Below are positions 1 through 64,000 of a DNA stretch of 64,000 nt, piece after piece. The notes beneath the pieces were generated by a model, which saw only the letters and a list, made by a program, of their open reading frames with translations, had not been told where the DNA came from and did not search any database. Origin of the DNA: a virus; the IMG/VR virus record IMGVR_UViG_3300030102_006261, positions 78,161 to 142,160 of that record. The stretch is one strand, 5' to 3'. The translations under genes and the position numbers were made by a program. The stretch's first letter is position 1, and each line of letters begins with the position of its first letter.

Positions 1-2
1 TA

Positions 3-827
3 GAAAAAGATACAGGTAATATATCAGTGGATAGCGTAAAAGAATTGATTACAAAAAAAACTAAAGCAGTTTTATGTGTTGATTGGGCTGGTTTGCCTTG
101 TGATTTAATCGCTTTGCAGAAGTTGTGTCGTTCACATAATATTAGGTTGATACAAGATGCGGCTCATGCTTTTGGATCAAACTATGAGGGAAAGTCGGTG
201 TGTCACTTTGCTGATTTTACATGCTATAGCTTTCAGGCTATAAAGCACATTACGTGTGGTGATGGGGGACTTTTAGTTTGTGCTAATAAAGGAGACTATG
301 CTAGGGCTAAGAATTTAAAGTGGTTTGGTTTTGATCGAGATGGTTGTAAAACTTCTAAGGGGGAGTGGAAGGGTCAACGTTGGGAAGTTGATATAAATGA
401 GGCGGGGTACAAATTTTACATGAATAATGTGTCTGCTGCGATAGGGTTGTCGCAACTCAAACATATTGACAATGTGTTAAGCTCCCATAAAAATAATGCT
501 AAGATATATGCGAAATACTTCTCCGATAAATTTGAAGTAGAACCATTGACAGTCTCTATTGGTGGAGATCCGGCATATTGGGTTTATACGGTTTTACTTG
601 ATGAAAGTGTGGATAGAGACGGTATTCTGAAAAACTTAAATGATATGGGCATAGGTGCAGGTTTGGTTCATATACCCTGTCACAATTATAGTTGTTTTAG
701 TGAGAGTTTCACAGAGCTACCAATGACTGATTACTTTCACACACATCAATTATCGTTGCCTTGTGGGTGGTGGTTAACTGATTGTGATGTAAAAAATATC
801 ATCAATGAAATGGATGCTATGTTATGA
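3..827 (+). CDS. DegT/DnrJ/EryC1/StrS-family PLP-dependent sugar aminotransferase (5'-truncated by window edge)
   Basis: Motifs IQDAAHAFG, SFQAIKHITCGDGG (PLP lysine), GYKFYMNNVSAAIG, LSLP; frame is open back to position 3. Confidence 0.9.
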   Translation, partial: EKDTGNISVDSVKELITKKTKAVLCVDWAGLPCDLIALQKLCRSHNIRLIQDAAHAFGSNYEGKSVCHFADFTCYSFQAIKHITCGDGGLLVCANKGDYARAKNLKWFGFDRDGCKTSKGEWKGQRWEVDINEAGYKFYMNNVSAAIGLSQLKHIDNVLSSHKNNAKIYAKYFSDKFEVEPLTVSIGGDPAYWVYTVLLDESVDRDGILKNLNDMGIGAGLVHIPCHNYSCFSESFTELPMTDYFHTHQLSLPCGWWLTDCDVKNIINEMDAML

Positions 828-1561
828 CAATAACTTGTGGGATACTTTTTAATTGTAAACAAAAGTTTGATCCATACGTTGATTGGTTGTTGGAAAACCA
901 AGATGTTTATGGGTATACAGTTTATGGTATCCACGCATCAACAGACTATACCATACAACAGTTTATCAGATACAATGATTCATTTAAAACTTTTGATGAA
1001 GTGGTTGAAAATTCTGATATTATATTATCATTAGGTTATTGGAATATAATAGATAGTTCCACCATAAAAAAGATCCCTATGGGGATCATAAATTTTCATC
1101 ACTCATACAAGTTGAAATACAAGGGTAGACACTGCGCCACATGGGCTATAAAAAATAAAGAATCAGTGCATGGTAGCACCATGCACTTTATCGATGAAAA
1201 GTTAGATTGTGGTAAAATAATAGATACAAATTATTTTAAAATACAAGATTATCATACTTCCCAAGATCTTTTCACGAGAGCGACTGATGTTGGATTTAAT
1301 TTGTTGAAGGATAATTTCCCAAAAATAATTGGTAAAGAACATATTGAATATAAATCACATAGCGAAAAGTCTTTTTATAATAAAGAGGTTGATCTGAATC
1401 ATAAAATTGATGTCTCTACCTTACAAGACACAGATGAACTTTATAGGCATATTAGATCTTTAACTTTTGCTGGTTGTCCATCACCATATGTTGTTATTGG
1501 TGGTAAAAAGGTATATCTTAAGTTGGAGGGTTATGATACAGGGGTTTTACATGCAAAGTAA
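824..1561 (+). CDS. Formyltransferase (Fmt/sugar N-formyltransferase family)
   Basis: INFHHSYKLKYKGRH, GSTMHFIDEKLDCGKII, C-terminal IRSLTF..PY. Confidence 0.85.
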   Translation: MTITCGILFNCKQKFDPYVDWLLENQDVYGYTVYGIHASTDYTIQQFIRYNDSFKTFDEVVENSDIILSLGYWNIIDSSTIKKIPMGIINFHHSYKLKYKGRHCATWAIKNKESVHGSTMHFIDEKLDCGKIIDTNYFKIQDYHTSQDLFTRATDVGFNLLKDNFPKIIGKEHIEYKSHSEKSFYNKEVDLNHKIDVSTLQDTDELYRHIRSLTFAGCPSPYVVIGGKKVYLKLEGYDTGVLHAK

Positions 1562-2234
1562 TAATAGGTTTACTATAAAATATTATGATGAAATAATCAA
1601 AAAAGCAAAATCGAATGATTATGTTTTTGTTACTGTGCATGAATATTTTGATCTAGGTTGCCCTACCACGGGGTATTTTATTCTTAGACATGATTTAGAT
1701 AAACACCCACAAACATTACAGAAGCAATTGGATGTTGAAATTTCTAATGGTGTTCGTTCAACAATTTATGCGAGGGTCACTGCAAACGATTATAATGTTT
1801 TGTCATATCCAGTTTTAAAAATGTTAAGGAGTGCGGAGGATGATGGATTTGAAATTGGATTGCATACTAATTTTGTCGAATACGCAACAATAAATTCTTT
1901 AGATCCTATGAAGGTTTTGTCCATGGAGAATGAACTATTAAGTTCTTTTTTTGATGTGCGAGGTCTTGCTCCACACAGGGATTTAAATTATGCGTACAAC
2001 TCTCTTCCGTTCATAAAAAGAAATTGGAACCAAATAAAAACTATTGGTTTTGACTATGAGGCATATGATGATCAAATCTTTTCCTCTTGTGTGTACGTAA
2101 ATGAAGGTTTTAATCCACATCTATGTTGGAGAAATAACGCACCAGAAGATGTGATTGAGACTGGTGTTTCAATTTATATGATGACACATAACCACTGGTG
2201 GTATGATGAAAATCCATTCGAGGAGTGGAGATGA
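1551..2234 (+). CDS. Polysaccharide deacetylase-like (NodB/WbmS-like) protein
   Basis: LRHDLD, FEIGLH and terminal THNHWW metal-binding motifs; ATG at 1551 overlaps the upstream gene end. Confidence 0.7.
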   Translation: MQSNNRFTIKYYDEIIKKAKSNDYVFVTVHEYFDLGCPTTGYFILRHDLDKHPQTLQKQLDVEISNGVRSTIYARVTANDYNVLSYPVLKMLRSAEDDGFEIGLHTNFVEYATINSLDPMKVLSMENELLSSFFDVRGLAPHRDLNYAYNSLPFIKRNWNQIKTIGFDYEAYDDQIFSSCVYVNEGFNPHLCWRNNAPEDVIETGVSIYMMTHNHWWYDENPFEEWR

Positions 2235-2875
2235 AACTAGCATTACTTGGCTATAGAAAATGGGCATTAAATGCTTTTAGTCTTATTCAAAAAGAATATC
2301 CGATGCATGATTACACCGTGATCACGAATCCAGACGAGGTTGGAGATTTAGAGGATTGTGTTGTTTTAGGTGCTGGGTGGAGTTGGTTGATCTCTAACGA
2401 GTTTTTAGCTAAAAATGAAATAGTTGCATTGGTACATCCATCTGATTTACCTGAATATGCAGGGGGCACACCAATACAACATCAAATACTCGATGGACTA
2501 TTGAATACGAAGGCCACTTTGTTTGAAGTTACTAATAAACTTGATGCAGGACCTATAATCTACAAAACAGATTTCAATTTGTCTGGTAGCATGGATGACA
2601 TATTTGTTTCTCTAACCAAAGCAACCATGAATCTTTTTTCTAATTTCTTAGATAATTATCCTGACATACCCAGACGATCACAGAAAGTGGGTATGGTTCG
2701 AAAAAGGTTAACCCCCGATCAAAGTGAATTATCGGCTGATGACTTTAAAACTATGTCTGCACATGACATATATAATCATATTAGATGTAGAGAGTATCCT
2801 TATCCAAATGCGTATATTGAGGATCACTCAGGTAGATTATATTTTAGTAATGTTCGTTTTGAGAGAAGTGAGTAA
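2231..2875 (+). CDS. Second formyltransferase (Fmt-like)
   Basis: HPSDLPEYAGGTPIQHQI, LDAGPII, IYNHIRC..YPYPNAY; ATGA overlap with the upstream gene. Confidence 0.85.
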   Translation: MKLALLGYRKWALNAFSLIQKEYPMHDYTVITNPDEVGDLEDCVVLGAGWSWLISNEFLAKNEIVALVHPSDLPEYAGGTPIQHQILDGLLNTKATLFEVTNKLDAGPIIYKTDFNLSGSMDDIFVSLTKATMNLFSNFLDNYPDIPRRSQKVGMVRKRLTPDQSELSADDFKTMSAHDIYNHIRCREYPYPNAYIEDHSGRLYFSNVRFERSE

Positions 2876-2877
2876 AA

Positions 2878-3795
2878 TTGAAAGAAGATATAATTCAAAT
2901 TGGAATACCTTGTTTTTCCTACGAGGGTGATTGTGAAAACTACGTTAGATTTGTCATACAATCCATGGTTTTGACTGCCAATGATTCAACAAAGTTGGAA
3001 TTTTTAATTGGTCTAAATGGTGATGGTATTGATTTAAAGAAGATGTCTGGTGTGCATGATAACGTAAAGTTTATAGATGTGATTGGCGAGATTGAACGAA
3101 GAGTCGGTGATGCCCCGCATAAAACTAAGTTTACGACTTCATCATTAAATCATGGTGAATTATTAGACACTCTGTTTAAACATCTTGATTCTCGTTATGG
3201 TATGTGGGTTGATTCAGATATGGCATTTTTATGTCTTGATTGGGACATAAAAATGAAAGCTTGCTTAAATGAAAACTGTGCCATAGTTGGATTGACGTAC
3301 CCAAAAAATAGAAATAGATATGAGGATTTTCCTACTGTGATGGCTTGCATGTTTGATGTGGAAGTTATGAAAAAATTAAACATGACGTTCACCACGGAAA
3401 ATATGGGATCTGTTAGATCAACTCTTGTAGATCAAAATGAAAGTAAAATTTTTAATCAGCAAGTAGGATCCACAATAAATCTTGATAGCGGAGAAATGTT
3501 ACCTACTATTCAGCTTCACGGATACAGTGGTAAGCCCATACATAGTATTCATCTTTTTCAAGATGACGGTGTTAGAATTTTCTTGGATCGTGACTTAGAC
3601 GTTGCTAGGAGAAAATCACCAGTCAAAGGTGGGAATGGTAAAATTTGTGAGGGACATTTAGATGGTGAATTAATTTTAACGCACTTGTCGGAATCGCGGT
3701 ATAGAAAATACAATGATGATCCTTTGTCGATAATTTGGCTACAAAAAGTTCAACTTTGGCTCAAAGAAAAATGTGGTGTTGAGGTAGAGATATGA
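2878..3795 (+). CDS. Putative GT-A fold glycosyltransferase
   Basis: N-terminal IGIPC beta-strand, SLNHG, VDSD (DxD) motif; lies in the sugar cluster. Confidence 0.55.
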   Translation: MKEDIIQIGIPCFSYEGDCENYVRFVIQSMVLTANDSTKLEFLIGLNGDGIDLKKMSGVHDNVKFIDVIGEIERRVGDAPHKTKFTTSSLNHGELLDTLFKHLDSRYGMWVDSDMAFLCLDWDIKMKACLNENCAIVGLTYPKNRNRYEDFPTVMACMFDVEVMKKLNMTFTTENMGSVRSTLVDQNESKIFNQQVGSTINLDSGEMLPTIQLHGYSGKPIHSIHLFQDDGVRIFLDRDLDVARRKSPVKGGNGKICEGHLDGELILTHLSESRYRKYNDDPLSIIWLQKVQLWLKEKCGVEVEI

Positions 3796-4616
3796 AAAAA
3801 GTTGTTTCAGTGAAATACAGTGATGGATTTGGTAATCACATATTTCAGTACTGTGGATCTAGGGTATTGGCGGAAAAAAATGGATATGAGTTATCACATC
3901 ATGGCATACCAGAGTTAAATCTTAAAGACAATATTAGAGACGGTAGTGTTGGTGATACTAGATTTATTTTCAATGTGACAAATAATTTTGAAGACTACAC
4001 CTTATATAAGGATAGACTTGACGACATTAGATCATGGTTTCCAAAAGTAGAAAAAACCAACACTAAGGATCTGATATTACATTTGAGATTGGGTAACAGA
4101 ATAGCTCAAAATACTCATCATATGAATCATGTTGATTCTAAAAGATACTGTAGTGTCATTGAAACTTTTGATTTTGATCGACTGCACATCATAACTGATG
4201 CAGATAAATGGGATGTTCATGAAACAGAGGATGTTAGAAATCTGTACTCAGAATTACAATCATTCAATAGTGTTCGAGGATTCGATCCACGGCACAATTT
4301 GGTATCTGAGTCTACTGCGGTTGATTACATAAACGAACTGGTGAGTGGACTCTCTCATTATGATCCCATAATACACACAGAAAAAGCTGGTGTGATTAAA
4401 AATGAATCTGCCCTTAAAGCTAATTTTATAGATCATTTTAACTTCATTCGTTCCTTTGATAAAATATTATTTAAGGACAGCACGTTCTCTTGGTGGGCAT
4501 CAGTTTTGAGTGAGGCCACGGATGTCTGTGTATATGGTCCATGGAAACCAAATAAAGGGAAGAAAAATAAAAACTTAGGTAAAACAGATTATGCTGGATG
4601 GAGATCATGGTCATGA
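3792..4616 (+). CDS. GT11-like (alpha-1,2-fucosyltransferase family) glycosyltransferase
   Basis: DGFGNHIFQY, LHLRLG, STFSWWA motifs. Confidence 0.8.
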   Translation: MKKVVSVKYSDGFGNHIFQYCGSRVLAEKNGYELSHHGIPELNLKDNIRDGSVGDTRFIFNVTNNFEDYTLYKDRLDDIRSWFPKVEKTNTKDLILHLRLGNRIAQNTHHMNHVDSKRYCSVIETFDFDRLHIITDADKWDVHETEDVRNLYSELQSFNSVRGFDPRHNLVSESTAVDYINELVSGLSHYDPIIHTEKAGVIKNESALKANFIDHFNFIRSFDKILFKDSTFSWWASVLSEATDVCVYGPWKPNKGKKNKNLGKTDYAGWRSWS

Positions 4617-5677
4617 ATGAGATAATCGCAGATAGAGTTCGTAATATAGAAAAGAAAGTCGGTAAGAATCAACTGTATCCGTTAAATATTGTACCACCTA
4701 GACGGTTGATTCTTGATCGTATCCCAGAAAAAAGAAAGTTACTCGGAACAATAATTCCTGGCGCTCAGGAAACATATGTGTTTACTGAGCAAGAACCATA
4801 CTATAAAGATTATCAAGAAAGTTATTTCGGATATAATTGGAAAAAGGGTCAATGGGATACAGGGAGAAATCAGGAAATCATGATGAATGGTTGTGTCCCT
4901 TTATTCATGGATATAGATAAATGTCCTGAGTATTGTCTTATGCATCACCCCAAAGAAAAATATGAAAGCATTAGAAATCGATACGCTGGAAAATCTCTGG
5001 GATATATTAATAATTTTGATGGTGATGAATATGAGCAGGACTGTTTATGGTTGATGGATTACTGTAGAGAAAATTTAAACAGTGAGGCAATGGCTAAATT
5101 TTCTTTATCAGTAACACAGAATGAGAAAGTTAAAAATGTACTATTCATTACACTTGGTGATCGAGCAGATCAATTGAATGATTACATGTTTATCGGATTT
5201 AGAAATTTATTGGGGAGTGGTGTGGTTGAAACTAATAAATTGTGGTGGGTATATAAAGATGTTAATGAGGGATATACCTATAGAGGAACTAATGATGATC
5301 GAGTTCAGATAAATCCAAATGATCCAAATTTGTCAAAAAAGGACAGAGATGGTTTAGTAAAAAATAAAGTTAAGGTTACCGAGTTGCGTGGTGGTGGCTT
5401 TACTTACTCTGGTCATCTAGATGATGTTGATGTTGACCGGGAGAATATAGAGGATAAAATAAGAGATAAATATTATGATCTAATTGTTTATGGATCTTTT
5501 AATAGGTGCAAAGATCACTTAGATTTGGTTTTAGATAATTATGAAAAAGATAATATTTTCTTTTTTGATGTTGATGATGATGTAGTAAACAAAAAAATTA
5601 GACCTGATACGTATGAAAAATACAAAAGCAAAGGTATTTATTTTTGTCCAGATTTAAGGGTTATGCTGAATGATTGA
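4613..5677 (+). CDS. Hypothetical protein, probably glycan-related
   Basis: Long ORF coupled to neighbours; Y..S.FG..WKKG.WD..R..EI..GCVP.F segment resembles a GT-B C-terminal half. Confidence 0.5.
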   Translation: MNEIIADRVRNIEKKVGKNQLYPLNIVPPRRLILDRIPEKRKLLGTIIPGAQETYVFTEQEPYYKDYQESYFGYNWKKGQWDTGRNQEIMMNGCVPLFMDIDKCPEYCLMHHPKEKYESIRNRYAGKSLGYINNFDGDEYEQDCLWLMDYCRENLNSEAMAKFSLSVTQNEKVKNVLFITLGDRADQLNDYMFIGFRNLLGSGVVETNKLWWVYKDVNEGYTYRGTNDDRVQINPNDPNLSKKDRDGLVKNKVKVTELRGGGFTYSGHLDDVDVDRENIEDKIRDKYYDLIVYGSFNRCKDHLDLVLDNYEKDNIFFFDVDDDVVNKKIRPDTYEKYKSKGIYFCPDLRVMLND

Positions 5678-5697
5678 ACAAAAGGATGTGTGTTGAT

Positions 5698-6399
5698 ATG
5701 AAAAAACTAACGATTGTAATGACGTATTATAACCAAGATAAAATGCTCAAGAAGCAAATTGAAAATTGGAATTCATATTCCAAAGATATCAGAGATCAAG
5801 TGCATTTTATTTTGGTTGATGATTGTTCAATGGAAAATTCAACGGAAAGTTTTGATTTTTCTGGGTGTGATTTTGACCTTGATGTTTACAGAGTTCTTGA
5901 TGACGTTTACTTTAACGTTCCGGGTGCGGTGAATCTCGGTGCGGATAAAACGGAAACTGAGTGGTTTATCAAGCAAGATATGGATACAATTATTCCAGAA
6001 TACACCATGGATGAAATTATACAATTAACTGAATCTGCACCGGAGAAGTCTATCTACAAGTTTTATAGAATAAACGGCACAGAAATAAGCAACGCAAACA
6101 AAATTACCCCAGGTCAGTTTATGATTCGCAAGGATGATTTTTGGGATATCGGTGCTTGGGATGAGGATTTTTGTGAAGACTATGGTATGAATGATCCTGC
6201 GTTTTTCTGGAGAGCGTCCCAAGATAATTACACAGTCTTTGAAAGACACGATCTTCACGTTACTATTGATGGTGATGGTGAGTCTGACATAGAGAGAGAT
6301 TGCACGGTAAACTCTACTTTACTGGAGCAAAAGAAGTCTGGTCAAGTTGAGTGGTCGGATGATTATATCAGATTTAATTGGAAACAAATCGAAATATGA
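5698..6399 (+). CDS. GT2/GT7-like glycosyltransferase
   Basis: LTIVMTYYN, ILVDDCS, DMD, GAWDEDF..YG..D. Confidence 0.8.
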   Translation: MKKLTIVMTYYNQDKMLKKQIENWNSYSKDIRDQVHFILVDDCSMENSTESFDFSGCDFDLDVYRVLDDVYFNVPGAVNLGADKTETEWFIKQDMDTIIPEYTMDEIIQLTESAPEKSIYKFYRINGTEISNANKITPGQFMIRKDDFWDIGAWDEDFCEDYGMNDPAFFWRASQDNYTVFERHDLHVTIDGDGESDIERDCTVNSTLLEQKKSGQVEWSDDYIRFNWKQIEI

Positions 6400-7052
6400 A
6401 GATAGCTCTATACACGGTGAATATTGGAAACTACGATGAAAGAATCGTAGCTCCTGAGATACCCGGAGTTGATTTGTACATGATCACCGATGATGAGGAG
6501 GAAGTTCAGGTTCCCGGTTGGAGAATGAAATCTCCCATGGTTCTGTCGGACACGGCTAGAAAAACCTCAAGACATCCGAAAATTAATTCCCACTTATACT
6601 TTCCCGACTACGACTACACAATTTATATTGATTCTAATATGTTCATCAATAGACATCCAAAGTTTTTTATAGAAGAATTTCTTGGCGAACATGATATCGC
6701 TCTACACAAAAATCCATACCGATCATGTGCGTATGATGAAGCAAAAGAAATACGGGATGTTCTGAAGTATGAAGATCCAGACGTTGTTGATCAGCAAGTA
6801 GCACATATGCGGTTTAATGGTTACCCAGAACATAATGGTCTTGGTGCCTGTCATTTATTAGTGCGACGTAATACACCACAGATATCTAAATTAAACGAGC
6901 ACTGGTGGTCTATGGTCGCTCAGTTTAGTTACAGAGATCAGTTGAGTTTTAATTATTCTTGTTATAAAACTAATAATAAATATAAGGTAATAGAACCATA
7001 TAAAAAATATACGGTACAACAGAATCACAAAAAGAAGAAAGTGACTTTTTAA
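6396..7052 (+). CDS. DUF616/TOD1-like glycosyltransferase
   Basis: YTVNIGNYD, SRHPKI..H, IYIDSN, H..RSC.Y.E, RDQLSF. Confidence 0.8.
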   Translation: MKIALYTVNIGNYDERIVAPEIPGVDLYMITDDEEEVQVPGWRMKSPMVLSDTARKTSRHPKINSHLYFPDYDYTIYIDSNMFINRHPKFFIEEFLGEHDIALHKNPYRSCAYDEAKEIRDVLKYEDPDVVDQQVAHMRFNGYPEHNGLGACHLLVRRNTPQISKLNEHWWSMVAQFSYRDQLSFNYSCYKTNNKYKVIEPYKKYTVQQNHKKKKVTF

Positions 7053-7053
7053 A

Positions 7054-8058
7054 ATGAAAGTATTGATTACAGGTGTAGCAGGGCTTTTAGGATCTAGGTT
7101 AGCTGATTGGATTATAGAAAATAAACCAGAGTGTGAAGTTGTCGGTTATGATGATATGTCTGGGGGATATAAAGAAAATGTAAACCCCGAGGTTAAATTT
7201 TGGACTAGACACCAAGAAAATTTGTTAAACTCAGAGAATCTAAACTGGGTGTTCGAGGAAGAGAAACCTGATTATGTTTTTCACTTCGCAGCGTATGCAG
7301 CAGAGGGTCTTAGTCCATTTATCAGGAGTTACAATTATCAAAACAATACTGTATGCACCGCAAATGTTATTAATAATTGTATTAACCATGATGTTAAGCG
7401 TCTAGTTTTTACCTCTAGCATGGCTGTTTATGGTGATCAACAACCACCCTTTTCAGAGGAGATGGTACGATCACCCATTGATCCGTATGGTATTGCAAAA
7501 TCTGCGTGTGAGCAGGATATAGAAATAGCGGGTAAGCAGCATGACCTTGACTGGTGTGTTATTCGTCCACATAACGTATATGGTATCAAACAAAATATCT
7601 GGGACAAATACAGGAATGTTTTAGGTATTTGGATGTATCAACATCTCAATGGACAACCAATAACTATTTTTGGGGATGGAGAACAGAAGAGGGCGTTTAG
7701 CTACATTGATGATTGTGTCGAGTCATTGTGGAAAGCTGCGGTGGATTCAAGAGCCTCTAGAGAAATAATTAATCTCGGTGGTACGAAAGAATATTCGATC
7801 AATGAAGCCGCTAATATTTTACTTGACGTAATGGGCGGTGGTGAGGTAAAATACTTAGAGGAAAGACACGAAGCAAAATACGCTTGGTCTACACACCAGA
7901 AGTCATTGGATCTTTTGGATTACGAGGACAAGACTTCTCTTAAAGATGGTCTAACTGAGATGTGGAACTGGGCAAAAAAACAAGAAAATCGCGAACGTCG
8001 AGATTTTGATAAATTTGAAATTGACAAGGGAATTTATTCGTTTTGGAGAAAAAAATGA
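7054..8058 (+). CDS. NAD-dependent nucleotide-sugar epimerase/dehydratase
   Basis: GVAGLLG Rossmann motif, SSMAVYG, YGIAK, RPHNVYG, GDGEQKRAF. Confidence 0.9.
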   Translation: MKVLITGVAGLLGSRLADWIIENKPECEVVGYDDMSGGYKENVNPEVKFWTRHQENLLNSENLNWVFEEEKPDYVFHFAAYAAEGLSPFIRSYNYQNNTVCTANVINNCINHDVKRLVFTSSMAVYGDQQPPFSEEMVRSPIDPYGIAKSACEQDIEIAGKQHDLDWCVIRPHNVYGIKQNIWDKYRNVLGIWMYQHLNGQPITIFGDGEQKRAFSYIDDCVESLWKAAVDSRASREIINLGGTKEYSINEAANILLDVMGGGEVKYLEERHEAKYAWSTHQKSLDLLDYEDKTSLKDGLTEMWNWAKKQENRERRDFDKFEIDKGIYSFWRKK

Positions 8059-9140
8059 AAACAGCATTAGTTTGTGGAGCAGGTGGTTTTATTGGTGGAC
8101 ATTTAGTTCAAAGACTAAAGGACGAGGGCTATTGGGTTCGTGGGGTTGATATTAAAAACCATGAATACACGGATCTTCCGTGTGACGATTTTCAGATTCT
8201 TGATCTAAGAAGCGAAACCAATGTTAGACGAGCAATGAAAGCTGCTCTAGGCGATCTCAGTATTACATTCGACGAAGTATATCAACTTGCTGCGGACATG
8301 GGTGGTGCTGGTTACATTTTCACTGGAGACAATGATGCAAACGTTATGCATAACTCAGCGATGATTAATCTTAATGTCGCTAAGGTGGCTAGTGAGTTTA
8401 GTAACCCACCCAAGATCTTTTACTCTTCGTCTGCCTGTATGTACCCCGAGTATAACCAACTGGATCCAGATAACCCAAAGTGCTCTGAGGATTCCGCATA
8501 TCCCGCTGCACCCGACAGTGAGTATGGTTGGGAGAAGTTGTTCAGTGAAAGACTTTACTTCGCGTTCAATAGAAACTACGGGCTTGATATTAGAGTCGCT
8601 AGATTCCATAACATCTTTGGACCCCAAGGATCTTGGAACAATGGTAAAGAGAAGGCTCCAGCAGCTATGTGTCGTAAGGTAGCAGAAGTTGAGGATGGTG
8701 GAGAGATTGAAATGTGGGGAGACGGAGAACAGACTCGTTCGTTCCTTTACATTGATGAGTGTCTTGATGCGATGCGTAAGATGATGGAAAGTGATTTCAT
8801 GGGACCAATGAATATTGGATCAGAGGAGATGGTAACAATCAATCAGCTAGTTGATATTGTCAGTGATGTTTCAGGTAAGACAGTGAATATTAATCATATT
8901 GATGGTCCAACTGGTGTCCGGGGTAGAAACTCTGATAACGATCTTATGCGAGAAAAGCTAAATTGGAGTCCATCGAAGTCTTTGCGAGAGGGTATTGAGA
9001 AGACATACGCATGGATTAGTCGTAATGTCGAAATGGGATTAGATGATGTTGTTATGACAAACGAAGAAGCGATTGAAACTAATCTAAATACATACACAGA
9101 AACCGCAGAGTTAGATACTGCTGACAAGTTTTCATTATAA
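8055..9140 (+). CDS. GDP-mannose 3,5-epimerase-like extended SDR
   Basis: GAGGFIG, LAADMGGAG, YGWEK, RFHNIFGP, EKAPAAMCRK, GVRGRNSDN are characteristic of the GME family. Confidence 0.85.
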   Translation: MKTALVCGAGGFIGGHLVQRLKDEGYWVRGVDIKNHEYTDLPCDDFQILDLRSETNVRRAMKAALGDLSITFDEVYQLAADMGGAGYIFTGDNDANVMHNSAMINLNVAKVASEFSNPPKIFYSSSACMYPEYNQLDPDNPKCSEDSAYPAAPDSEYGWEKLFSERLYFAFNRNYGLDIRVARFHNIFGPQGSWNNGKEKAPAAMCRKVAEVEDGGEIEMWGDGEQTRSFLYIDECLDAMRKMMESDFMGPMNIGSEEMVTINQLVDIVSDVSGKTVNINHIDGPTGVRGRNSDNDLMREKLNWSPSKSLREGIEKTYAWISRNVEMGLDDVVMTNEEAIETNLNTYTETAELDTADKFSL

Positions 9141-9149
9141 GGATTCACC

Positions 9150-10448
9150 ATGGACAAACCAACAATTACATTATGCATGATCGTAAAAGACGAAACTCAC
9201 GTTATCGAAAGGTGTTTGAGATCAATCGCGCCCTTTGTGGATCGTTATGATATCACTGATACCGGATCGACTGACGGAACACCAGAAAAAATTGAAGAGA
9301 TTATGAAGGAGCTAAATGTTCCCGGTAAAGTGCATCTCTCAGACTGGAAGGGGTTTGGTGATCACGGTGAAAAGAAAGGCTCACGAACTGAGGCATTTGA
9401 AAACGCAAAAGAAGGTGGTGCTGATTACGCTTGGGTAATTGATGCTGATGATGAAATTGTTGGTGATCCTGACATTAGCTCCTTAGAGTTTGACTCTTAT
9501 GCGTTGTTAATTCATCGTGGTGATTACAGTTGGTGGAGAAATCAAATTTTTAAACTCTCTGCTGGGTGGAGATATGTTGGTGTTCTTCATGAGTACGCTG
9601 AGTGTATTGGTACACCTGAACCAAAAATTGGTAAATTGGGTGGTGATTACCATGTTCTAGCCAGAACAGAGGGTGCGAGAAATGTTGGTATTGATCCAAA
9701 GGAAAAATACGAACGAGATGCTAAGGAGTTAGAAAAAGCTCTTGAGGATGATCCAAAGAACGGCCGTTATCAGTTCTATCTTGGACAGAGTTACTTTGAC
9801 TCTCAGCAATGGGAGAAATCTGCCGAGGCTTATCAGAAACGAGCAGAGATGGGTGGATGGCCAGAGGAGTGCTATTTTTCATTACTTAGAGTTGCCATGT
9901 GTTACGCTCTACTTGGTAAACCATTTGAAGAGATACAGGAAAAATTTCTTCTTGCACACGCTGCTCGGCCGACTAGAGCGGAGGCTCTTTATCACTTAGC
10001 TAGAATTAATAGGCTGAATGGTAGACCAGCCATCGCATATGTATTCGCTAAAAATGCAGTAGAGATACCATATCCACAAGATGATATTCTTTTTGTTCAG
10101 GAGGACGTATATAAGTGGGGAGTCTTGGATGAAATTGGTGCATGTGCTTATTATGCAGGTAAGCCACATGTTGGATATTCTGCTTGCAAGAAACTCTTAG
10201 AAGACAACCTAGTTCCAGATGGTGAAGCAAAAGAAAGAGTTACGAAGAACTTTTCTGAGTATGAGCGTGTCTTAGGTGAAATTCATGCGGATGAATTTAA
10301 AAATAACATGGATCACGAGTTAGAGGCAATCAAAAAACAAAAAGATGAGATGGAAAAGAAGTTAGAGAAGAAAAAGAATCGGGGAGTTAAGAAGTCAACC
10401 AAAACTCCCGGAGCAAAGGGAAAAAAGAAAACTGTAAAGAGTAGGTAA
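9150..10448 (+). CDS. GT2 glycosyltransferase with TPR repeats
   Basis: LCMIVKDE, DTGSTDGT, IDADD, GVLHE, followed by TPR-like helices (FYLGQSY, RAEALY.LA). Confidence 0.88.
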   Translation: MDKPTITLCMIVKDETHVIERCLRSIAPFVDRYDITDTGSTDGTPEKIEEIMKELNVPGKVHLSDWKGFGDHGEKKGSRTEAFENAKEGGADYAWVIDADDEIVGDPDISSLEFDSYALLIHRGDYSWWRNQIFKLSAGWRYVGVLHEYAECIGTPEPKIGKLGGDYHVLARTEGARNVGIDPKEKYERDAKELEKALEDDPKNGRYQFYLGQSYFDSQQWEKSAEAYQKRAEMGGWPEECYFSLLRVAMCYALLGKPFEEIQEKFLLAHAARPTRAEALYHLARINRLNGRPAIAYVFAKNAVEIPYPQDDILFVQEDVYKWGVLDEIGACAYYAGKPHVGYSACKKLLEDNLVPDGEAKERVTKNFSEYERVLGEIHADEFKNNMDHELEAIKKQKDEMEKKLEKKKNRGVKKSTKTPGAKGKKKTVKSR

Positions 10449-11633
10449 ATGCAATTCATAGTTGCCAAAAACATACACGAAAACTTACCAGTTGGTTCTG
10501 TAGTTGAGCAGGTGAATCCAACTGATCCTGATGTCACTATATCATTGGGATTTGGTTTGGGTGAAGTGCATGTAATAAGTGAAGGTGGTGAAATATTTCT
10601 CTTTCAGGGACCTCAAAAAACAATTAAACAGGTTTTAGAGGTTGTCTATGAAAGTAAACCAACAAAAACTTTACCACCAAAAGTTAAGGAATCTGTCACT
10701 AAACCTAAACCAGTTGTGGAGCAAGTTCAAGGTAGACCTGGTGTACCCGGACCTCCCGGTCAGAAGGGAGATCCGGGTGTCATGGGTCCGGAGGGACCGA
10801 GAGGCTTACCCGGTGCTGATGGTGCTGATGGTGCTGATGGCGTGCCCGGCCCACAGGGTGAACAGGGTGAAGTTGGACCACAAGGAGCACAGGGTGAGCC
10901 TGGTGTGCAGGGAGAGCAGGGAATCGCTGGACCTCAAGGTGAACCAGGCGCGCCCGGATCTCCCGGTTTGGATGGGAAAGATGGTGTTGATGGTAAAGAT
11001 GGATTAGACGGCAAAGATGGTGTTGATGGTAAAGATGGTGTTGATGGTAAAGATGGTTTAGACGGCAAAGACGGCACTGATGGTAGAGATGGTATAGACG
11101 GAAAAGCTGGTGCAAAGGGTCAGCGTGGTCCAAAAGGTTCAAAGGGTGATCCGGGTAAGATTGGACCGAAGGGCGATCGAGGTGATGCAGGTGAAAGAGG
11201 AGAAAAGGGAGATGCAGGAAAAGATGGTGAAGCTCCTGTAATGAGAGCTAAATTCCCTCTTAAACTCGAAGAGGATGGTGTGTTGTCATTCGACAGAGTT
11301 TCTTTGGACAACTTACTTCGAGTTAGTTCTGGTACAAACGGTCCTGACTATGCCGCCGTGAATGACTGGTTGGCAGCAGCGGGTGGTGCGGTTGGTATTA
11401 GAAAAGATGGTAATCTTTTAATTAGTTCCGTTAGTGATATGAAGTTTCGTGGTATAAATATGAATGTAACACTACAAGGAAAAGATGTGGATCTAACCTC
11501 TGGTGTGTATATTTCAGACACTGATCCTACCACAGAGGGTGTAGAGACTGTGTCAGGCGAACTTTGGTTTGATACAAGCGGCGGGGGCGGAGTTTTAAGA
11601 ATGAGAAACGTTAACGAATGGTTTGAAATCTAA
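10449..11633 (+). CDS. Collagen-like (Gly-X-Y) virion/fibre protein
   Basis: About 55 uninterrupted Gly-X-Y triplets; C-terminal GELWFDT.G module typical of phage fibres. Confidence 0.85.
   Translation: MQFIVAKNIHENLPVGSVVEQVNPTDPDVTISLGFGLGEVHVISEGGEIFLFQGPQKTIKQVLEVVYESKPTKTLPPKVKESVTKPKPVVEQVQGRPGVPGPPGQKGDPGVMGPEGPRGLPGADGADGADGVPGPQGEQGEVGPQGAQGEPGVQGEQGIAGPQGEPGAPGSPGLDGKDGVDGKDGLDGKDGVDGKDGVDGKDGLDGKDGTDGRDGIDGKAGAKGQRGPKGSKGDPGKIGPKGDRGDAGERGEKGDAGKDGEAPVMRAKFPLKLEEDGVLSFDRVSLDNLLRVSSGTNGPDYAAVNDWLAAAGGAVGIRKDGNLLISSVSDMKFRGINMNVTLQGKDVDLTSGVYISDTDPTTEGVETVSGELWFDTSGGGGVLRMRNVNEWFEI
10731..11232 (+). repeat. Collagen-coding repeat region (9-nt ggtgctgat and 18-nt gatggtgttgatggtaaa-type units)
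   Basis: Tandem near-identical units visible in the DNA. Confidence 0.85.
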
Positions 11634-13036
11634 TGGGTAAAGAAACAATTGCATTTCCAACAACAGGATTAGTCACGAATGTGAGTAAGCACACCATCGG
11701 TACCAAGTCGTGGGTGTGGAATGGTTCTGCGTGGGATAAAGACGAACATGGGCACAGTGGAAATAATGTTGTTGATTCTTTCAACGGTCAAACTGGTGAT
11801 GTGACAGGTGTTGGTTCATTTGATGGTTTGACTGGTAGTGTTCTTGCACGGAACATATTACCACACATTCACCTAGCAGGTATCTCCTCCGATGGTGGAG
11901 CAACCTTTGGTGGTATCGTCAACCACAGTGGTGACGTTAATATTACAGGTGCATTGGACGTAACTGGTAACTCCCACCTCATTGGTGGTATATCTGCTGA
12001 CAGGGGAGCAACACTCAGTGAAATTACTATCGTGGCCGGTAGTGGTATTAAGAACACGAATGATGCACCTAACCTAGCAGTCAAATTCGAAACCGGCAAA
12101 GTAACATTGGGTGACGCCTCGGGTAGTGATGATAACACAACAGTTGTGGTTGATGATGGGAATACAACAATTGAATTGAACTCCCCCACTGTCACAGTCA
12201 GTGAGGACATCGTTCATTCTGGTGACACGAATACTAAACTCACATTCAACACAGATCAGATTAAAACTGATGCTGGTGGAAACACAATAATAGAAGTGAA
12301 CGCTGGTGATTTCAAAGTCCTTACTGGTATATCCGCAGCAGCAGGGGCCACGTTCGCAGGGTTGGTAGAGTCGAGTGGTATATCGTGTGGTACGTCCACA
12401 GTCGGATCGGTTACTATTGGTGGTGGTGTCATGGTAGGTACAGCAACTGTCGCTCTTTTGGCAAACACCGCAACAGCAGCGACTACTGCAACTAACGTTA
12501 GTATATCAGCAGTGGATGATGATACACAATATAGAATTCCTTTTGCAGCAGGTGCAGCAGCAGGAACAGTCGCTCTTGGATTAAAGAGTGACAGTGGTAA
12601 CACATCTGAAGGGCTGTTCTTCCGCCCTGACATCGCAACACTCACAACCGGAACTGTGCAAGCTCTTGGTGTAACTTTAGGTGACAGAGGAATTACGTTT
12701 GCTGATGGAACTGGTATTGTCACCGCCACGAGAACTGATTCATACACTGGACAAATCGAAACTGTATCGGACAAAACATATATCATCGATCCCTCTGCCG
12801 CCACTGACAGAACAATTACCGGGTATTATATCAAATCTGGTGCTGGTACGGTAACAGCAACTCTGAAAAACGCAAACGACACAGTTAAGGCTGCTAGTGT
12901 TGCGACTACAAGCGGTGATCAAAGTTCTTTGGCTAATACCTCCGTGTCCGCAGGTGCAACCATGAGTATTGTTACGTCCAGTAATTCGTCTGCAACTGAT
13001 GTCGTGTTCAGCGTGGAGTATACTACAATATCATGA
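11633..13036 (+). CDS. Tail-fibre-like structural protein
   Basis: G/T/S/A-rich; WVWNGSAW, VDSFNGQTGDV and three GIS..GAT(F/L) repeats. Confidence 0.6.
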   Translation: MGKETIAFPTTGLVTNVSKHTIGTKSWVWNGSAWDKDEHGHSGNNVVDSFNGQTGDVTGVGSFDGLTGSVLARNILPHIHLAGISSDGGATFGGIVNHSGDVNITGALDVTGNSHLIGGISADRGATLSEITIVAGSGIKNTNDAPNLAVKFETGKVTLGDASGSDDNTTVVVDDGNTTIELNSPTVTVSEDIVHSGDTNTKLTFNTDQIKTDAGGNTIIEVNAGDFKVLTGISAAAGATFAGLVESSGISCGTSTVGSVTIGGGVMVGTATVALLANTATAATTATNVSISAVDDDTQYRIPFAAGAAAGTVALGLKSDSGNTSEGLFFRPDIATLTTGTVQALGVTLGDRGITFADGTGIVTATRTDSYTGQIETVSDKTYIIDPSAATDRTITGYYIKSGAGTVTATLKNANDTVKAASVATTSGDQSSLANTSVSAGATMSIVTSSNSSATDVVFSVEYTTIS

Positions 13037-13494
13037 GCCCCAAATGGTTATTTTTTCCTGCACCAGCACCAGATCAATACATCTATACATTCAATACTGA
13101 TAGATCAGTTGTTCGCGGTTCCGCATCACCCACCGCCAGGAAGCAAACAGCAGTCGGTACAGAAAGTGGAACTCTAGTGGATCAATTCGCTCCATTTGCT
13201 ACCAACACTCAAATACAGTTGTCGATCCCAAACAGAATTACATTTAAAGTTCAGAGTAACGATACGTCTACGCCGGGGTTTGAAAACACCACGAACATAG
13301 CAAACAATATAACGGCTTGCACTCTTACTGTGGGAGGTAATACGTTTACTCCAGAGTCGATAACAATAGGCGGGAATAACACCAAACCACAATTTCAAAT
13401 GAACACCACTGATGGCTCCGCTAGTACATTTTATAGTGACAACAACCTTGATGACACTGACAACATAGATATTGTCATGACACTAACATTCTAA
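13033..13494 (+). CDS. Hypothetical beta-rich protein (fibre-associated)
   Basis: ATGA-coupled to the fibre gene; T/N-rich. Confidence 0.55.
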   Translation: MSPKWLFFPAPAPDQYIYTFNTDRSVVRGSASPTARKQTAVGTESGTLVDQFAPFATNTQIQLSIPNRITFKVQSNDTSTPGFENTTNIANNITACTLTVGGNTFTPESITIGGNNTKPQFQMNTTDGSASTFYSDNNLDDTDNIDIVMTLTF

Positions 13495-13505
13495 AGGTAG
13501 ATAAG

Positions 13506-14030
13506 ATGACAGAAATTAGATACGAAGTGAATGTTCCAAATGGGGTCTCTGGTAACTTTAAGGTGGTTGGTGGGGACGAGACAGTTCTCTACCAAAACAT
13601 CGGTGATAAGTGGATGAACATAATGGATGACAGTGAACTTGAAGCAGAACAAGCGACCGCATTTCTGTCTGCTGCAACTGGTGATGTTTTACTCGCTGGA
13701 CTGGGGTTGGGTATGGTCTTACAGCCGCTGATCGATAATCGAAATGTGACGAGTATTACCATCATAGAAAAATATCAAGAAGTCATTGATTTGGTTTCGC
13801 CTCATGTTGTTTCCTCGAAGACAATTAATATTATAAATGATGATATCTATACTTGGACACCAGACAAAAATTATGATGTGGCGTGGTTTGACTCTTACGT
13901 CTACCCACAGGATGGTGATGAGCCTCTTGGGGATTATCTTATTGACATGACAAACAAATATAGAACAGTTGTTGGATCAGCATATTTTTGGCCCGGTGGT
14001 TCCGTAATCACTGGCCATCGTGCTTGGTAA
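13506..14030 (+). CDS. Class I SAM-dependent methyltransferase (spermidine-synthase-like fold)
   Basis: VLLAGLGLG, ITIIEK..EVI, IINDDI, YDVAWFD. Confidence 0.75.
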   Translation: MTEIRYEVNVPNGVSGNFKVVGGDETVLYQNIGDKWMNIMDDSELEAEQATAFLSAATGDVLLAGLGLGMVLQPLIDNRNVTSITIIEKYQEVIDLVSPHVVSSKTINIINDDIYTWTPDKNYDVAWFDSYVYPQDGDEPLGDYLIDMTNKYRTVVGSAYFWPGGSVITGHRAW

Positions 14031-14037
14031 AATATAC

Positions 14038-14065
14038 TTGACTTTTGATACGAGAATGCTATTAT
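14038..14065 (+). promoter_or_regulatory. Sigma70-type promoter for leaderless dUTPase mRNA
   Basis: TTGACT-16nt-TATTAT with TG extension, 6 nt before ATG 14072, no SD. Confidence 0.7.
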
Positions 14066-14071
14066 AACTAC

Positions 14072-14626
14072 ATGCAAATACACAAACTTTATCCTAACGT
14101 AATCGTGCCCAAGCGACAGACGGATCTTTCGGCTTGCTACGATATTCACGCACATCTAAGAAGCGGTGTTATCTCGGAGGACAGAACACCTGAATTCAGA
14201 AAGATCAAAATGATTGATCGAATGAATCATGCAATTGAAATTATGCCGGAAACCACATGGGATAGTGATATGCCACACACTACCATTACAATTCCAGCTA
14301 ATACTCGTGCGCTGATTCCCACAGGTATCATCTTCGATGTTGAACCAGAATATTCAATTCGTATGCATCCAAGATCAGGTCTATCTTGGAAGCATGGTGT
14401 TACCATGATCAATTGTGAGGGTGTGATCGATGCAGATTACAGTGAAGAAGTCTTTATCCCACTGTTTAACGTGTCTGAGGCACCATACACAATTGAACAC
14501 GGAGATAGGATTGCACAGTTTGAAATTGTTCGATATTATGATACAGTTACGTATCTTACTGTAACTGAAGCAGAAGCAAAGAGAAAAACAAATCGAGTCG
14601 GCGGATTCGGATCAACAGGAGTATAA
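14072..14626 (+). CDS. dut: Trimeric dUTPase
   Basis: ACYDI, PRSGLS, GVIDADY, GDRIAQ, RVGGFGSTG. Confidence 0.93.
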   Translation: MQIHKLYPNVIVPKRQTDLSACYDIHAHLRSGVISEDRTPEFRKIKMIDRMNHAIEIMPETTWDSDMPHTTITIPANTRALIPTGIIFDVEPEYSIRMHPRSGLSWKHGVTMINCEGVIDADYSEEVFIPLFNVSEAPYTIEHGDRIAQFEIVRYYDTVTYLTVTEAEAKRKTNRVGGFGSTGV

Positions 14627-14629
14627 ATT

Positions 14630-15124
14630 ATGAATCGCGATGAGTTACTGAAGTTTCACGCATCGGTGTGTGAAGACGCTAGAAATCTTATGAAGCTTAA
14701 GAATCGTGACTATGCTGGGAACGGTGGAACAGAGCCTTTTGCTAATTTTACTAGGTGTGAAGCGATGGGTGTATGTCAGACTGAAGCTGGTATTCTTGTT
14801 CGGGTAATCGATAAGATTAGTCGAATGAGTTCTTTTCTTGAATCTGGTAAGATGCATGTCGAAGATGAGAGTTTTTATGACGCGATGATTGATGTTGTAA
14901 ACTACATGGTTCTTCTTGGTGCTTATGTGCAAGACAAGGATAAATCAGCAAATGCCGAGACGCTTCCCGGTAGTCTGGTGAAAAATTGGTCTTATGGTGA
15001 GGAGGATCTAACTCCAAAGGAAGTAGTGTCTACCATGGACACACACCTTAGTTCTACAGTATCGATGTATGACGAAGAGACTAAAGATTTACCAAGAGAA
15101 ACCATTTTTCATCACCAAGTTTAA
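14630..15124 (+). CDS. DUF1599/nucleotide-modification-associated (MazG-like helical) protein
   Basis: KNRDYA..PFANF..GILVRVIDKISRM..ESFYDAMIDVVNY pattern. Confidence 0.6.
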   Translation: MNRDELLKFHASVCEDARNLMKLKNRDYAGNGGTEPFANFTRCEAMGVCQTEAGILVRVIDKISRMSSFLESGKMHVEDESFYDAMIDVVNYMVLLGAYVQDKDKSANAETLPGSLVKNWSYGEEDLTPKEVVSTMDTHLSSTVSMYDEETKDLPRETIFHHQV

Positions 15125-15126
15125 AT

Positions 15127-17649
15127 ATGCAAAATTTTTATACTAATGTTTCGCTAGTTGGGGATGGTATTCTCTATCGGGCGGTGGAGAACGGTGTATC
15201 CGTGAAGAGAGTTGTCAAGTATCAACCAACTCTCTTTGTTCCATCCAATAAAGAAACTAAATTCAAAACTCTTGATGGAAAGTTTGTTGAACCAATAAAT
15301 CCTGGTCATATTTCCGATTGTCGTGAGTTTGTAAACAAGTACAAAGATATTCCTAATTTTAATATTCATGGCAACACAGACTACGTTTATCAGTACATTG
15401 GTGACGAATTCGCAGATGAGGTTGACTATGATATGAATAAGATCGTAGTCGCTCATATCGATATCGAAACTCAATGTGAGCACGGGTTCCCCCAAGTCGA
15501 TGATCCTCAAGAGGAAGTGATTGGTATTACACTTTCTGTTAATCGTAAAAAGTATGTTTTAGGATTGGGTGATTTTAACATTGATGGTGTTGATTGTAGA
15601 AACTATGAACACGAGGAAGATCTTCTTGCCGACTTCTTAGATATTTGGAAGAGTGAACACCCAGACATCGTGACTGGTTGGAACATTAAGTTCTTTGATA
15701 TTCCATACCTTGTCCAGAGAATGAACAAACTTCTTTCCCCGATGGAAACATCTAATCTATCACCTTGGAAAAAGATTCGTGAAAAATTTATTGAGAGATC
15801 AAGTAAAAAGCATCGAACATTTCAAATTCTTGGTGTGTCTATCCTTGATTATCTGGATTTGTATAAAACATTCACATATACAAATCAGGAGTCATATAGA
15901 CTTGATCATATTGCTTTTGTTGAACTTGGAGAACGAAAGTTGGATTATGGTCAATATGAGACTATTCGAGATTTTTATCGAAATGATTTTCAGAAGTTTA
16001 TGGAATATAATGTTCGAGATGTTGAACTGATTGAAATGCTCGAAGATAAGATGAAACTCCTAGAACTCGCACTTGCACTCGCCTATTCTGCAAAGGTCAA
16101 TTATGAGGATGTCTTCTCACAAGTGCGAACTTGGGATCAAATTATCTACCACCACCTGAGAAAGGATAATATCGTAATCCCACCCAAGAAGGGTGGTAAG
16201 AAAGATGAGCAGTACGTTGGAGCATATGTTAAGGATCCGATCACGGGTATGCATGACTGGATTGTTTCTTTTGACTTGAATAGTCTGTACCCTCACCTAA
16301 TCATGCAGTATAACATCAGCCCGGAAACTATGATCCATCAAATGCAGGATCATATTATCACACCCAATGCTATTCTTGGTGAGCAATCCAACCATTTGAA
16401 GCAAGCGTTAAAAAAGCACACCGATAAAAATTATTCGGTGGCGGCAAACGGTACTTGTTACAGCCGAGATACTCGTGGGTTCCTTCCAAAGCTTATGTCT
16501 AAGATGTATGACGAACGTAAAGCGTACAAGAAGAAGATGATCGAGTGTCAGAAACAAAAAGAAAAAGATCCCAGCAATAAGAAGCTCGACTTTGAGATTG
16601 CAAAATACAATAACTTCCAGATGGTTCGTAAGATTCAATTGAACTCAGCTTATGGTGCAATCGGAAATCAGTACTTCCGGTATTACGCCACTGATATGGC
16701 TGAAGCAATTACAACTTCTGGTCAATTAAGCATTCGGTGGATCGCGGACAAACTCAATGAATTTTTAAATTCTACTGTTGGAACAGACGGATACGATTAT
16801 GTTGTTGCATCAGATACAGATTCAGTTTATATTCGTCTTGGTAAATTGGTGGATAAGTTTTTAGATAAAGACTCTGTTGACACGGATAGAATTATTAAAT
16901 TCTTGGATGACAGTTCTGAAAAAATCATTCAACCTTTCATTGACAAGCAATATGACGAACTATGTAAAATGATGAACGCATATGAAAACAAAATGCAGAT
17001 GGGTAGGGAGGTTATTGCGGAGAGAGGTGTTTGGACCGCCAAGAAACGATATGCTCTTAACGTTTGGGACTCTGAAGGTGTTCGTTACGAGAGTCCAAAA
17101 CTCAAGATCATGGGGATTGAAACCACTAGAAGTTCAACTCCGGCAGTTGTGAGACAAAAACTAAAAGAGGCAATCCGTCTTATTCTAACCACGGATGAAA
17201 AGTCTATACAAAATTTTGTGCATGATTTCCATGAATACTTCTTTGCTCTAGATCCAGATGAAATCGCCTTCCCTCGAAGTGTTTCTAATCTGGAGAAGTA
17301 CTCTTCTTCTTCTGACATCTACAAAAAGGCTACACCAATCGCAGTTAAGGGATCACTAATTTACAATCATTTCATAGAGGGTAAAAACTTATCATCCAAG
17401 TATGAAAAAATTCAAGAGGGTGATAAAATTAAGTTCATCTATCTAAAAGAACCAAATCCAATTGGTGGTGGTAGAGGTGATAAGGTAATATCTTTCCCAA
17501 CAAAATTACCAAAAGAACTAGATTTACACAGGTTTGTAGATTATGATAAGCAATTCAACACGAGTTTCTTGGATCCACTTGAGAATATTCTAAATGTGGT
17601 TGATTGGAAGTCCAAACAGGAAGCTTCTTTGGAGGATTTTTTCTCATGA
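15127..17649 (+). CDS. gp43: Family B DNA polymerase, T4 gp43-like
   Basis: ExoI DIET, GWNIKFFDIPY, SFDLNSLYP, KIQLNSAYG, SDTDS, KKRY; no intein seen. Confidence 0.97.
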   Translation: MQNFYTNVSLVGDGILYRAVENGVSVKRVVKYQPTLFVPSNKETKFKTLDGKFVEPINPGHISDCREFVNKYKDIPNFNIHGNTDYVYQYIGDEFADEVDYDMNKIVVAHIDIETQCEHGFPQVDDPQEEVIGITLSVNRKKYVLGLGDFNIDGVDCRNYEHEEDLLADFLDIWKSEHPDIVTGWNIKFFDIPYLVQRMNKLLSPMETSNLSPWKKIREKFIERSSKKHRTFQILGVSILDYLDLYKTFTYTNQESYRLDHIAFVELGERKLDYGQYETIRDFYRNDFQKFMEYNVRDVELIEMLEDKMKLLELALALAYSAKVNYEDVFSQVRTWDQIIYHHLRKDNIVIPPKKGGKKDEQYVGAYVKDPITGMHDWIVSFDLNSLYPHLIMQYNISPETMIHQMQDHIITPNAILGEQSNHLKQALKKHTDKNYSVAANGTCYSRDTRGFLPKLMSKMYDERKAYKKKMIECQKQKEKDPSNKKLDFEIAKYNNFQMVRKIQLNSAYGAIGNQYFRYYATDMAEAITTSGQLSIRWIADKLNEFLNSTVGTDGYDYVVASDTDSVYIRLGKLVDKFLDKDSVDTDRIIKFLDDSSEKIIQPFIDKQYDELCKMMNAYENKMQMGREVIAERGVWTAKKRYALNVWDSEGVRYESPKLKIMGIETTRSSTPAVVRQKLKEAIRLILTTDEKSIQNFVHDFHEYFFALDPDEIAFPRSVSNLEKYSSSSDIYKKATPIAVKGSLIYNHFIEGKNLSSKYEKIQEGDKIKFIYLKEPNPIGGGRGDKVISFPTKLPKELDLHRFVDYDKQFNTSFLDPLENILNVVDWKSKQEASLEDFFS

Positions 17650-17837
17650 AAATAGAGATTACATCGCAAGAATTGGAAAAGATGAAAAGTGTGATAGATA
17701 AATTATACCAAAATTACAGTGAACAAATTAGACAAGCTTACGCAGATGAAAACACACCGATAAAAGAAATAAATCGACTTAATGGTGAGAGAGATGATCT
17801 CAAGCCAATTTTAGAGATGCTTAAAAGACATAGATAG
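17646..17837 (+). CDS. Small hypothetical protein
   Basis: ATGA overlap with gp43 stop; GGAGG SD upstream. Confidence 0.6.
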
Positions 17838-17845
17838 GAGATAAA

Positions 17846-18910
17846 ATGGATCAATTTTTAAATGATTTTGTAAAAGAGAGCGGTAACAAATACGCTAATG
17901 TGGTTTGTGATGGTCTGGAAGGAGCCGATGTTGATGGATTTGTTGATACTGGATCTTTCGCTTTTAATGCTCTGCTCTCTGGGAGTATTTACGGCGGAAT
18001 TCCTAATAATAAAATCATCGCAATCGCCGGGGAGTCTGCCACAGGAAAGACTTATTTCACGCTTGGGATCGTGCATAAGTTTCTTTCTGACAATCCTAGC
18101 GGGGTGGTATTGTATTTTGATACTGAGCAAGCTGTAACTTCGAGCATGTTTACTGATCGTGGAGTCGATTCTAGTAGAGTGGCAGTTTTCCCTGTTGCAA
18201 CGATTGAAGACTTCCGACATCAAGCGATCAAGATTGTTGACAAGTATCTGGAACTTCCTAAGTCTGAGAGAAAGCCGATGCTAATCTGTCTCGACTCACT
18301 TGGGATGTTGAGCACTGATAAGGAGATCGTTGATACCGCAGAGGGTAAAGGAACCCGAGATATGACTCGCGCACAGATGATCAAGTCCACATTTCGTGTG
18401 TTGACCATCAAGCTGGGTAAAGCTGGTATTCCTCTTATCCTCACTAACCACACTTACGATGTGATTGGTTCCATGTTCCCCCAAAAGGAAATGGGTGGTG
18501 GATCTGGTCTCAAATACGCTGCCTCTACCATCGTTTATCTTTCGAAGAAGAAGCTAAAGGAGGGGACAGATGTGATTGGTAATATTATTCACTGTAAGTT
18601 GTACAAGAGTAGGTTCACAAAAGAAAACTCTATGATTGATGTGATGTTGAACTATGATGAGGGTCTTAACCCATACTATGGTTTAATTGATCTCGCTCTG
18701 AAGTATGATCTAGTGAGTAAAGTTTCAAATAGAATTCAATTTAAGGATGGTAGCAAGGTATATGAAAAGCAAATCTACAAGAACCCAGAAAAATACTTTT
18801 CTGAAGATTTTATGCAAGAACTGGATAGAGTCGCACAGAGAGAATTTAGATATGGAAAAGATGATTCGGGAAGTTATAGTGAAGGGGTGGAGGACCAGAA
18901 CGATGGATGA
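17846..18910 (+). CDS. uvsX: UvsX/RecA-like recombinase
   Basis: GESATGKT Walker [26 protein letters not shown]. Confidence 0.95.
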
Positions 18911-19211
18911 TAATACAGGCTTTAGGTATGTGGATGAGCATACGGATGGTAATATCCCGGTCGAAATAACTGAGGGTAAGTTTAAGGGATTTCAATTTAG
19001 ATATGATGGTGTCTACTTTGAAGAGAAGGACGAAGAGTTGCATTTCAACTATGATTATGATATAGTGAAGAATGAACAGGACTTCGACGAGGATGATCCA
19101 GAACTAAAGAAAGCCATGAATAATATTCTGTTTCAGGTTTTAGATGAACAGCTTTCAATGGTTGGTGAAGAAGAGGAACTTTTACGGGAGACTAATGACG
19201 AAGACTCTTGA
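18903..19211 (+). CDS. Small acidic protein at the T4 gp40 position
   Basis: Lies between uvsX and gp41; [18 protein letters not shown] pattern. Confidence 0.6.
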
Positions 19212-20601
19212 AAAAATCATACTACAGAATCTTTTGTACAACGAAGATTATTCTAGGAAAGTTGCTCCGTTTTTAAAGACGGAGTATTTCCATGACAGAA
19301 GCGAAAGAATAATTTTTGAGATAGCTCAAGGTTTTATATTGAATTATAATAACTTACCCACAAAAGAAATAATTACCATTGAGGTGGATAAACTTAAGAC
19401 AATAACCGAAGAGGATTTCAAAAACATACAAAATATTTTGACCGATCTCTGTGAGGAGGACGTTGATTTTTCATGGTTAGTTGAGCAGACTGAAAACTTC
19501 TGTAAGGACAAAGCGGTTTACAACGCGATTATGGAATCAATTCACATAATCGATGGTGAATCTAAGACTCAAAACTCTAATGCAATACCTGAAATTCTTT
19601 CAGATGCTCTCGCTGTATCTTTTGACACACACGTTGGACATGATTATCTAGAGGACTCAGATGATCGATTTGATTTTTATCATCGTGTTGAAAAGAAAGT
19701 CCCATTTGATCTAGAATACTTTAACACAATCACTGCCGGTGGTACACCTCAGAAAACTCTTAATATTATCATGGCTGGGACTGGTGTTGGTAAATCTTTG
19801 TTTTTGTGTCATCATGCTGCAAACTGTCTGTCACAAAACAACAATGTATTGTACATAACATGTGAGATGGCAGAGGAGAGGATCGCAGAAAGAATTGATG
19901 CTAATCTTTTTGACATGACCATTGATGATGTGCAGGATTTACCTAAGTCCATTTATAGCAAAAAGTTGGAGACGTTAAAGTCTACTATTAAGGGTAAGTT
20001 GATTGTCAAAGAATATCCTACTGCAACTGCGAACGTAAATCACTTCCGCGCTCTCCTTGATGAGTTATGGATGAAAAAGCAATTCAAACCAGATATCATT
20101 TTCATTGACTACTTGAATATTTGTGCCTCTGCTAGACTTAAAAATGGAAATAACGTTAACTCTTATAGCTACATAAAGGCGATAGCAGAGGAACTGCGTG
20201 GGATGGCCGTGGAAAGATCAGTGCCCATATTTTCAGCGACTCAGGTTAACCGTGGTGGTTTTAATAACACTGATGTTGGCTTAGAGGATACGTCTGAATC
20301 TTTCGGGTTACCCGCAACGGCAGACTTTATGATAGCATTAATTTCAACAGAGGAACTGGAAGAATTGAATCAGATCATGGTGAAACAACTTAAGAATCGC
20401 TATAATGACGTAGCGAGTAATAAGAAGTTTCTTCTCGGAATCAACCGAGGCAAAATGAAATTGTATGACGTTGATCATGGATCCGGTGAATTAGTTCAGT
20501 CAAATCAAACCGATAGTCATGATAATGGTAATGGGTTTAACGGAAAAAATTTCGATTCTAAATTTCAAAGTAGTTCTAAATTTGAAAGTTGGAGTATATA
20601 A
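19195..20601 (+). CDS. gp41: Replicative DnaB-like helicase, T4 gp41
   Basis: AGTGVGKS, EMAEERIAERIDAN, IDYLNIC, SESFGLPATAD, QLKNRY. Confidence 0.95.
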   Translation: MTKTLEKIILQNLLYNEDYSRKVAPFLKTEYFHDRSERIIFEIAQGFILNYNNLPTKEIITIEVDKLKTITEEDFKNIQNILTDLCEEDVDFSWLVEQTENFCKDKAVYNAIMESIHIIDGESKTQNSNAIPEILSDALAVSFDTHVGHDYLEDSDDRFDFYHRVEKKVPFDLEYFNTITAGGTPQKTLNIIMAGTGVGKSLFLCHHAANCLSQNNNVLYITCEMAEERIAERIDANLFDMTIDDVQDLPKSIYSKKLETLKSTIKGKLIVKEYPTATANVNHFRALLDELWMKKQFKPDIIFIDYLNICASARLKNGNNVNSYSYIKAIAEELRGMAVERSVPIFSATQVNRGGFNNTDVGLEDTSESFGLPATADFMIALISTEELEELNQIMVKQLKNRYNDVASNKKFLLGINRGKMKLYDVDHGSGELVQSNQTDSHDNGNGFNGKNFDSKFQSSSKFESWSI

Positions 20602-21653
20602 TGACAACTTACATCGATAAAAAGTTTATCAATCTAGTTTCGTCCCACCTAGATAAGTTTAGTTGGAAGAAAAATGATTTAGCGAATTGTCGATGTCCAA
20701 TTTGTGGAGATTCAAAGAAAAACAAAACAAAGGCTCGTGGTTACTTTTATCAGAAAGGTAACGATTTTTTCTACAAGTGTCACAACTGTGGTGCAGGTCA
20801 CTCGCTATATAGATTTTTAGAAATGATTTCTCCTGTTTTGATGAAGGACTATTCCATGGAGAGATGGAAGTCTGGTGAAAACGGGAGATCAAACTATATA
20901 CAACCAGAGGAGCGAGAGATGTTAGGTATTAAATCGAAACCTAAATTTAAACCACAACCAGAGTTACTAAAGAATTTGACGCGGGTGAAAGATCTAAGCA
21001 AAGATCACCCAGCTTATAAATTTGTACAATTAAGAAAAATACCAGAAAAGTTTTATGATATTTTATATTATACAAATGATTTTGGTAGTTTTCAAACTAA
21101 GTTAGATCCAACGGCCATGGCTCTGGGTGAAGAGGAAAGGTTAGTCATTCCATTTTTTAACAAGAGTGGTGATCTTGTTGCTGCACAGGGTAGATTGTTA
21201 AATCTGAAATCTGAACAAAATGCGAGACATACGGCTAGGTACATAACTGTGAAGGCTGACAAAAGCATAGATCGACTTTGGTATGGAATGTGGAGGGCAA
21301 ATCCAAAAAAGAGGGTATATGTCGTAGAGGGTCCTCTAGATAGTCTCTTCATATCAAACACTATCGCCATGGTTGGTGCCGGTGCGATTGAAAAAATACA
21401 TCCTAGATTCGACTCCAGTGATGTAGTTTATGCCTTAGATAACGAGCCTAGAAACAAACAGATCATAAACTATATGGAAAGATTAATTGATAAGAAATGC
21501 AGTGTTTGCATTTGGCCAGATAACGTGAAAGAAAAAGATATTAACGATATGATCTATACGAGATCTCATAGAGAAATAAAGAGTATCATCGATAGAAATG
21601 TTTACACAGGATTAGAGGCAAAAATGAAACTGATGAAATGGAGAAAGGTATGA
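20601..21653 (+). CDS. gp61: DNA primase, T4 gp61
   Basis: Zn finger CPICGDS..CHNC; Toprim VVEGPLDS, DNEPRN, KDINDM. Confidence 0.95.
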   Translation: MTTYIDKKFINLVSSHLDKFSWKKNDLANCRCPICGDSKKNKTKARGYFYQKGNDFFYKCHNCGAGHSLYRFLEMISPVLMKDYSMERWKSGENGRSNYIQPEEREMLGIKSKPKFKPQPELLKNLTRVKDLSKDHPAYKFVQLRKIPEKFYDILYYTNDFGSFQTKLDPTAMALGEEERLVIPFFNKSGDLVAAQGRLLNLKSEQNARHTARYITVKADKSIDRLWYGMWRANPKKRVYVVEGPLDSLFISNTIAMVGAGAIEKIHPRFDSSDVVYALDNEPRNKQIINYMERLIDKKCSVCIWPDNVKEKDINDMIYTRSHREIKSIIDRNVYTGLEAKMKLMKWRKV

Positions 21654-21832
21654 TGGAAGAGGATATCCCAGATGAGGTTTTTCTTGAGGCCACCATTCAG
21701 TTTGCTAATCACTTCTCTGATTACATAAAAGAATGGAATCATGATGTTTGGAGAAGAGCAGTGGACTACGCAAAGAGTTATACTGAACTAGAAGACTTTG
21801 ATATTTTTTACGGAGATGACAAACGTGACTAA
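21650..21832 (+). CDS. Small hypothetical protein
   Basis: Coupled between primase and thyX. Confidence 0.55.
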   Translation: MMEEDIPDEVFLEATIQFANHFSDYIKEWNHDVWRRAVDYAKSYTELEDFDIFYGDDKRD

Positions 21833-22556
21833 AATTTTAAACGCAGGGCATGTTGAATTAGTTGATCATATGGGAAATGATTTAACTGTGGTTAATGCTG
21901 CTAGAGTTTCTTTTAATAAAGAAAGTGAATGGACGTACGATGAAGAGGCAATGGAAAGAATTAAGGGATCAAACTGGCAATCTGACAGACTGAGAGAAGA
22001 GTTTAAAAAATTATCAGACGCAGATAAAAAACTCATATCATATTTAGCCAAACACAAGCACTGGACACCTTTTGCACATCCACAGATCACGTTGAGAATT
22101 AAAGCTCCCGTGTCAATTAGAACTCAGTTCTTTAAGCATAAGCAGGGATTTGTTGAGAATGAAATCAGTCGAAGATATGTCTCATATGATCCAGAGTTCT
22201 ATTTACCTCACTGGAGAGGGCAACCAAAGAATGGTGCTAAACAAGGGAGTGAAGATTTTATAGCTTTACCATCAGAATCAATACGAGCATATTCTAAAGC
22301 ACTCGACGCTTCTTTGGAGGCATACCATAAACTAATTGACTCTGGTGTTGCTCCGGAACAAGCACGTTTCGTTTTACCACAAGCGATGTACACAGAATGG
22401 TATTGGACTGGATCTCTCGCAGCATACGCTAGATTTTACAGTCAAAGATCAGATCCACATGCTCAATGGGAAATTCGTGAGTATGCTAGAGTCATTGGTG
22501 AAATAATTCAACCACTTTTCCCATTTTCGTGGAAATCGCTTACTATAAATACATAG
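21816..22556 (+). CDS. thyX: Flavin-dependent thymidylate synthase ThyX
   Basis: VVNAARVS, HWTPF, KHK..NEISRRY, EQARFVLP, HAQWEIR. Confidence 0.93.
   Translation: MTNVTKILNAGHVELVDHMGNDLTVVNAARVSFNKESEWTYDEEAMERIKGSNWQSDRLREEFKKLSDADKKLISYLAKHKHWTPFAHPQITLRIKAPVSIRTQFFKHKQGFVENEISRRYVSYDPEFYLPHWRGQPKNGAKQGSEDFIALPSESIRAYSKALDASLEAYHKLIDSGVAPEQARFVLPQAMYTEWYWTGSLAAYARFYSQRSDPHAQWEIREYARVIGEIIQPLFPFSWKSLTINT
22544..22551 (+). promoter_or_regulatory. T4-type late promoter TATAAATA
   Basis: Exact consensus 17 nt upstream of the structural gene at 22569. Confidence 0.7.
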
Positions 22557-22568
22557 TAAGGAAAACTT

Positions 22569-23051
22569 ATGGCACAAAAAAATTACGACATAGAAATAGA
22601 TCAGGGTGAAAAGTTTGGACTGTACTTTCAGTTTACTGATGATAATGATAGTCTAATAGATCTTAACAGTTATAAGGCAAACATGGAGCTTCGTAGGTTT
22701 GCCGGTGACTCCGAGATTCTTGTTCACTTGAGTGGTAGTGGTCCAACTGGAATGGGTGCAGGGACCGGTGGTAGATATGGAATTACCGGGGGTGGATCAA
22801 CTGGATTCTTTAGTTCCTTGGCCACTGGGGGTGTGTCTGGAACTGGAGGTATTTTCTTTAATGCATCCTCGACTGGATCTGTTGTATATAATGCAACCGG
22901 AGGAGTATTCATTTCTATGGATGCAGAAACAACTTCAAATGTCCCGTTCGGAAGACATTTCTATGATTTAGAATTTTTAAATCCTTCAAAAGAAACCATT
23001 AAGGTTTTAAAGGGAAGATTTGTTGTCAACAGAGAAGTAACTAGAGATTGA
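22569..23051 (+). CDS. Small beta-sandwich virion protein
   Basis: YDIEIDQG..DL..Y.A.M.LR..YDLE..VLKG.F.V..EVTR pattern of T4-like virion proteins; late promoter. Confidence 0.6.
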   Translation: MAQKNYDIEIDQGEKFGLYFQFTDDNDSLIDLNSYKANMELRRFAGDSEILVHLSGSGPTGMGAGTGGRYGITGGGSTGFFSSLATGGVSGTGGIFFNASSTGSVVYNATGGVFISMDAETTSNVPFGRHFYDLEFLNPSKETIKVLKGRFVVNREVTRD

Positions 23052-23062
23052 TTGGAGAATAG

Positions 23063-26000
23063 ATGCCTTTTCATGGTGGATTTGGTCAAGACCAAGATGT
23101 TGTAAATCCTGAACTTTACTTAAAACGTTATGTTGAGGGTGATATCTATTCTGGTGCGGTGTTACTAAACGAAAGTCCAACTTCGGTTGATGCTACTCAA
23201 TATGAATACAGTCTGAGTGTATTCTCCAACATGTTCTCTGGAGCAAACTCTGATTTTTTCTCAGCGGATGAATGGCCGATAGAACTACCAAACTCAAATG
23301 GACTTTTTCAGTTTACTGGTAAACTGGGATCCTCCACTACTGCGTTTAAGCAACTTGGCTTTGCGGGACGAAACTTTACCACTGTAGGATTTGATTCTAA
23401 CTCTGATGGGGTGATTGACAATCCTGTTAGTTCATATAGATATAATTTTTCTACAATAAATGAGATCTCTCCTATTCAGACCTTACCGGGTGTTAATTTA
23501 TCTTACGATCCAGTTGAGTCTAGTGCTGTTACAAGATTTACTTATAATCGGGCGTTTCCTGAATTTGCTAGTACAGACTTATATACTACACTCTCAGAGA
23601 GAATCCCAAGACGGCCGAAATACTATAAGTATGGAATGTACTATGATACATCCGAAAACGAAATGCGAAGTATAAAAGAGCAGTCTTTTGCTTGTGGATT
23701 CGACAACGGATTTTATGTTGATCAAGAGGGTAAGATAAAAGTGATGAGTCAAGGTTATGAATTTGCTCGCTCCGCACCAATTTTTGGTATATTTTCTTTC
23801 ATGGACAAATTTTTGTTTAATGAAAATGGTATAGAAACAGCTACAGAATATAATAGTGTTTTTGATCCATCATCTGAGTATTTTATACCAGAGGGAGTTG
23901 ACTGGGAGTATGATTCAAGTGAGGGGCCTTTTCTTGGACTAGATCATAACGCTAGGATGACTAAGTACCTAAATGAGCCTTACGCAAATGTTGCACATTT
24001 AATTAGGTTGTATTTAAATAGAAAATTCTTTGATAAGATGCTGGAGCAGTTACCAGAGTGGTCACATCTATGCTCCGTTATTCAATATTATGACGAAGAC
24101 TTGGAAATAAAATCTATTGCTATGGCAGCGAATGATGCTGCTATCTTATTGGACACTGAGGGAAAAATACACGTAATCAGTAACGCAGGTAAAACTTCCA
24201 GTACTACCACCGATGTAAGTAGCTGCTCTTACGGCGCCGCCCGTGATTTAGTTCAGCATCTTATGGTTTACTACCCCGAAAAATATAGAAAACAAGATTG
24301 GAATCAATATTTAGATTCCAATGGTGTACCAGAAGATCTAGGCTCTTTCCCATACATGAGTTCTGAAAAATATTTTTGGGTCGATGACACTGGAGAATTG
24401 GTCGATACTGAGGATGTAAAGTTTGTATCTGTGCAGGCTGATGGAGGATCTCTTCCGGGAGAAGGTGTCACTTTTCTTGCGATAGATGATCAGGGTAAAG
24501 TGTATGCTCGTGAAATAAAGAGCACGATGACATATGAACCGGTTAGGGTGAATATTCCAGCGACAAATGGAGAGGGTTATAGACGTTTCATAGAGAGACC
24601 TAAATACTCGTCATACAGTTCATCTGGGCTACCATCTTCGGAGCTACATCCTGAATTCATGAAGGGTGGTGAGTTCATAGACTCGACTGGTGGTCGAACA
24701 AGATCACAACCAACGCTGGGTTTCGACGACTTCACTGATCTGCTTGAGGATGTCTTCAATGATATTGGATACGCTTATCCATCTGATCCCACAAATCCCA
24801 ATGCAGAAAACATTCCGTTCTTTGATCCCAGAGTTCGTGAAAGGTATGATAGATTCTTGTTGAATGGTGATCCACACCGAGTGGCTGCTCGTTATAGGGA
24901 CATCACAAATCCCGCAAGTGTAATGATCAATCCGGAAACAGGGAATATTCTTCATACAGATAATTCAATTATGAGATTTTTGGCATCGAGTCTGAGAGAA
25001 ATACCTCTAGACGCTAATGGAAATAGGTGTCGTGTTTTATCACTTACGGACACCTTTGAGCACTTGAGTGCCGTTTTGTATGTAGATGTTAGTGGTAGGA
25101 GTCATGCCACTCTACCCGATGATCCTGGTCCTCTGAATATTGACGCAGAAACGGAGGTCATACCAAACGGTAGGATAGGAATCACTCATATCGGGACAAT
25201 GCAACTGCGCAATGGTAATTTGATGACTTTTCTTTCCAAGAAACTGTCTCCAAGATTGCTTGTAAAAACTTTTGATCAAAATAAAGATCCCCTTGACCCA
25301 TCTTTATATGAGTATATTGATAATACGTCAACGTTTGAAGACAAAACTATGTCTTTTGATATAGCCACGTATCGTAAATTATTTTTACGAGAGGTTGACG
25401 GTAATGAGCACTATATTCCACCTAGAAATATAGGTGGTACTCGATCTGGAGTGGTGATACACTCAAACAATGATAAAATAGCTTATATTACGGCTAGACA
25501 GTGGAAAGGTTCTGAATTTGATCCACCACAGATACAGAATCTACAAGGGCAGGTAGCAGAACTACCCGGTCAAGTACGATCAATATCAGCGTTTAGTGTC
25601 CCTCATCCATTATACTTTAGGACACGACCTCGGGCTAGTGGAATAGATGATATTGTTCCAGATTATGAGCCGTGGAGAAGTTATAATAACTTTACTTCTT
25701 TTAATCTGATGTATAATCGAGGTAATCTTATGGCAAACATGTTCCTCCCAAACAATAGAGTTAATTATAGTTTTAATAACATACAACAAACATGGGATGA
25801 TAAAATATACCCCGCATACTCAGATCCCCTGTATGACAAGACAAATGGAATTCCAATGATGGGATCTCTAAATGGGTTCAACGGTACATTTTTCAATGCA
25901 TACGCTTCAGCATACCCCGGATTGTGCAATCCTCCAATGATTTTTCCAGACGCAGTACCCGGTCCCGCTGACAGCCCCACCCCTCTTTTAGGCTATTTAC

Positions 26001-26983
26001 CCGGCATTCCACCACATGAACCTGGCGGAATTGTCCCGTATTATACAGGGTGGTATCCTGATGGTATTGAGTCTGGTGGTGGACAGCAATATGGTAGGCC
26101 TGGCGCTTTCTACGGTAACCTAGCACAAACTGATGGGCTTGCTGTAGATTTTGATTATATAGATTCTTTGATGGGTGGTAATGGCGAAGAGCGTTTCCTA
26201 GACATAACACACTACGATGTGGATGAGGAGGGGACAGTTGGTGAGGCATTAGTTGACTATAAAAAAGGTTTTTCATTCTGGGCCAACACTGGACAACTTC
26301 CCACCACTATCCCAGAGGAATATACAAGTGATCCACTGTATATGAAAGATTGGCGTATACCGAATGTGGTTAACGAAAAAGCCTTTATTGATGAATCAAA
26401 TGTAGAGTGTATCCCATACCCAGATTCTGTGGGTAGAGAGTACCTACGAAACTCCGATTACACTTTGAATTCTGCAAATCTTTTAATTGTTGACTCTGCA
26501 AATTTAGCCGATAATAGTGGAAGAACAATTGAATATGCCACAGCACACGCTGACGTTTATTATATTGTCTTGAGTGATGGAACGTGTCGTGGTATGTCTT
26601 ATCGAGTGGACGATTCTGACAGTTTAATTTGGTATCCTGCTAGGGGTCCTTTTGATCAGGATGTTACTCAACCTAGAATTGGATTATCTAGACCTACTAG
26701 TGCGTCTTTAGATAGAGAAGCTGGTGTTAGATTAAGAACTTATGGTCCTCCTCCAAAACCAAAACCAAAAAGCTCAGAATCTGAGACACCACCAGCGGCA
26801 CCACCAGTGACACCACCAGTGACACCACCAGTGACACCACCAGCGGCACCTCCCGCTGTACCACCAGCGGCACCTCCGCCACCAGCGGCACCTCCACCAC
26901 CACCAGCGGCACCTCCGCCACCACCAATGTCACCACCACCATCCCCACCATCTTCAGGTGGCGGTGGAGGATACGGATATTAA
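23063..26983 (+). CDS. Large hypothetical structural protein with Pro-rich C-terminus
   Basis: 1306-aa ORF; dispersed RCC1/beta-propeller-like blades (AILLDTEGKI, FLAIDDQGKV, IVLSDGT). Confidence 0.6.
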   Translation: MPFHGGFGQDQDVVNPELYLKRYVEGDIYSGAVLLNESPTSVDATQYEYSLSVFSNMFSGANSDFFSADEWPIELPNSNGLFQFTGKLGSSTTAFKQLGFAGRNFTTVGFDSNSDGVIDNPVSSYRYNFSTINEISPIQTLPGVNLSYDPVESSAVTRFTYNRAFPEFASTDLYTTLSERIPRRPKYYKYGMYYDTSENEMRSIKEQSFACGFDNGFYVDQEGKIKVMSQGYEFARSAPIFGIFSFMDKFLFNENGIETATEYNSVFDPSSEYFIPEGVDWEYDSSEGPFLGLDHNARMTKYLNEPYANVAHLIRLYLNRKFFDKMLEQLPEWSHLCSVIQYYDEDLEIKSIAMAANDAAILLDTEGKIHVISNAGKTSSTTTDVSSCSYGAARDLVQHLMVYYPEKYRKQDWNQYLDSNGVPEDLGSFPYMSSEKYFWVDDTGELVDTEDVKFVSVQADGGSLPGEGVTFLAIDDQGKVYAREIKSTMTYEPVRVNIPATNGEGYRRFIERPKYSSYSSSGLPSSELHPEFMKGGEFIDSTGGRTRSQPTLGFDDFTDLLEDVFNDIGYAYPSDPTNPNAENIPFFDPRVRERYDRFLLNGDPHRVAARYRDITNPASVMINPETGNILHTDNSIMRFLASSLREIPLDANGNRCRVLSLTDTFEHLSAVLYVDVSGRSHATLPDDPGPLNIDAETEVIPNGRIGITHIGTMQLRNGNLMTFLSKKLSPRLLVKTFDQNKDPLDPSLYEYIDNTSTFEDKTMSFDIATYRKLFLREVDGNEHYIPPRNIGGTRSGVVIHSNNDKIAYITARQWKGSEFDPPQIQNLQGQVAELPGQVRSISAFSVPHPLYFRTRPRASGIDDIVPDYEPWRSYNNFTSFNLMYNRGNLMANMFLPNNRVNYSFNNIQQTWDDKIYPAYSDPLYDKTNGIPMMGSLNGFNGTFFNAYASAYPGLCNPPMIFPDAVPGPADSPTPLLGYLPGIPPHEPGGIVPYYTGWYPDGIESGGGQQYGRPGAFYGNLAQTDGLAVDFDYIDSLMGGNGEERFLDITHYDVDEEGTVGEALVDYKKGFSFWANTGQLPTTIPEEYTSDPLYMKDWRIPNVVNEKAFIDESNVECIPYPDSVGREYLRNSDYTLNSANLLIVDSANLADNSGRTIEYATAHADVYYIVLSDGTCRGMSYRVDDSDSLIWYPARGPFDQDVTQPRIGLSRPTSASLDREAGVRLRTYGPPPKPKPKSSESETPPAAPPVTPPVTPPVTPPAAPPAVPPAAPPPPAAPPPPPAAPPPPPMSPPPSPPSSGGGGGYGY
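26786..26950 (+). repeat. Pro-rich tandem repeat (caccaccagtga / ccaccagcggcacct units)
   Basis: Encodes PPVT/PPAA repeats. Confidence 0.85.
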
Positions 26984-27055
26984 TTTTTACATTTACTTAT
27001 CAAATAAACCATATATAATAGTGTTTTTAAAAAAGAGAGTTGGAGAATTTTTGTT

Positions 27056-29017
27056 ATGAGTGTAGAGTTACCAAGTTTATATCAGTCGTTCATTCATCTA
27101 TCCCGTTACTCTAGGTGGTTACCCGAGAAGGGAAGAAGAGAGACTTGGTCTGAGACTGTTGGTCGTTACTTTGATTTCTTTGAAGGACATCTAAAAGAAT
27201 ATCATAATTATAAAGTAACTAAAAAAGAAAGAGAAGAGTTAGAACAAGCAGTTCTTAATTTAGAAATCATGCCTTCGATGCGAGCTTTGATGACCGCTGG
27301 TGATGCATTAAAGCGAGATAATATTGCTGGTTATAACTGCTCTTTTGTGAGTGCAGGTAGAGTTCGTTCATTTGATGAAATCTTGTATGTTCTGATGTGT
27401 GGGACTGGAGTAGGGTTCAGTGTTGAACGAGACTTTCTTAAGAAACTACCTACCATAGCAGAGGAGTTTGAGGGTAGTGATACGACCATTGTTGTACAAG
27501 ATAGTAAGATGGGTTGGGCCAAGTCGTATAAGGAACTCACCTCCCTTCTTATTGGAGGTCAGATTCCCAAGTGGGATCTCTCGAAGATTCGACCTGCCGG
27601 AGCGAAACTCAAGACTTTCGGTGGTAGAGCTTCGGGGCCAGAACCACTGGACGATTTATTCCGGTTCACAGTGGAAACCTATAAAAAGGCTGCTGGAAGA
27701 AAACTCACCTCCATCGAATGTCACGATATCGTCTGCAAGATTGCTGAGATTGTCGTTGTTGGGGGGGTACGTCGAAGTGCCCTTATCTCACTATCTTCGC
27801 TTACCGATGAGCGGATGCGCGATGCGAAGCACGGACAGTGGTGGATTTCCGACCCTCAAAGAGCACTATCGAATAACTCGGTAGCTTATCGAGAGAAGCC
27901 AGAAATCGGCACATTCATGGAGGAGTGGCTCTCCCTCTATAAGAGTAAGTCTGGTGAACGAGGTATTTTCAATCGTGACGCAGCACAGAAACAAATTGAA
28001 CGTGCAAACGAACACCGTCAGAGCATGGGTGATGGATATCGTCTTCGTGAATCCAACCACGAGTTTGGTACAAACCCCTGTAGTGAGATTATTCTTCGCG
28101 ATAAGGAATTTTGTAATCTAACTGAAATTGTCATTCGTGGTGATGATACCGCAGAGTCTCTAGAAAGAAAGGTTCGACTTGCTACCATTCTTGGTACATG
28201 GCAGTCTACTCTGACTAACTTCAAGTACCTCTCAAGTGAGTGGGAGCGTAACTGTGAGGACGAGAGACTTCTTGGTGTGTCTATGACTGGTATCATGGAC
28301 TGCAAGCTGACGAACGGTAAATCTAGGGGTCTACAAGAGCTTCTGACAAACCTGAAGACTGCTGCAATCCAAGAAAACAAGAAAGCAGCGAAGAACATCG
28401 GAATCAATGAGTCTGTCGCTATTACTTGTGTTAAACCCAGTGGAACCGTCTCTCAGCTTGTAGACGCAGCATCAGGTATTCACGCTCGTCACAATCCATA
28501 CTATGTCCGCACAGTCCGTGCTGATATGAAAGATCCTCTGTGTAGATTCATGGAAACTCAGGGATTCCCTTGTGAGCCAGATGTAATGAAACCAGAACAC
28601 ACTATGGTGTTTTCTTTCCCAATGAAGACACCAAAGAGTGCCGTGTTCAGGACGGACATGACTGCAATCGAACAGTTGGAGCTTTGGTTGCAGTATCAAA
28701 GATTTTGGTGTGAACACAAGCCTTCAATCACTGTCTCTGTGAAGGAGGATGAGTGGATGGGTGTTGGTGCATGGGTATGGGAACACTTTGATGAAGTTTC
28801 CGGTGTTTCTTTCTTACCTTTCTCAGATCATACATATAAGCAAGCACCATATCAGGACTGCACTGATGTGGAATATGAAGAACTTTTAACATCCATGCCA
28901 CAAGATGTGGATTGGAGCAAATTGGGAGAGTACGAACAGGAAGATAACACAGCGGGAACGCAGACGTTTGCCTGTTCTGGAAATTCATGCGAAGTAGTTG
29001 ACTTAACAACAAATTAA
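27056..29017 (+). CDS. nrdJ: Class II (adenosylcobalamin-dependent) ribonucleotide reductase
   Basis: YNCS, GTGVGFS, VVVGGVRRSA, TNPCSEI, CNLTE, TCVKPSGT, C-terminal ACSGNSCE; no beta subunit adjacent. Confidence 0.92.
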   Translation: MSVELPSLYQSFIHLSRYSRWLPEKGRRETWSETVGRYFDFFEGHLKEYHNYKVTKKEREELEQAVLNLEIMPSMRALMTAGDALKRDNIAGYNCSFVSAGRVRSFDEILYVLMCGTGVGFSVERDFLKKLPTIAEEFEGSDTTIVVQDSKMGWAKSYKELTSLLIGGQIPKWDLSKIRPAGAKLKTFGGRASGPEPLDDLFRFTVETYKKAAGRKLTSIECHDIVCKIAEIVVVGGVRRSALISLSSLTDERMRDAKHGQWWISDPQRALSNNSVAYREKPEIGTFMEEWLSLYKSKSGERGIFNRDAAQKQIERANEHRQSMGDGYRLRESNHEFGTNPCSEIILRDKEFCNLTEIVIRGDDTAESLERKVRLATILGTWQSTLTNFKYLSSEWERNCEDERLLGVSMTGIMDCKLTNGKSRGLQELLTNLKTAAIQENKKAAKNIGINESVAITCVKPSGTVSQLVDAASGIHARHNPYYVRTVRADMKDPLCRFMETQGFPCEPDVMKPEHTMVFSFPMKTPKSAVFRTDMTAIEQLELWLQYQRFWCEHKPSITVSVKEDEWMGVGAWVWEHFDEVSGVSFLPFSDHTYKQAPYQDCTDVEYEELLTSMPQDVDWSKLGEYEQEDNTAGTQTFACSGNSCEVVDLTTN

Positions 29018-29026
29018 ACGTATAAT
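28998..29026 (+). promoter_or_regulatory. Consensus sigma70 promoter for the small membrane protein and porin operon
   Basis: TTGACT-17nt-TATAAT. Confidence 0.8.
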
Positions 29027-29094
29027 AGAACTTTTATTAATCCAGTGTGTTCGTCGGAGAATGAACACATATACTCTAACAAAAGGAGAAACCT

Positions 29095-29289
29095 ATGAGT
29101 AAAACTACTGGAGATTGCCCCGCCGCAGGTTGCGGCAAAGATTTTGTACAGAATTGGCTTGGAAAGATCGGAATCACCCGTTCCCTCCTCGTCACACTCG
29201 CTCTCGTGCCTTTCGCATGGGATGGTGTCCTTTGGTTCCGCGATGCGGTCGCAACCGTTTGGGACTCAGTAACCACTTGGGGTGGCTAA
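29095..29289 (+). CDS. Small membrane protein
   Basis: Strong SD AAGGAG; CxxxxC then hydrophobic helix. Confidence 0.7.
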   Translation: MSKTTGDCPAAGCGKDFVQNWLGKIGITRSLLVTLALVPFAWDGVLWFRDAVATVWDSVTTWGG

Positions 29290-29310
29290 AGCCACTAAAG
29301 GAGAATCACT

Positions 29311-30339
29311 ATGATTAATATTGCAACTATTCTTCTTTCTGCACCTCTCATGAGTGGTGCAGCGGAAAACGTTAACGTTCATGAACTCATCATGGGGGTT
29401 CGCGAAGATTCTGCAACTCGCATGAGTCTTCGGGGTGACGACAGTCCCGTTACTGTCGATGTTTCTGGTTTCCTTCAGTTCCGTTATCTTTACAATGATG
29501 CCGGCTCGAATGAAGCCACCAGAGGATTTGACATTGATCGTGCCCGGATTAAGTTTTCGGGTGAAGCGTATGAATTTGGATATGCGATCAGTGGACAGTG
29601 GAGTGATACTGAGTTTGAACTCAAGGATGCGTTCCTCACCAAGAACATTGGTGGGTTTGATGTCAAGGCGGGGCAGTTCGTAACTAGTTTCTATAACGGT
29701 TACGTCTCTGATCCAACCACGCTTGTGACTGGTGACTACAGCATCACTGCTCTAACTTATGGACAGGGTTACTCGCAAGGTATTGAAGTTAGCAGAGAGT
29801 ACGATTCTTTCTCATTCTACGCATCATATAACGATGGCTTCAACACCGACAACAGTAGCTTTGGTGACAATGACTATGGAGTCAGTGGACGAGTGGAATT
29901 TACTGGTATCGATAACGTGACTCTTGGTGGTGCATTTGCAAATGAGCAGACTGCAACTGAGAGCTATGATACTTACACGTTTGATGCCAGTTTTGATTTT
30001 GATGAGTTTGTATTTGATGCTGCGTATGTCGCATCAAATCGTGTTGAAGATAGCTGGAACAACTACTCCATTGTTGGCACTGCCAGCTACGTCATGAGTT
30101 CTGATTTCCAGATTTTTGGACAATACGAGTATGGTGTCATGGAAGGTGCCATGTCTGATCTGAATATTGGAACAATTGGTGCGAATATTATCTTCAACCC
30201 CAATGTTCGTTGGACTAACTCTTTTGGATATGCGTTTAACGCTGTCGATGGTGGATACAACCTGTCCGACACTGGATGGGAAAGCTCCTCTACCGACGGT
30301 CAGTATGTCATCAAGAGTATGTTGACTATCAGTTTTTGA
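29311..30339 (+). CDS. Outer-membrane porin (OprO/OprP-like beta-barrel)
   Basis: Signal peptide, VSGFLQFRY, GFDIDRARIKFSG, LKDAFL..VKAGQF, alternating strands, C-terminal Phe. Confidence 0.8.
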   Translation: MINIATILLSAPLMSGAAENVNVHELIMGVREDSATRMSLRGDDSPVTVDVSGFLQFRYLYNDAGSNEATRGFDIDRARIKFSGEAYEFGYAISGQWSDTEFELKDAFLTKNIGGFDVKAGQFVTSFYNGYVSDPTTLVTGDYSITALTYGQGYSQGIEVSREYDSFSFYASYNDGFNTDNSSFGDNDYGVSGRVEFTGIDNVTLGGAFANEQTATESYDTYTFDASFDFDEFVFDAAYVASNRVEDSWNNYSIVGTASYVMSSDFQIFGQYEYGVMEGAMSDLNIGTIGANIIFNPNVRWTNSFGYAFNAVDGGYNLSDTGWESSSTDGQYVIKSMLTISF

Positions 30340-30349
30340 TATATAAAGT
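30322..30349 (+). promoter_or_regulatory. Putative sigma70 promoter for a short RNA starting near 30356
   Basis: TTGACT-16nt-TAAAGT, the same spacing as other promoters in this window. Confidence 0.5.
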
Positions 30350-30355
30350 TATATA

Positions 30356-30420
30356 ATGAGGGACTGGATCACCCTCTATCCGTGTGCAAGAGGGGACTTT
30401 AAAGTCCCCTCTTGTTATTT
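30356..30420 (+). ncRNA. Candidate small RNA resembling the 16S rRNA 3' tail
   Basis: Putative promoter, CTGGATCACCCTCT core, terminator hairpin; 26/27 identity to 39430-39456. Confidence 0.45.
30387..30414. terminator. Perfect 28-bp palindrome, probable bidirectional terminator
   Basis: caagaggggacttt/aaagtcccctcttg, followed by a T-rich tract on the plus strand. Confidence 0.8.
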
Positions 30421-30493
30421 AATAATTTGTTACTATTTTTATATTTTTTATTTTGTAGTGAACACTTTTTCTTGTAATATTGATTACTGGCAT
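30419..30493 (-). CDS. 24-aa basic peptide MPVINITRKSVHYKIKNIKIVTNY
   Basis: CATAAATA late-like promoter (30513-30520), SD AAGGGAG, stop just before the palindromic terminator. Confidence 0.45.
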   Translation of the reverse strand: MPVINITRKSVHYKIKNIKIVTNY

Positions 30494-30550
30494 CGTGTGT
30501 CTCCCTTGCAAGTATTTATGTTATATAAGTACTTGTGAAGGGAAATATGT

Positions 30551-31117
30551 ATGATTGTAGCGGGAATCGATTATTCATTGTGCGGACCAGCGATCTGTGT
30601 ATTTAAGGGTGAAGACTTGGATGTGTTTTCATTTAGTAAATGTAAATTTTACTATCTGACAGACACTAAAAAATATGCAAAAACTTTTCTTACTAACATA
30701 CACGGAAGTGTTTTTGAAGAGTATAATCATGATTGTGAGCGTTACGACACAATTTCCTCTTGGGCGGCTGATGTGTGTTACGGATGTGAACAAGTTGGAC
30801 TAGAGGGATATGCATATGGAGCTAAGGGTAGAGTATTTCATATCGCAGAAAACACTGGTATATTAAAGTACAAATTCTTTCAGAATAATATTCCAGTTGA
30901 AGTAATAACTCCATCTGAAGTTAAGAAACGTGCATGTGGGAAAGGTAATGCAAACAAAGCGGATATGCACAGTGCCTTTCGAAAAGACACTGGATATGAT
31001 TTGACTAAAATAATGACACCAGATAAAAAAGAAGTTACGAATCCGGTGTCTGATATTGTCGATGCTTACTATGTTTGCAAATGTTTGCACGATAACATAA
31101 AATATACACTGATTTAA
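30551..31117 (+). CDS. RuvC-like Holliday junction resolvase
   Basis: AGIDYS, LEGYAY, IAENTGILK, P.EVKK..GKGNANK, DIVDAY. Confidence 0.85.
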   Translation: MIVAGIDYSLCGPAICVFKGEDLDVFSFSKCKFYYLTDTKKYAKTFLTNIHGSVFEEYNHDCERYDTISSWAADVCYGCEQVGLEGYAYGAKGRVFHIAENTGILKYKFFQNNIPVEVITPSEVKKRACGKGNANKADMHSAFRKDTGYDLTKIMTPDKKEVTNPVSDIVDAYYVCKCLHDNIKYTLI

Positions 31118-31121
31118 ATAC

Positions 31122-31147
31122 AACACCGGCGATCTCTCACCGGTATT
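31122..31147 (-). terminator. Hairpin with GAGA tetraloop between convergent genes
   Basis: Minus strand aataccggtga-gaga-tcgccggtgtt. Confidence 0.55.
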
Positions 31148-31179
31148 GATTGGGTTTATATTCAATTGTTTTTAGACTT

Positions 31180-33012
31180 TTACTCCGTTTGTGTAAAGTA
31201 AACGCCAGTGATGGGACACCACCACGGGTCGTTTGGTCCGAAAGGATTCTCGAATACGTCATCGACATTCATGTTGGAATTCCACATGAGTTCGTCTGGA
31301 CCATAGAAAGTCCATGATGCACCAGCAGTCGGTGCAGGGAACCAAGGTTGAGTCCTATCCCAATCCTCGAAACAGTCCTCAATCTTGACATTCTCGAATC
31401 GCCAGGTTTGGTTTGTTTCACTCCATGTCCACGGGCCCTCTTCGTTTCGTGAACCATCAGGATTGCTCCTGTCGAAAGTGAACGTGCTATGTCTATCGGG
31501 AAGGTTACTTTGCTTCTGGACAAGAATACAATCCTTGAACAAGTTGTTCTTCGCAGGACCACACCATCTCCAGATGAGAGAGACTGGACTACACTCAGGA
31601 ATGCCATTTCCTCCTTGGTTTGAGAGTTGGACATTCACCCATGCAGAGTTATGAATACCACCACCAGGCCTCTCACCGGGACAACCATGCACACCCTGCT
31701 CTCTGCAAGTATGATTGCCGTAGATGTCACGAAGAATCACGTTCTGGTGAATGTAGTCGATACCGTTGTATTGCATGTAGTCAATGTGACATGCGGTGGG
31801 ATCAATTTCACCCAAAGGATTGTGATTGGTGATTTCGATACTCAGAAGCAACTGTGCAAAGTGCAATTCAAGTGCATCGCAAGCAACACTGTCAAGCACA
31901 CAGTTACGCATAATGATGCCAGTCGTGCCTTCTTGTGTCCAAGTGTGTATGGTATCAGTCCACCACTGAAATCCACCCTTGCCTGTGACAAACATGGTTT
32001 CGGTATCCTCGCTGTAGTCGTGACCCTTGATGATACAACCATCGTACCACCGTCCACCGTATCTCTTCGTTCCACCATTCAGAATTCTTTCCTGATCGGT
32101 ATCGACGAAGACATCCTTGAGTCTGCATAGACTCTTCGTGAGAAATCCACCACCACTTGAGGTGTTCTCGTTTGCAACAATCTTACAGTCTGCCGATGCG
32201 ACGCCGGGTGCCGGTGTAATCGTGAAGTATCGTCCGTTGCTTTGACGGAACGAGTTCAGTGGCCAACCGCCGCTTGCATCGATAGTGTGTTCGCCTTCGA
32301 GTAGGTAGACGGTAGTTCCACCAATCTCGGCGTATGGTTGTTGCAGACCAGAACGAAGTGCATCGTGGAGTCCCTTGTATGGGTTCTCCCGTGTGCCGTC
32401 ACCATTCACATCATCACCATCGGGAGAAATATAAAGTTCTCTCGTTGGCCAGTAACCTGTATTGTTACTGAATAGGTTCACCCCGTTGTACTGGGGTAGT
32501 GGGTAGTTCTCATCGTAAACATCACGATCAAGAACGACACTTGGGCCCATCGTGCCGAACACTTCTGCCGATACTGTAATCTTTGTGTCTGGATGTTTGC
32601 GAGTGTCAAGAGGGAACCAATACTCCATCTCACCCGTTCGAGGATTCAGAGTCATCTCCTTGACTCTAATAATTTCTGGTTTGTGTGGAACCTGATGTCC
32701 CCATGCACCAAGGAGATGAGTGATTTCTCTCCCCCCAACTCCTGCTCCCCATTGTCTCAGAAGAACAGAGAGGTCTTCCCCGTCTACAATCTCGTCGTGA
32801 TTCCAATCTCCGACGTATCCTTGACGGTTGATCGTGAACTCTACACGATCTATGCCTTCTAAGTGGTAGGCGACTACTCCCACTTCAAATACACCAGTAA
32901 CATCTTGCTGTGGCACAACATCAAAATATGCCATAGGGGGTTCTGTTTCTGGGGCGTAAACGGGAACGTCGCCGTTGCATAATATTGATAATCCAACCAA
33001 TAAATCTAGCAT
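31180..33012 (-). CDS. Exported protein with dockerin/EF-hand-like motif and DUF1565/pectin-lyase-like beta-helix
   Basis: SD AAGGAG before ATG 33012; hydrophobic N-terminus; GDWNHDEIVDGEDLSVLLRQWG; YISPDGDDVNGDGTRENPYK, VYLLEGEH. Confidence 0.65.
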   Translation of the reverse strand: MLDLLVGLSILCNGDVPVYAPETEPPMAYFDVVPQQDVTGVFEVGVVAYHLEGIDRVEFTINRQGYVGDWNHDEIVDGEDLSVLLRQWGAGVGGREITHLLGAWGHQVPHKPEIIRVKEMTLNPRTGEMEYWFPLDTRKHPDTKITVSAEVFGTMGPSVVLDRDVYDENYPLPQYNGVNLFSNNTGYWPTRELYISPDGDDVNGDGTRENPYKGLHDALRSGLQQPYAEIGGTTVYLLEGEHTIDASGGWPLNSFRQSNGRYFTITPAPGVASADCKIVANENTSSGGGFLTKSLCRLKDVFVDTDQERILNGGTKRYGGRWYDGCIIKGHDYSEDTETMFVTGKGGFQWWTDTIHTWTQEGTTGIIMRNCVLDSVACDALELHFAQLLLSIEITNHNPLGEIDPTACHIDYMQYNGIDYIHQNVILRDIYGNHTCREQGVHGCPGERPGGGIHNSAWVNVQLSNQGGNGIPECSPVSLIWRWCGPAKNNLFKDCILVQKQSNLPDRHSTFTFDRSNPDGSRNEEGPWTWSETNQTWRFENVKIEDCFEDWDRTQPWFPAPTAGASWTFYGPDELMWNSNMNVDDVFENPFGPNDPWWCPITGVYFTQTE

Positions 33013-33197
33013 TGTAATTCTCCTTATGTACATGCCTTTGTCGAGTTGTCAAATAAATATCCCAGATAAAAACGTATCATTTTAATCGGGGATCCTGCAA
33101 CTTAACGCAGGAATTAAACGAGTACGACCTCGTTCCGATTCTAGAATCGGATTTGCATTCATAAAGAAAAATCAATTGGTATCGTAATATGTATGTG

Positions 33198-33416
33198 TTA
33201 GTTAGTTTTTTCTTTCCATGTTTTTACAGTTATTATCACTAATACGATAATAAGTAAAATATACCATGGAATCCATGTGCGAGTTGCGGTTTCTGCGGCA
33301 ACCGCGATGTTATTTATTTTTTCCGGTTGTAGTGAGGGTTTAGCGTTGTTGATAACACGACCAGTTTCACAACCAAACAATAAAAGTAACGACATAAATG
33401 GAATTAAGTATTTCAT
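33198..33416 (-). CDS. Small lipoprotein with C-terminal TM helix
   Basis: Lipobox LLFGC after a signal peptide; hydrophobic C-terminal segment. Confidence 0.6.
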   Translation of the reverse strand: MKYLIPFMSLLLLFGCETGRVINNAKPSLQPEKINNIAVAAETATRTWIPWYILLIIVLVIITVKTWKEKTN

Positions 33417-33862
33417 GCTCTGTTTGCCGCAACTGCATTACCAAAGTAGAATCCTACGATGCTAATTAGAATTTGTCTATTTTCTTTCAGTAAAAGATAA
33501 CCATCTACTGGCTCTAGTGTGGTTGTTGTTTGTGATCCCGCCAAACCAAAGATATCCCACCACTGTCGTCCAGTCTCTTCTATTTCAACAACTGTTGGAA
33601 TTCCAAAGAATGGTAAGAGGAAGGGTGCTAGTATCGTACCAAATAATATCGCTATCACAATACCTCTACGCACCCATTTACCAGCACTCACTGATACGCG
33701 ATCGACTGCACCATCGTAATTTTCATTACTTGCTTTGTTTGCTTCTATTATACGATTGAAAACTTCAGCTTGCTCTTTTCTTCTTTCTGCATTCGATCGA
33801 AATAAGAAACCAACAAGACTACTTCCCACTAGGGACAAAAATTCAGCGGTTAAGAATTCCAT
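33413..33862 (-). CDS. Membrane protein, holin-like
   Basis: Three hydrophobic segments ending in IVGFYFG. Confidence 0.55.
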   Translation of the reverse strand: MEFLTAEFLSLVGSSLVGFLFRSNAERRKEQAEVFNRIIEANKASNENYDGAVDRVSVSAGKWVRRGIVIAILFGTILAPFLLPFFGIPTVVEIEETGRQWWDIFGLAGSQTTTTLEPVDGYLLLKENRQILISIVGFYFGNAVAANRA

Positions 33863-34414
33863 TTACTTCCTCTTTTTTCTTTTTTTCTTTCTTCTTGATA
33901 AAAAAGTTTTTCTATCCATACCAAGGGGAATATCAAATCCCTGAATCGCATCATTCCTTGATGATATACCAACGTCTGGTCCAGCACCAAATGCGGCTGC
34001 ACCCATGGAGTTTGTTGCGATACCTCCAGCACCATTCTCTTCTTTCAGACTAAACATAATAGACTTTAGATTTTCAATGACATATTCTCTATCCGCTCCC
34101 ATTTTTTCGGCCTCCTCGGCAAGTAAACCGAGAGCGGTAGTGAAACCTCTTAACTTATAATTGATTGCCGGATTTGGAATCATCTCAAAAAGTTGTTTAA
34201 TTTTAAATACTAATTTCTTAAACGGAGTGACAATCTGTTTCTCCTCTGCGGTTAAGCTAGAGTATTTCTTAGTAAGGTCTCCCTTTTCGTTTATCAGCCC
34301 CTGTCTGTATGCATCAGTTTGCATGAATGGGGTGGTAAGCTCTTGTACAAAGGTGTATAAAGTGAACGCATTTATTAGTTCGGAAGCAGCCAAATTTTCT
34401 TCTATTCTTTGCAT
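33863..34414 (-). CDS. Conserved T4-like hypothetical protein
   Basis: LTTPF..TDAY..GLI.EKG pattern; basic C-terminus. Confidence 0.65.
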   Translation of the reverse strand: MQRIEENLAASELINAFTLYTFVQELTTPFMQTDAYRQGLINEKGDLTKKYSSLTAEEKQIVTPFKKLVFKIKQLFEMIPNPAINYKLRGFTTALGLLAEEAEKMGADREYVIENLKSIMFSLKEENGAGGIATNSMGAAAFGAGPDVGISSRNDAIQGFDIPLGMDRKTFLSRRKKKRKKRK

Positions 34415-34791
34415 GTTATTTCCTTTAACTTTAGATCTATTCTGTGATCAGTCGATATGAGATCTAAATCTATTTCGGGTATTGTTTTTGGCATTAATTT
34501 TAAGTAACTCAAAAAGCTTTTTACCATTCCGTGGTATTCAGTGTCTAATTTGTGAAACAGTAATCTAGTGCATGATCCATATTTAAATACATTGTTTAGT
34601 ATTATAATGTGATTTAGTATTAACCTTATCTTTAACTCACCTGTTTTTTCAAATCTACTAAATAACCTTTTAATGTATTTTATTCTGTTTAGATCCTCTT
34701 GGAATTCGGCTTCACTTTCACAAGACGGGTTGTCATACATTTCACGAACAAATAAATCATAATTTTCCTCTTTAAGAGGTTGACTAAACAT
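34402..34791 (-). CDS. Conserved T4-like hypothetical protein
   Basis: YDNPSC..EF.EDL.RIKYIKRL, RLILNHIIIL.NVF. Confidence 0.7.
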   Translation of the reverse strand: MFSQPLKEENYDLFVREMYDNPSCESEAEFQEDLNRIKYIKRLFSRFEKTGELKIRLILNHIIILNNVFKYGSCTRLLFHKLDTEYHGMVKSFLSYLKLMPKTIPEIDLDLISTDHRIDLKLKEITCKE

Positions 34792-34797
34792 TCAAAT

Positions 34798-35367
34798 TCA
34801 TTCCTCTTCTTCTGGTGTCACCTCTTCAGAGTCAGTTTCTTCTTCTTCCATCTCTTCGGTTGCATCATCAATGCTTAGATCTAGTCTGTGTAGACCGTTC
34901 GGTGTTTCTTCCAAATTAATTGTAAGATTTAATCCAACACCACCTCTAGCATCAGAGATACCATCAGAGTTTATGAATCCATTTTTTAACAGATCATGAT
35001 CTGGTGAAGTTCCAAAAACACCACCAAAACGTGTCATTCTGTAAACCATAGGCTCACCGGTTCGCATAGCCATTTCACAGTCATTTTTAGCGGGATTGAA
35101 ATCAAAATCTAGTCCAATGATGTTCAGTTTAGATCTAAGAATTGACAGAGCTGCCTTTGGATCTAAGTATTCTTTTCTGCTAAACGCATTCAAGAAAGCG
35201 GATACTCTCTTTTTCTGACTATCCTTCTCTATTCGGTGAACACCTTCATCACTATGAATGGAGTTTGCTCCACCCGGAGCGGATGGTGTACCACCGAGAG
35301 CGCCACCCTCGGTATATTCCATTTCATGTAGATTTAAGCTGTTGGCGAGTTCCTTAAACTTTTTCAT
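34798..35367 (-). CDS. Hypothetical protein with capsid-targeting-like N-terminus
   Basis: MKKFKEL..L.LHE; acidic tail. Confidence 0.6.
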   Translation of the reverse strand: MKKFKELANSLNLHEMEYTEGGALGGTPSAPGGANSIHSDEGVHRIEKDSQKKRVSAFLNAFSRKEYLDPKAALSILRSKLNIIGLDFDFNPAKNDCEMAMRTGEPMVYRMTRFGGVFGTSPDHDLLKNGFINSDGISDARGGVGLNLTINLEETPNGLHRLDLSIDDATEEMEEEETDSEEVTPEEEE

Positions 35368-36143
35368 CGATCTTCTCTCCTATAACGAGTTACTTCGTTT
35401 AGATTTTTTAGTCTACCATTATTTAGGTAATTGTAAAACTGCTCATTTTTTGATTTTCTCTTTTTACCCTTTTGCTTATTCTTTCCACGTTTTCTAGGAT
35501 TCTCACCCTTCGCTCGAATAGTAGCAATAGCGTAAGCCATGTCAGATACAGATCCTCGTGATGGCTTTAGATCACCTTTGTCGAGCAACTCTTTAGCAAT
35601 CTTGTCTCTTTTTTCTTGCTCTGCCTTAGTTAGTTTTCTTTCACTGAGCATCTCGCCTTGTGGGTCATATGAGTCTTCTACTTTACTACCCGCTCTCCAC
35701 TGACGACAGCTCCAGTATCCTGCTTTAGTTTTGTCTTTCTTTTCATCGCAATTGTGTCGAGCACGGAAATTTTTTCTTCTCTCTGGATCGTCTCTTTTGA
35801 TCTCCATGTTTGGATCACCGAATGAAACTTTGATGATATTGCCTTTTTGGTTGCGAACATACACGCCAAACTTTTTGTTACCACCACTTTGTCGGAAAGG
35901 TTTATTGAGAGTTACCTTCTTACCCTTGTACTCAGCTTCACTGATGTTTACTGACACACTTACTGTATCATCATAACGAAGACGAATTGAATCACTTTCT
36001 TTTTCCTCATCTAATACCTGAATTTCACAGAAACTTTTTGATATTTTATCAAGTGACACAAACTGATATACATCATTTTCTATGATAAAAATATCATTCT
36101 CAATTAAGTCACAAACTCTTTTTTCATAGTTTTTAGATTTCAT
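35364..36143 (-). CDS. Conserved phage hypothetical protein (basic)
   Basis: AEYKGKKVTLNKPFR, KKFGVYV, FGDPNM, RKNFRARHNC, YWSC motif block. Confidence 0.7.
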   Translation of the reverse strand: MKSKNYEKRVCDLIENDIFIIENDVYQFVSLDKISKSFCEIQVLDEEKESDSIRLRYDDTVSVSVNISEAEYKGKKVTLNKPFRQSGGNKKFGVYVRNQKGNIIKVSFGDPNMEIKRDDPERRKNFRARHNCDEKKDKTKAGYWSCRQWRAGSKVEDSYDPQGEMLSERKLTKAEQEKRDKIAKELLDKGDLKPSRGSVSDMAYAIATIRAKGENPRKRGKNKQKGKKRKSKNEQFYNYLNNGRLKNLNEVTRYRREDR

Positions 36144-36418
36144 TGTCTACCCCTTGCTGACATCTCTTCTAGCTCTTTTCTTATCCAGAGGAGATCGGTT
36201 TTTATTTCTGCTAGATCAGCCGCTAAGGTTATCCTAAAAGCTTCGGCGGTATCTAATCGTAGATCGAGTTGAGTTAATTCAGCCTCTATTGAATCAAGTC
36301 GCATCGAATAGTTAGCATCTTTTACCGCAACTTGCCAAAGCACGGAGGCTATGGTCAACCCCCACCCAATCAATACCGCATAGATTGTGATATTATTTTT
36401 TGCTGTTTCTTTTGTCAT
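36140..36418 (-). CDS. Small membrane-anchored coiled-coil protein
   Basis: N-terminal TM helix then heptad pattern. Confidence 0.6.
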   Translation of the reverse strand: MTKETAKNNITIYAVLIGWGLTIASVLWQVAVKDANYSMRLDSIEAELTQLDLRLDTAEAFRITLAADLAEIKTDLLWIRKELEEMSARGRQ

Positions 36419-39326
36419 GCTTTACTTTCTTTTTTTGTGGGGTTTGACCTGGTGTGTCCCTTAAGTATTTATTCAGTAATTCTGTAGTGCCCTCGAAGCC
36501 AGCTCCATACTCCTCGTTTGCTCTTTTTCTTTGACCATTGTCTGATCTATTTGCACTTCTACTTCTTACTCTTAAATTTGACTCTTCATTTGAGCCACCA
36601 TTACGTAAGGGTTTTTCGTGATCTACATCTTTACCCTGAAGAGCTTCTTTTCCCATTTGCTTTTCTTTTTTTCTTCTCGCCATAACTCTATCGCTGCGAT
36701 TAGCTCTTTGCTCGGGCTTTGAGTGGTAGTTATCGTATTCTTTTCTGTAGTTTCTATTTTTTTCAAGAACGATGAAATCAAACATTCTATCGATGTACTC
36801 GACCTCTTCATTTGTAATCATTTCAAAGTTCGGATCTATTGGGATTCTGACACGTCTACCATTTATCTCAAGCTCGTTGAATTTGGTAGATTTGTCCATC
36901 GTGTATTCTGTGAAGTCTATTGGCTCGGTATCAACACTTTCTACACCCAATTTCATAAATTCCATAAGTTTAAATACATCTTCACCAACGTTTTCAAGTG
37001 CAGCTCGAAGGTACTCTTGACTGTTACCAGATCCGTAATCTTTGAATTGTCCAGTGTATGATGGGTCAGTGTAGCTCATGGTCTGATCAGAATACCTTTG
37101 CACATCAGATTCAAATCCACCCATGTTATAACCTGCGGGTTCCGATTCCATGTAATCCATATCTGAACCTGCCCCACTAGCGAGTCCAGAGTCACCAACA
37201 CCACCAGTGTACTCTTTCAACGAAACCATATTTTTCAAACTGATTTTTTGTTCTTGTGTAACCATTGGTGGTTGGTATTTGCCCATGTGCATCTGTAACG
37301 CTGTTCTGAAGTTAAATGCTTGGGCCTCTTCTTCAGTTGCGGGATCATCCAAATCATAAAATGGCGCACTCAGAGCTAACATCATCTTTGGTGCTTGTGC
37401 AATTTTTTCAATATATTCATCCGTGATTGGTGTTAGATTTGTATTCGTACCATCTTTGTTTCCGCTAATAATTGAATTTGCGGATGCAATTGATTCTGGA
37501 CCGAACTTCAACTCTCCAGTTAAAGATTCACGCACAAATGATTTTTTAAAATCATTATTTTGTGTGAAGATATTTTCTATGTTTGATGAGATGTCAGTTG
37601 TAACTTTCTCAATCTCTTTCATCTCTGGAAGTTCTTCAATCGACTTTTGTTTTTCCCTCTCTGTTTTAGCTTGCATCGCGGTGATGTTTATAAAAGTCTC
37701 GCTTAGTCTCTTGGTGGTATCTTTTACAAACTTCTTAACTTTAGGGCTTTGTGCGATTGATTCACCAACCTCAGTCGTTGCTATTGCATTGAAAATTGGA
37801 GGACCGTCTGCAAGTGGATTGGATATGATTTTAGCCATACCAATTTTCATGGCTGCTTTTATTGTTTCCTCTGATGTATCTTTCTTACCTTTAGGTTTGA
37901 AATAAACTTCAGTGATTGGAGTTGAGTCAGTTCCACCTACTAGCTGCCAATTTTTATTTGTTTTTTCTGTTCCGGGTGTGAGAATTACCGCTTCGAAGTT
38001 TTGTGGAATCTTCTCCGTTAATTTTTCTATAGCTCTGAATCCAGCGGCCTCTAGAGTCTCACTCTCTCCGATTTTGGACAAGTCTGGATCGTTAAGTAAA
38101 CCACTAAACGGGTTGTTTTTTGTTGCAGAGTTCCAAGCATGTACGATACCTGCATCCAAATCATTCGCACCATGATCCCAATCTGGGAATACTGATCCCT
38201 TCCCTGTTATTTCTTTCCCGTCAGGTGGTAGTCTTGGTGGTTCGGGTGGTGGTGACATCATAAGAGGGTTCATGGGTGCCATCTGTGGATCAGCCGATAT
38301 TGCTTGCCCCTCGGGAGACATCTGTTGACCGCCTCCCATCTGAGGCGAATCCAAACCAAACATCTGAATTAGTCGTTTTGATGTTTTGGATTGCTCAAAG
38401 TCTGGTTCTTGCATTACGCTAAACGTGGTCTGGGGAGTAACCTCACCTCTAGGTGGTAAACCCTTTATGTTACCTGTAACTAGTTCATGCTTTTTGTAAC
38501 TGAAGTCTGCCTTTGGAATAATACGAAGCTTACCATCTTGTGTTGTTCTCACAATAGCGAGTTCTGGCCAGGGGTTAGTCTTCATTTTGTCTCTGGACGC
38601 AGCTCTGTCGGTTCTCTTGCGATCTCTGTCCACTGTCTCGTCGCCGTCAGGATTGCTTCTTGCGTTGTCTAGTTTCATCTGACGAGTGACTGGTTTTTCT
38701 TTTGTCATTTCTTGCTCTGACAATAGCTCTTGCACACCGTGATATGCGTCAGCAAATTCATAGAACTCCTCTAGATTGAACCACTCTGGAATATTTTCGT
38801 AATCAAAGTTTTCGTTTGTGTTCTGCATTTGTTTTATGAATTCCTCTTTGGTTTCGTCGCTCACCGGAGCCATCATGTCATTTACTTGTTTTTTATTTCC
38901 GGATCTCGCTGCATCACGCAGTGCAGTGCCAGAGTGACCTCCCAAGGTCTCTCTGTCAATGGAGTTTACATTGATATTTATGCCCCCAAAGTCTTTGTGT
39001 GATGCTATTCGTTTCATTTCAGCCTCTCTGTCATCACCTACATGGACGTTAACGGTGCTGAAATTATTTTCTCGTGCATGATCTACGGCATGTTCAAACG
39101 CATGGAATGCGCTTTTTACTGGAAGAACAGATGTTCCTTTGGGTGCTACTTCTTTTATTGCTTTTTGTCTGTGCTCTACTGTCAGGGGATATCGTGGATC
39201 CTCTGGATCGTGTTTTTGTGTCACAAAAACAAACTTGTTGTGATCCTCGGGCATTTGATTAAACACACCATGATGTGCCTTGGTGAGTCCATGATAACGC
39301 CCTACTGTAAAGCTAACTTCTGACAT
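36393..39326 (-). CDS. Multidomain protein: cytidylyltransferase-like N-terminus, HNH-like C-terminus
   Basis: FTVGRYHGLTKAH..YPL..VGDDR..SGTALR; C-terminal GKDVDHEKPL.NGGSN..NLRV..NRS. Confidence 0.7.
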   Translation of the reverse strand: MSEVSFTVGRYHGLTKAHHGVFNQMPEDHNKFVFVTQKHDPEDPRYPLTVEHRQKAIKEVAPKGTSVLPVKSAFHAFEHAVDHARENNFSTVNVHVGDDREAEMKRIASHKDFGGININVNSIDRETLGGHSGTALRDAARSGNKKQVNDMMAPVSDETKEEFIKQMQNTNENFDYENIPEWFNLEEFYEFADAYHGVQELLSEQEMTKEKPVTRQMKLDNARSNPDGDETVDRDRKRTDRAASRDKMKTNPWPELAIVRTTQDGKLRIIPKADFSYKKHELVTGNIKGLPPRGEVTPQTTFSVMQEPDFEQSKTSKRLIQMFGLDSPQMGGGQQMSPEGQAISADPQMAPMNPLMMSPPPEPPRLPPDGKEITGKGSVFPDWDHGANDLDAGIVHAWNSATKNNPFSGLLNDPDLSKIGESETLEAAGFRAIEKLTEKIPQNFEAVILTPGTEKTNKNWQLVGGTDSTPITEVYFKPKGKKDTSEETIKAAMKIGMAKIISNPLADGPPIFNAIATTEVGESIAQSPKVKKFVKDTTKRLSETFINITAMQAKTEREKQKSIEELPEMKEIEKVTTDISSNIENIFTQNNDFKKSFVRESLTGELKFGPESIASANSIISGNKDGTNTNLTPITDEYIEKIAQAPKMMLALSAPFYDLDDPATEEEAQAFNFRTALQMHMGKYQPPMVTQEQKISLKNMVSLKEYTGGVGDSGLASGAGSDMDYMESEPAGYNMGGFESDVQRYSDQTMSYTDPSYTGQFKDYGSGNSQEYLRAALENVGEDVFKLMEFMKLGVESVDTEPIDFTEYTMDKSTKFNELEINGRRVRIPIDPNFEMITNEEVEYIDRMFDFIVLEKNRNYRKEYDNYHSKPEQRANRSDRVMARRKKEKQMGKEALQGKDVDHEKPLRNGGSNEESNLRVRSRSANRSDNGQRKRANEEYGAGFEGTTELLNKYLRDTPGQTPQKKKVKHDKRNSKK

Positions 39327-39347
39327 AATAACTCCATATAGCTATTA

Positions 39348-39355
39348 TATTTATA
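39348..39355 (-). promoter_or_regulatory. T4-type late promoter TATAAATA
   Basis: Exact consensus upstream of SD GGAG and ATG 39326. Confidence 0.7.
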
Positions 39356-39385
39356 AAAAAACCGGAGAGCCCCGAGGGGCTCTCC
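39356..39385 (-). terminator. Rho-independent terminator
   Basis: ggagagccc-ctcg-gggctctcc followed by a T-run on the minus strand. Confidence 0.85.
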
Positions 39386-39387
39386 TG

Positions 39388-39492
39388 TATTCGTGTCAAG
39401 CTTTAAGGCTTTTATATTTTAAAGGGTTTGGACTGGATCACCCCCTATCCGTGTGCTAAAGTACTTTGAAAGACCTTAACTTAACACGAATA
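39388..39492 (-). ncRNA. Candidate structured RNA: long stem enclosing a 16S-complementary loop
   Basis: Arms 39388-39400/39480-39492 and 39403-39412/39469-39479 pair, with a G-U wobble on the minus strand; loop contains AGGGGGTGATCCAG. Confidence 0.55.
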
Positions 39493-39497
39493 GTGGT

Positions 39498-39623
39498 TTA
39501 GTCCTTATTCCATGGTAAGAATTTTTTAACCCAATTCCAGAGTGGAGTACCAATTAATGCGCCTGCTGCAAAAACTACTATGGTGAAAAAGGTGGTTCCT
39601 AATATGTCGTTAATCGCTTGCAT
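39498..39623 (-). CDS. 41-aa single-TM membrane peptide
   Basis: SD AAGGAG; MQAINDILGTTFFTIVVFAAGALIGTPLWNWVKKFLPWNKD. Confidence 0.65.
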   Translation of the reverse strand: MQAINDILGTTFFTIVVFAAGALIGTPLWNWVKKFLPWNKD

Positions 39624-39624
39624 T

Positions 39625-40092
39625 TTAATACTCCTTCTTTCTGCATGTGTACTTTTTGTGGTGTTTGCGCTTTCCTCGCGCAACCTCATACATTGCTGAT
39701 TTATTAAGTTTATGATCCCGGCAGAACTTACTGAAGTTTTCGATTTCAGTTTCGTTTCCTTCTGGATCCGTAATTATATATAAACTTTTTTGATTGGCAA
39801 CAGAATTTTTTATGGTATTTACGTCACCCTCAGAGAGCGATATCCTTGATTTAAATGGATCTATGGGATTTATTTGATATTTTTTCTTTTGATTTGTATT
39901 TTTTTTCTTTGGTATGGGTAGGATCTTTGGTTTGTTGATTGGGGGAAAATACTGGTACCAGCTACCATTGTGTCTGAATTCTCCACCATTATTTTCCACA
40001 TAAATTTTTCTTAATTGTGCAGCTCTGGTGTTATCATTAAATTTTGTCCACATGGCAGAGTGTTTTACGTTAATTAAATCATGTACATTCAT
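39625..40092 (-). CDS. Hypothetical protein with NUMOD1-like HTH C-terminus
   Basis: ITDPEG..I.NFSKFCR.H.L..M..V..GKRKHHK.Y. Confidence 0.6.
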   Translation of the reverse strand: MNVHDLINVKHSAMWTKFNDNTRAAQLRKIYVENNGGEFRHNGSWYQYFPPINKPKILPIPKKKNTNQKKKYQINPIDPFKSRISLSEGDVNTIKNSVANQKSLYIITDPEGNETEIENFSKFCRDHKLNKSAMYEVARGKRKHHKKYTCRKKEY

Positions 40093-40472
40093 TTCGTATT
40101 TTCCATTTCACTCTTAATTCTCGTCAATAGTGTGTATGCAGCAAAAGTTCCATTTACTTCACGTTTAAATCTACTAAGTAACTTTCGTTCATCATCACCT
40201 TTCGTTTTAGACCATGAACGAAACCCCCTGTAGCTCAGTGGATATGATCTTGTTTTTCTGTACGATTGCACAAAATCAGCCAGTAATTTAGCTGCCTTGG
40301 GATTTGCATCCAATACTGATAGGAAACCAAATATTTCCCTAAACGTTTTCTTCAACAGGCCTAGATTAGATCCTATTTTTTTATCTTCTAATTTTTCGAT
40401 AGCGTCCCTGAGTGCTGATCTACTGAAAGCAGATGTCTCAAAATTGACTGAAGAGATTGGTGTGTTCTTCAT
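40089..40472 (-). CDS. Hypothetical protein
   Basis: ORF coupled to neighbours. Confidence 0.55.
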   Translation of the reverse strand: MKNTPISSVNFETSAFSRSALRDAIEKLEDKKIGSNLGLLKKTFREIFGFLSVLDANPKAAKLLADFVQSYRKTRSYPLSYRGFRSWSKTKGDDERKLLSRFKREVNGTFAAYTLLTRIKSEMENTK

Positions 40473-41115
40473 GGTACTCTCTTATCGTTTCATATAATTT
40501 TTTAGTATAGTCTATTGTCCTACCGCTAAAGACTTGTGAGTTACCATCTTCACAACTAATCAGTATGTGGAAGTGTGGTATCTCCTCCTTGTATATGTCT
40601 TGCCACATAAGAGCATAAGCAGTCGCTTGTAGGTAGTAATTTTCAATGTCCCGAAGACGTTTAGTTCTCGTTGAGCCTTTGAAGTCTATGATCGATAACT
40701 TTCCATCATACTCAGCGACACAGTCCGCTCTACCAGCTAGACCCACCTTGTCACTCCACAAACCAGTTTCTAAACCTCGTATGTTGTCTATCTTGTCTAG
40801 TTCTGGTTTTAATTGATTGAATAGTGTCAGTAAACTATCGGGAATATCGATACACTCATCAGTAATTAGAAGATTATTGTAGAGATATCGCTCGATGAGT
40901 TCATGAAACTCATTACCCCTCACTGTAACTCTCTTGGCCTCTTTTGGATTTTTTCTTCTCCAACTAGCAAAGAATTTAGACTTCTTCCAACCAGTAACCG
41001 TAGTCACGCTTGGTAGATGCTTACCAGAGGGAGAAAGATAATATCTGCCGGTATCGGTGGTGACAGCAGATATATCTTCTAAAATCTTAGATTGTGTCAC
41101 ATGATTAAATGTCAT
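40438..41115 (-). CDS. PD-(D/E)xK exonuclease (T4-like)
   Basis: RYY..P.G..LPSVTTV, RG.EFH, AGRADCVAEYDGKLSIIDFK, YYLQATAYA. Confidence 0.88.
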   Translation of the reverse strand: MTFNHVTQSKILEDISAVTTDTGRYYLSPSGKHLPSVTTVTGWKKSKFFASWRRKNPKEAKRVTVRGNEFHELIERYLYNNLLITDECIDIPDSLLTLFNQLKPELDKIDNIRGLETGLWSDKVGLAGRADCVAEYDGKLSIIDFKGSTRTKRLRDIENYYLQATAYALMWQDIYKEEIPHFHILISCEDGNSQVFSGRTIDYTKKLYETIREYHEEHTNLFSQF

Positions 41116-41121
41116 AATAAA

Positions 41122-41149
41122 ATTATATCAGAATTCAGTCTTCAGTCAA
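41122..41149 (-). promoter_or_regulatory. Sigma70 promoter for leaderless exonuclease mRNA
   Basis: TTGACT-16nt-TATAAT with TG extension, 6 nt before ATG 41115. Confidence 0.75.
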
Positions 41150-41482
41150 TGAATTATTATGGGCATTAAGTAAAGATTCGCCTAAGTGAACCTTGGCTTC
41201 GTCATCGAGGTTGTTAATTTCCTCCATGATCTTTGTGCTCATTTCATTGATCTGTTTATCATCGAACTCTACATTGAGGCTTTCCTCTACCGAGCCAATA
41301 TACTCTGCAATACCCTCAATCAATAATGAGTCAATGAGAACAGCTAACTCTTGAACTGCCTCATCAGTTTGTGTCGATTCTGACAGTTCTTGAGAAACAG
41401 TTTCCTCTTCCTCTTGAATGTCTCTGGTCATGATCTTTAAGGCAGTTTTTGCCAAATCTTTGGTTTTGTTATCTGAAAACAT
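41135..41482 (-). CDS. Acidic hypothetical protein
   Basis: SD AAGGA; TATACATA at 41513-41520. Confidence 0.6.
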   Translation of the reverse strand: MFSDNKTKDLAKTALKIMTRDIQEEEETVSQELSESTQTDEAVQELAVLIDSLLIEGIAEYIGSVEESLNVEFDDKQINEMSTKIMEEINNLDDEAKVHLGESLLNAHNNSLTED

Positions 41483-41523
41483 GGTTTTTTCCTTTAGTTT
41501 AGGATTACTTTATATGTATATGT

Positions 41524-42348
41524 TTAAAATGTTGAGTAGCCGGGAATGCCTTGACTCGTGAAAGTTGTGCCGAGGTAAGGATCAGTTTCACCTCTCTTGG
41601 CTCTTTCGAATCTGTCGGACTGGTATCCGTAGAACTTACCAGCAAGAACTGCTGCGAGTGATCCAGTTGCGGCCGCGGCGATATCGGGAGTTTTACTTTG
41701 TCCACGAGCCACCATCGATCGGACTCTGTTAAGTCTCTGCTGTCTGAGTTGCCCTGCTGCAACGTAAGATGATCTGGTTGGTCTATATCCGGCTGCGCGT
41801 TGCGTTGTTCCTACGGGTATCTGAGCTGCTTGAGTTGGAGTTCTACGAGTCGAACCGGTGGTCCTCGTCGCCGCTCGTTGCCCACGACTTGCTCTGAATC
41901 CCGGTGCCGCTTTTTGAATTACTTTTCCAACACCAGCACCCAGACCAACCCCTAACGCAGCAGGAAGAAGGGACATTCCAGTTTCGGGATCAGCTATTCC
42001 GGCTCCACCACCAATAATAGCACCGACGAGCCCGCCGAGCCCTCCTTTTAAAGCTCTTCTACCAATTCTCTTTGCTCTAGTTCCACCCCTAGTTCCCCCA
42101 TACTGAGATGCAAGGGCACCAATGGCCGCTCCACCGGCCGCACCCCTTAGGGCTCCCTGTGGTCCATAGAGAGATGCTGCTCGTTTTGCAAGTGCTTGTT
42201 CTAATCCAGCCCTGTAATATGGAAATAGTTGATTAGAATCAGAAGCTCTCTGTGACACCGACTTGGTTTTGAGTAGATAATCACCTAGTTGGCTGAATCC
42301 CCCCTTTGGGGCTTGTTCGTTTATTGGATTTGTGTTGTTTTCTTTCAT
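41524..42348 (-). CDS. Basic glycine-zipper protein
   Basis: GAAGGAAIGALA, GGLGGLVGAIIGGGAG. Confidence 0.6.
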   Translation of the reverse strand: MKENNTNPINEQAPKGGFSQLGDYLLKTKSVSQRASDSNQLFPYYRAGLEQALAKRAASLYGPQGALRGAAGGAAIGALASQYGGTRGGTRAKRIGRRALKGGLGGLVGAIIGGGAGIADPETGMSLLPAALGVGLGAGVGKVIQKAAPGFRASRGQRAATRTTGSTRRTPTQAAQIPVGTTQRAAGYRPTRSSYVAAGQLRQQRLNRVRSMVARGQSKTPDIAAAATGSLAAVLAGKFYGYQSDRFERAKRGETDPYLGTTFTSQGIPGYSTF

Positions 42349-42352
42349 GGTA

Positions 42353-43843
42353 TCACCTTGACATTACTGCGTCAACTCCTGCTGCTGTTGGTGAAAATCT
42401 TGGATTATACCCACCGAGAGATTTTAGAATTTCTAGACCTTGAGTTCCGGCGAGTAGTTGTGCTCCGCCCACACCAACATCACTTATTGCGTCTCCCACG
42501 GATCGACCGCTACCACTTTGTCCGAACCCCCCAAGCGCACTTAATCCAAGAGTTGCAGCAATTGCTGACATTATTGACTTCCCTGTTTCTCCTTTGGGAA
42601 AGGCTGCTTTAATGCGATCTAAGACTTTTGCTGTTGTGCCACTTTGCTCCATAATTGTTTTAGCAACTCCATATGAGAATTCCTCTCTGAATCCTCGTGG
42701 TGAGACTAACCTACCCATGCTTTGTCGTGAACGTTTGAATTCTGGATCATCTATTGGGGGAACTAACTCCTGTGGAACAGGGCGATCTTGTTGTGGTTGG
42801 TTTGGGTTGGTTGGTTGAACTGGTCGGACTGGTTGAACTGGTTTTCCTTGATCTTTAGGAGCTGTATTGGTGTCTGTATCTGTACGAGTTATTGGTGCGG
42901 GAGCTGGACGAAGAAGTATTGTTGTCCCAGTCGCCGCGGCCGCGGCTGCGGCTGCGGCCGCAGCTTTTTGTCTGGCTGTCATTCTTCCGGGTGCTACATC
43001 CACCTCTACTTTTCTCGCTGGTGTTGTTCTTGTCGTTGTTCCTGTTTCAACCCTGGCTCTTGCGGGTTTTGGATCCATCCGGAGTCCAGGCTGAGATGGT
43101 GCCTGCTCGATATCTCTTAGTAATCTTCCCAGAGGATCTCCACCCTCCTTACCACGAGCTAATGCTTGACGTGATACTGGAACATTACCTTGAGCAATCT
43201 CTGAAGCAAATTTACCTTCAATTGCCGCCATTTCTGCTGCTTCATCTGGAGTGAAAAACTTCTGCTGCCCGGGCAGGTCAACGTTCTTCAGATCCTCGGC
43301 ATCAAGATCTTTTACTGCTCTCTCCACTTTCGCTTTTCGTCTGGCTGCTGCTGCCGCCATATCAGCTTCTTTTGCTACGTCACCCATGCCTGGGAGTGCT
43401 TTTTGACCTTTCACTATTGCGGGTGCGGCCGCAGCAGCTAACTTTACTCCACCAACAGCTTGACCAGCAGCGGGAACCATCGCGCCCACGTTCATAGCAA
43501 GATCACCTAGTTTTAGATTGACAAGAGAGTCAATTGCTGCCGCGAAATCAGCACCTGCACCAATAACTGGTGTCATTCCTGCTCCTGTGAGAGCGAGCTG
43601 TCTTGCATCATAGTCAGTCGCTAATTCAACTGCTCTGGACGAGAGGAACTTGTTTAGCATCGACTGTTGCATGTCTGGGGTCATTCTGTCAGCGGCAGTG
43701 GAACTTGGTTTGAATCCATCAGGACCGTACATCTTGAACGGATCATTCTTCGCATTCAGAGCAGCCCTGTTATTGACTGCGTTGGGTTCATCAGTTGGGT
43801 TGCGTGACTCCATTATTTCACGATACTTTTGAAATCGGTTCAT
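42353..43843 (-). CDS. Ala-rich probable internal/ejected protein with pre-toxin-TG-like motif
   Basis: AGMTPVIGAGADFAAAI..GDLAMNVGAMVPAAGQAVGGVK. Confidence 0.6.
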   Translation of the reverse strand: MNRFQKYREIMESRNPTDEPNAVNNRAALNAKNDPFKMYGPDGFKPSSTAADRMTPDMQQSMLNKFLSSRAVELATDYDARQLALTGAGMTPVIGAGADFAAAIDSLVNLKLGDLAMNVGAMVPAAGQAVGGVKLAAAAAPAIVKGQKALPGMGDVAKEADMAAAAARRKAKVERAVKDLDAEDLKNVDLPGQQKFFTPDEAAEMAAIEGKFASEIAQGNVPVSRQALARGKEGGDPLGRLLRDIEQAPSQPGLRMDPKPARARVETGTTTRTTPARKVEVDVAPGRMTARQKAAAAAAAAAAATGTTILLRPAPAPITRTDTDTNTAPKDQGKPVQPVRPVQPTNPNQPQQDRPVPQELVPPIDDPEFKRSRQSMGRLVSPRGFREEFSYGVAKTIMEQSGTTAKVLDRIKAAFPKGETGKSIMSAIAATLGLSALGGFGQSGSGRSVGDAISDVGVGGAQLLAGTQGLEILKSLGGYNPRFSPTAAGVDAVMSR

Positions 43844-44631
43844 TTTCTTGTTGCTCTTTCTTTTGATCTTCTAGTCTCAAGTGTGCCTTTAACTTTTTTC
43901 TTGATTGTTTTTGATCTCGGTCCCTCTTGTGCTAGCTCTCCACCGGGAACACCCTTTAGTTTTCTTGTTTTTGCAAGTGCTGCTTCAGGTCCTCTGGGAG
44001 TGGTGACGGTTCTCTCCACACCAAGTAAAGCGTTCATTTCATCGGGTGATGCGCCGAGGAGGTTCGACAAATAGTCATAAGCGGCTAAACTACCTACTTG
44101 AAATCCTAAACCCCTTAGAATTCCACCAAAGCTTTCGGTAATTGTGGATTTGATGTGATCATGTCTGGTGCTTTCTAATGGTGTGTAACCTCTAGCTTCC
44201 AGATCTTTCTCTTCTTTCTCTTTTTTCTTTTTATCATGAGCTGCTATTAGCGCCATGATTTCTTCTTCAGACATACCGGGTTTAATTCCTACTTCTTCGG
44301 GGGTGCCGAAACCTGATATGACGGCGTTAGTAACATTTCCAAGAAAATCTCTAACCATCTGAAAGTAGCCCTTGCCCTCTGCTGGACTTGTTTCTGGTGA
44401 CATGTAGTTATCAAAATATGGAATTTCGACATTTCGACCCAAAATGCTCTGAGTTTTAAATCCAGCGGGTTTTATATCACCGGCTGATGCCGGTGTGGGG
44501 ACTTTAACAGAGGGTTCATTTCTTTTCTTTGCGAATCCGGTGGCTGGATCTAATTTAAAACCACCAGTGGGAAAATTGCCACTTCCACCAATCGACTCCA
44601 TGATTGTTCTTATGTTTTTCTCTAAGGACAT
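43840..44631 (-). CDS. Hypothetical probable internal protein
   Basis: SD GAGG; N-terminus ending in ..TIME; TATATATA at 44655-44662. Confidence 0.6.
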   Translation of the reverse strand: MSLEKNIRTIMESIGGSGNFPTGGFKLDPATGFAKKRNEPSVKVPTPASAGDIKPAGFKTQSILGRNVEIPYFDNYMSPETSPAEGKGYFQMVRDFLGNVTNAVISGFGTPEEVGIKPGMSEEEIMALIAAHDKKKKEKEEKDLEARGYTPLESTRHDHIKSTITESFGGILRGLGFQVGSLAAYDYLSNLLGASPDEMNALLGVERTVTTPRGPEAALAKTRKLKGVPGGELAQEGPRSKTIKKKVKGTLETRRSKERATRK

Positions 44632-44664
44632 ATTTACCTCACAGTGTTATATAGTATATATAAA

Positions 44665-44755
44665 ATAACCCCCACCAAAGACGGATCACCCTCTGACTAA
44701 TGGTGGGGGTTTTAGCGCGGTCCCAAGGTAGCGGGCGCAAAGCCCATCGGCGCTA
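44665..44755 (-). ncRNA. Candidate structured 3'-UTR/terminator RNA with 16S-complementary loop
   Basis: GC-rich multistem 44713-44755, then stem cccccacca/tggtggggg enclosing AGAGGGTGATCC, then a T-rich tail. Confidence 0.45.
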
Positions 44756-45595
44756 TTTCTGGTTTATATTTTCCATTGACTTTAGTCTTTTGATATTTTT
44801 GGGTGCCATCGGACCACTCGTGTATAATCTGTTGAGTTCACGATACATCTTTGAGTCAACGTATTCTGCTTTGGCTTTATCAACATCACCCGCTTCAATG
44901 GCAGCAGACATTTTTGGAAAGGGCTTCCCAGATTCTCTTGTTATTGCTGCCACTGTTTGTTGAACATCCTTTGGTTGCTTCGCGTAACTAGGAACAGCCT
45001 TTTCAATCTTGGGTAGATCTTTACTCAAGAAGTGGTGTCGCATCATGGATTTGTTAGTCTCTGGATCCAATCCCTGTCTGGTTCTAGGATCTAGGCTGAA
45101 GGCTTTATATGGATCCACACCGGGTTCCATCGCTGTTATTATGTCTTTGAAGTGTCGTGGTACTTCTTTTCCATAATTAAAAGATGCGAGACCACCCTGC
45201 TGTGTTGGAACTTTTTCCTTATGTGTGGGATCCTCCTCTGCATACATTTTTCCATCAGGGCTTACTGTGAACCCTTCGGAATCTTTTTGATCAGGTAGAA
45301 TATTCTTGTCGTAGTCTCGGGTGTCTCTTGCACGTTTCATCAAGGCAAACATCTCTGGGGACATTCTATTTTTTCTTGTCGTGGTGGTTGGGGTTTCCGA
45401 CTCTTCTTTTTCTTTCTTTGGTCCGGGTAGGTTTATTGATTGTCCGATTTGAAGTTTCGTAGCATCTACATTTGGATTTGCTTTGGTGATATCATCTATT
45501 GATATGCCAAGATCTTTGGCGATACCATAAAATGTATCACCCTTTTTTATTTCTCTTTGCTCTTGTTCTGCTAAAAAACCAATAAATGATAACAT
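44753..45595 (-). CDS. LysM domain plus T4-lysozyme-like (GH24) protein
   Basis: IKKGDTFYGIA..I.DITKAN..LQIGQSINLP; SEG..Y..D..T; FPKM.AAI..GD..KA..E.VDSK.Y. Confidence 0.7.
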   Translation of the reverse strand: MLSFIGFLAEQEQREIKKGDTFYGIAKDLGISIDDITKANPNVDATKLQIGQSINLPGPKKEKEESETPTTTTRKNRMSPEMFALMKRARDTRDYDKNILPDQKDSEGFTVSPDGKMYAEEDPTHKEKVPTQQGGLASFNYGKEVPRHFKDIITAMEPGVDPYKAFSLDPRTRQGLDPETNKSMMRHHFLSKDLPKIEKAVPSYAKQPKDVQQTVAAITRESGKPFPKMSAAIEAGDVDKAKAEYVDSKMYRELNRLYTSGPMAPKNIKRLKSMENINQK

Positions 45596-45611
45596 GTAGA
45601 TGATTCCGAAA

Positions 45612-45896
45612 CTAGCCAAGAAGATAAATTTGATTGTCTGTGTTATGACTCTCGTATGAACGAATTTGAATTGGGAGCACATATGGAAGGTTTCCGTATC
45701 CTCCGCTGAGACCTGGAACTCCGAACGTTTGGCCGGCGAACGTGCCGAATGTAATCCCAGCACATCCTATGTTCTGGGGACCGCCGGCGGTGTCACCCAC
45801 GAAGGCAATAAAGACCCCCTTGTTGGGACCGACGCCTTGGGATCCAGCGCCATTTATTAATGCTTTTGCGCTTCTGTACTGATCATAACCTGCCAT
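45612..45896 (-). CDS. Small Gly-rich hypothetical protein
   Basis: SD AAGGAG; TATACATA at 45915-45922. Confidence 0.6.
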   Translation of the reverse strand: MAGYDQYRSAKALINGAGSQGVGPNKGVFIAFVGDTAGGPQNIGCAGITFGTFAGQTFGVPGLSGGYGNLPYVLPIQIRSYESHNTDNQIYLLG

Positions 45897-45913
45897 GTGT
45901 GCTCTCCTTAATA

Positions 45914-46765
45914 CTATGTATAATCTAGTTCTTCTCGCTTAGATTTTGGTGTTAGCTTGTGTCTGAGTTTACCAAATACACCTTTATATATGCCTGTGGA
46001 GGTGCCCCATTTGTTAAGTGGACATGATGTCTGTGGCATTTTGATCTTGTTGGTGAGTCTCGCTCTTGGATTAGCGCCACAACCACACTTTGTGCAGAAT
46101 CCTAGTGGATCTGGGATTTTATCATGAGTTTTTCTGTGTGGACATTCACCACAAATTTTCTCTCGCTCTTTGAATACGGTAAGAGACACTGGACCTTGAG
46201 TTGCAAGAGACTGCTCTGCTCTGAAGTAATTGATGACATTTGTCAGAGTGAACTTAGTCTTTTCCTCTTCCTTTGTCATTCTTTCAGGGGATCTGTTGAT
46301 GAGATTCTCTATTTTTCTTTCAGATCTCTCTGCTGGGTGAGATTCTCTCAGTAACCTATTAATATGTAATTTTTTCTTTTCATTGCCTTCATCCACATCA
46401 TCCCGAACCGCTCTGGGATTGATGGGAATATCATGTAATGTACCGTCCTCCACCTTTTTGGTATACATGTCTCGGTACTCTTTCTCCGAGTACTCCATCG
46501 CGGCCTCTTTTGGTATTGGTTGAAATCCCTCATCATATAGTTTTTTCAGATACTCTGCTTGTTTATCTGATTGCATACCATCCCAGTTTGTCTTGTACTC
46601 TCGCTCAGTATCAGCATACATGTCGTAAAGGCTGTATGTTTCATTTGGACTGAAACTTCTGTTCATCCTAGAACCATAGGACTCTTTCGTGGCTGGCTTA
46701 TTACAGGTTTGACACTCAGTGTCATCTACATTTTTGTTTAGTTCTTCGTCCACTTGAATCTCCAT
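45914..46765 (-). CDS. Hypothetical protein with Cys-cluster C-terminal domain
   Basis: R..ICGEC..FCTKCGC..K..CPLNKW; TATAAATA at 46808-46815. Confidence 0.65.
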   Translation of the reverse strand: MEIQVDEELNKNVDDTECQTCNKPATKESYGSRMNRSFSPNETYSLYDMYADTEREYKTNWDGMQSDKQAEYLKKLYDEGFQPIPKEAAMEYSEKEYRDMYTKKVEDGTLHDIPINPRAVRDDVDEGNEKKKLHINRLLRESHPAERSERKIENLINRSPERMTKEEEKTKFTLTNVINYFRAEQSLATQGPVSLTVFKEREKICGECPHRKTHDKIPDPLGFCTKCGCGANPRARLTNKIKMPQTSCPLNKWGTSTGIYKGVFGKLRHKLTPKSKREELDYT

Positions 46766-46815
46766 TAAATAATTTTTAATTATACAGAAAACCTAAACTA
46801 CCGCAAGTATTTATA

Positions 46816-49800
46816 TCAAACCCCATAACCACCCCCAGCTTGTTCTCCCCCAGCTTGGGTTCCGTCAGATGAATCCTGACATATACCACTTTCACAATAT
46901 GTGTCAGCCCCTTGGAATATTCCCCCACTGGCAACACATTCTTGCTCAGTTAGCCCGTCAGCACACTGAAGGGATCCATAGCAACATGCTCCGACTGGAT
47001 CTGGACAAACATTTTCAAGTTGATCATCTTCGTTTCTCTGACATATACAGCAAGGCTCATCCTCGTGCCAAGTCCAACCGGGGCGTTGCGTGCATTGAGC
47101 TTCTGTTTGTGCTTCAATGCATTCTTCATCACAACCGACTGGATCCCCACCACCACCTGCGGTCTGTGGTGTGGTCAGATTACCAACACCACCAGCGTCA
47201 TCACCACATGCTGCTGGTGGACAACATGCACCGGTCTTCTGATCACAACCACACACATCAAGGCTCCGCGCTAGATCCACGCAAACTTCGTCCCAACCAA
47301 TACCAAAGGCTTCACAGCATGTTGGATCAATGTCACATACGGCACTACAGCACACTTCATCACTACAGAATGGGGTTTCATGTGCCGTACAACAAAGACC
47401 AGTGTCGGGAGATCCACAATATAGATCTTTACAGAATGGTGATGGTGATCCTGCCATATATGTCTCAAAGGCTTGAGTGCAGTTTTCATCCCAACCACCA
47501 AATCTACCGTCATTGCAATAATAGTAGAGTGGATTGGAGGAGAATGCATCACAGCATCGCTCTGCTATTGATACTGTTTCACCATCATACGTGCTAGTTC
47601 CGGGTATTGTAACTTCTTGTTGTTGCTCACATCTATCTGCGTTAGCCTCGGCTTGAGAACAGAAACAAGTTGGCCTCACAGAGGAATCATAGTCTCCAAA
47701 CAGCGCACAGTCTGGTTTATCTATTTCAATGACGCAGGTGCCATATTCCTGAATCTCCCAATGTAATCTCGCATAAAATGCCTCTAAACAGTTTCTGAAA
47801 CCATGACATGAACATGCATCATTGTACGGACCATTTAACGAACCGGCACACCTACCGGTGATATTTGCTCCGGGGCAACCAGAGCCGTTACCTTCACCAT
47901 AGTCAATCCTGTTACTGGGTGCCACTTCGATTGACCATGGATCACTACATCCCTTGGTACCTACCCCATCCGGACTGTCGGGGAACGGGCTGTCAACCAC
48001 TGGATCGTATACCATAGTACCCGAAGTGCCTAATTCTGTGAAAACTGGCGCAGCATATGATCTAAGTGCAGCTCTACTGCCACCCTGGCTTACTAACTCA
48101 GGCTCATCACGAAGAGTGAGATCTATAGGTCTGATGTCATAGAGGATCATGTTCGGTTCATATTTGTCTAAAAATCCGGATTCATTTTCACTATCGTCAA
48201 CACATGGTTCAGAGGTAGAGTCACAACCTCCTACGTCCCATATATAATATCCGTAGTCGTTGTAACGCATTGCACTTGGTCGGGCGGCATGGGTCATGGC
48301 GACTGTCAAATTAAGCTGATCACAGATTCCTGTATTCTCATCGAGATACCGAATAAATTTGGGACTTGTTAGTTCGTATCTACCACCAAGAGGCCAATCA
48401 AGGGTGGAAAATCCGGCGCGAGATGAATCTTCATGAATTCTAAATTTCATGCTACCCATCTTGAGTGTATTCATTGCTGTATTCATACTCGCGTGGTCTT
48501 CAAAAACAAACCCAACTCTACCTAGAACGGTTTCATGTCTAAACTCACCATCAGCTAAATCGGTTCTGTCTTTTTCCTGATTAAATTCCGGAGTGTCTAG
48601 AATAGGATTCTTTGAGGCCTCATACCTGTTATTGATTCCAATAATATCCTCTGATCTAAATGTAACATCGAACGGGGGTCCGTAATTACTGAAGAAATCA
48701 CTGTTAGCGTATCTATAGTTTTCAATTGGATCATCTGGATCCACATCTTCGTAACTAGAAAAGTTCCATTTTGCAAAATTATCATACCTAAGTCTTGGCA
48801 TTCCTGCGACAATTCCTCTTGCCGGATTTACTGGTGTTGGACACACCTCTCCGGGCTGTACAACACATCCCTCGATCTCTTCTTCATCAGAGCACTGAAG
48901 ACAAATGACATCCTCTATCGGCAGCTCGGTGCCCTGTGCTCCTTCGGTATTCCAGTGAATATATGCCGTGTCTAAAACGTATGCGTCCCCTCTTACCTTA
49001 TGGTTTACATACTTTGGAGTATAATCACCGTTATCTGGATCAGCGTACTCAACTTGAGCATTGGCAGGTCTTATGCCAGGTTCAAGGAATCTACCAGAGC
49101 AGAACCATCCACCAAATGGTATGATTGCACCAACTCGTCTACCCTCGTTTTCTCCATCCTGTAGACTGAAGAACCTATACGCACCCGCTGCCTCTTGGAA
49201 TCCATACTGGTTCGGTCCTTCCGTGTGTGTTGACTTAGGAATTGGTCTGTTCTCATCTCCGACTACAATTTCTGGTGGACTCCATCCGGGATACTGTGGC
49301 ACACCTCCCACTACTAAATTGTCTGATACGTGAAGATCTAGATCCTTAAATGTTTTCCAACCGATCGGTGTTCCCGTGATTAAACGTTGCTCATTTTCAC
49401 CAAACCACTTAGATCCTTGACGAATGTGTGGCTCTGTTGGATTGAGAATATTGAAGAATCTAACTTCTTTGAACTTGGGAAGTTCAGTGTTCAGCCAGTG
49501 GTTAGTGGGTATGTCTGTGGCGATTCCAGTCTCTTCAAATTCCTCGTTTGATCTGTAGGTAGAGCAGTACATTTCAACGTCTTCCGCCGTTTCTGGATTG
49601 CCGGGGTTGAATTCGTCTCCAGCATTTGCCGGATCAAGAAACGCAGTGGGATATCCCGTGTTGGAATTTCCACCATCAAGTTCATCTAAGAATAGAGTGC
49701 TTCCCTCCTCATTAGTCTTTACTCTCTTGAGAGTCTTAATTTCAAGTCTTGTGGTAACCACATCAGCACCTTGGTCATAACAGTCATGTGGCGTTGGTGG

Positions 49801-52800
49801 TCCATCCAGTGCGAATCCACATCTTCTCCATTGACCACCAGGCACATCTGTGTCTAAACTATATTCTGACGCACCCTTTCTTGCATATTCATATGGACAG
49901 TGATATGGGAGTTTACACACACCAGACACAAACTCTGGTACTCTTTGAACTCCACCGAAAGGATCTTGAATCAAGGTTGAACCGTGACCAAAAACAAGTG
50001 GTGATGGTTGTATATTGGTTTCTGTTCTGTTAAGAGGGCAGTAGTAGGCGCAATTATCGCAAGCATCTCCACCATCCTTAAAGCACCATTCGTCCATCTG
50101 TGCCTCACCCCACTCATAATCAATGATCCACGGGACGTACCACCCATGTGGTGTTCTAGCTCTATCTTGATCTGGACCGTTAAATATAACACCGTATTCT
50201 ACGATACCACCACCATAGACATTCTGACATGATCGAGGCTCGGACTCACAAGGTCCCGTGTAACATCGTCCACATTTGGGCTCCGGTGAATTACAATTGC
50301 TGTTATCAGCGGCACAGGGTCCACAAGCACAGGGATCTTCCCCACAATTATGTGAGTTTTCCCTAATTTTTCCCCCTATCCAGATCTTATCAAACTCTGG
50401 ACGAAGGTTGTTGGGTCTTGGCAATAGGGAATTATACATTGTTTCAGACCACTCAATGCAACCAACTATGTCTATTGCACCACCATCTCCTCCTGTTATT
50501 ATCTCTCGTCTGTCAGGATTGTCCGTTGGTCCGGGTGTTGGTCCTATTGGGGCGTCTCCCGGTGGTGGATCAGATCCGGGAGTGCCGGGTGGTGCATATC
50601 CACCAAACTCAGCTGGCTCTTTTACTCTAGTATCCAAATCACTAGCTACACAATTTAGATCAAATGGGAATAGAAGAGTCTCTTGATAATATGTTCTCCA
50701 AAACTCATCAATTGGAACTATTCTCTGACAGTCAATATTCTCGCCAGGGCATGTTCCCTGCTGCCATACCGCTTTTTCTAGAATTCTAACCCCATAATTA
50801 TTACTGGTCAAGATGACATCATTACATCCACCATATTGACTAAGACCATTTGCACAACCAGCTGGTCCTATACCGATCTGTGGTAAGTCATACCATTGAT
50901 CACATGGAGCACTAATTTCTGGTGGATTGCAAGGATCTGAGCTAGACGCTGTACACCGTTCTCCGGCGCAGTCTCTGAACGGATGATTCCATGATGTGAG
51001 TCTTGAGTTTTTATCGCTTGCCCTTGGTAAGAATTGTGGAATTCCTGTAAATGTATCCGGACTCCAGTTAAATCTTACTATTTGTGTTCCAAAGGGGAAT
51101 GCGACTGAGGGGAACGATCCGCCTGGGTGGGACCAACAAGGGGCATTTTCGAAACCAAAAAAGTCTAGTAATACATAAGGTCCACCTCTTGATGAACTCA
51201 GAAGATCCCATGGTTGAATTGATCCAACGAAACCAAATACACTGGGGCGCACAATTGGGACAAATGACCAACCACCGGGCTTTGCGTGAAGGTATATTGG
51301 ATTGTTAGCAAGATAAATTTTGTAGTATCTAATGAGATTTTTTTGCTCTTCGATCTCATTCTCCAGAAACTCCACTCTTGCATCATATTCTTCTTCACTC
51401 TCGAAATCACTGGGATCTAGATTGTTAAGTTCAGCCCTTATGTCATACTCATCGTTTTCGTTTGGATATGGTAACCATCTGGGATCATTACTCGCCGCCC
51501 TAGTTCCGGGTATTGCGTTACCAAAATTGGGATAGGCTTGATTGGCGTTCAGGTTACCAGCAACTCCCCATCCATTTGTTTCAACCACTTCTCTATCGGT
51601 GGCCTGATCTCTGAATGGATTGCGGTTATTTTTAGCAGTGGGATTATAAACGGGCATTTCACCAGAAAGTCTTGTCCCGTTAAAACGTTTCATATTAATT
51701 AGACTGGGAGTCAGAGGCTGAATACCAGAACAAGTTCCCCACTTACCGCTTAGTGACACAGGGATTCTTTTTCCATTTTCCTCAACGATCCTCAAGTCAG
51801 CGGTATTATAATAATCACCAGAACCTTGGAAATCAAAATTAGCCTGCGCCATGGCATTTTCATATATGTCTCTGGTAATGAAGTGCAAACCAGTCTTATC
51901 GGTGGGATCGAAATCAATGTCATCCTCATCTTTAATGAAAATAACCGATCTTTTTCTAACTGGAAGTAGCTCACTTTTTGCTCCGTCACCAGATATTGGT
52001 GGATCAGTTAGAGATGGTGGATTTTTCCAATCACCACCCTCTTCTTCACACTGCTCTGGACTATCCACGGTCAAATCACATCTAGGCACTTGATCTATCT
52101 CTGAGGGTTTGAAGCAACATGCACCCCCCCACATTCCACTTGCGATCCGACCTCCAGTCTTGTTCATACCAGCGTATCTACCATCATTCGCCGTCGATCC
52201 CTCTGATCCAGCTCCTAAGAATTGATCCCATGTTCTATAGAGGTACCTCTGATCATCTCTCCAGTCCCTCATCTCTAGGATTCCAGCGTCCCAGAGCTTA
52301 TCTCCAAAATCTTGTATAAAGCTACCGATTGCTCGCAGAGCTGGGAGTCTCTCAAGCTCACCACTATTATCACCATAAACGTAGTTTAGGTGATCTGGAT
52401 TTCTGATGTTACGTATGTCGCCCATGCTGAGTTTACCCTCTAGCATTAGACCCCAAAGTTCAAAATCAAAAATGGGCACACCAGAGCACTTGTATACCCA
52501 GTACTTTGGAGTTGTACAATACTTAACAAAGTCTTTATATGGACAAGTGGGATCTTCGTTATTTGCCAGACAACTCTGACAACCGGCTGCTGATGCCTGC
52601 ATCTTATCATTTACGACAGGTGGGTAGAAGGTTTGTGGTCTGAGATTCCTTAGATCCTCTTCATCTCGGAAGCAAGATGCAAATGGATCATCAGGGCAAG
52701 TCATGAATGGTCCAGTAAGTGATTCTGTCCAGAAATCGCCTCGGACGAATACTCTCATTCTGTGCATGGTTCCAACCAAACAATCGTGTAGGTTTGCTTT

Positions 52801-55800
52801 CTGATTTCTAAATGGACTCCAGAAAATAGGCTTACCATCTGCGTATGACATAATATCTAAAAGCCATCTACTATCTTGAGTCGCTGCCATGGTGTTAAGC
52901 TGCCAGTCACTCAATCCACTCTTTCCATTAGTCTGGTATGCGGTATTCGATACATTACTCTGATATGGAGATTTGGGAACGAACGGAACATTCCATTGTC
53001 TTGGACCGATCTCAGAACATCCACCTTGTCTTGCAGTTAGTGAGTGTATTCCATTTCCGGCCCACTGATGTCTCCACACATCTAATGCTCCGCCTGCGCC
53101 GGACACATAAACGACATTACCGCCCGCGTTAAATAACAATTCAGCGATAGTCCGCTCGCCCGATATTGCACTTCCCTCTAGGGGACTTGGCCAATATCCA
53201 GAAAGTAACGCTGGAGTATGGTGTGGTGTGGTTTGTGGAGTGTCGCCCGACACCGCTAAGGTTGAATTTGCTAAATTACTGACAGTGATATCATCAAGAC
53301 TATCTCCAATCCCCGCATTTCCCCATGGATTTGGTGGTGAGTATCCACCTGCTGACCAGACACTTCTTGGATCCATTCCCTGTCTCATTGAGGGTTCGCA
53401 CACTAGATTTACATTTGAAATGCCAGCAACACAGTTATCGTCTTCACCATCTGTGGATGGTGCAGTGATTGGATTAAAAATTGTCTCTTCCTCTGTGGTA
53501 TTTGGCACGTCAGTAAATCCATATACTACTGGATTACCTCTGTATCTGTTAGTTAATTGCTGTCCCGGATATGTAAATGGAACAGGATTTTTTACGCTAG
53601 GTACATATCTGTCGTTAGGAAATCCTGCTGGGACCTGAGGATCTTCTCCGCCGATACCATGGACACCTGCGGGTGTTGCAAGGGCTTGAAATGTGTCTGA
53701 ATCCCTTCCCCAGTCAAAGTACCAATAATCTTTGATGTGATGGAAAAGAGTATATACCGGACTCGAAAAAGGAACTTGAGTCTTTTTATTGATCGTGTAA
53801 AAAGCCGCGCCTCCGTCACCCGAGACTGAGGGTGGGTCAACGGTGCCTGCACCAACATTTCCAGTAATATTGCTGGTGATTGTGTTCGTAATTGAGCTGG
53901 TGATTGTGCTCGTGACATTGACAGGGTCTATGGTATTTGTACTAGTGCTAGTTGAACTGTTAGTTTGACTGTTAGTGCTAGTATTGGTTGAACTGTTGGT
54001 GTTGGTATTGGTGGAACTGTTGGTGCTAGTATTGGTTGAACTGCTGGTGTTGATGCTTCCAATATTTGACGTTATCGTATTTGTGATTGTTGATATAATG
54101 TCACCAACATCGCCACCGTTTACTGGTGGATCACCGTCACAGTCAACTATTTGCCAGTTTCCCTCAGTGGGAACCTGATCACCGGGGCAATAAGCACATT
54201 GAGTCCAAATAGTTTCATCCACATCATCCGGCTGCGCTCGACGTAAACAATCGGGTTCCATCACGACACTTTCACAGTTTGTCGTGCCATCCTCATAAAT
54301 CGTACAACAGGATCCAGTTGGCACACATCCCACCGGGCGACCTAAATCGTCTACAAAGGGCAAATCATTACAAGTCGTGGGCCACACGTTCCATCTTCCA
54401 CCATTAGCTATGCAATCAGCTTCAAGTATTCCCTCTCGGCAATCACCATTACAGTAACAACAAGATCCTGTAATCGGACATGGATCACCATTTGGAGGGC
54501 AACCAAGACCACCAGTTTGGTGGGCACAAATACCACCGCTGTCTGAACAGGCTGTCATTGTTAAATCTTCTCTACAAGTGCCATCAGGTAAACAACATTT
54601 AGGGCATACAACTATATCACTACATGCGCCACAAGATCTAGAGCTGGGATGGAGGGCGCCTGGACATGATGTTGTCGATGTATCGATGCAGTCGCATATG
54701 GCGGTATCGGAGTCGTAATTCCAATCGCAACAGATTCTAAATGGACATCCGCTGGCGGCATTAAGTGGTTCACATGGATCTTGTCCACCAGGCACAATTA
54801 CAGGAGGAATGTAGAATTTACAACATTCCTCGACCGAGGCACTAGCTGGACATGTAACAGTTACTGGACCACAGAGGTAATCGGATGAGCAGCAACACTG
54901 CACAGTTTTCTCCGGAGGACCACCACCACCACTACCCACAGCGGCTGCTCTTTCCTCTACAGATTCACCATCATCCTCCTCCTCAATCTCCACATCTAGA
55001 CTAGAATCTCTGGGGAGCCCGGGTGGAACTTTGAGATTATTTTCTTTCTCAAACTCTCCGGGTAGTTCAGTTAATTCTGGGAAAGGAAAGTCAGGTCCGG
55101 CAACTTGTTTTCTATTTGAGAATTTGAATCGATCTTTGTCGGTGGCGTTTCTCTTGATTTCAAGACCATATTTTCTTTTTAACCCCGCCTCGGTCTTGTC
55201 TAATGGCTGCTCTAATTCTTCATCCTCATCCTCAGTTGGATCACTGTACGAGATATTCTGATTTACTTTATCAAAGTGATTCGGATCAAGTATTTCTATT
55301 GTCTCTCCAGTTTCCGGTGGTGGGTTTTCTTGAAGAGCCAAACGATTAATGAACTGCTCTGATCCAATTACGTTAATTGGTATTGTTGGATCTGGATTGC
55401 CCTCATAACCCCACAGTGTGATCCTTACGTTTTCATTGATTCTTATCTCATCAACAACTCTTTGCGTTCTCGTAGACTGTTCCCCAGCATACACAACCAT
55501 CACACCGTGAGTCTTTTTGTTACCACCAAACGCTTTTGTTCTGGCAGTAAAGGTTACGGGGCTAATTTCTTTTGATCTGTATTGTTTGTTGCTCGATTCG
55601 ATATAGTTCATATCGACATACTCAGTGTCTAATATAAACTTATCTCTATCCTGGCGAGACTGAAATATAAAAATGAGTGAGTTATTTTGACTTAGGTAAT
55701 CTAATACGGCGTAGTTCGGGCTTAGCCCCATGTGTTTTTGGTTGTTCCGGTTTACCGTAAAGTATGGTACCTTTACGGATGGAGTCCCCGGAAGACCTCT

Positions 55801-56472
55801 ACCACTAATGCGAAGTTTTCTCTTCTTCTTTCGCATATTGAAGACATGAAATTTATTACTTTCCTTATATTTCTCTAGTCGCTTGATGTAGTTGTTCTTG
55901 AATATTTTATCATTGTAGACAGGAAAGTCAATGACCGGGTTATCAGCATCAGATGGATTTAGGGATATTATGCGATGGAAGTTGTATGTTGACACAGGAG
56001 ATTGGAGATTGTATCCGGACTCTTTGCTTCTGAATCCGTGAATGTCAAACATTTCACTTCGCATACCACCATAATACAAATCGAGGGCCGCGAGGTGATC
56101 GCCGCTAATTCTTGGTGCATCAGAAACAGAGTCTTCTTCGGGTGCAACAAGCCCCATCGCACCACCGGGTGTGATTGTTTCAGTTCCCCATATTGAGTAG
56201 GGAAAGTTTGAATTTTTCTGAACAAGCACGTTTGTGCATAACATGCACGAATTACCGTTGTTCACACCGTAGTCTTGCGGATTTGCTAAATTTTCATTGT
56301 TGTACATGGCTCGGTAGCCAAGACTCATCGAAGGAACTCCACTACCAAACTGATTTGGGTTGTGGGGTACATCACCTTCACGGGTAAAGAATTTGTCACC
56401 ACCAAGACAGGATACCTGTAACCCACCCGGTCCTGTTCCATCTTTACAGCAACAATTTCTTTGTGTTGACAT
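46816..56472 (-). CDS. Giant 3218-aa cysteine-rich protein, probably virion surface
   Basis: Uninterrupted ORF; repeated G(A/S)CC..C..C..GG modules; TATACATA at 56511-56518. Confidence 0.75.
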   Translation of the reverse strand: MSTQRNCCCKDGTGPGGLQVSCLGGDKFFTREGDVPHNPNQFGSGVPSMSLGYRAMYNNENLANPQDYGVNNGNSCMLCTNVLVQKNSNFPYSIWGTETITPGGAMGLVAPEEDSVSDAPRISGDHLAALDLYYGGMRSEMFDIHGFRSKESGYNLQSPVSTYNFHRIISLNPSDADNPVIDFPVYNDKIFKNNYIKRLEKYKESNKFHVFNMRKKKRKLRISGRGLPGTPSVKVPYFTVNRNNQKHMGLSPNYAVLDYLSQNNSLIFIFQSRQDRDKFILDTEYVDMNYIESSNKQYRSKEISPVTFTARTKAFGGNKKTHGVMVVYAGEQSTRTQRVVDEIRINENVRITLWGYEGNPDPTIPINVIGSEQFINRLALQENPPPETGETIEILDPNHFDKVNQNISYSDPTEDEDEELEQPLDKTEAGLKRKYGLEIKRNATDKDRFKFSNRKQVAGPDFPFPELTELPGEFEKENNLKVPPGLPRDSSLDVEIEEEDDGESVEERAAAVGSGGGGPPEKTVQCCCSSDYLCGPVTVTCPASASVEECCKFYIPPVIVPGGQDPCEPLNAASGCPFRICCDWNYDSDTAICDCIDTSTTSCPGALHPSSRSCGACSDIVVCPKCCLPDGTCREDLTMTACSDSGGICAHQTGGLGCPPNGDPCPITGSCCYCNGDCREGILEADCIANGGRWNVWPTTCNDLPFVDDLGRPVGCVPTGSCCTIYEDGTTNCESVVMEPDCLRRAQPDDVDETIWTQCAYCPGDQVPTEGNWQIVDCDGDPPVNGGDVGDIISTITNTITSNIGSINTSSSTNTSTNSSTNTNTNSSTNTSTNSQTNSSTSTSTNTIDPVNVTSTITSSITNTITSNITGNVGAGTVDPPSVSGDGGAAFYTINKKTQVPFSSPVYTLFHHIKDYWYFDWGRDSDTFQALATPAGVHGIGGEDPQVPAGFPNDRYVPSVKNPVPFTYPGQQLTNRYRGNPVVYGFTDVPNTTEEETIFNPITAPSTDGEDDNCVAGISNVNLVCEPSMRQGMDPRSVWSAGGYSPPNPWGNAGIGDSLDDITVSNLANSTLAVSGDTPQTTPHHTPALLSGYWPSPLEGSAISGERTIAELLFNAGGNVVYVSGAGGALDVWRHQWAGNGIHSLTARQGGCSEIGPRQWNVPFVPKSPYQSNVSNTAYQTNGKSGLSDWQLNTMAATQDSRWLLDIMSYADGKPIFWSPFRNQKANLHDCLVGTMHRMRVFVRGDFWTESLTGPFMTCPDDPFASCFRDEEDLRNLRPQTFYPPVVNDKMQASAAGCQSCLANNEDPTCPYKDFVKYCTTPKYWVYKCSGVPIFDFELWGLMLEGKLSMGDIRNIRNPDHLNYVYGDNSGELERLPALRAIGSFIQDFGDKLWDAGILEMRDWRDDQRYLYRTWDQFLGAGSEGSTANDGRYAGMNKTGGRIASGMWGGACCFKPSEIDQVPRCDLTVDSPEQCEEEGGDWKNPPSLTDPPISGDGAKSELLPVRKRSVIFIKDEDDIDFDPTDKTGLHFITRDIYENAMAQANFDFQGSGDYYNTADLRIVEENGKRIPVSLSGKWGTCSGIQPLTPSLINMKRFNGTRLSGEMPVYNPTAKNNRNPFRDQATDREVVETNGWGVAGNLNANQAYPNFGNAIPGTRAASNDPRWLPYPNENDEYDIRAELNNLDPSDFESEEEYDARVEFLENEIEEQKNLIRYYKIYLANNPIYLHAKPGGWSFVPIVRPSVFGFVGSIQPWDLLSSSRGGPYVLLDFFGFENAPCWSHPGGSFPSVAFPFGTQIVRFNWSPDTFTGIPQFLPRASDKNSRLTSWNHPFRDCAGERCTASSSDPCNPPEISAPCDQWYDLPQIGIGPAGCANGLSQYGGCNDVILTSNNYGVRILEKAVWQQGTCPGENIDCQRIVPIDEFWRTYYQETLLFPFDLNCVASDLDTRVKEPAEFGGYAPPGTPGSDPPPGDAPIGPTPGPTDNPDRREIITGGDGGAIDIVGCIEWSETMYNSLLPRPNNLRPEFDKIWIGGKIRENSHNCGEDPCACGPCAADNSNCNSPEPKCGRCYTGPCESEPRSCQNVYGGGIVEYGVIFNGPDQDRARTPHGWYVPWIIDYEWGEAQMDEWCFKDGGDACDNCAYYCPLNRTETNIQPSPLVFGHGSTLIQDPFGGVQRVPEFVSGVCKLPYHCPYEYARKGASEYSLDTDVPGGQWRRCGFALDGPPTPHDCYDQGADVVTTRLEIKTLKRVKTNEEGSTLFLDELDGGNSNTGYPTAFLDPANAGDEFNPGNPETAEDVEMYCSTYRSNEEFEETGIATDIPTNHWLNTELPKFKEVRFFNILNPTEPHIRQGSKWFGENEQRLITGTPIGWKTFKDLDLHVSDNLVVGGVPQYPGWSPPEIVVGDENRPIPKSTHTEGPNQYGFQEAAGAYRFFSLQDGENEGRRVGAIIPFGGWFCSGRFLEPGIRPANAQVEYADPDNGDYTPKYVNHKVRGDAYVLDTAYIHWNTEGAQGTELPIEDVICLQCSDEEEIEGCVVQPGEVCPTPVNPARGIVAGMPRLRYDNFAKWNFSSYEDVDPDDPIENYRYANSDFFSNYGPPFDVTFRSEDIIGINNRYEASKNPILDTPEFNQEKDRTDLADGEFRHETVLGRVGFVFEDHASMNTAMNTLKMGSMKFRIHEDSSRAGFSTLDWPLGGRYELTSPKFIRYLDENTGICDQLNLTVAMTHAARPSAMRYNDYGYYIWDVGGCDSTSEPCVDDSENESGFLDKYEPNMILYDIRPIDLTLRDEPELVSQGGSRAALRSYAAPVFTELGTSGTMVYDPVVDSPFPDSPDGVGTKGCSDPWSIEVAPSNRIDYGEGNGSGCPGANITGRCAGSLNGPYNDACSCHGFRNCLEAFYARLHWEIQEYGTCVIEIDKPDCALFGDYDSSVRPTCFCSQAEANADRCEQQQEVTIPGTSTYDGETVSIAERCCDAFSSNPLYYYCNDGRFGGWDENCTQAFETYMAGSPSPFCKDLYCGSPDTGLCCTAHETPFCSDEVCCSAVCDIDPTCCEAFGIGWDEVCVDLARSLDVCGCDQKTGACCPPAACGDDAGGVGNLTTPQTAGGGGDPVGCDEECIEAQTEAQCTQRPGWTWHEDEPCCICQRNEDDQLENVCPDPVGACCYGSLQCADGLTEQECVASGGIFQGADTYCESGICQDSSDGTQAGGEQAGGGYGV
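53865..54100 (-). repeat. Thr/Ser/Asn low-complexity tandem repeat (TNSSTNTS units) flanked by ITNTITSNI direct repeats
   Basis: Approximately 24-nt degenerate units visible in DNA and protein. Confidence 0.8.
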
Positions 56473-56522
56473 TAACTAGATAATCCCATGATAAAATATT
56501 ATGAACAAAGTATGTATATCGA

Positions 56523-56816
56523 TTAACCGGACCAACGCTGACCAGTTCTACTAGAAGCTCGATCTAGAGCGTGTTTTGCTTTTGGTGAAAGTGTCCTATC
56601 CATTTTTTGCATGAGTTCATTCCACTGACCGCCTGTCACCTTGTTTGGTGTGATGTTTGTATCAACACAGATACCATAGCCACTGATTTCTCGAACCACT
56701 TGTTTTTCACTACACTCCGGGCATGGATTTTCTGTGGGTTTATCCCTGTCATTGATTAGACTGAATTCTTCCCAAATGTGCTCACACGCATTGCATTTGT
56801 AATCATAAGTCGGCAT
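56523..56816 (-). CDS. FmdB-family zinc-ribbon protein
   Basis: MPTYDYKCNAC..F..PCPEC..V.R. Confidence 0.85.
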   Translation of the reverse strand: MPTYDYKCNACEHIWEEFSLINDRDKPTENPCPECSEKQVVREISGYGICVDTNITPNKVTGGQWNELMQKMDRTLSPKAKHALDRASSRTGQRWSG

Positions 56817-56833
56817 AATATAAATTCCTTTAT

Positions 56834-57733
56834 TTACTTGTATTGTTCACGTAACATTGTAACAAATTCTGACGGAGATGTGGGGAAATAATTTTCGCTT
56901 TGCATAAATTCACTTCTGGATTGACCGCCAGCCTCGGCTCTTCTTGCATCTCGTCTGGCCCTTCTTTCCTGTCGTCGTCTCTGCGCTATCTCACGATTGA
57001 TGGCATATCGTTCCTCTCTACTTCCAGCCGCTGATCTTCTCCCCCGAAGAGCCGCAATATCATCTGCAAATTGATCCCTGGCTCCACCAAAGCGATATTC
57101 ATCGCTTACTTTCTTCATCTTATCTCTGTATTCCTGCGCCCTACTTCTGTATGTCGCAAGATCGATGGTAGCTTCACCCGAATCAGCCAGATCCTTATTA
57201 ATCTTATCCATTTCTCTAGTTTCTCTGTCCGCCTTGATACGATCCATCTGAGCCTGGTTATTTGCGGAGATCTGTTTGTCAATTTCACCTCGTAGCTCCT
57301 CATCACTCATAGCCTCAAACTCTGCTCGTCTACCTTGATTTGCGAGAATATCCTGAATAGCTTTTTCTCGATCAGGATTACTCACTCCTCGCCTGTCTTG
57401 CGCGATGTCAGTGTAGGTGCTTCCACGGGTGCCTGTCTTTGATGGGTGAGTGGCATCTCCGTACCTTGGAGCGCGAGCCTGTCTCAAGGCATCTTGGACC
57501 TGTGCCCTGCGAATCTCCCTCTGTGCTCCGGGTGCAGTGGGATCAAAGTCTGGATTAGACCGAACACCCGATTCGTTTGGTTTAGAATCGAACTGTGATT
57601 GGGGAATTCCTCGCATCCCAGATATCCTGGCCACCTCTTTTGCGATATTGGCGTTCATTTTTTGCATTTCGGCTTCAACTCTTGCTTGCTCTGCGGCAGA
57701 TAGCTCAGTTTGCTCATTGACATGATTCTTCAT
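56834..57733 (-). CDS. Arg/Glu-rich helical hypothetical protein
   Basis: SD GGAG before ATG 57733; TATAGATA at 57763-57770. Confidence 0.6.
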   Translation of the reverse strand: MKNHVNEQTELSAAEQARVEAEMQKMNANIAKEVARISGMRGIPQSQFDSKPNESGVRSNPDFDPTAPGAQREIRRAQVQDALRQARAPRYGDATHPSKTGTRGSTYTDIAQDRRGVSNPDREKAIQDILANQGRRAEFEAMSDEELRGEIDKQISANNQAQMDRIKADRETREMDKINKDLADSGEATIDLATYRSRAQEYRDKMKKVSDEYRFGGARDQFADDIAALRGRRSAAGSREERYAINREIAQRRRQERRARRDARRAEAGGQSRSEFMQSENYFPTSPSEFVTMLREQYK

Positions 57734-57797
57734 GGGATTCTCCAAATGAAATTTGACTACATTATCTATAATAGCTACATATTGATGGAGAAACATC

Positions 57798-58934
57798 ATG
57801 CGCGGTTTTACAAATTACATTCAATATATGACAGAGGACGTTCAGACTACAGGTCACCTCACACACCTGTCTGATCTGGTTCTCAGTGGCAACCATGAAA
57901 GTGCCTTTGCTCATGTTGACGCCACAACCAAGAGGTTCAACAATTCGGTCACAAAGGGGCATGATCTGTCCCTGAAAGCAGATGGCGGCATGAGTGTCAT
58001 CGTCGGTAGAGATCGAGCCGGTGATCATTTCGTATCCTACAAGTCAGGCAAAGAACGACACTACAGGCACGACTCAATTGCAAAAACAGGCAAACAACAC
58101 ATGATTGATACGCTGTCTCCACTCCTGTCCGGAGCATCGAAGATGAAGAGTCTCAAGCCAGGCACAGCATTCCAAGCCGACGTTCTGCATACTCCAGAGC
58201 ATTCAGACTCGACACATACGCCTAACACAATCTCTTACAAAACATCTCATCCCGGCAAACTATCCATTGCAGTCCACGGGCAGTTCGCTGTTGCAGGAGA
58301 CAGCATCACAAGGACATCCAACGTTCCCGATCTGTCCCAACTCAAAGGAGAGGGGGTTCACACACCGAACCTACATGTCCACAAGAAGATGAACCTGTCC
58401 CTCTCGGATGACAGACACCACGATATCAATCAACACATGAGAGATGCTCGACGTTCGATGGGTTCTGAAGGCACAGCCGAGTTCGCTCAGAGTCTGCCAC
58501 AGAACAAGAAGTTCTCTGCTATGATGCAGGCTTACTCGAATCACTCAGCAAGAACAGACGGCAAGGTATCGGTGGACGGTCTTCGCACTTTCATGAAAGG
58601 GCATGTGGAGAAGAGGAAGGTGTCGGATGGACTCAAGGCAAAGGAACTGGACAGCCATACAAGTCTCATCAACGACAACGAGAATCACTTCACCAACATG
58701 TTGAGTGCCCATAACAGTCTCACCTCGGTCACCAATGAAGTAACGAATGCCCTGCGTAACAATGCCAGTAACTTCTCCCTGACACCCAAAGCCAACAAGC
58801 ATTACTCTGAACATGAGGGGCTTGTCTCGTCTCTCGAAGGGCACACACCAGTCAAGTTCGTTCGCCGTGGTGAGCAGGGATTCTCTCGGGCGAATAAAGC
58901 CTCGGGTGAGGAGCGGTTCGGTTCCACACCCTGA
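57798..58934 (+). CDS. DUF6267-like conserved T4-like protein
   Basis: HLTHL.D, LK.DG..S..VG, FQAD, TPNTI.Y, HEG.V..VKFV.R..FSRAN. Confidence 0.65.
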   Translation: MRGFTNYIQYMTEDVQTTGHLTHLSDLVLSGNHESAFAHVDATTKRFNNSVTKGHDLSLKADGGMSVIVGRDRAGDHFVSYKSGKERHYRHDSIAKTGKQHMIDTLSPLLSGASKMKSLKPGTAFQADVLHTPEHSDSTHTPNTISYKTSHPGKLSIAVHGQFAVAGDSITRTSNVPDLSQLKGEGVHTPNLHVHKKMNLSLSDDRHHDINQHMRDARRSMGSEGTAEFAQSLPQNKKFSAMMQAYSNHSARTDGKVSVDGLRTFMKGHVEKRKVSDGLKAKELDSHTSLINDNENHFTNMLSAHNSLTSVTNEVTNALRNNASNFSLTPKANKHYSEHEGLVSSLEGHTPVKFVRRGEQGFSRANKASGEERFGSTP

Positions 58935-58945
58935 TGTGGCTACTA

Positions 58946-59134
58946 TCAACGTGCCTCTTTGTACCTATCGATCAGTTCGTTTATCCACTGCCGTGCATCC
59001 CACACATCTTTCCTGCCACTTAACTGTGTCTTGAACACCATCTCATGTAGACCGTTTGCAATGTGATCGTCCAGTTCAATCTCCAGAACGACCTTGTTTC
59101 CAGTCTCGTCTGTTTCTTTTGGCATCTTTGTCAT
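58946..59134 (-). CDS. Small hypothetical protein
   Basis: ATG 59134 with upstream GGAG; start uncertain. Confidence 0.45.
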   Translation of the reverse strand: MTKMPKETDETGNKVVLEIELDDHIANGLHEMVFKTQLSGRKDVWDARQWINELIDRYKEAR

Positions 59135-59227
59135 CCTTCTTGCTCCAGGTCTTGGAGCGGAGCGATTGCCGCCCCGCCCCATCCTTGTTCCACTGAGATC
59201 CACGCCTCGACTTGGGTGCCTTCCGTT

Positions 59228-61417
59228 TCATGCGATGATGTCGATGAAGCGGTTGAGCATGGCACGAGAGGTGCCAGTCTGCTTCATAGCCTTGACGAAG
59301 CTGTTGCGGATCTTGGTGATGGTCACACCGTCCTCGTCAGCACGACCGATGCTGTCGAAGGCATCTGCGTTCTGAACCGTGTTCTTGCCGAACATGATGA
59401 ACCGCTCGTCGAAGCCCTGCTTGCCATCATCTGTGGCAACAGTCCACTTCTCCTTCTTGAACTGAGCCACCTGACGCTCTCGTTCGAGGGTGTTCTCGCT
59501 GAGGTCAACGTACCAGGCTCGGTTGATGTTCTTCTTCTCGGTCAGGAAGAACTGGATCAGCCGAGTCCCGCTCTTGTGGCGGAGGACATCCAGAGCCTGC
59601 TCGGTGGTACGAGTCGAGCTTCTTCTGGACTGGCGGAAGTATCGGAAGCCGTCTCGGATGGTATGACAATCAGCCGGCTGACTGGTGGTGGCACCATCGG
59701 AGATGATCAGGGTGTTCATCACTTCGATGCCGTTCTCTGCACGATACTTGGGCAACCAGTTGGTGGCAGTCCAGATGGCATCGTCGAGAGGAGTAGCACC
59801 AAGACGGTCGTTGTACCGGGTGGTGAGGTTGGATCTCCACCCATAGGTCTCGGACATGATCGCGACTCGCTTGCAGGCATCGAAGAACCGCTGCTTGGGC
59901 ATACGAGACGAGAGGTAGTTCCGCATGATCAGACCGGTACCGCAGATCTTCTCACCAGTGTCGGCATCAGTGAAGTGAATGCCGCTGTCTCTGCCGTCCC
60001 AGTACGACTGTCTGCGTTCCTGATCCACGTTCGAGAAGGAGTACATCTCGAAGGGGATGTTGATCATGCGGCAGAACATCGCCATCTGAATAGCCTGTCG
60101 GATGGTATCCTTCATCACCTGCTCCATGCTCTGGGACCAGTCAACGAGGATCAGCAGCCCATGGTTCTTACCGTCTGGCATGATGGTAGTCTTGCGGAAG
60201 ATGTCCTCGGACCACTTGTAGTTGACCATCTTCTGCATGTCCAGAACACCAGTCTTGGCAACAGTAGCACGGCGGAACGCAACGGCTTTCTGCTTGCGGA
60301 GGAACTCCTGAGCCATGGCACGGCAAGTCTTGCGAGACTCGTCAAGGAAGCGGTCAACCTCGTCGAGAATACCGATAGGCGTGTTGTCATCTCTGTAGTA
60401 GCCATCGACGCTGCCACCTTCATCCTGCTTGCCGTTGTAGAGAGTGGTCCAGTCCTGCATGACTTCCTCCGGCTTGATCGTCAGAGGTCCACAGAACGAA
60501 TCGGTCATCCCATTGTAACGATCGCGGAGGAGGTCCACGTTCTGCTCGAACTTCTGCTGAGTCTCGGACCGCTCGATCTTGTTGGACTGATCAGGCGCGG
60601 TGGGAGTGGACTGGTCGTCACCGATGGTGGGTGACTGCGGCGCATCATCGTCGGTGACATCACCACCACCAGAGGCAGACTCATCGTCACCCTTGTCAGC
60701 CATGCTGTCACCAGAGCCATCAGTGTCACCAGTCTCGACATCATCCATGTCCATGGTGGTCGAGTCATCGCTCTCGTCTGCCGACTGCTCGTCCTCCTGT
60801 TCGTCCTCAGGCAGGGAACCAACGTAGTCGAGGATGGCATCGGCACAGTCGAGGATGTCATCCCATGACTCAGCGGCATCGATCTGATCGATGAACGGCT
60901 GCTCGATGGTGGCAAAGTCGATGCAAGCACCAACGGTGCCAGCCTTGTAGTGCAGGTTGATGCGGTCGATGAACTGCATGGCAGCAACCTTGTCATCCTG
61001 AAGGGCATTCTCACCGAAGAAGCCACGCTCGATCAGATCGTTGTATGCCGTGATGAAGTCACGGCGAAGACCGGGGAACTTCTGCTTCATGAGCCGCTCG
61101 ATACGAGCATCCTCGACCACATTGATGTAGTCCTTGGCAACCATGACATCAACGCTGTGCTTGGCTGCGAGATCCTGAACGGCATCGATGTCAGCAGGAG
61201 TGTACAGGGCATGTCCAACCTCATGTGCCACGAGCATGTCGTAGAGGCTGTCGCTCATCTCGTTCCAGCGAGGCAGGGTGAGTACACGGCTCTGGGTGTT
61301 GAACGATGCGGTGTGGGCTTTGCCATCGTGGAGAACGTGAATGTTCTCGGTGGCAAGCATCTTTGCGAATCGGTCCTTGGCGGTGACGTTGACGGTGTTG
61401 TTGCTGTTCTTGCTCAT
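59228..61417 (-). CDS. CobT-like protein: HExxH peptidase-like N-domain, acidic linker, VWA domain
   Basis: AHEVGHALYT, NVVEDARIE, VDWSQSM (MIDAS), GATPL, ISDG. Confidence 0.88.
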   Translation of the reverse strand: MSKNSNNTVNVTAKDRFAKMLATENIHVLHDGKAHTASFNTQSRVLTLPRWNEMSDSLYDMLVAHEVGHALYTPADIDAVQDLAAKHSVDVMVAKDYINVVEDARIERLMKQKFPGLRRDFITAYNDLIERGFFGENALQDDKVAAMQFIDRINLHYKAGTVGACIDFATIEQPFIDQIDAAESWDDILDCADAILDYVGSLPEDEQEDEQSADESDDSTTMDMDDVETGDTDGSGDSMADKGDDESASGGGDVTDDDAPQSPTIGDDQSTPTAPDQSNKIERSETQQKFEQNVDLLRDRYNGMTDSFCGPLTIKPEEVMQDWTTLYNGKQDEGGSVDGYYRDDNTPIGILDEVDRFLDESRKTCRAMAQEFLRKQKAVAFRRATVAKTGVLDMQKMVNYKWSEDIFRKTTIMPDGKNHGLLILVDWSQSMEQVMKDTIRQAIQMAMFCRMINIPFEMYSFSNVDQERRQSYWDGRDSGIHFTDADTGEKICGTGLIMRNYLSSRMPKQRFFDACKRVAIMSETYGWRSNLTTRYNDRLGATPLDDAIWTATNWLPKYRAENGIEVMNTLIISDGATTSQPADCHTIRDGFRYFRQSRRSSTRTTEQALDVLRHKSGTRLIQFFLTEKKNINRAWYVDLSENTLERERQVAQFKKEKWTVATDDGKQGFDERFIMFGKNTVQNADAFDSIGRADEDGVTITKIRNSFVKAMKQTGTSRAMLNRFIDIIA

Positions 61418-61423
61418 GGGTGT

Positions 61424-61451
61424 ATTTTACCACATCTCAGGGTGTACACAA
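61424..61451 (-). promoter_or_regulatory. Early promoter, leaderless
   Basis: TTGTGT-16nt-TAAAAT with TG extension, 6 nt before ATG 61417. Confidence 0.7.
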
Positions 61452-61482
61452 GGGGTATACACTGTATTCGACGAAAATAGTG

Positions 61483-61519
61483 AAAAAAAAAGTGCCTCTC
61501 GAATCGCTCCGAGAGGCAC
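61483..61519 (-). terminator. Rho-independent terminator
   Basis: gtgcctctcg/cgagaggcac stem followed by T9 on the minus strand. Confidence 0.85.
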
Positions 61520-61528
61520 CTATGAACA

Positions 61529-61633
61529 CTACACCAAATCACCATTTAGGTCTTCTTCTCCCAGAAGCTCTAATGCCTCTTCTTCAGAGAGCATCACGGG
61601 CATCCAGTCGAGCATGTCTTCAGACGTATTCAT
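61529..61633 (-). CDS. 34-aa acidic peptide
   Basis: MNTSEDMLDWMPVMLSEEEALELLGEEDLNGDLV; overlaps the upstream gene end. Confidence 0.45.
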   Translation of the reverse strand: MNTSEDMLDWMPVMLSEEEALELLGEEDLNGDLV

Positions 61634-61841
61634 CTGTCTGCCTCACTTCCACCACACGGTCGTTCTCAATCTCGTCGAGGAAGCCATCGTCGGAGTAGGC
61701 ATACGGATCTGCCTCCACCCAGATGTTGTCCTCGATCCAGGCTTCGATCTCGTCTTCGGGAATGTCATCCGGCACCTCAATCGGCACGGTGGCGGTATGA
61801 TTCCGAATCTCGGTCCATGTCATTTCGGCTTCGTACATCAT
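61620..61841 (-). CDS. Small acidic hypothetical protein
   Basis: SD GGAGG; ATGA coupling. Confidence 0.6.
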   Translation of the reverse strand: MMYEAEMTWTEIRNHTATVPIEVPDDIPEDEIEAWIEDNIWVEADPYAYSDDGFLDEIENDRVVEVRQTDEYV

Positions 61842-61963
61842 CGGTCGTCCTCCATATCGTAAAGGTCAATGTAATCGGCTTTGCTCATCTCATCACCACT
61901 CGTCTCTGCGGCACACTCGCGCCAGTAGGGGTGATCGTACTCGTAGTCAGGGTCAGGTCTCAT
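61838..61963 (-). CDS. 41-aa acidic peptide
   Basis: SD AAAGGA; MRPDPDYEYDHPYWRECAAETSGDEMSKADYIDLYDMEDDR. Confidence 0.5.
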   Translation of the reverse strand: MRPDPDYEYDHPYWRECAAETSGDEMSKADYIDLYDMEDDR

Positions 61964-61981
61964 CGTGTTCGGTCCTTTCGA

Positions 61982-63427
61982 TTAGGAATTCATTGCCATG
62001 TTGAGAATGTTCTCGCCCGTGGAGAGCTTGCGAGGATTGTAGGTCACCACTCGATCCCATCGCCCCATCTCTCGATTCTTGTGCATGTCAGAAGCCACTT
62101 CGACGGGGAGGTACCAGTACTTCCCTTCGGCATCCCACTTGGCTTCGGGGAACTCTCGTCGGAAGTCATCCTTCTGCTTGTAGGGAACATCGAGGATCAC
62201 ACGGTCACAGTTCTCCCAGCCAGCCGGGTTGTCGTACCATGCTCCCTCCTCATCAGCAGGCATGTGTACATCGGCATCCACCTTGGTGTAGAGGTTGGAG
62301 AAGGCTTCACGGGTGGACTCATCGAAACGAGCCAGAACCAGATCCACCGACTTCATGCGGTCACCGAACATGGCGAACGCCTTGACTGCATCCTCCAGGC
62401 GACGAGTCGAGATCACCTTCTCGACGGCACCCTCGGTGAAGGCTTTGCGAGTCACCTCTGCCCATGTCACCAGATTGTCGAGGAAGCCATCATCAGAGGC
62501 ACCATACTTCTCAGCCTTCTTCTTGAGGATCTTCAACTCGGTCTTCTTGGGTGCATACGCCTGATCGTAGGTGAATGCGAACCGATCAAGAAAGGCTTCG
62601 TTCTGAATGTTGGTATGGGTGAACATGCCATCATCGGAACCTTCACCCTTGGTGTTGGCAGTAGCGAACACGGTGAAGCCAGACGCAGGAGAGATCCACT
62701 CACCGGTCTTCTTGAGGAAGACACCCTTGCCCTCCAGCACAGGCTGAAGACACATGATGGGAGCCAAACCCAGATCAACCTCATCGAGGAGAAGGACAGC
62801 ACCACGCTTCATGGCTTCAACCACAGGTCCGTAGACGAACTTGGTCTCACCATTGACGAGACGGAAGCCACCCAGCAGATCATCCTCATCGGTCTGAGCC
62901 GTGATGTTGACGCGGAACATCTCACGCTTGAGCTTGGCACAACACTGCTCGATCATCGTGGTCTTGCCATTACCAGACAGTCCAGTGACGTAGACATTGG
63001 CATTGATGCCACTACGGAGAATGGACTCGACATCCTTGTGATGCCCCCATGCCACGTAGTCACGCATGACAGTAGGCACCATGGTATCAGAAACCAGAGA
63101 AAGGGCATAGCTGTTCATGTCAACAGCCTCCTGTGGAGTAGGGGTAGCAGCCACTGGAGCAGGAGCAACAGGGGAAGCCACAGCGGAAGATGAAGTGAAG
63201 GAGGAAGCCTCCGCCACGTAGTAGGTACCACGATCTGGTCCCTTACGAGAGGCATCCTGAACGATCCATGCAGGTGGATACTTCATGCCAAGGTCATTGG
63301 CAGTAGCGAGGAGTTGACCTCGGCTGTACCATACCTGACCAGTCATGTCAGTCTGCTCGGTGCCATGGGCACGGATGAGTTCACGGATGAAAGCCTCTTG
63401 CTTGGTTGTCAGTGTGGTGTTGTTCAT
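61982..63427 (-). CDS. CobS/MoxR-like AAA+ ATPase with C-terminal DUF5710-like domain
   Basis: GLSGNGKT, TDEDDLLGG, LLLDEVD, ATANTKG, NEAFLDRF, ISTRRL; LDVPYKQKD..AKWD..K.WY. Confidence 0.9.
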   Translation of the reverse strand: MNNTTLTTKQEAFIRELIRAHGTEQTDMTGQVWYSRGQLLATANDLGMKYPPAWIVQDASRKGPDRGTYYVAEASSFTSSSAVASPVAPAPVAATPTPQEAVDMNSYALSLVSDTMVPTVMRDYVAWGHHKDVESILRSGINANVYVTGLSGNGKTTMIEQCCAKLKREMFRVNITAQTDEDDLLGGFRLVNGETKFVYGPVVEAMKRGAVLLLDEVDLGLAPIMCLQPVLEGKGVFLKKTGEWISPASGFTVFATANTKGEGSDDGMFTHTNIQNEAFLDRFAFTYDQAYAPKKTELKILKKKAEKYGASDDGFLDNLVTWAEVTRKAFTEGAVEKVISTRRLEDAVKAFAMFGDRMKSVDLVLARFDESTREAFSNLYTKVDADVHMPADEEGAWYDNPAGWENCDRVILDVPYKQKDDFRREFPEAKWDAEGKYWYLPVEVASDMHKNREMGRWDRVVTYNPRKLSTGENILNMAMNS

Positions 63428-63433
63428 GCGAGT

Positions 63434-63461
63434 ATTTTACCACGCCCAGAGGACATTGCAA
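63434..63461 (-). promoter_or_regulatory. Early promoter, leaderless
   Basis: TTGCAA-16nt-TAAAAT with TG extension, 6 nt before ATG 63427. Confidence 0.75.
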
Positions 63462-63577
63462 GGGGGTAGAAGGGATATATGGGAAGAAAAGTGAAGTTTT
63501 TTTGCCTATTGTGTACGGGTCAGGGGGAAATGAAGAGGCATAAAAGAATGTGGCAATAAATGGGGGTAAGCGGCTTA

Positions 63578-63898
63578 TTACGGAGAGGCATTGGGACCTG
63601 AACCACCACTCAGTTCCCTCTCAGACCGTATGAATGCAGACGGTATCTTCTCCAGTGAGCCACACTCATCAGGTCCAATGGTACTCAGCAGGGAGATGTG
63701 GTCCTCGTCACGGTAGACCACATAGCCCACTGAGTGCATAACTGGGCAGGGTTTCTTCGCTTTCGTCAGTGTTTCACTCAGGTCGTTCCAGCCGATGTCA
63801 CCGGACTCTTCTGCGTCAATCCAGACCACCTCAGTGATCGGTAGGTCGGAGACGTTCAGCTTGTTCTTTCGTCGTGCCACTTTATGCCGCCAATTCAT
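63578..63898 (-). CDS. Conserved small phage hypothetical protein
   Basis: V.W.DA..GW..SVGYV..IP..I pattern; start uncertain. Confidence 0.6.
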   Translation of the reverse strand: MNWRHKVARRKNKLNVSDLPITEVVWIDAEESGDIGWNDLSETLTKAKKPCPVMHSVGYVVYRDEDHISLLSTIGPDECGSLEKIPSAFIRSERELSGGSGPNASP

Positions 63899-64000
63899 GA
63901 TGCGTAGACCTGACTCATAGTATATATCTCCCAGACTGGCTGAGTGGCTGGGGTACGGCGGGGGAGGCGGCAGAGGATCGCAGTGATCCCCACAGTTGAT

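Follow-up and report, generated by a model that had tools for sequence, protein, structure and literature searches.

The window, a 64,000-nt stretch of a 142-kb virus record, carries two oppositely oriented transcription units whose 3′ untranslated regions (UTRs) hold nearly identical sequences (Table 1). On the + strand, element S1 follows a porin-like gene; the clade-C orthologue of this gene matches Pfam Porin_O_P, and the last residue of the protein is F. On the − strand, element S2 follows p41, which encodes a 41-aa protein with one hydrophobic helix, has a strong Shine-Dalgarno (SD) sequence and has homologues in 21 protein clusters. S1 and S2 share a 27-nt element with one T/C difference, and a 12-nt core of it recurs at a third site, S3; the sequences and coordinates reported for all three by the first-pass annotation proved exact. 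The 27-mer has two copies in the window and the same two in the whole record, both reading on the + strand, and 100 shuffles gave an expectation of 0 matches. The 12-nt core occurs three times in forward orientation, with 0 reverse occurrences and 0 in a reversed-pattern control, and we estimate arithmetically a chance of ~0.02 for a third exact 12-mer in 284 kb (both strands). That annotation was also right about strand context, with S1 preceding a + strand terminator, S2 upstream of a − strand terminator and the S3 loop after a − strand LysM gene. Its wobble logic was likewise correct: the single mismatch places U of S1 (+) opposite G of S2 (−), and T in S1 and C in S2 are fixed across all clade-A relatives seen. 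Rfam covariance models gave 0 matches at the gathering score over the whole window and, at E ≤ 5, three weak matches in 30000-45000 that overlap none of the elements; no family matches S1, S2 or S3.

Table 1. Features of the porin, p41 and LysM regions (window positions).
Feature	Position	Strand	Remarks
Sigma70-like promoter, porin transcript	28998-29026	+	TTGACT-17-TATAAT, 11/12
Porin-like gene, 342 aa	29311-30339	+	S1 in its 3′ UTR
S1 hairpin GAGGG[ACUGGAUCA]CCCUC and 3′ extension	30358-30387	+	27-mer 30361-30387 complements S2 block R2
Intrinsic terminator, porin/S1 transcript end	30386-30425	+	Also given as 30386-30415
977-aa gene	36393-39326		Beyond S2 terminator
Intrinsic terminator, p41/S2 transcript end	39364-39385	−	Then TATAAATA (39348-39355) and 977-aa gene
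S2 segment R3, distal arm pairing with R1	39388-39400	−	12-15 bp; compensatory changes between clades
S2 segment R2 (27-mer)	39430-39456	−	Invariant core CACACnGnUAGGRGGUGAUCCAG; complements 16S 3′ tail
S2 segment R1	39480-39504	−	Pyrimidine-rich degenerate cis copy of 16S tail/S1; overlaps p41 stop codon
p41 gene, 41-aa single-helix membrane protein	39498-39623	−	Upstream gene of S2; SD AAGGAG
Sigma70-like promoter upstream of p41 gene	39773-39800	−	TTGCCA-16-TATAAT, 11/12; inside HNH ORF
S3 double-hairpin terminator region	44669-44752	−	After LysM gene; 12-mer 44683-44694 in first hairpin loop

S2 was found in ~30 viral and metagenome contigs from related marine phages, which form four clades; the window belongs to clade A. 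The phage family itself is uncultured, marine and T4-like. S2 lies between the p41 stop codon and the − strand terminator, starting 6 nt past the stop, and the R2 core with a subsequent ACCCU is invariant across the four clades, while the N-terminus of the flanking 977-aa protein has diverged to 35% identity. Conservation in related phages, on which the original proposal hinged, was thereby found for S2 and likewise for S1. We considered S2 as an ordinary ribosome binding site (RBS), with an SD 4-12 nt before a conserved ORF start, and rejected it: no ATG, GTG or TTG stands at a usable spacing after the GGAGG or GGGGG of S2 in any clade, the only nearby GTG overlaps the SD, and downstream frames differ between clades through indels. 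The micro-ORF check thus yielded no conserved start codon or micro-ORF, in keeping with the original view that these motifs are not ordinary RBSs.

The three segments of S2 are predicted to form two mutually exclusive folds. In fold II, R1 pairs with R2 and would mask the block (−20 to −26 kcal/mol, z −3.3 to −5.6), and in fold I, R1 pairs with R3 and would leave R2 exposed (−13 to −21 kcal/mol, z −3.1 to −7.5), in each case across all four clades. The R1 core is common to both helices, and the constrained folds are near-isoenergetic. The R1:R2 helix is present in every clade; its SD-side strand is perfect and its tail-side strand (R1) degenerate and wobble-rich. In 15/15 sequences the helix was more stable when read in the − sense than when read from the other strand. 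Furthermore, a C-to-U change in R1 of clade C is matched by G-to-A changes in both R2 and R3. S2 had been proposed as a simple decoy within a stem-loop; the predicted folds point instead to a bistable element whose block is masked by R1, a copy of the 16S tail in cis. Judged from sequence, S1 and S2 are real, selected, strand-specific RNA elements.

The 16S rRNA 3′ tails of 32 bacterial genomes all read GGCTGGATCACCTCCT, and R2 of clades B-D complements this tail with 15/15 Watson-Crick pairs. In R2 of the window, 15 positions pair with the tail, two of them as G·U, and the predicted R2:16S-tail duplex is ~−34 kcal/mol in all 15 sequences. S1 copies the tail, exactly over 10 nt in this genome and over 14 nt in clade C. 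Within the window genome alone, rRNA likeness was not above chance: in a blastn-short comparison of the whole genome with eight real rRNA operons, the top matches were no better than those of shuffled genomes, and S1, S2 and S3 were not among them. The case therefore rests on the relatives, where the perfect 15-mer of clades B-D strengthens the earlier assignment of S2 as an extended SD-type complement on the − transcript, and the perfect 14-mer of clade C does the same for S1 as a tail copy on the + transcript.

S1 is on the + strand, like the porin gene that it follows, between the porin stop codon and the intrinsic terminator, and starts 12-18 nt past the stop in all clades. It had been described as a unit with its own promoter and terminator. 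The terminator holds, but S1 need not be a separate sRNA: the promoter-like site at S1 (30322-30349) is weak (9/12) and confined to clade A, and clades B and C show no evident promoter of this kind. Given this and the constant proximity to the porin stop, a 3′-UTR element is the safer reading. The conserved core of S1, CUGGAUCAC, is always displayed in a hairpin loop closed by a clade-specific stem (GAGGG/CCCUC, ACUCAUU/AAUGAGU or UCAUUAAA/UUUAAUGA), one of which has a G·U that is workable on the + strand only. The anti-SD part is not conserved, reading CCCUC in clade A, CUUUC in clade B and CCUCC in clade C, and S1 is under less constraint than S2. Of the proposed anti-SD mimic, the tail copy on a + transcript stands, yet what is conserved is CUGGAUCAC and not the anti-SD CCUCC; since clade B lacks CCUCC, "mimic" may overstate the role. 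Pairing of S1 with a generic SD is weak (−5 to −10 kcal/mol), and pairing with its own, local or neighbouring RBSs was not above background (z −1.6 to +1.0).

The complementarity between S1 and S2 spans 13-27 nt, with predicted duplex energies of −59 kcal/mol in clade A, −33 kcal/mol in clade B and −35 kcal/mol in clade C. In clades A and B it extends past the 16S-like part, and in clade C it coincides exactly with the 16S-like 14 nt; contiguous pairing in clades B and C amounts to 13-14 bp. The sequence common to S1 and S2 past the 16S-like part could have arisen by gene conversion between DNA loci, not by selection for pairing. Clades A, B and C each have S1, S2 and p41, and clade E lacks all three while retaining the porin gene and the syntenic neighbours; this joint absence counts as one evolutionary event.

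The first S3 hairpin (44669-44709) lies past the stop codon of the LysM gene. Its proposed place as a third member of the system was not supported: although the S3 region is itself conserved, relatives have lost its complementarity to S1 and the 16S tail, with a substitution within the 12-mer in relative G003 and the sequence GUGAUUCC in clade C, which complements neither the 16S tail nor the S1 of that clade. A "23S-like" block beside S3 was within chance. S3 is probably not part of the system.

From the conservation, strand, two folds, complementarities and co-occurrence described above, we infer 30S binding, translation gating, S1:S2 pairing in vivo and a biological output. Our tentative proposal, which we consider possible without calling it probable, is that S1 and S2 are matched, cis-encoded 3′-UTR elements forming a translation-gated 30S-binding switch, with a trans-acting tail mimic as competitor. 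The two elements would be carried on oppositely oriented phage transcripts, the porin and p41 mRNAs. In nascent RNA, R2 would be masked by R1, a tail copy that starts within the last p41 codons. R1 could be freed by strand invasion or by a ribosome that terminates on p41, and would then pair with R3 and leave R2 exposed in a hairpin loop. With 15-bp duplex potential and no start codon in range, exposed R2 may bind the anti-SD tail of the 30S subunit, leading either to capture or parking of 30S or to coupling of p41 mRNA fate to its own translation. The S1 loop would display the tail copy, and because its predicted pairing with R2 is at least as good as that of the ribosome, S1 may compete for S2 or open it in trans. 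A more ambitious version, which we regard as doubtful, is that each round of p41 translation unmasks S2 as a trap for 30S and that S1 sets the number trapped, giving an RNA-only circuit that would tune the pool of initiation-competent ribosomes in hosts with maybe a few hundred ribosomes. Transcription, RNA ends and relative timing would follow from the promoters, terminators and wobble logic. The suggested switching of translation between infection phases found no support; both transcripts have sigma70-like promoters, so temporal separation is not evident.

Several other explanations would account for part of this pattern. S1 and S2 could be two independent elements, S1 a general anti-SD loop acting on the SDs of many mRNAs, in the manner of RsaE/RoxS or the Cuckoo/alpha-r14 family, and S2 a cis-only SD/anti-SD helix, with their mutual complementarity a by-product of the relation of each to 16S rRNA. 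Clade C, where the complementarity is the 16S-like 14 nt and no more, fits such independence, but the complementarity past this part in clades A and B does not. The conserved part of S1 is CUGGAUCAC rather than CCUCC, clade B has no anti-SD, generic SDs are paired only weakly and local RBSs not above background, and S1 and S2 were lost together in clade E; we judge independence improbable. Equally worth weighing is a type I toxin-antitoxin-like arrangement, in which p41 would be a small membrane toxin or holin-like protein and S1 a trans antisense RNA on the 3′ UTR (S2), causing refolding (R1 release) and/or removal of the protective terminator by RNase III, with the 16S likeness secondary. 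SR4 acts similarly on the bsrG 3′ end in Bacillus, and bistable folds such as that predicted for the p41 mRNA are typical of type I toxin mRNAs. p41, which co-occurs with S1 and S2, is a small (<60 aa) hydrophobic peptide gene with a strong SD and an mRNA complementary to a candidate regulatory RNA (S1, 13-27 nt), and its structured 3′ region resembles those of bsrG/SR4 and txpA/RatA. The antitoxins of those pairs, however, are cis-encoded overlapping transcripts that target the 3′ end and cause refolding, whereas S1 lies 9 kb away in another mRNA, is probably not a dedicated sRNA gene, and has as its target a 16S-tail complement. The clade-A duplex of 27 bp is long enough for RNase III, but the duplexes of clades B and C have only 13-14 contiguous bp. 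Distant p41 homologues occur without S2, so that p41 does not need such control, which argues against an obligatory antidote. Such an arrangement would also leave unexplained the exact 15-mer 16S complement in three clades and the wobble-compatible changes in clade A, and we find it unlikely.

Less likely again is that S1 and the R1:R2 helix act as decoys for a protein of the 16S 3′ end (Era (GAUCACCUCC), YbeY, KsgA, bS21 or bS1), titrating it or recruiting it to the mRNAs. The invariant S1 core does include GAUCA, which belongs to the sequence recognised by Era (reviewed in PMC10582724), and the SD-ASD mimic of OLE RNA, which binds bS21, provides a precedent (PMC12054373). Protein binding would nonetheless account neither for an exact antisense partner (R2) nor for the co-occurrence of S1 and S2, and no bS21 gene was found in the 78% of the phage genome examined. 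Finally, the copies could act as DNA, as sites of binding or recombination such as an HNH homing target or direct repeats that excise the 9-kb segment between them. All copies read on the + strand whatever the gene direction, the core contains GATC, and S2 is 170 nt from an HNH gene, but clade C retains S2 without an adjacent HNH gene, and S1 and S2 of clades B and C are identical over no more than 13-14 bp. Sense-specific G·U pairs and compensatory helix changes indicate RNA, as do stop-to-terminator placement and the constant position of the motif in the loop of clade-specific hairpins, making a DNA-level role very unlikely.

We return to the proposed switch and its relation to known systems. 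RsaE/RoxS and, in Alphaproteobacteria, Cuckoo/alpha-r14 are C-rich anti-SD sRNAs encoded by stand-alone genes, with short repeated UCCC or CCUCC motifs and many mRNA targets. Like S1, they show 16S anti-SD-like sequence in hairpin loops; in contrast, S1 conserves CUGGAUCAC, 5′ of the anti-SD, sits in a 3′ UTR, has one long dedicated partner and has no Rfam match. Classification of S1 with the RsaE/RoxS or Cuckoo/alpha-r14 type of anti-SD sRNA is not supported by its motif or its pairing, as it has no conserved C-rich anti-SD and no pairing with local RBSs above background.

Closer in position is the S. aureus icaR mRNA, whose C-rich 3′-UTR anti-SD motif acts in cis on the SD of its own 5′ UTR (PMC3868564). 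S1 is also anti-SD-like and lies in a 3′ UTR, and the icaR motif acts through RNA-RNA pairing to an SD-like sequence, but S1 matches neither its own nor neighbouring RBSs above background, and its partner is a 15-27-nt block without a start codon in the 3′ UTR of another mRNA. The P6 element of OLE RNA, a 600-nt non-coding Bacillota RNA, is a 6-nt SD-ASD mimic (PMC12054373) and offers a possible analogue of the R1:R2 helix as an intramolecular anti-SD copy with an SD-like strand. In S2, however, the SD side is a 15-nt perfect complement, the tail side is degenerate, the helix is one of two predicted states, and a second tail copy lies in trans. SD-like sequences without an ORF can bind 30S and alter mRNA fate, as in STAB-SD and the ribosome-protected hbs mRNA (PMC5737220), and a STAB-SD near the 5′ end blocks the 5′ exonuclease RNase J1 in Gram-positives. 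S2 is also a strong, ORF-less SD-like sequence, but it is masked, far longer, located in a 3′ UTR and carried by a phage with a Gram-negative-type porin. A role as a STAB-SD 5′ stabiliser was rejected, as S2 lies past a stop codon and ahead of a terminator.

Regulatory RNAs with anti-SD-like loops are known and so, separately, are SD-like sequences that retain ribosomes. We found no description, in the literature or Rfam searched, of the combination here, namely a 15-nt block without an ORF that exactly complements the universally conserved 16S tail, a masked two-state fold right after a stop codon, and a second locus encoding a tail copy. In vitro tests should be straightforward using synthetic RNAs and 30S subunits of E. 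coli, given a 16S tail that is almost universal. If S2 does bind 30S, it would provide a natural phage-encoded tool for manipulating the anti-SD at the RNA level and a sequence-defined system for following the fate of ribosomes after termination and their engagement with 3′ UTRs.

The three sites proposed in the first-pass annotation were recovered with exact positions and sequences, and its strand assignment was borne out, each site lying after the stop codon and ahead of the intrinsic terminator of a same-strand gene. The 27-mer occurs twice in the whole record, both copies on the plus strand and none expected by chance, and its 12-nt core has three forward copies and no reverse one. S1, the first copy, follows a porin gene, and S2, the second, follows p41, the gene for a single-helix membrane protein; S3 is a copy of the core. 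Beyond the S2 terminator stands the T4-type late-promoter word TATAAATA, followed by the gene for a 977-aa protein. S2 as a leader of this late gene was rejected because of the terminator and the TATAAATA word in between.

Coordinates of the sites, genes and signals in the window
Feature	Position	Strand	Remarks
Paralogous ORFs	7054-8058 and 8043-9140		50-nt repeat in common, 72% identity
Tandem array	10947-11126	+	18-nt period, in large ORF
Tandem array	26761-26953	+	12-nt period, near end of 1306-aa ORF
Porin promoter, sigma70-like	28998-29026	+	11/12
Porin gene, 342-aa ORF	29311-30339	+	upstream of S1
S1	30361-30387	+	27-nt element
S1 terminator	30386-30415	+	
977-aa gene	36393-39326	-	late gene
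S2 terminator	39385-39364	-	
R3	39400-39388	-	distal arm of S2
S2	39430-39456	-	27-nt element
R1	39504-39480	-	masking strand of S2
p41	ATG at 39623, stop 39500-39498	-	SD AAGGAG; 41-aa membrane protein; upstream of S2
HNH endonuclease gene	39625-40092	-	directly upstream of p41
p41 promoter, sigma70-like	39800-39773	-	11/12; inside HNH ORF
S3	44683-44694	-	12-nt core; loop of terminator hairpin 3′ of LysM gene
Second hairpin after LysM gene	44710-44752		CGGTCCCAAGGTAGCG on + strand
TATAAATA word	46808-46815		directly after end of 3218-aa ORF, ahead of next gene
3218-aa ORF	46816-56472	-	

Relatives were gathered by several routes. A 21-nt pattern search located orthologues of both sites, S1 and S2, on three viral contigs, a porin protein search retrieved 11 loci, and one DNA-pattern metagenome scan gave 34, four of which (three distinct sequences) were chance matches. 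Single-protein searches for S2 or S3 loci found nothing and a protein-alignment search returned already known contigs only; an exact-protein look-up recovered the gene context of a 103-kb contig. The loci fall into five clades, A to E. Between clades A and B the N-terminus of the 977-aa protein has diverged to 35% identity, yet the S2 block CACACnGnUAGGRGGUGAUCCAG...ACCCU (RNA sense, minus strand) is invariant in 16/16 aligned sequences.

Clades of related marine phage contigs and their helix arms
Clade	Members	R1:R3 arms of S2	Closing stem of S1
A	window, G003 and others	UUCGUGUUAAG/CUUGACACGAA	GAGGG/CCCUC
B	G004, L066	UCGUGUCGAG/CUCGACAC	ACUCAUU/AAUGAGU
C	L040, L073 and many others (103-kb contig included)	UUUUGUGUUGA/UCAACACAAAA	UCAUUAAA/UUUAAUGA
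D	L053, L072	UAUCGUGUUGA/UCAAUGCGAUA	
E	G006, G008-G010		
Locus L024			ACUCGUUA/UAAUGAGU (+ strand G.U)

Likeness to the 3′ end of 16S rRNA, here called the tail, was tested against real sequences. Bacterial rRNA operons were fetched via a 23S word, and each of the 32 16S ends that could be recovered from them reads ...GGCTGGATCACCTCCT.... S2 of clades B-D carries the exact 15-nt tail complement AGGAGGUGAUCCAGC, for which our own arithmetic gives a chance expectation of ~2e-7 (fixed 15-mer target, ~100-nt element, two strands). Clade A differs by an A-to-G and a C-to-U transition, each of which still permits a wobble pair with 16S, and the predicted duplex of the S2 27-mer block, R2, with the tail is ~ -34 kcal/mol in every sequence. 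The S1 hairpin loop of clade C shows GCUGGAUCACCUCC, with 14 nt identical to the tail, anti-SD included. Within the window genome alone the rRNA likeness was not significant (blastn-short, whole genome versus eight rRNA operons): the best matches were 14-17-mers elsewhere, no better than in shuffled genomes, and S1-S3 were not among them. The 16S argument therefore rests on the orthologous sites in relatives.

A fold common to all clades appeared once the nucleotides right after the p41 stop were included. The pyrimidine-rich strand R1 begins within the final codons of p41 and forms a helix with many G.U pairs with the invariant R2 (-20 to -26 kcal/mol; z -3.3 to -5.6 versus shuffled R1). This helix was stronger than its opposite-strand version in 15/15 sequences, by which the S2 RNA is assigned to the minus strand. 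The R1 core has an alternative partner in R3, with which it forms 12-15 bp (-13 to -21 kcal/mol; z -3.1 to -7.5), and in clade C a C-to-U change in R1 is matched by G-to-A in R2 and R3 alike. Under constrained folding the two states differed by no more than a few kcal/mol in 15/15 sequences; with the R1 core shared between them, S2 is predicted to be a bistable element. In the modelled structures, fold II (R1:R2) hides the anti-tail block R2, and fold I (R1:R3) presents this block in a small hairpin's loop. R1, too, copies the tail and S1 in degenerate form, as in clade C (GGCUGAUCA...UCUUAU). Helix support consists of per-sequence constrained folds, duplex energies compared with shuffles and visible compensatory changes, not a formal covariation statistic; RNAalifold, run on MAFFT alignments, did not recover the long helices owing to shifts of their register from one clade to another. 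No clade has a start codon at usable spacing 3′ of the SD-like core of S2, reading frames downstream are not conserved between clades, and Rfam held no matching family.

The S1 motif occupies a hairpin loop 12-18 nt 3′ of the porin stop, just ahead of the terminator, in every S1-bearing clade. Its closing stems are unrelated between clades, its sole constant part is CUGGAUCAC, and the anti-SD part varies (CCCUC, CUUUC, CCUCU or CCUCC). Complementarity between S1 and S2 amounts to 27 nt with one G.U in clade A (-59 kcal/mol), 13 contiguous nt in clade B (-33 kcal/mol) and 14 nt in clade C (-35 kcal/mol). The T/C difference reported between the two copies proved to be fixed, with T in S1 of all clade-A copies and C in S2; the clade-A contig G003 has a second S1/S2 difference, which likewise sets U against G. 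In the window, a covariance model derived from S2 detected S2 itself (E = 3e-9) and S1 in reverse complement (E = 0.015), and nothing else. S1 complementarity to the ribosome-binding sites of the porin, p41, RuvC and 977-aa genes was not above background, and with no signal at these four genes both an icaR-like cis model for S1 and targeting of local RBSs were rejected.

S3, which had been counted as a third member, was dropped. Although its region keeps a conserved double-hairpin form, G003 has GGATCACTCTCT in place of the 12-mer, and the clade C loop, CAGAGAGUGAUUCC, is complementary neither to the tail nor to clade C S1. The word in the second hairpin shares 15/16 identity with a universally conserved 23S rRNA word, and G003 and clade C retain its block, highly conserved, as CGGTCCTAGGTAGCGATGCCCAA, the majority form carrying a 1-nt deletion relative to 23S (8+8). 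This hairpin as an antisense to 23S H69/H70 was rejected, both the 8+8 and the 15/16 matches being within genome-wide chance.

Overall, the sequences show two selected, strand-specific RNA elements: S2, with an exact 16S-tail complement in a predicted two-state fold, the masking strand of which overlaps a stop codon, and S1, a displayed tail copy able to pair with S2. The best reading, which we hold tentatively, is that S2 may be a gated 30S-binding site and S1 its trans competitor or opener; termination on p41, or strand invasion, would open the gate. The ribosome-binding decoys with a trans-acting antidote RNA originally envisaged come close to this reading, which drops S3, moves S1 to a 3′ UTR and adds a mechanism of masking. 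Among the nearest known systems are the icaR 3′-UTR anti-SD motif (PMC3868564), the SD-ASD mimic of OLE RNA, which binds bS21 (PMC12054373), and SD-like mRNA stabilisers (PMC5737220). C-rich anti-SD sRNAs and 3′-end-targeting type I antitoxins are also close, but none of these systems unites a 15-nt ORF-less tail complement (S2), a cis mask (R1) and a trans tail copy (S1).

Other explanations were weighed alongside a gated 30S-binding site. In clades A and B the S1:S2 complementarity runs past the 16S-like part, both clade B sites carrying ACUGCUGGAUCAC; clade E is without S1 (the porin stop is directly followed by a terminator), p41 and S2, a co-absence that counts as one single event. With these data in view, S1 and S2 as two independent elements appears rather unlikely. 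Type I toxin-antitoxin-like control of p41, whose product is a small membrane protein, is likewise unlikely. The elements might instead be protein decoys for Era, YbeY or bS21; we found no phage bS21 gene in the 142-kb IMG/VR virus record (completeness estimate 78%), of which the window is the terminal 64 kb, and consider decoys improbable. Set beside the strand preference of the R1:R2 helix, a role as DNA-level sites is highly improbable.

Clade E has tightly packed genes and retains the porin, RuvC, PDDEXK and nucleotidyltransferase neighbours. More distant p41 homologues are followed by plain terminators, which places the origin of S2 within one sub-lineage. In a distant lineage (L202 5381-5469 and L203 141-228) the terminator after the p41 homologue reads GAUAGGAGAGGU[UUAAUC]ACCUCUCCUUUCUUUUU, a hairpin in which one arm is SD-like and the other, together with its tail, is similar to the 16S 3′ end apart from an insertion of 2 nt. 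This hairpin could represent a precursor state of S2.

The clade-C porin orthologue (L073 17147-18184) matches Pfam Porin_O_P, a phosphate-selective porin, and the phage porin ends in F, as do outer-membrane beta-barrels; its presence implies a Gram-negative host, and the gene may serve phosphate uptake as an auxiliary metabolic gene. Over its N-terminal ~170 aa the 977-aa late protein appears nucleotidyltransferase-like (GR..GxT..H motif). In clade E the nucleotidyltransferase is a stand-alone 194-aa gene (L198 11582-12166), which makes the 977-aa gene a fusion in clades A-C. The HNH gene adjoins p41 in clades A and B, and clade C has a 116-aa ORF in its place, beside a PDDEXK nuclease gene.

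The window also encodes T4-type replication proteins (gp43-like polymerase, UvsX, gp41-like helicase and primase), a class II ribonucleotide reductase (RNR), a RuvC-like resolvase, a LysM protein and the 3218-aa ORF, whose clade C counterpart has 2132+ aa. The RNR points to phages of marine Alphaproteobacteria, though the gene is mobile; a 12-kb megablast query matched none of 50,697 phage records. Positions 1-10000 form a low-GC block (0.34-0.38) of plus-strand genes, the two paralogous ORFs among them. Glycine occupies every third codon of the 18-nt tandem array, and the 12-nt array is of CACCACCAG type. At the record end, 58000-64000 forms a compositionally distinct block (GC 0.53-0.54 versus 0.34-0.45 elsewhere) with long ORFs overlapping on both strands.
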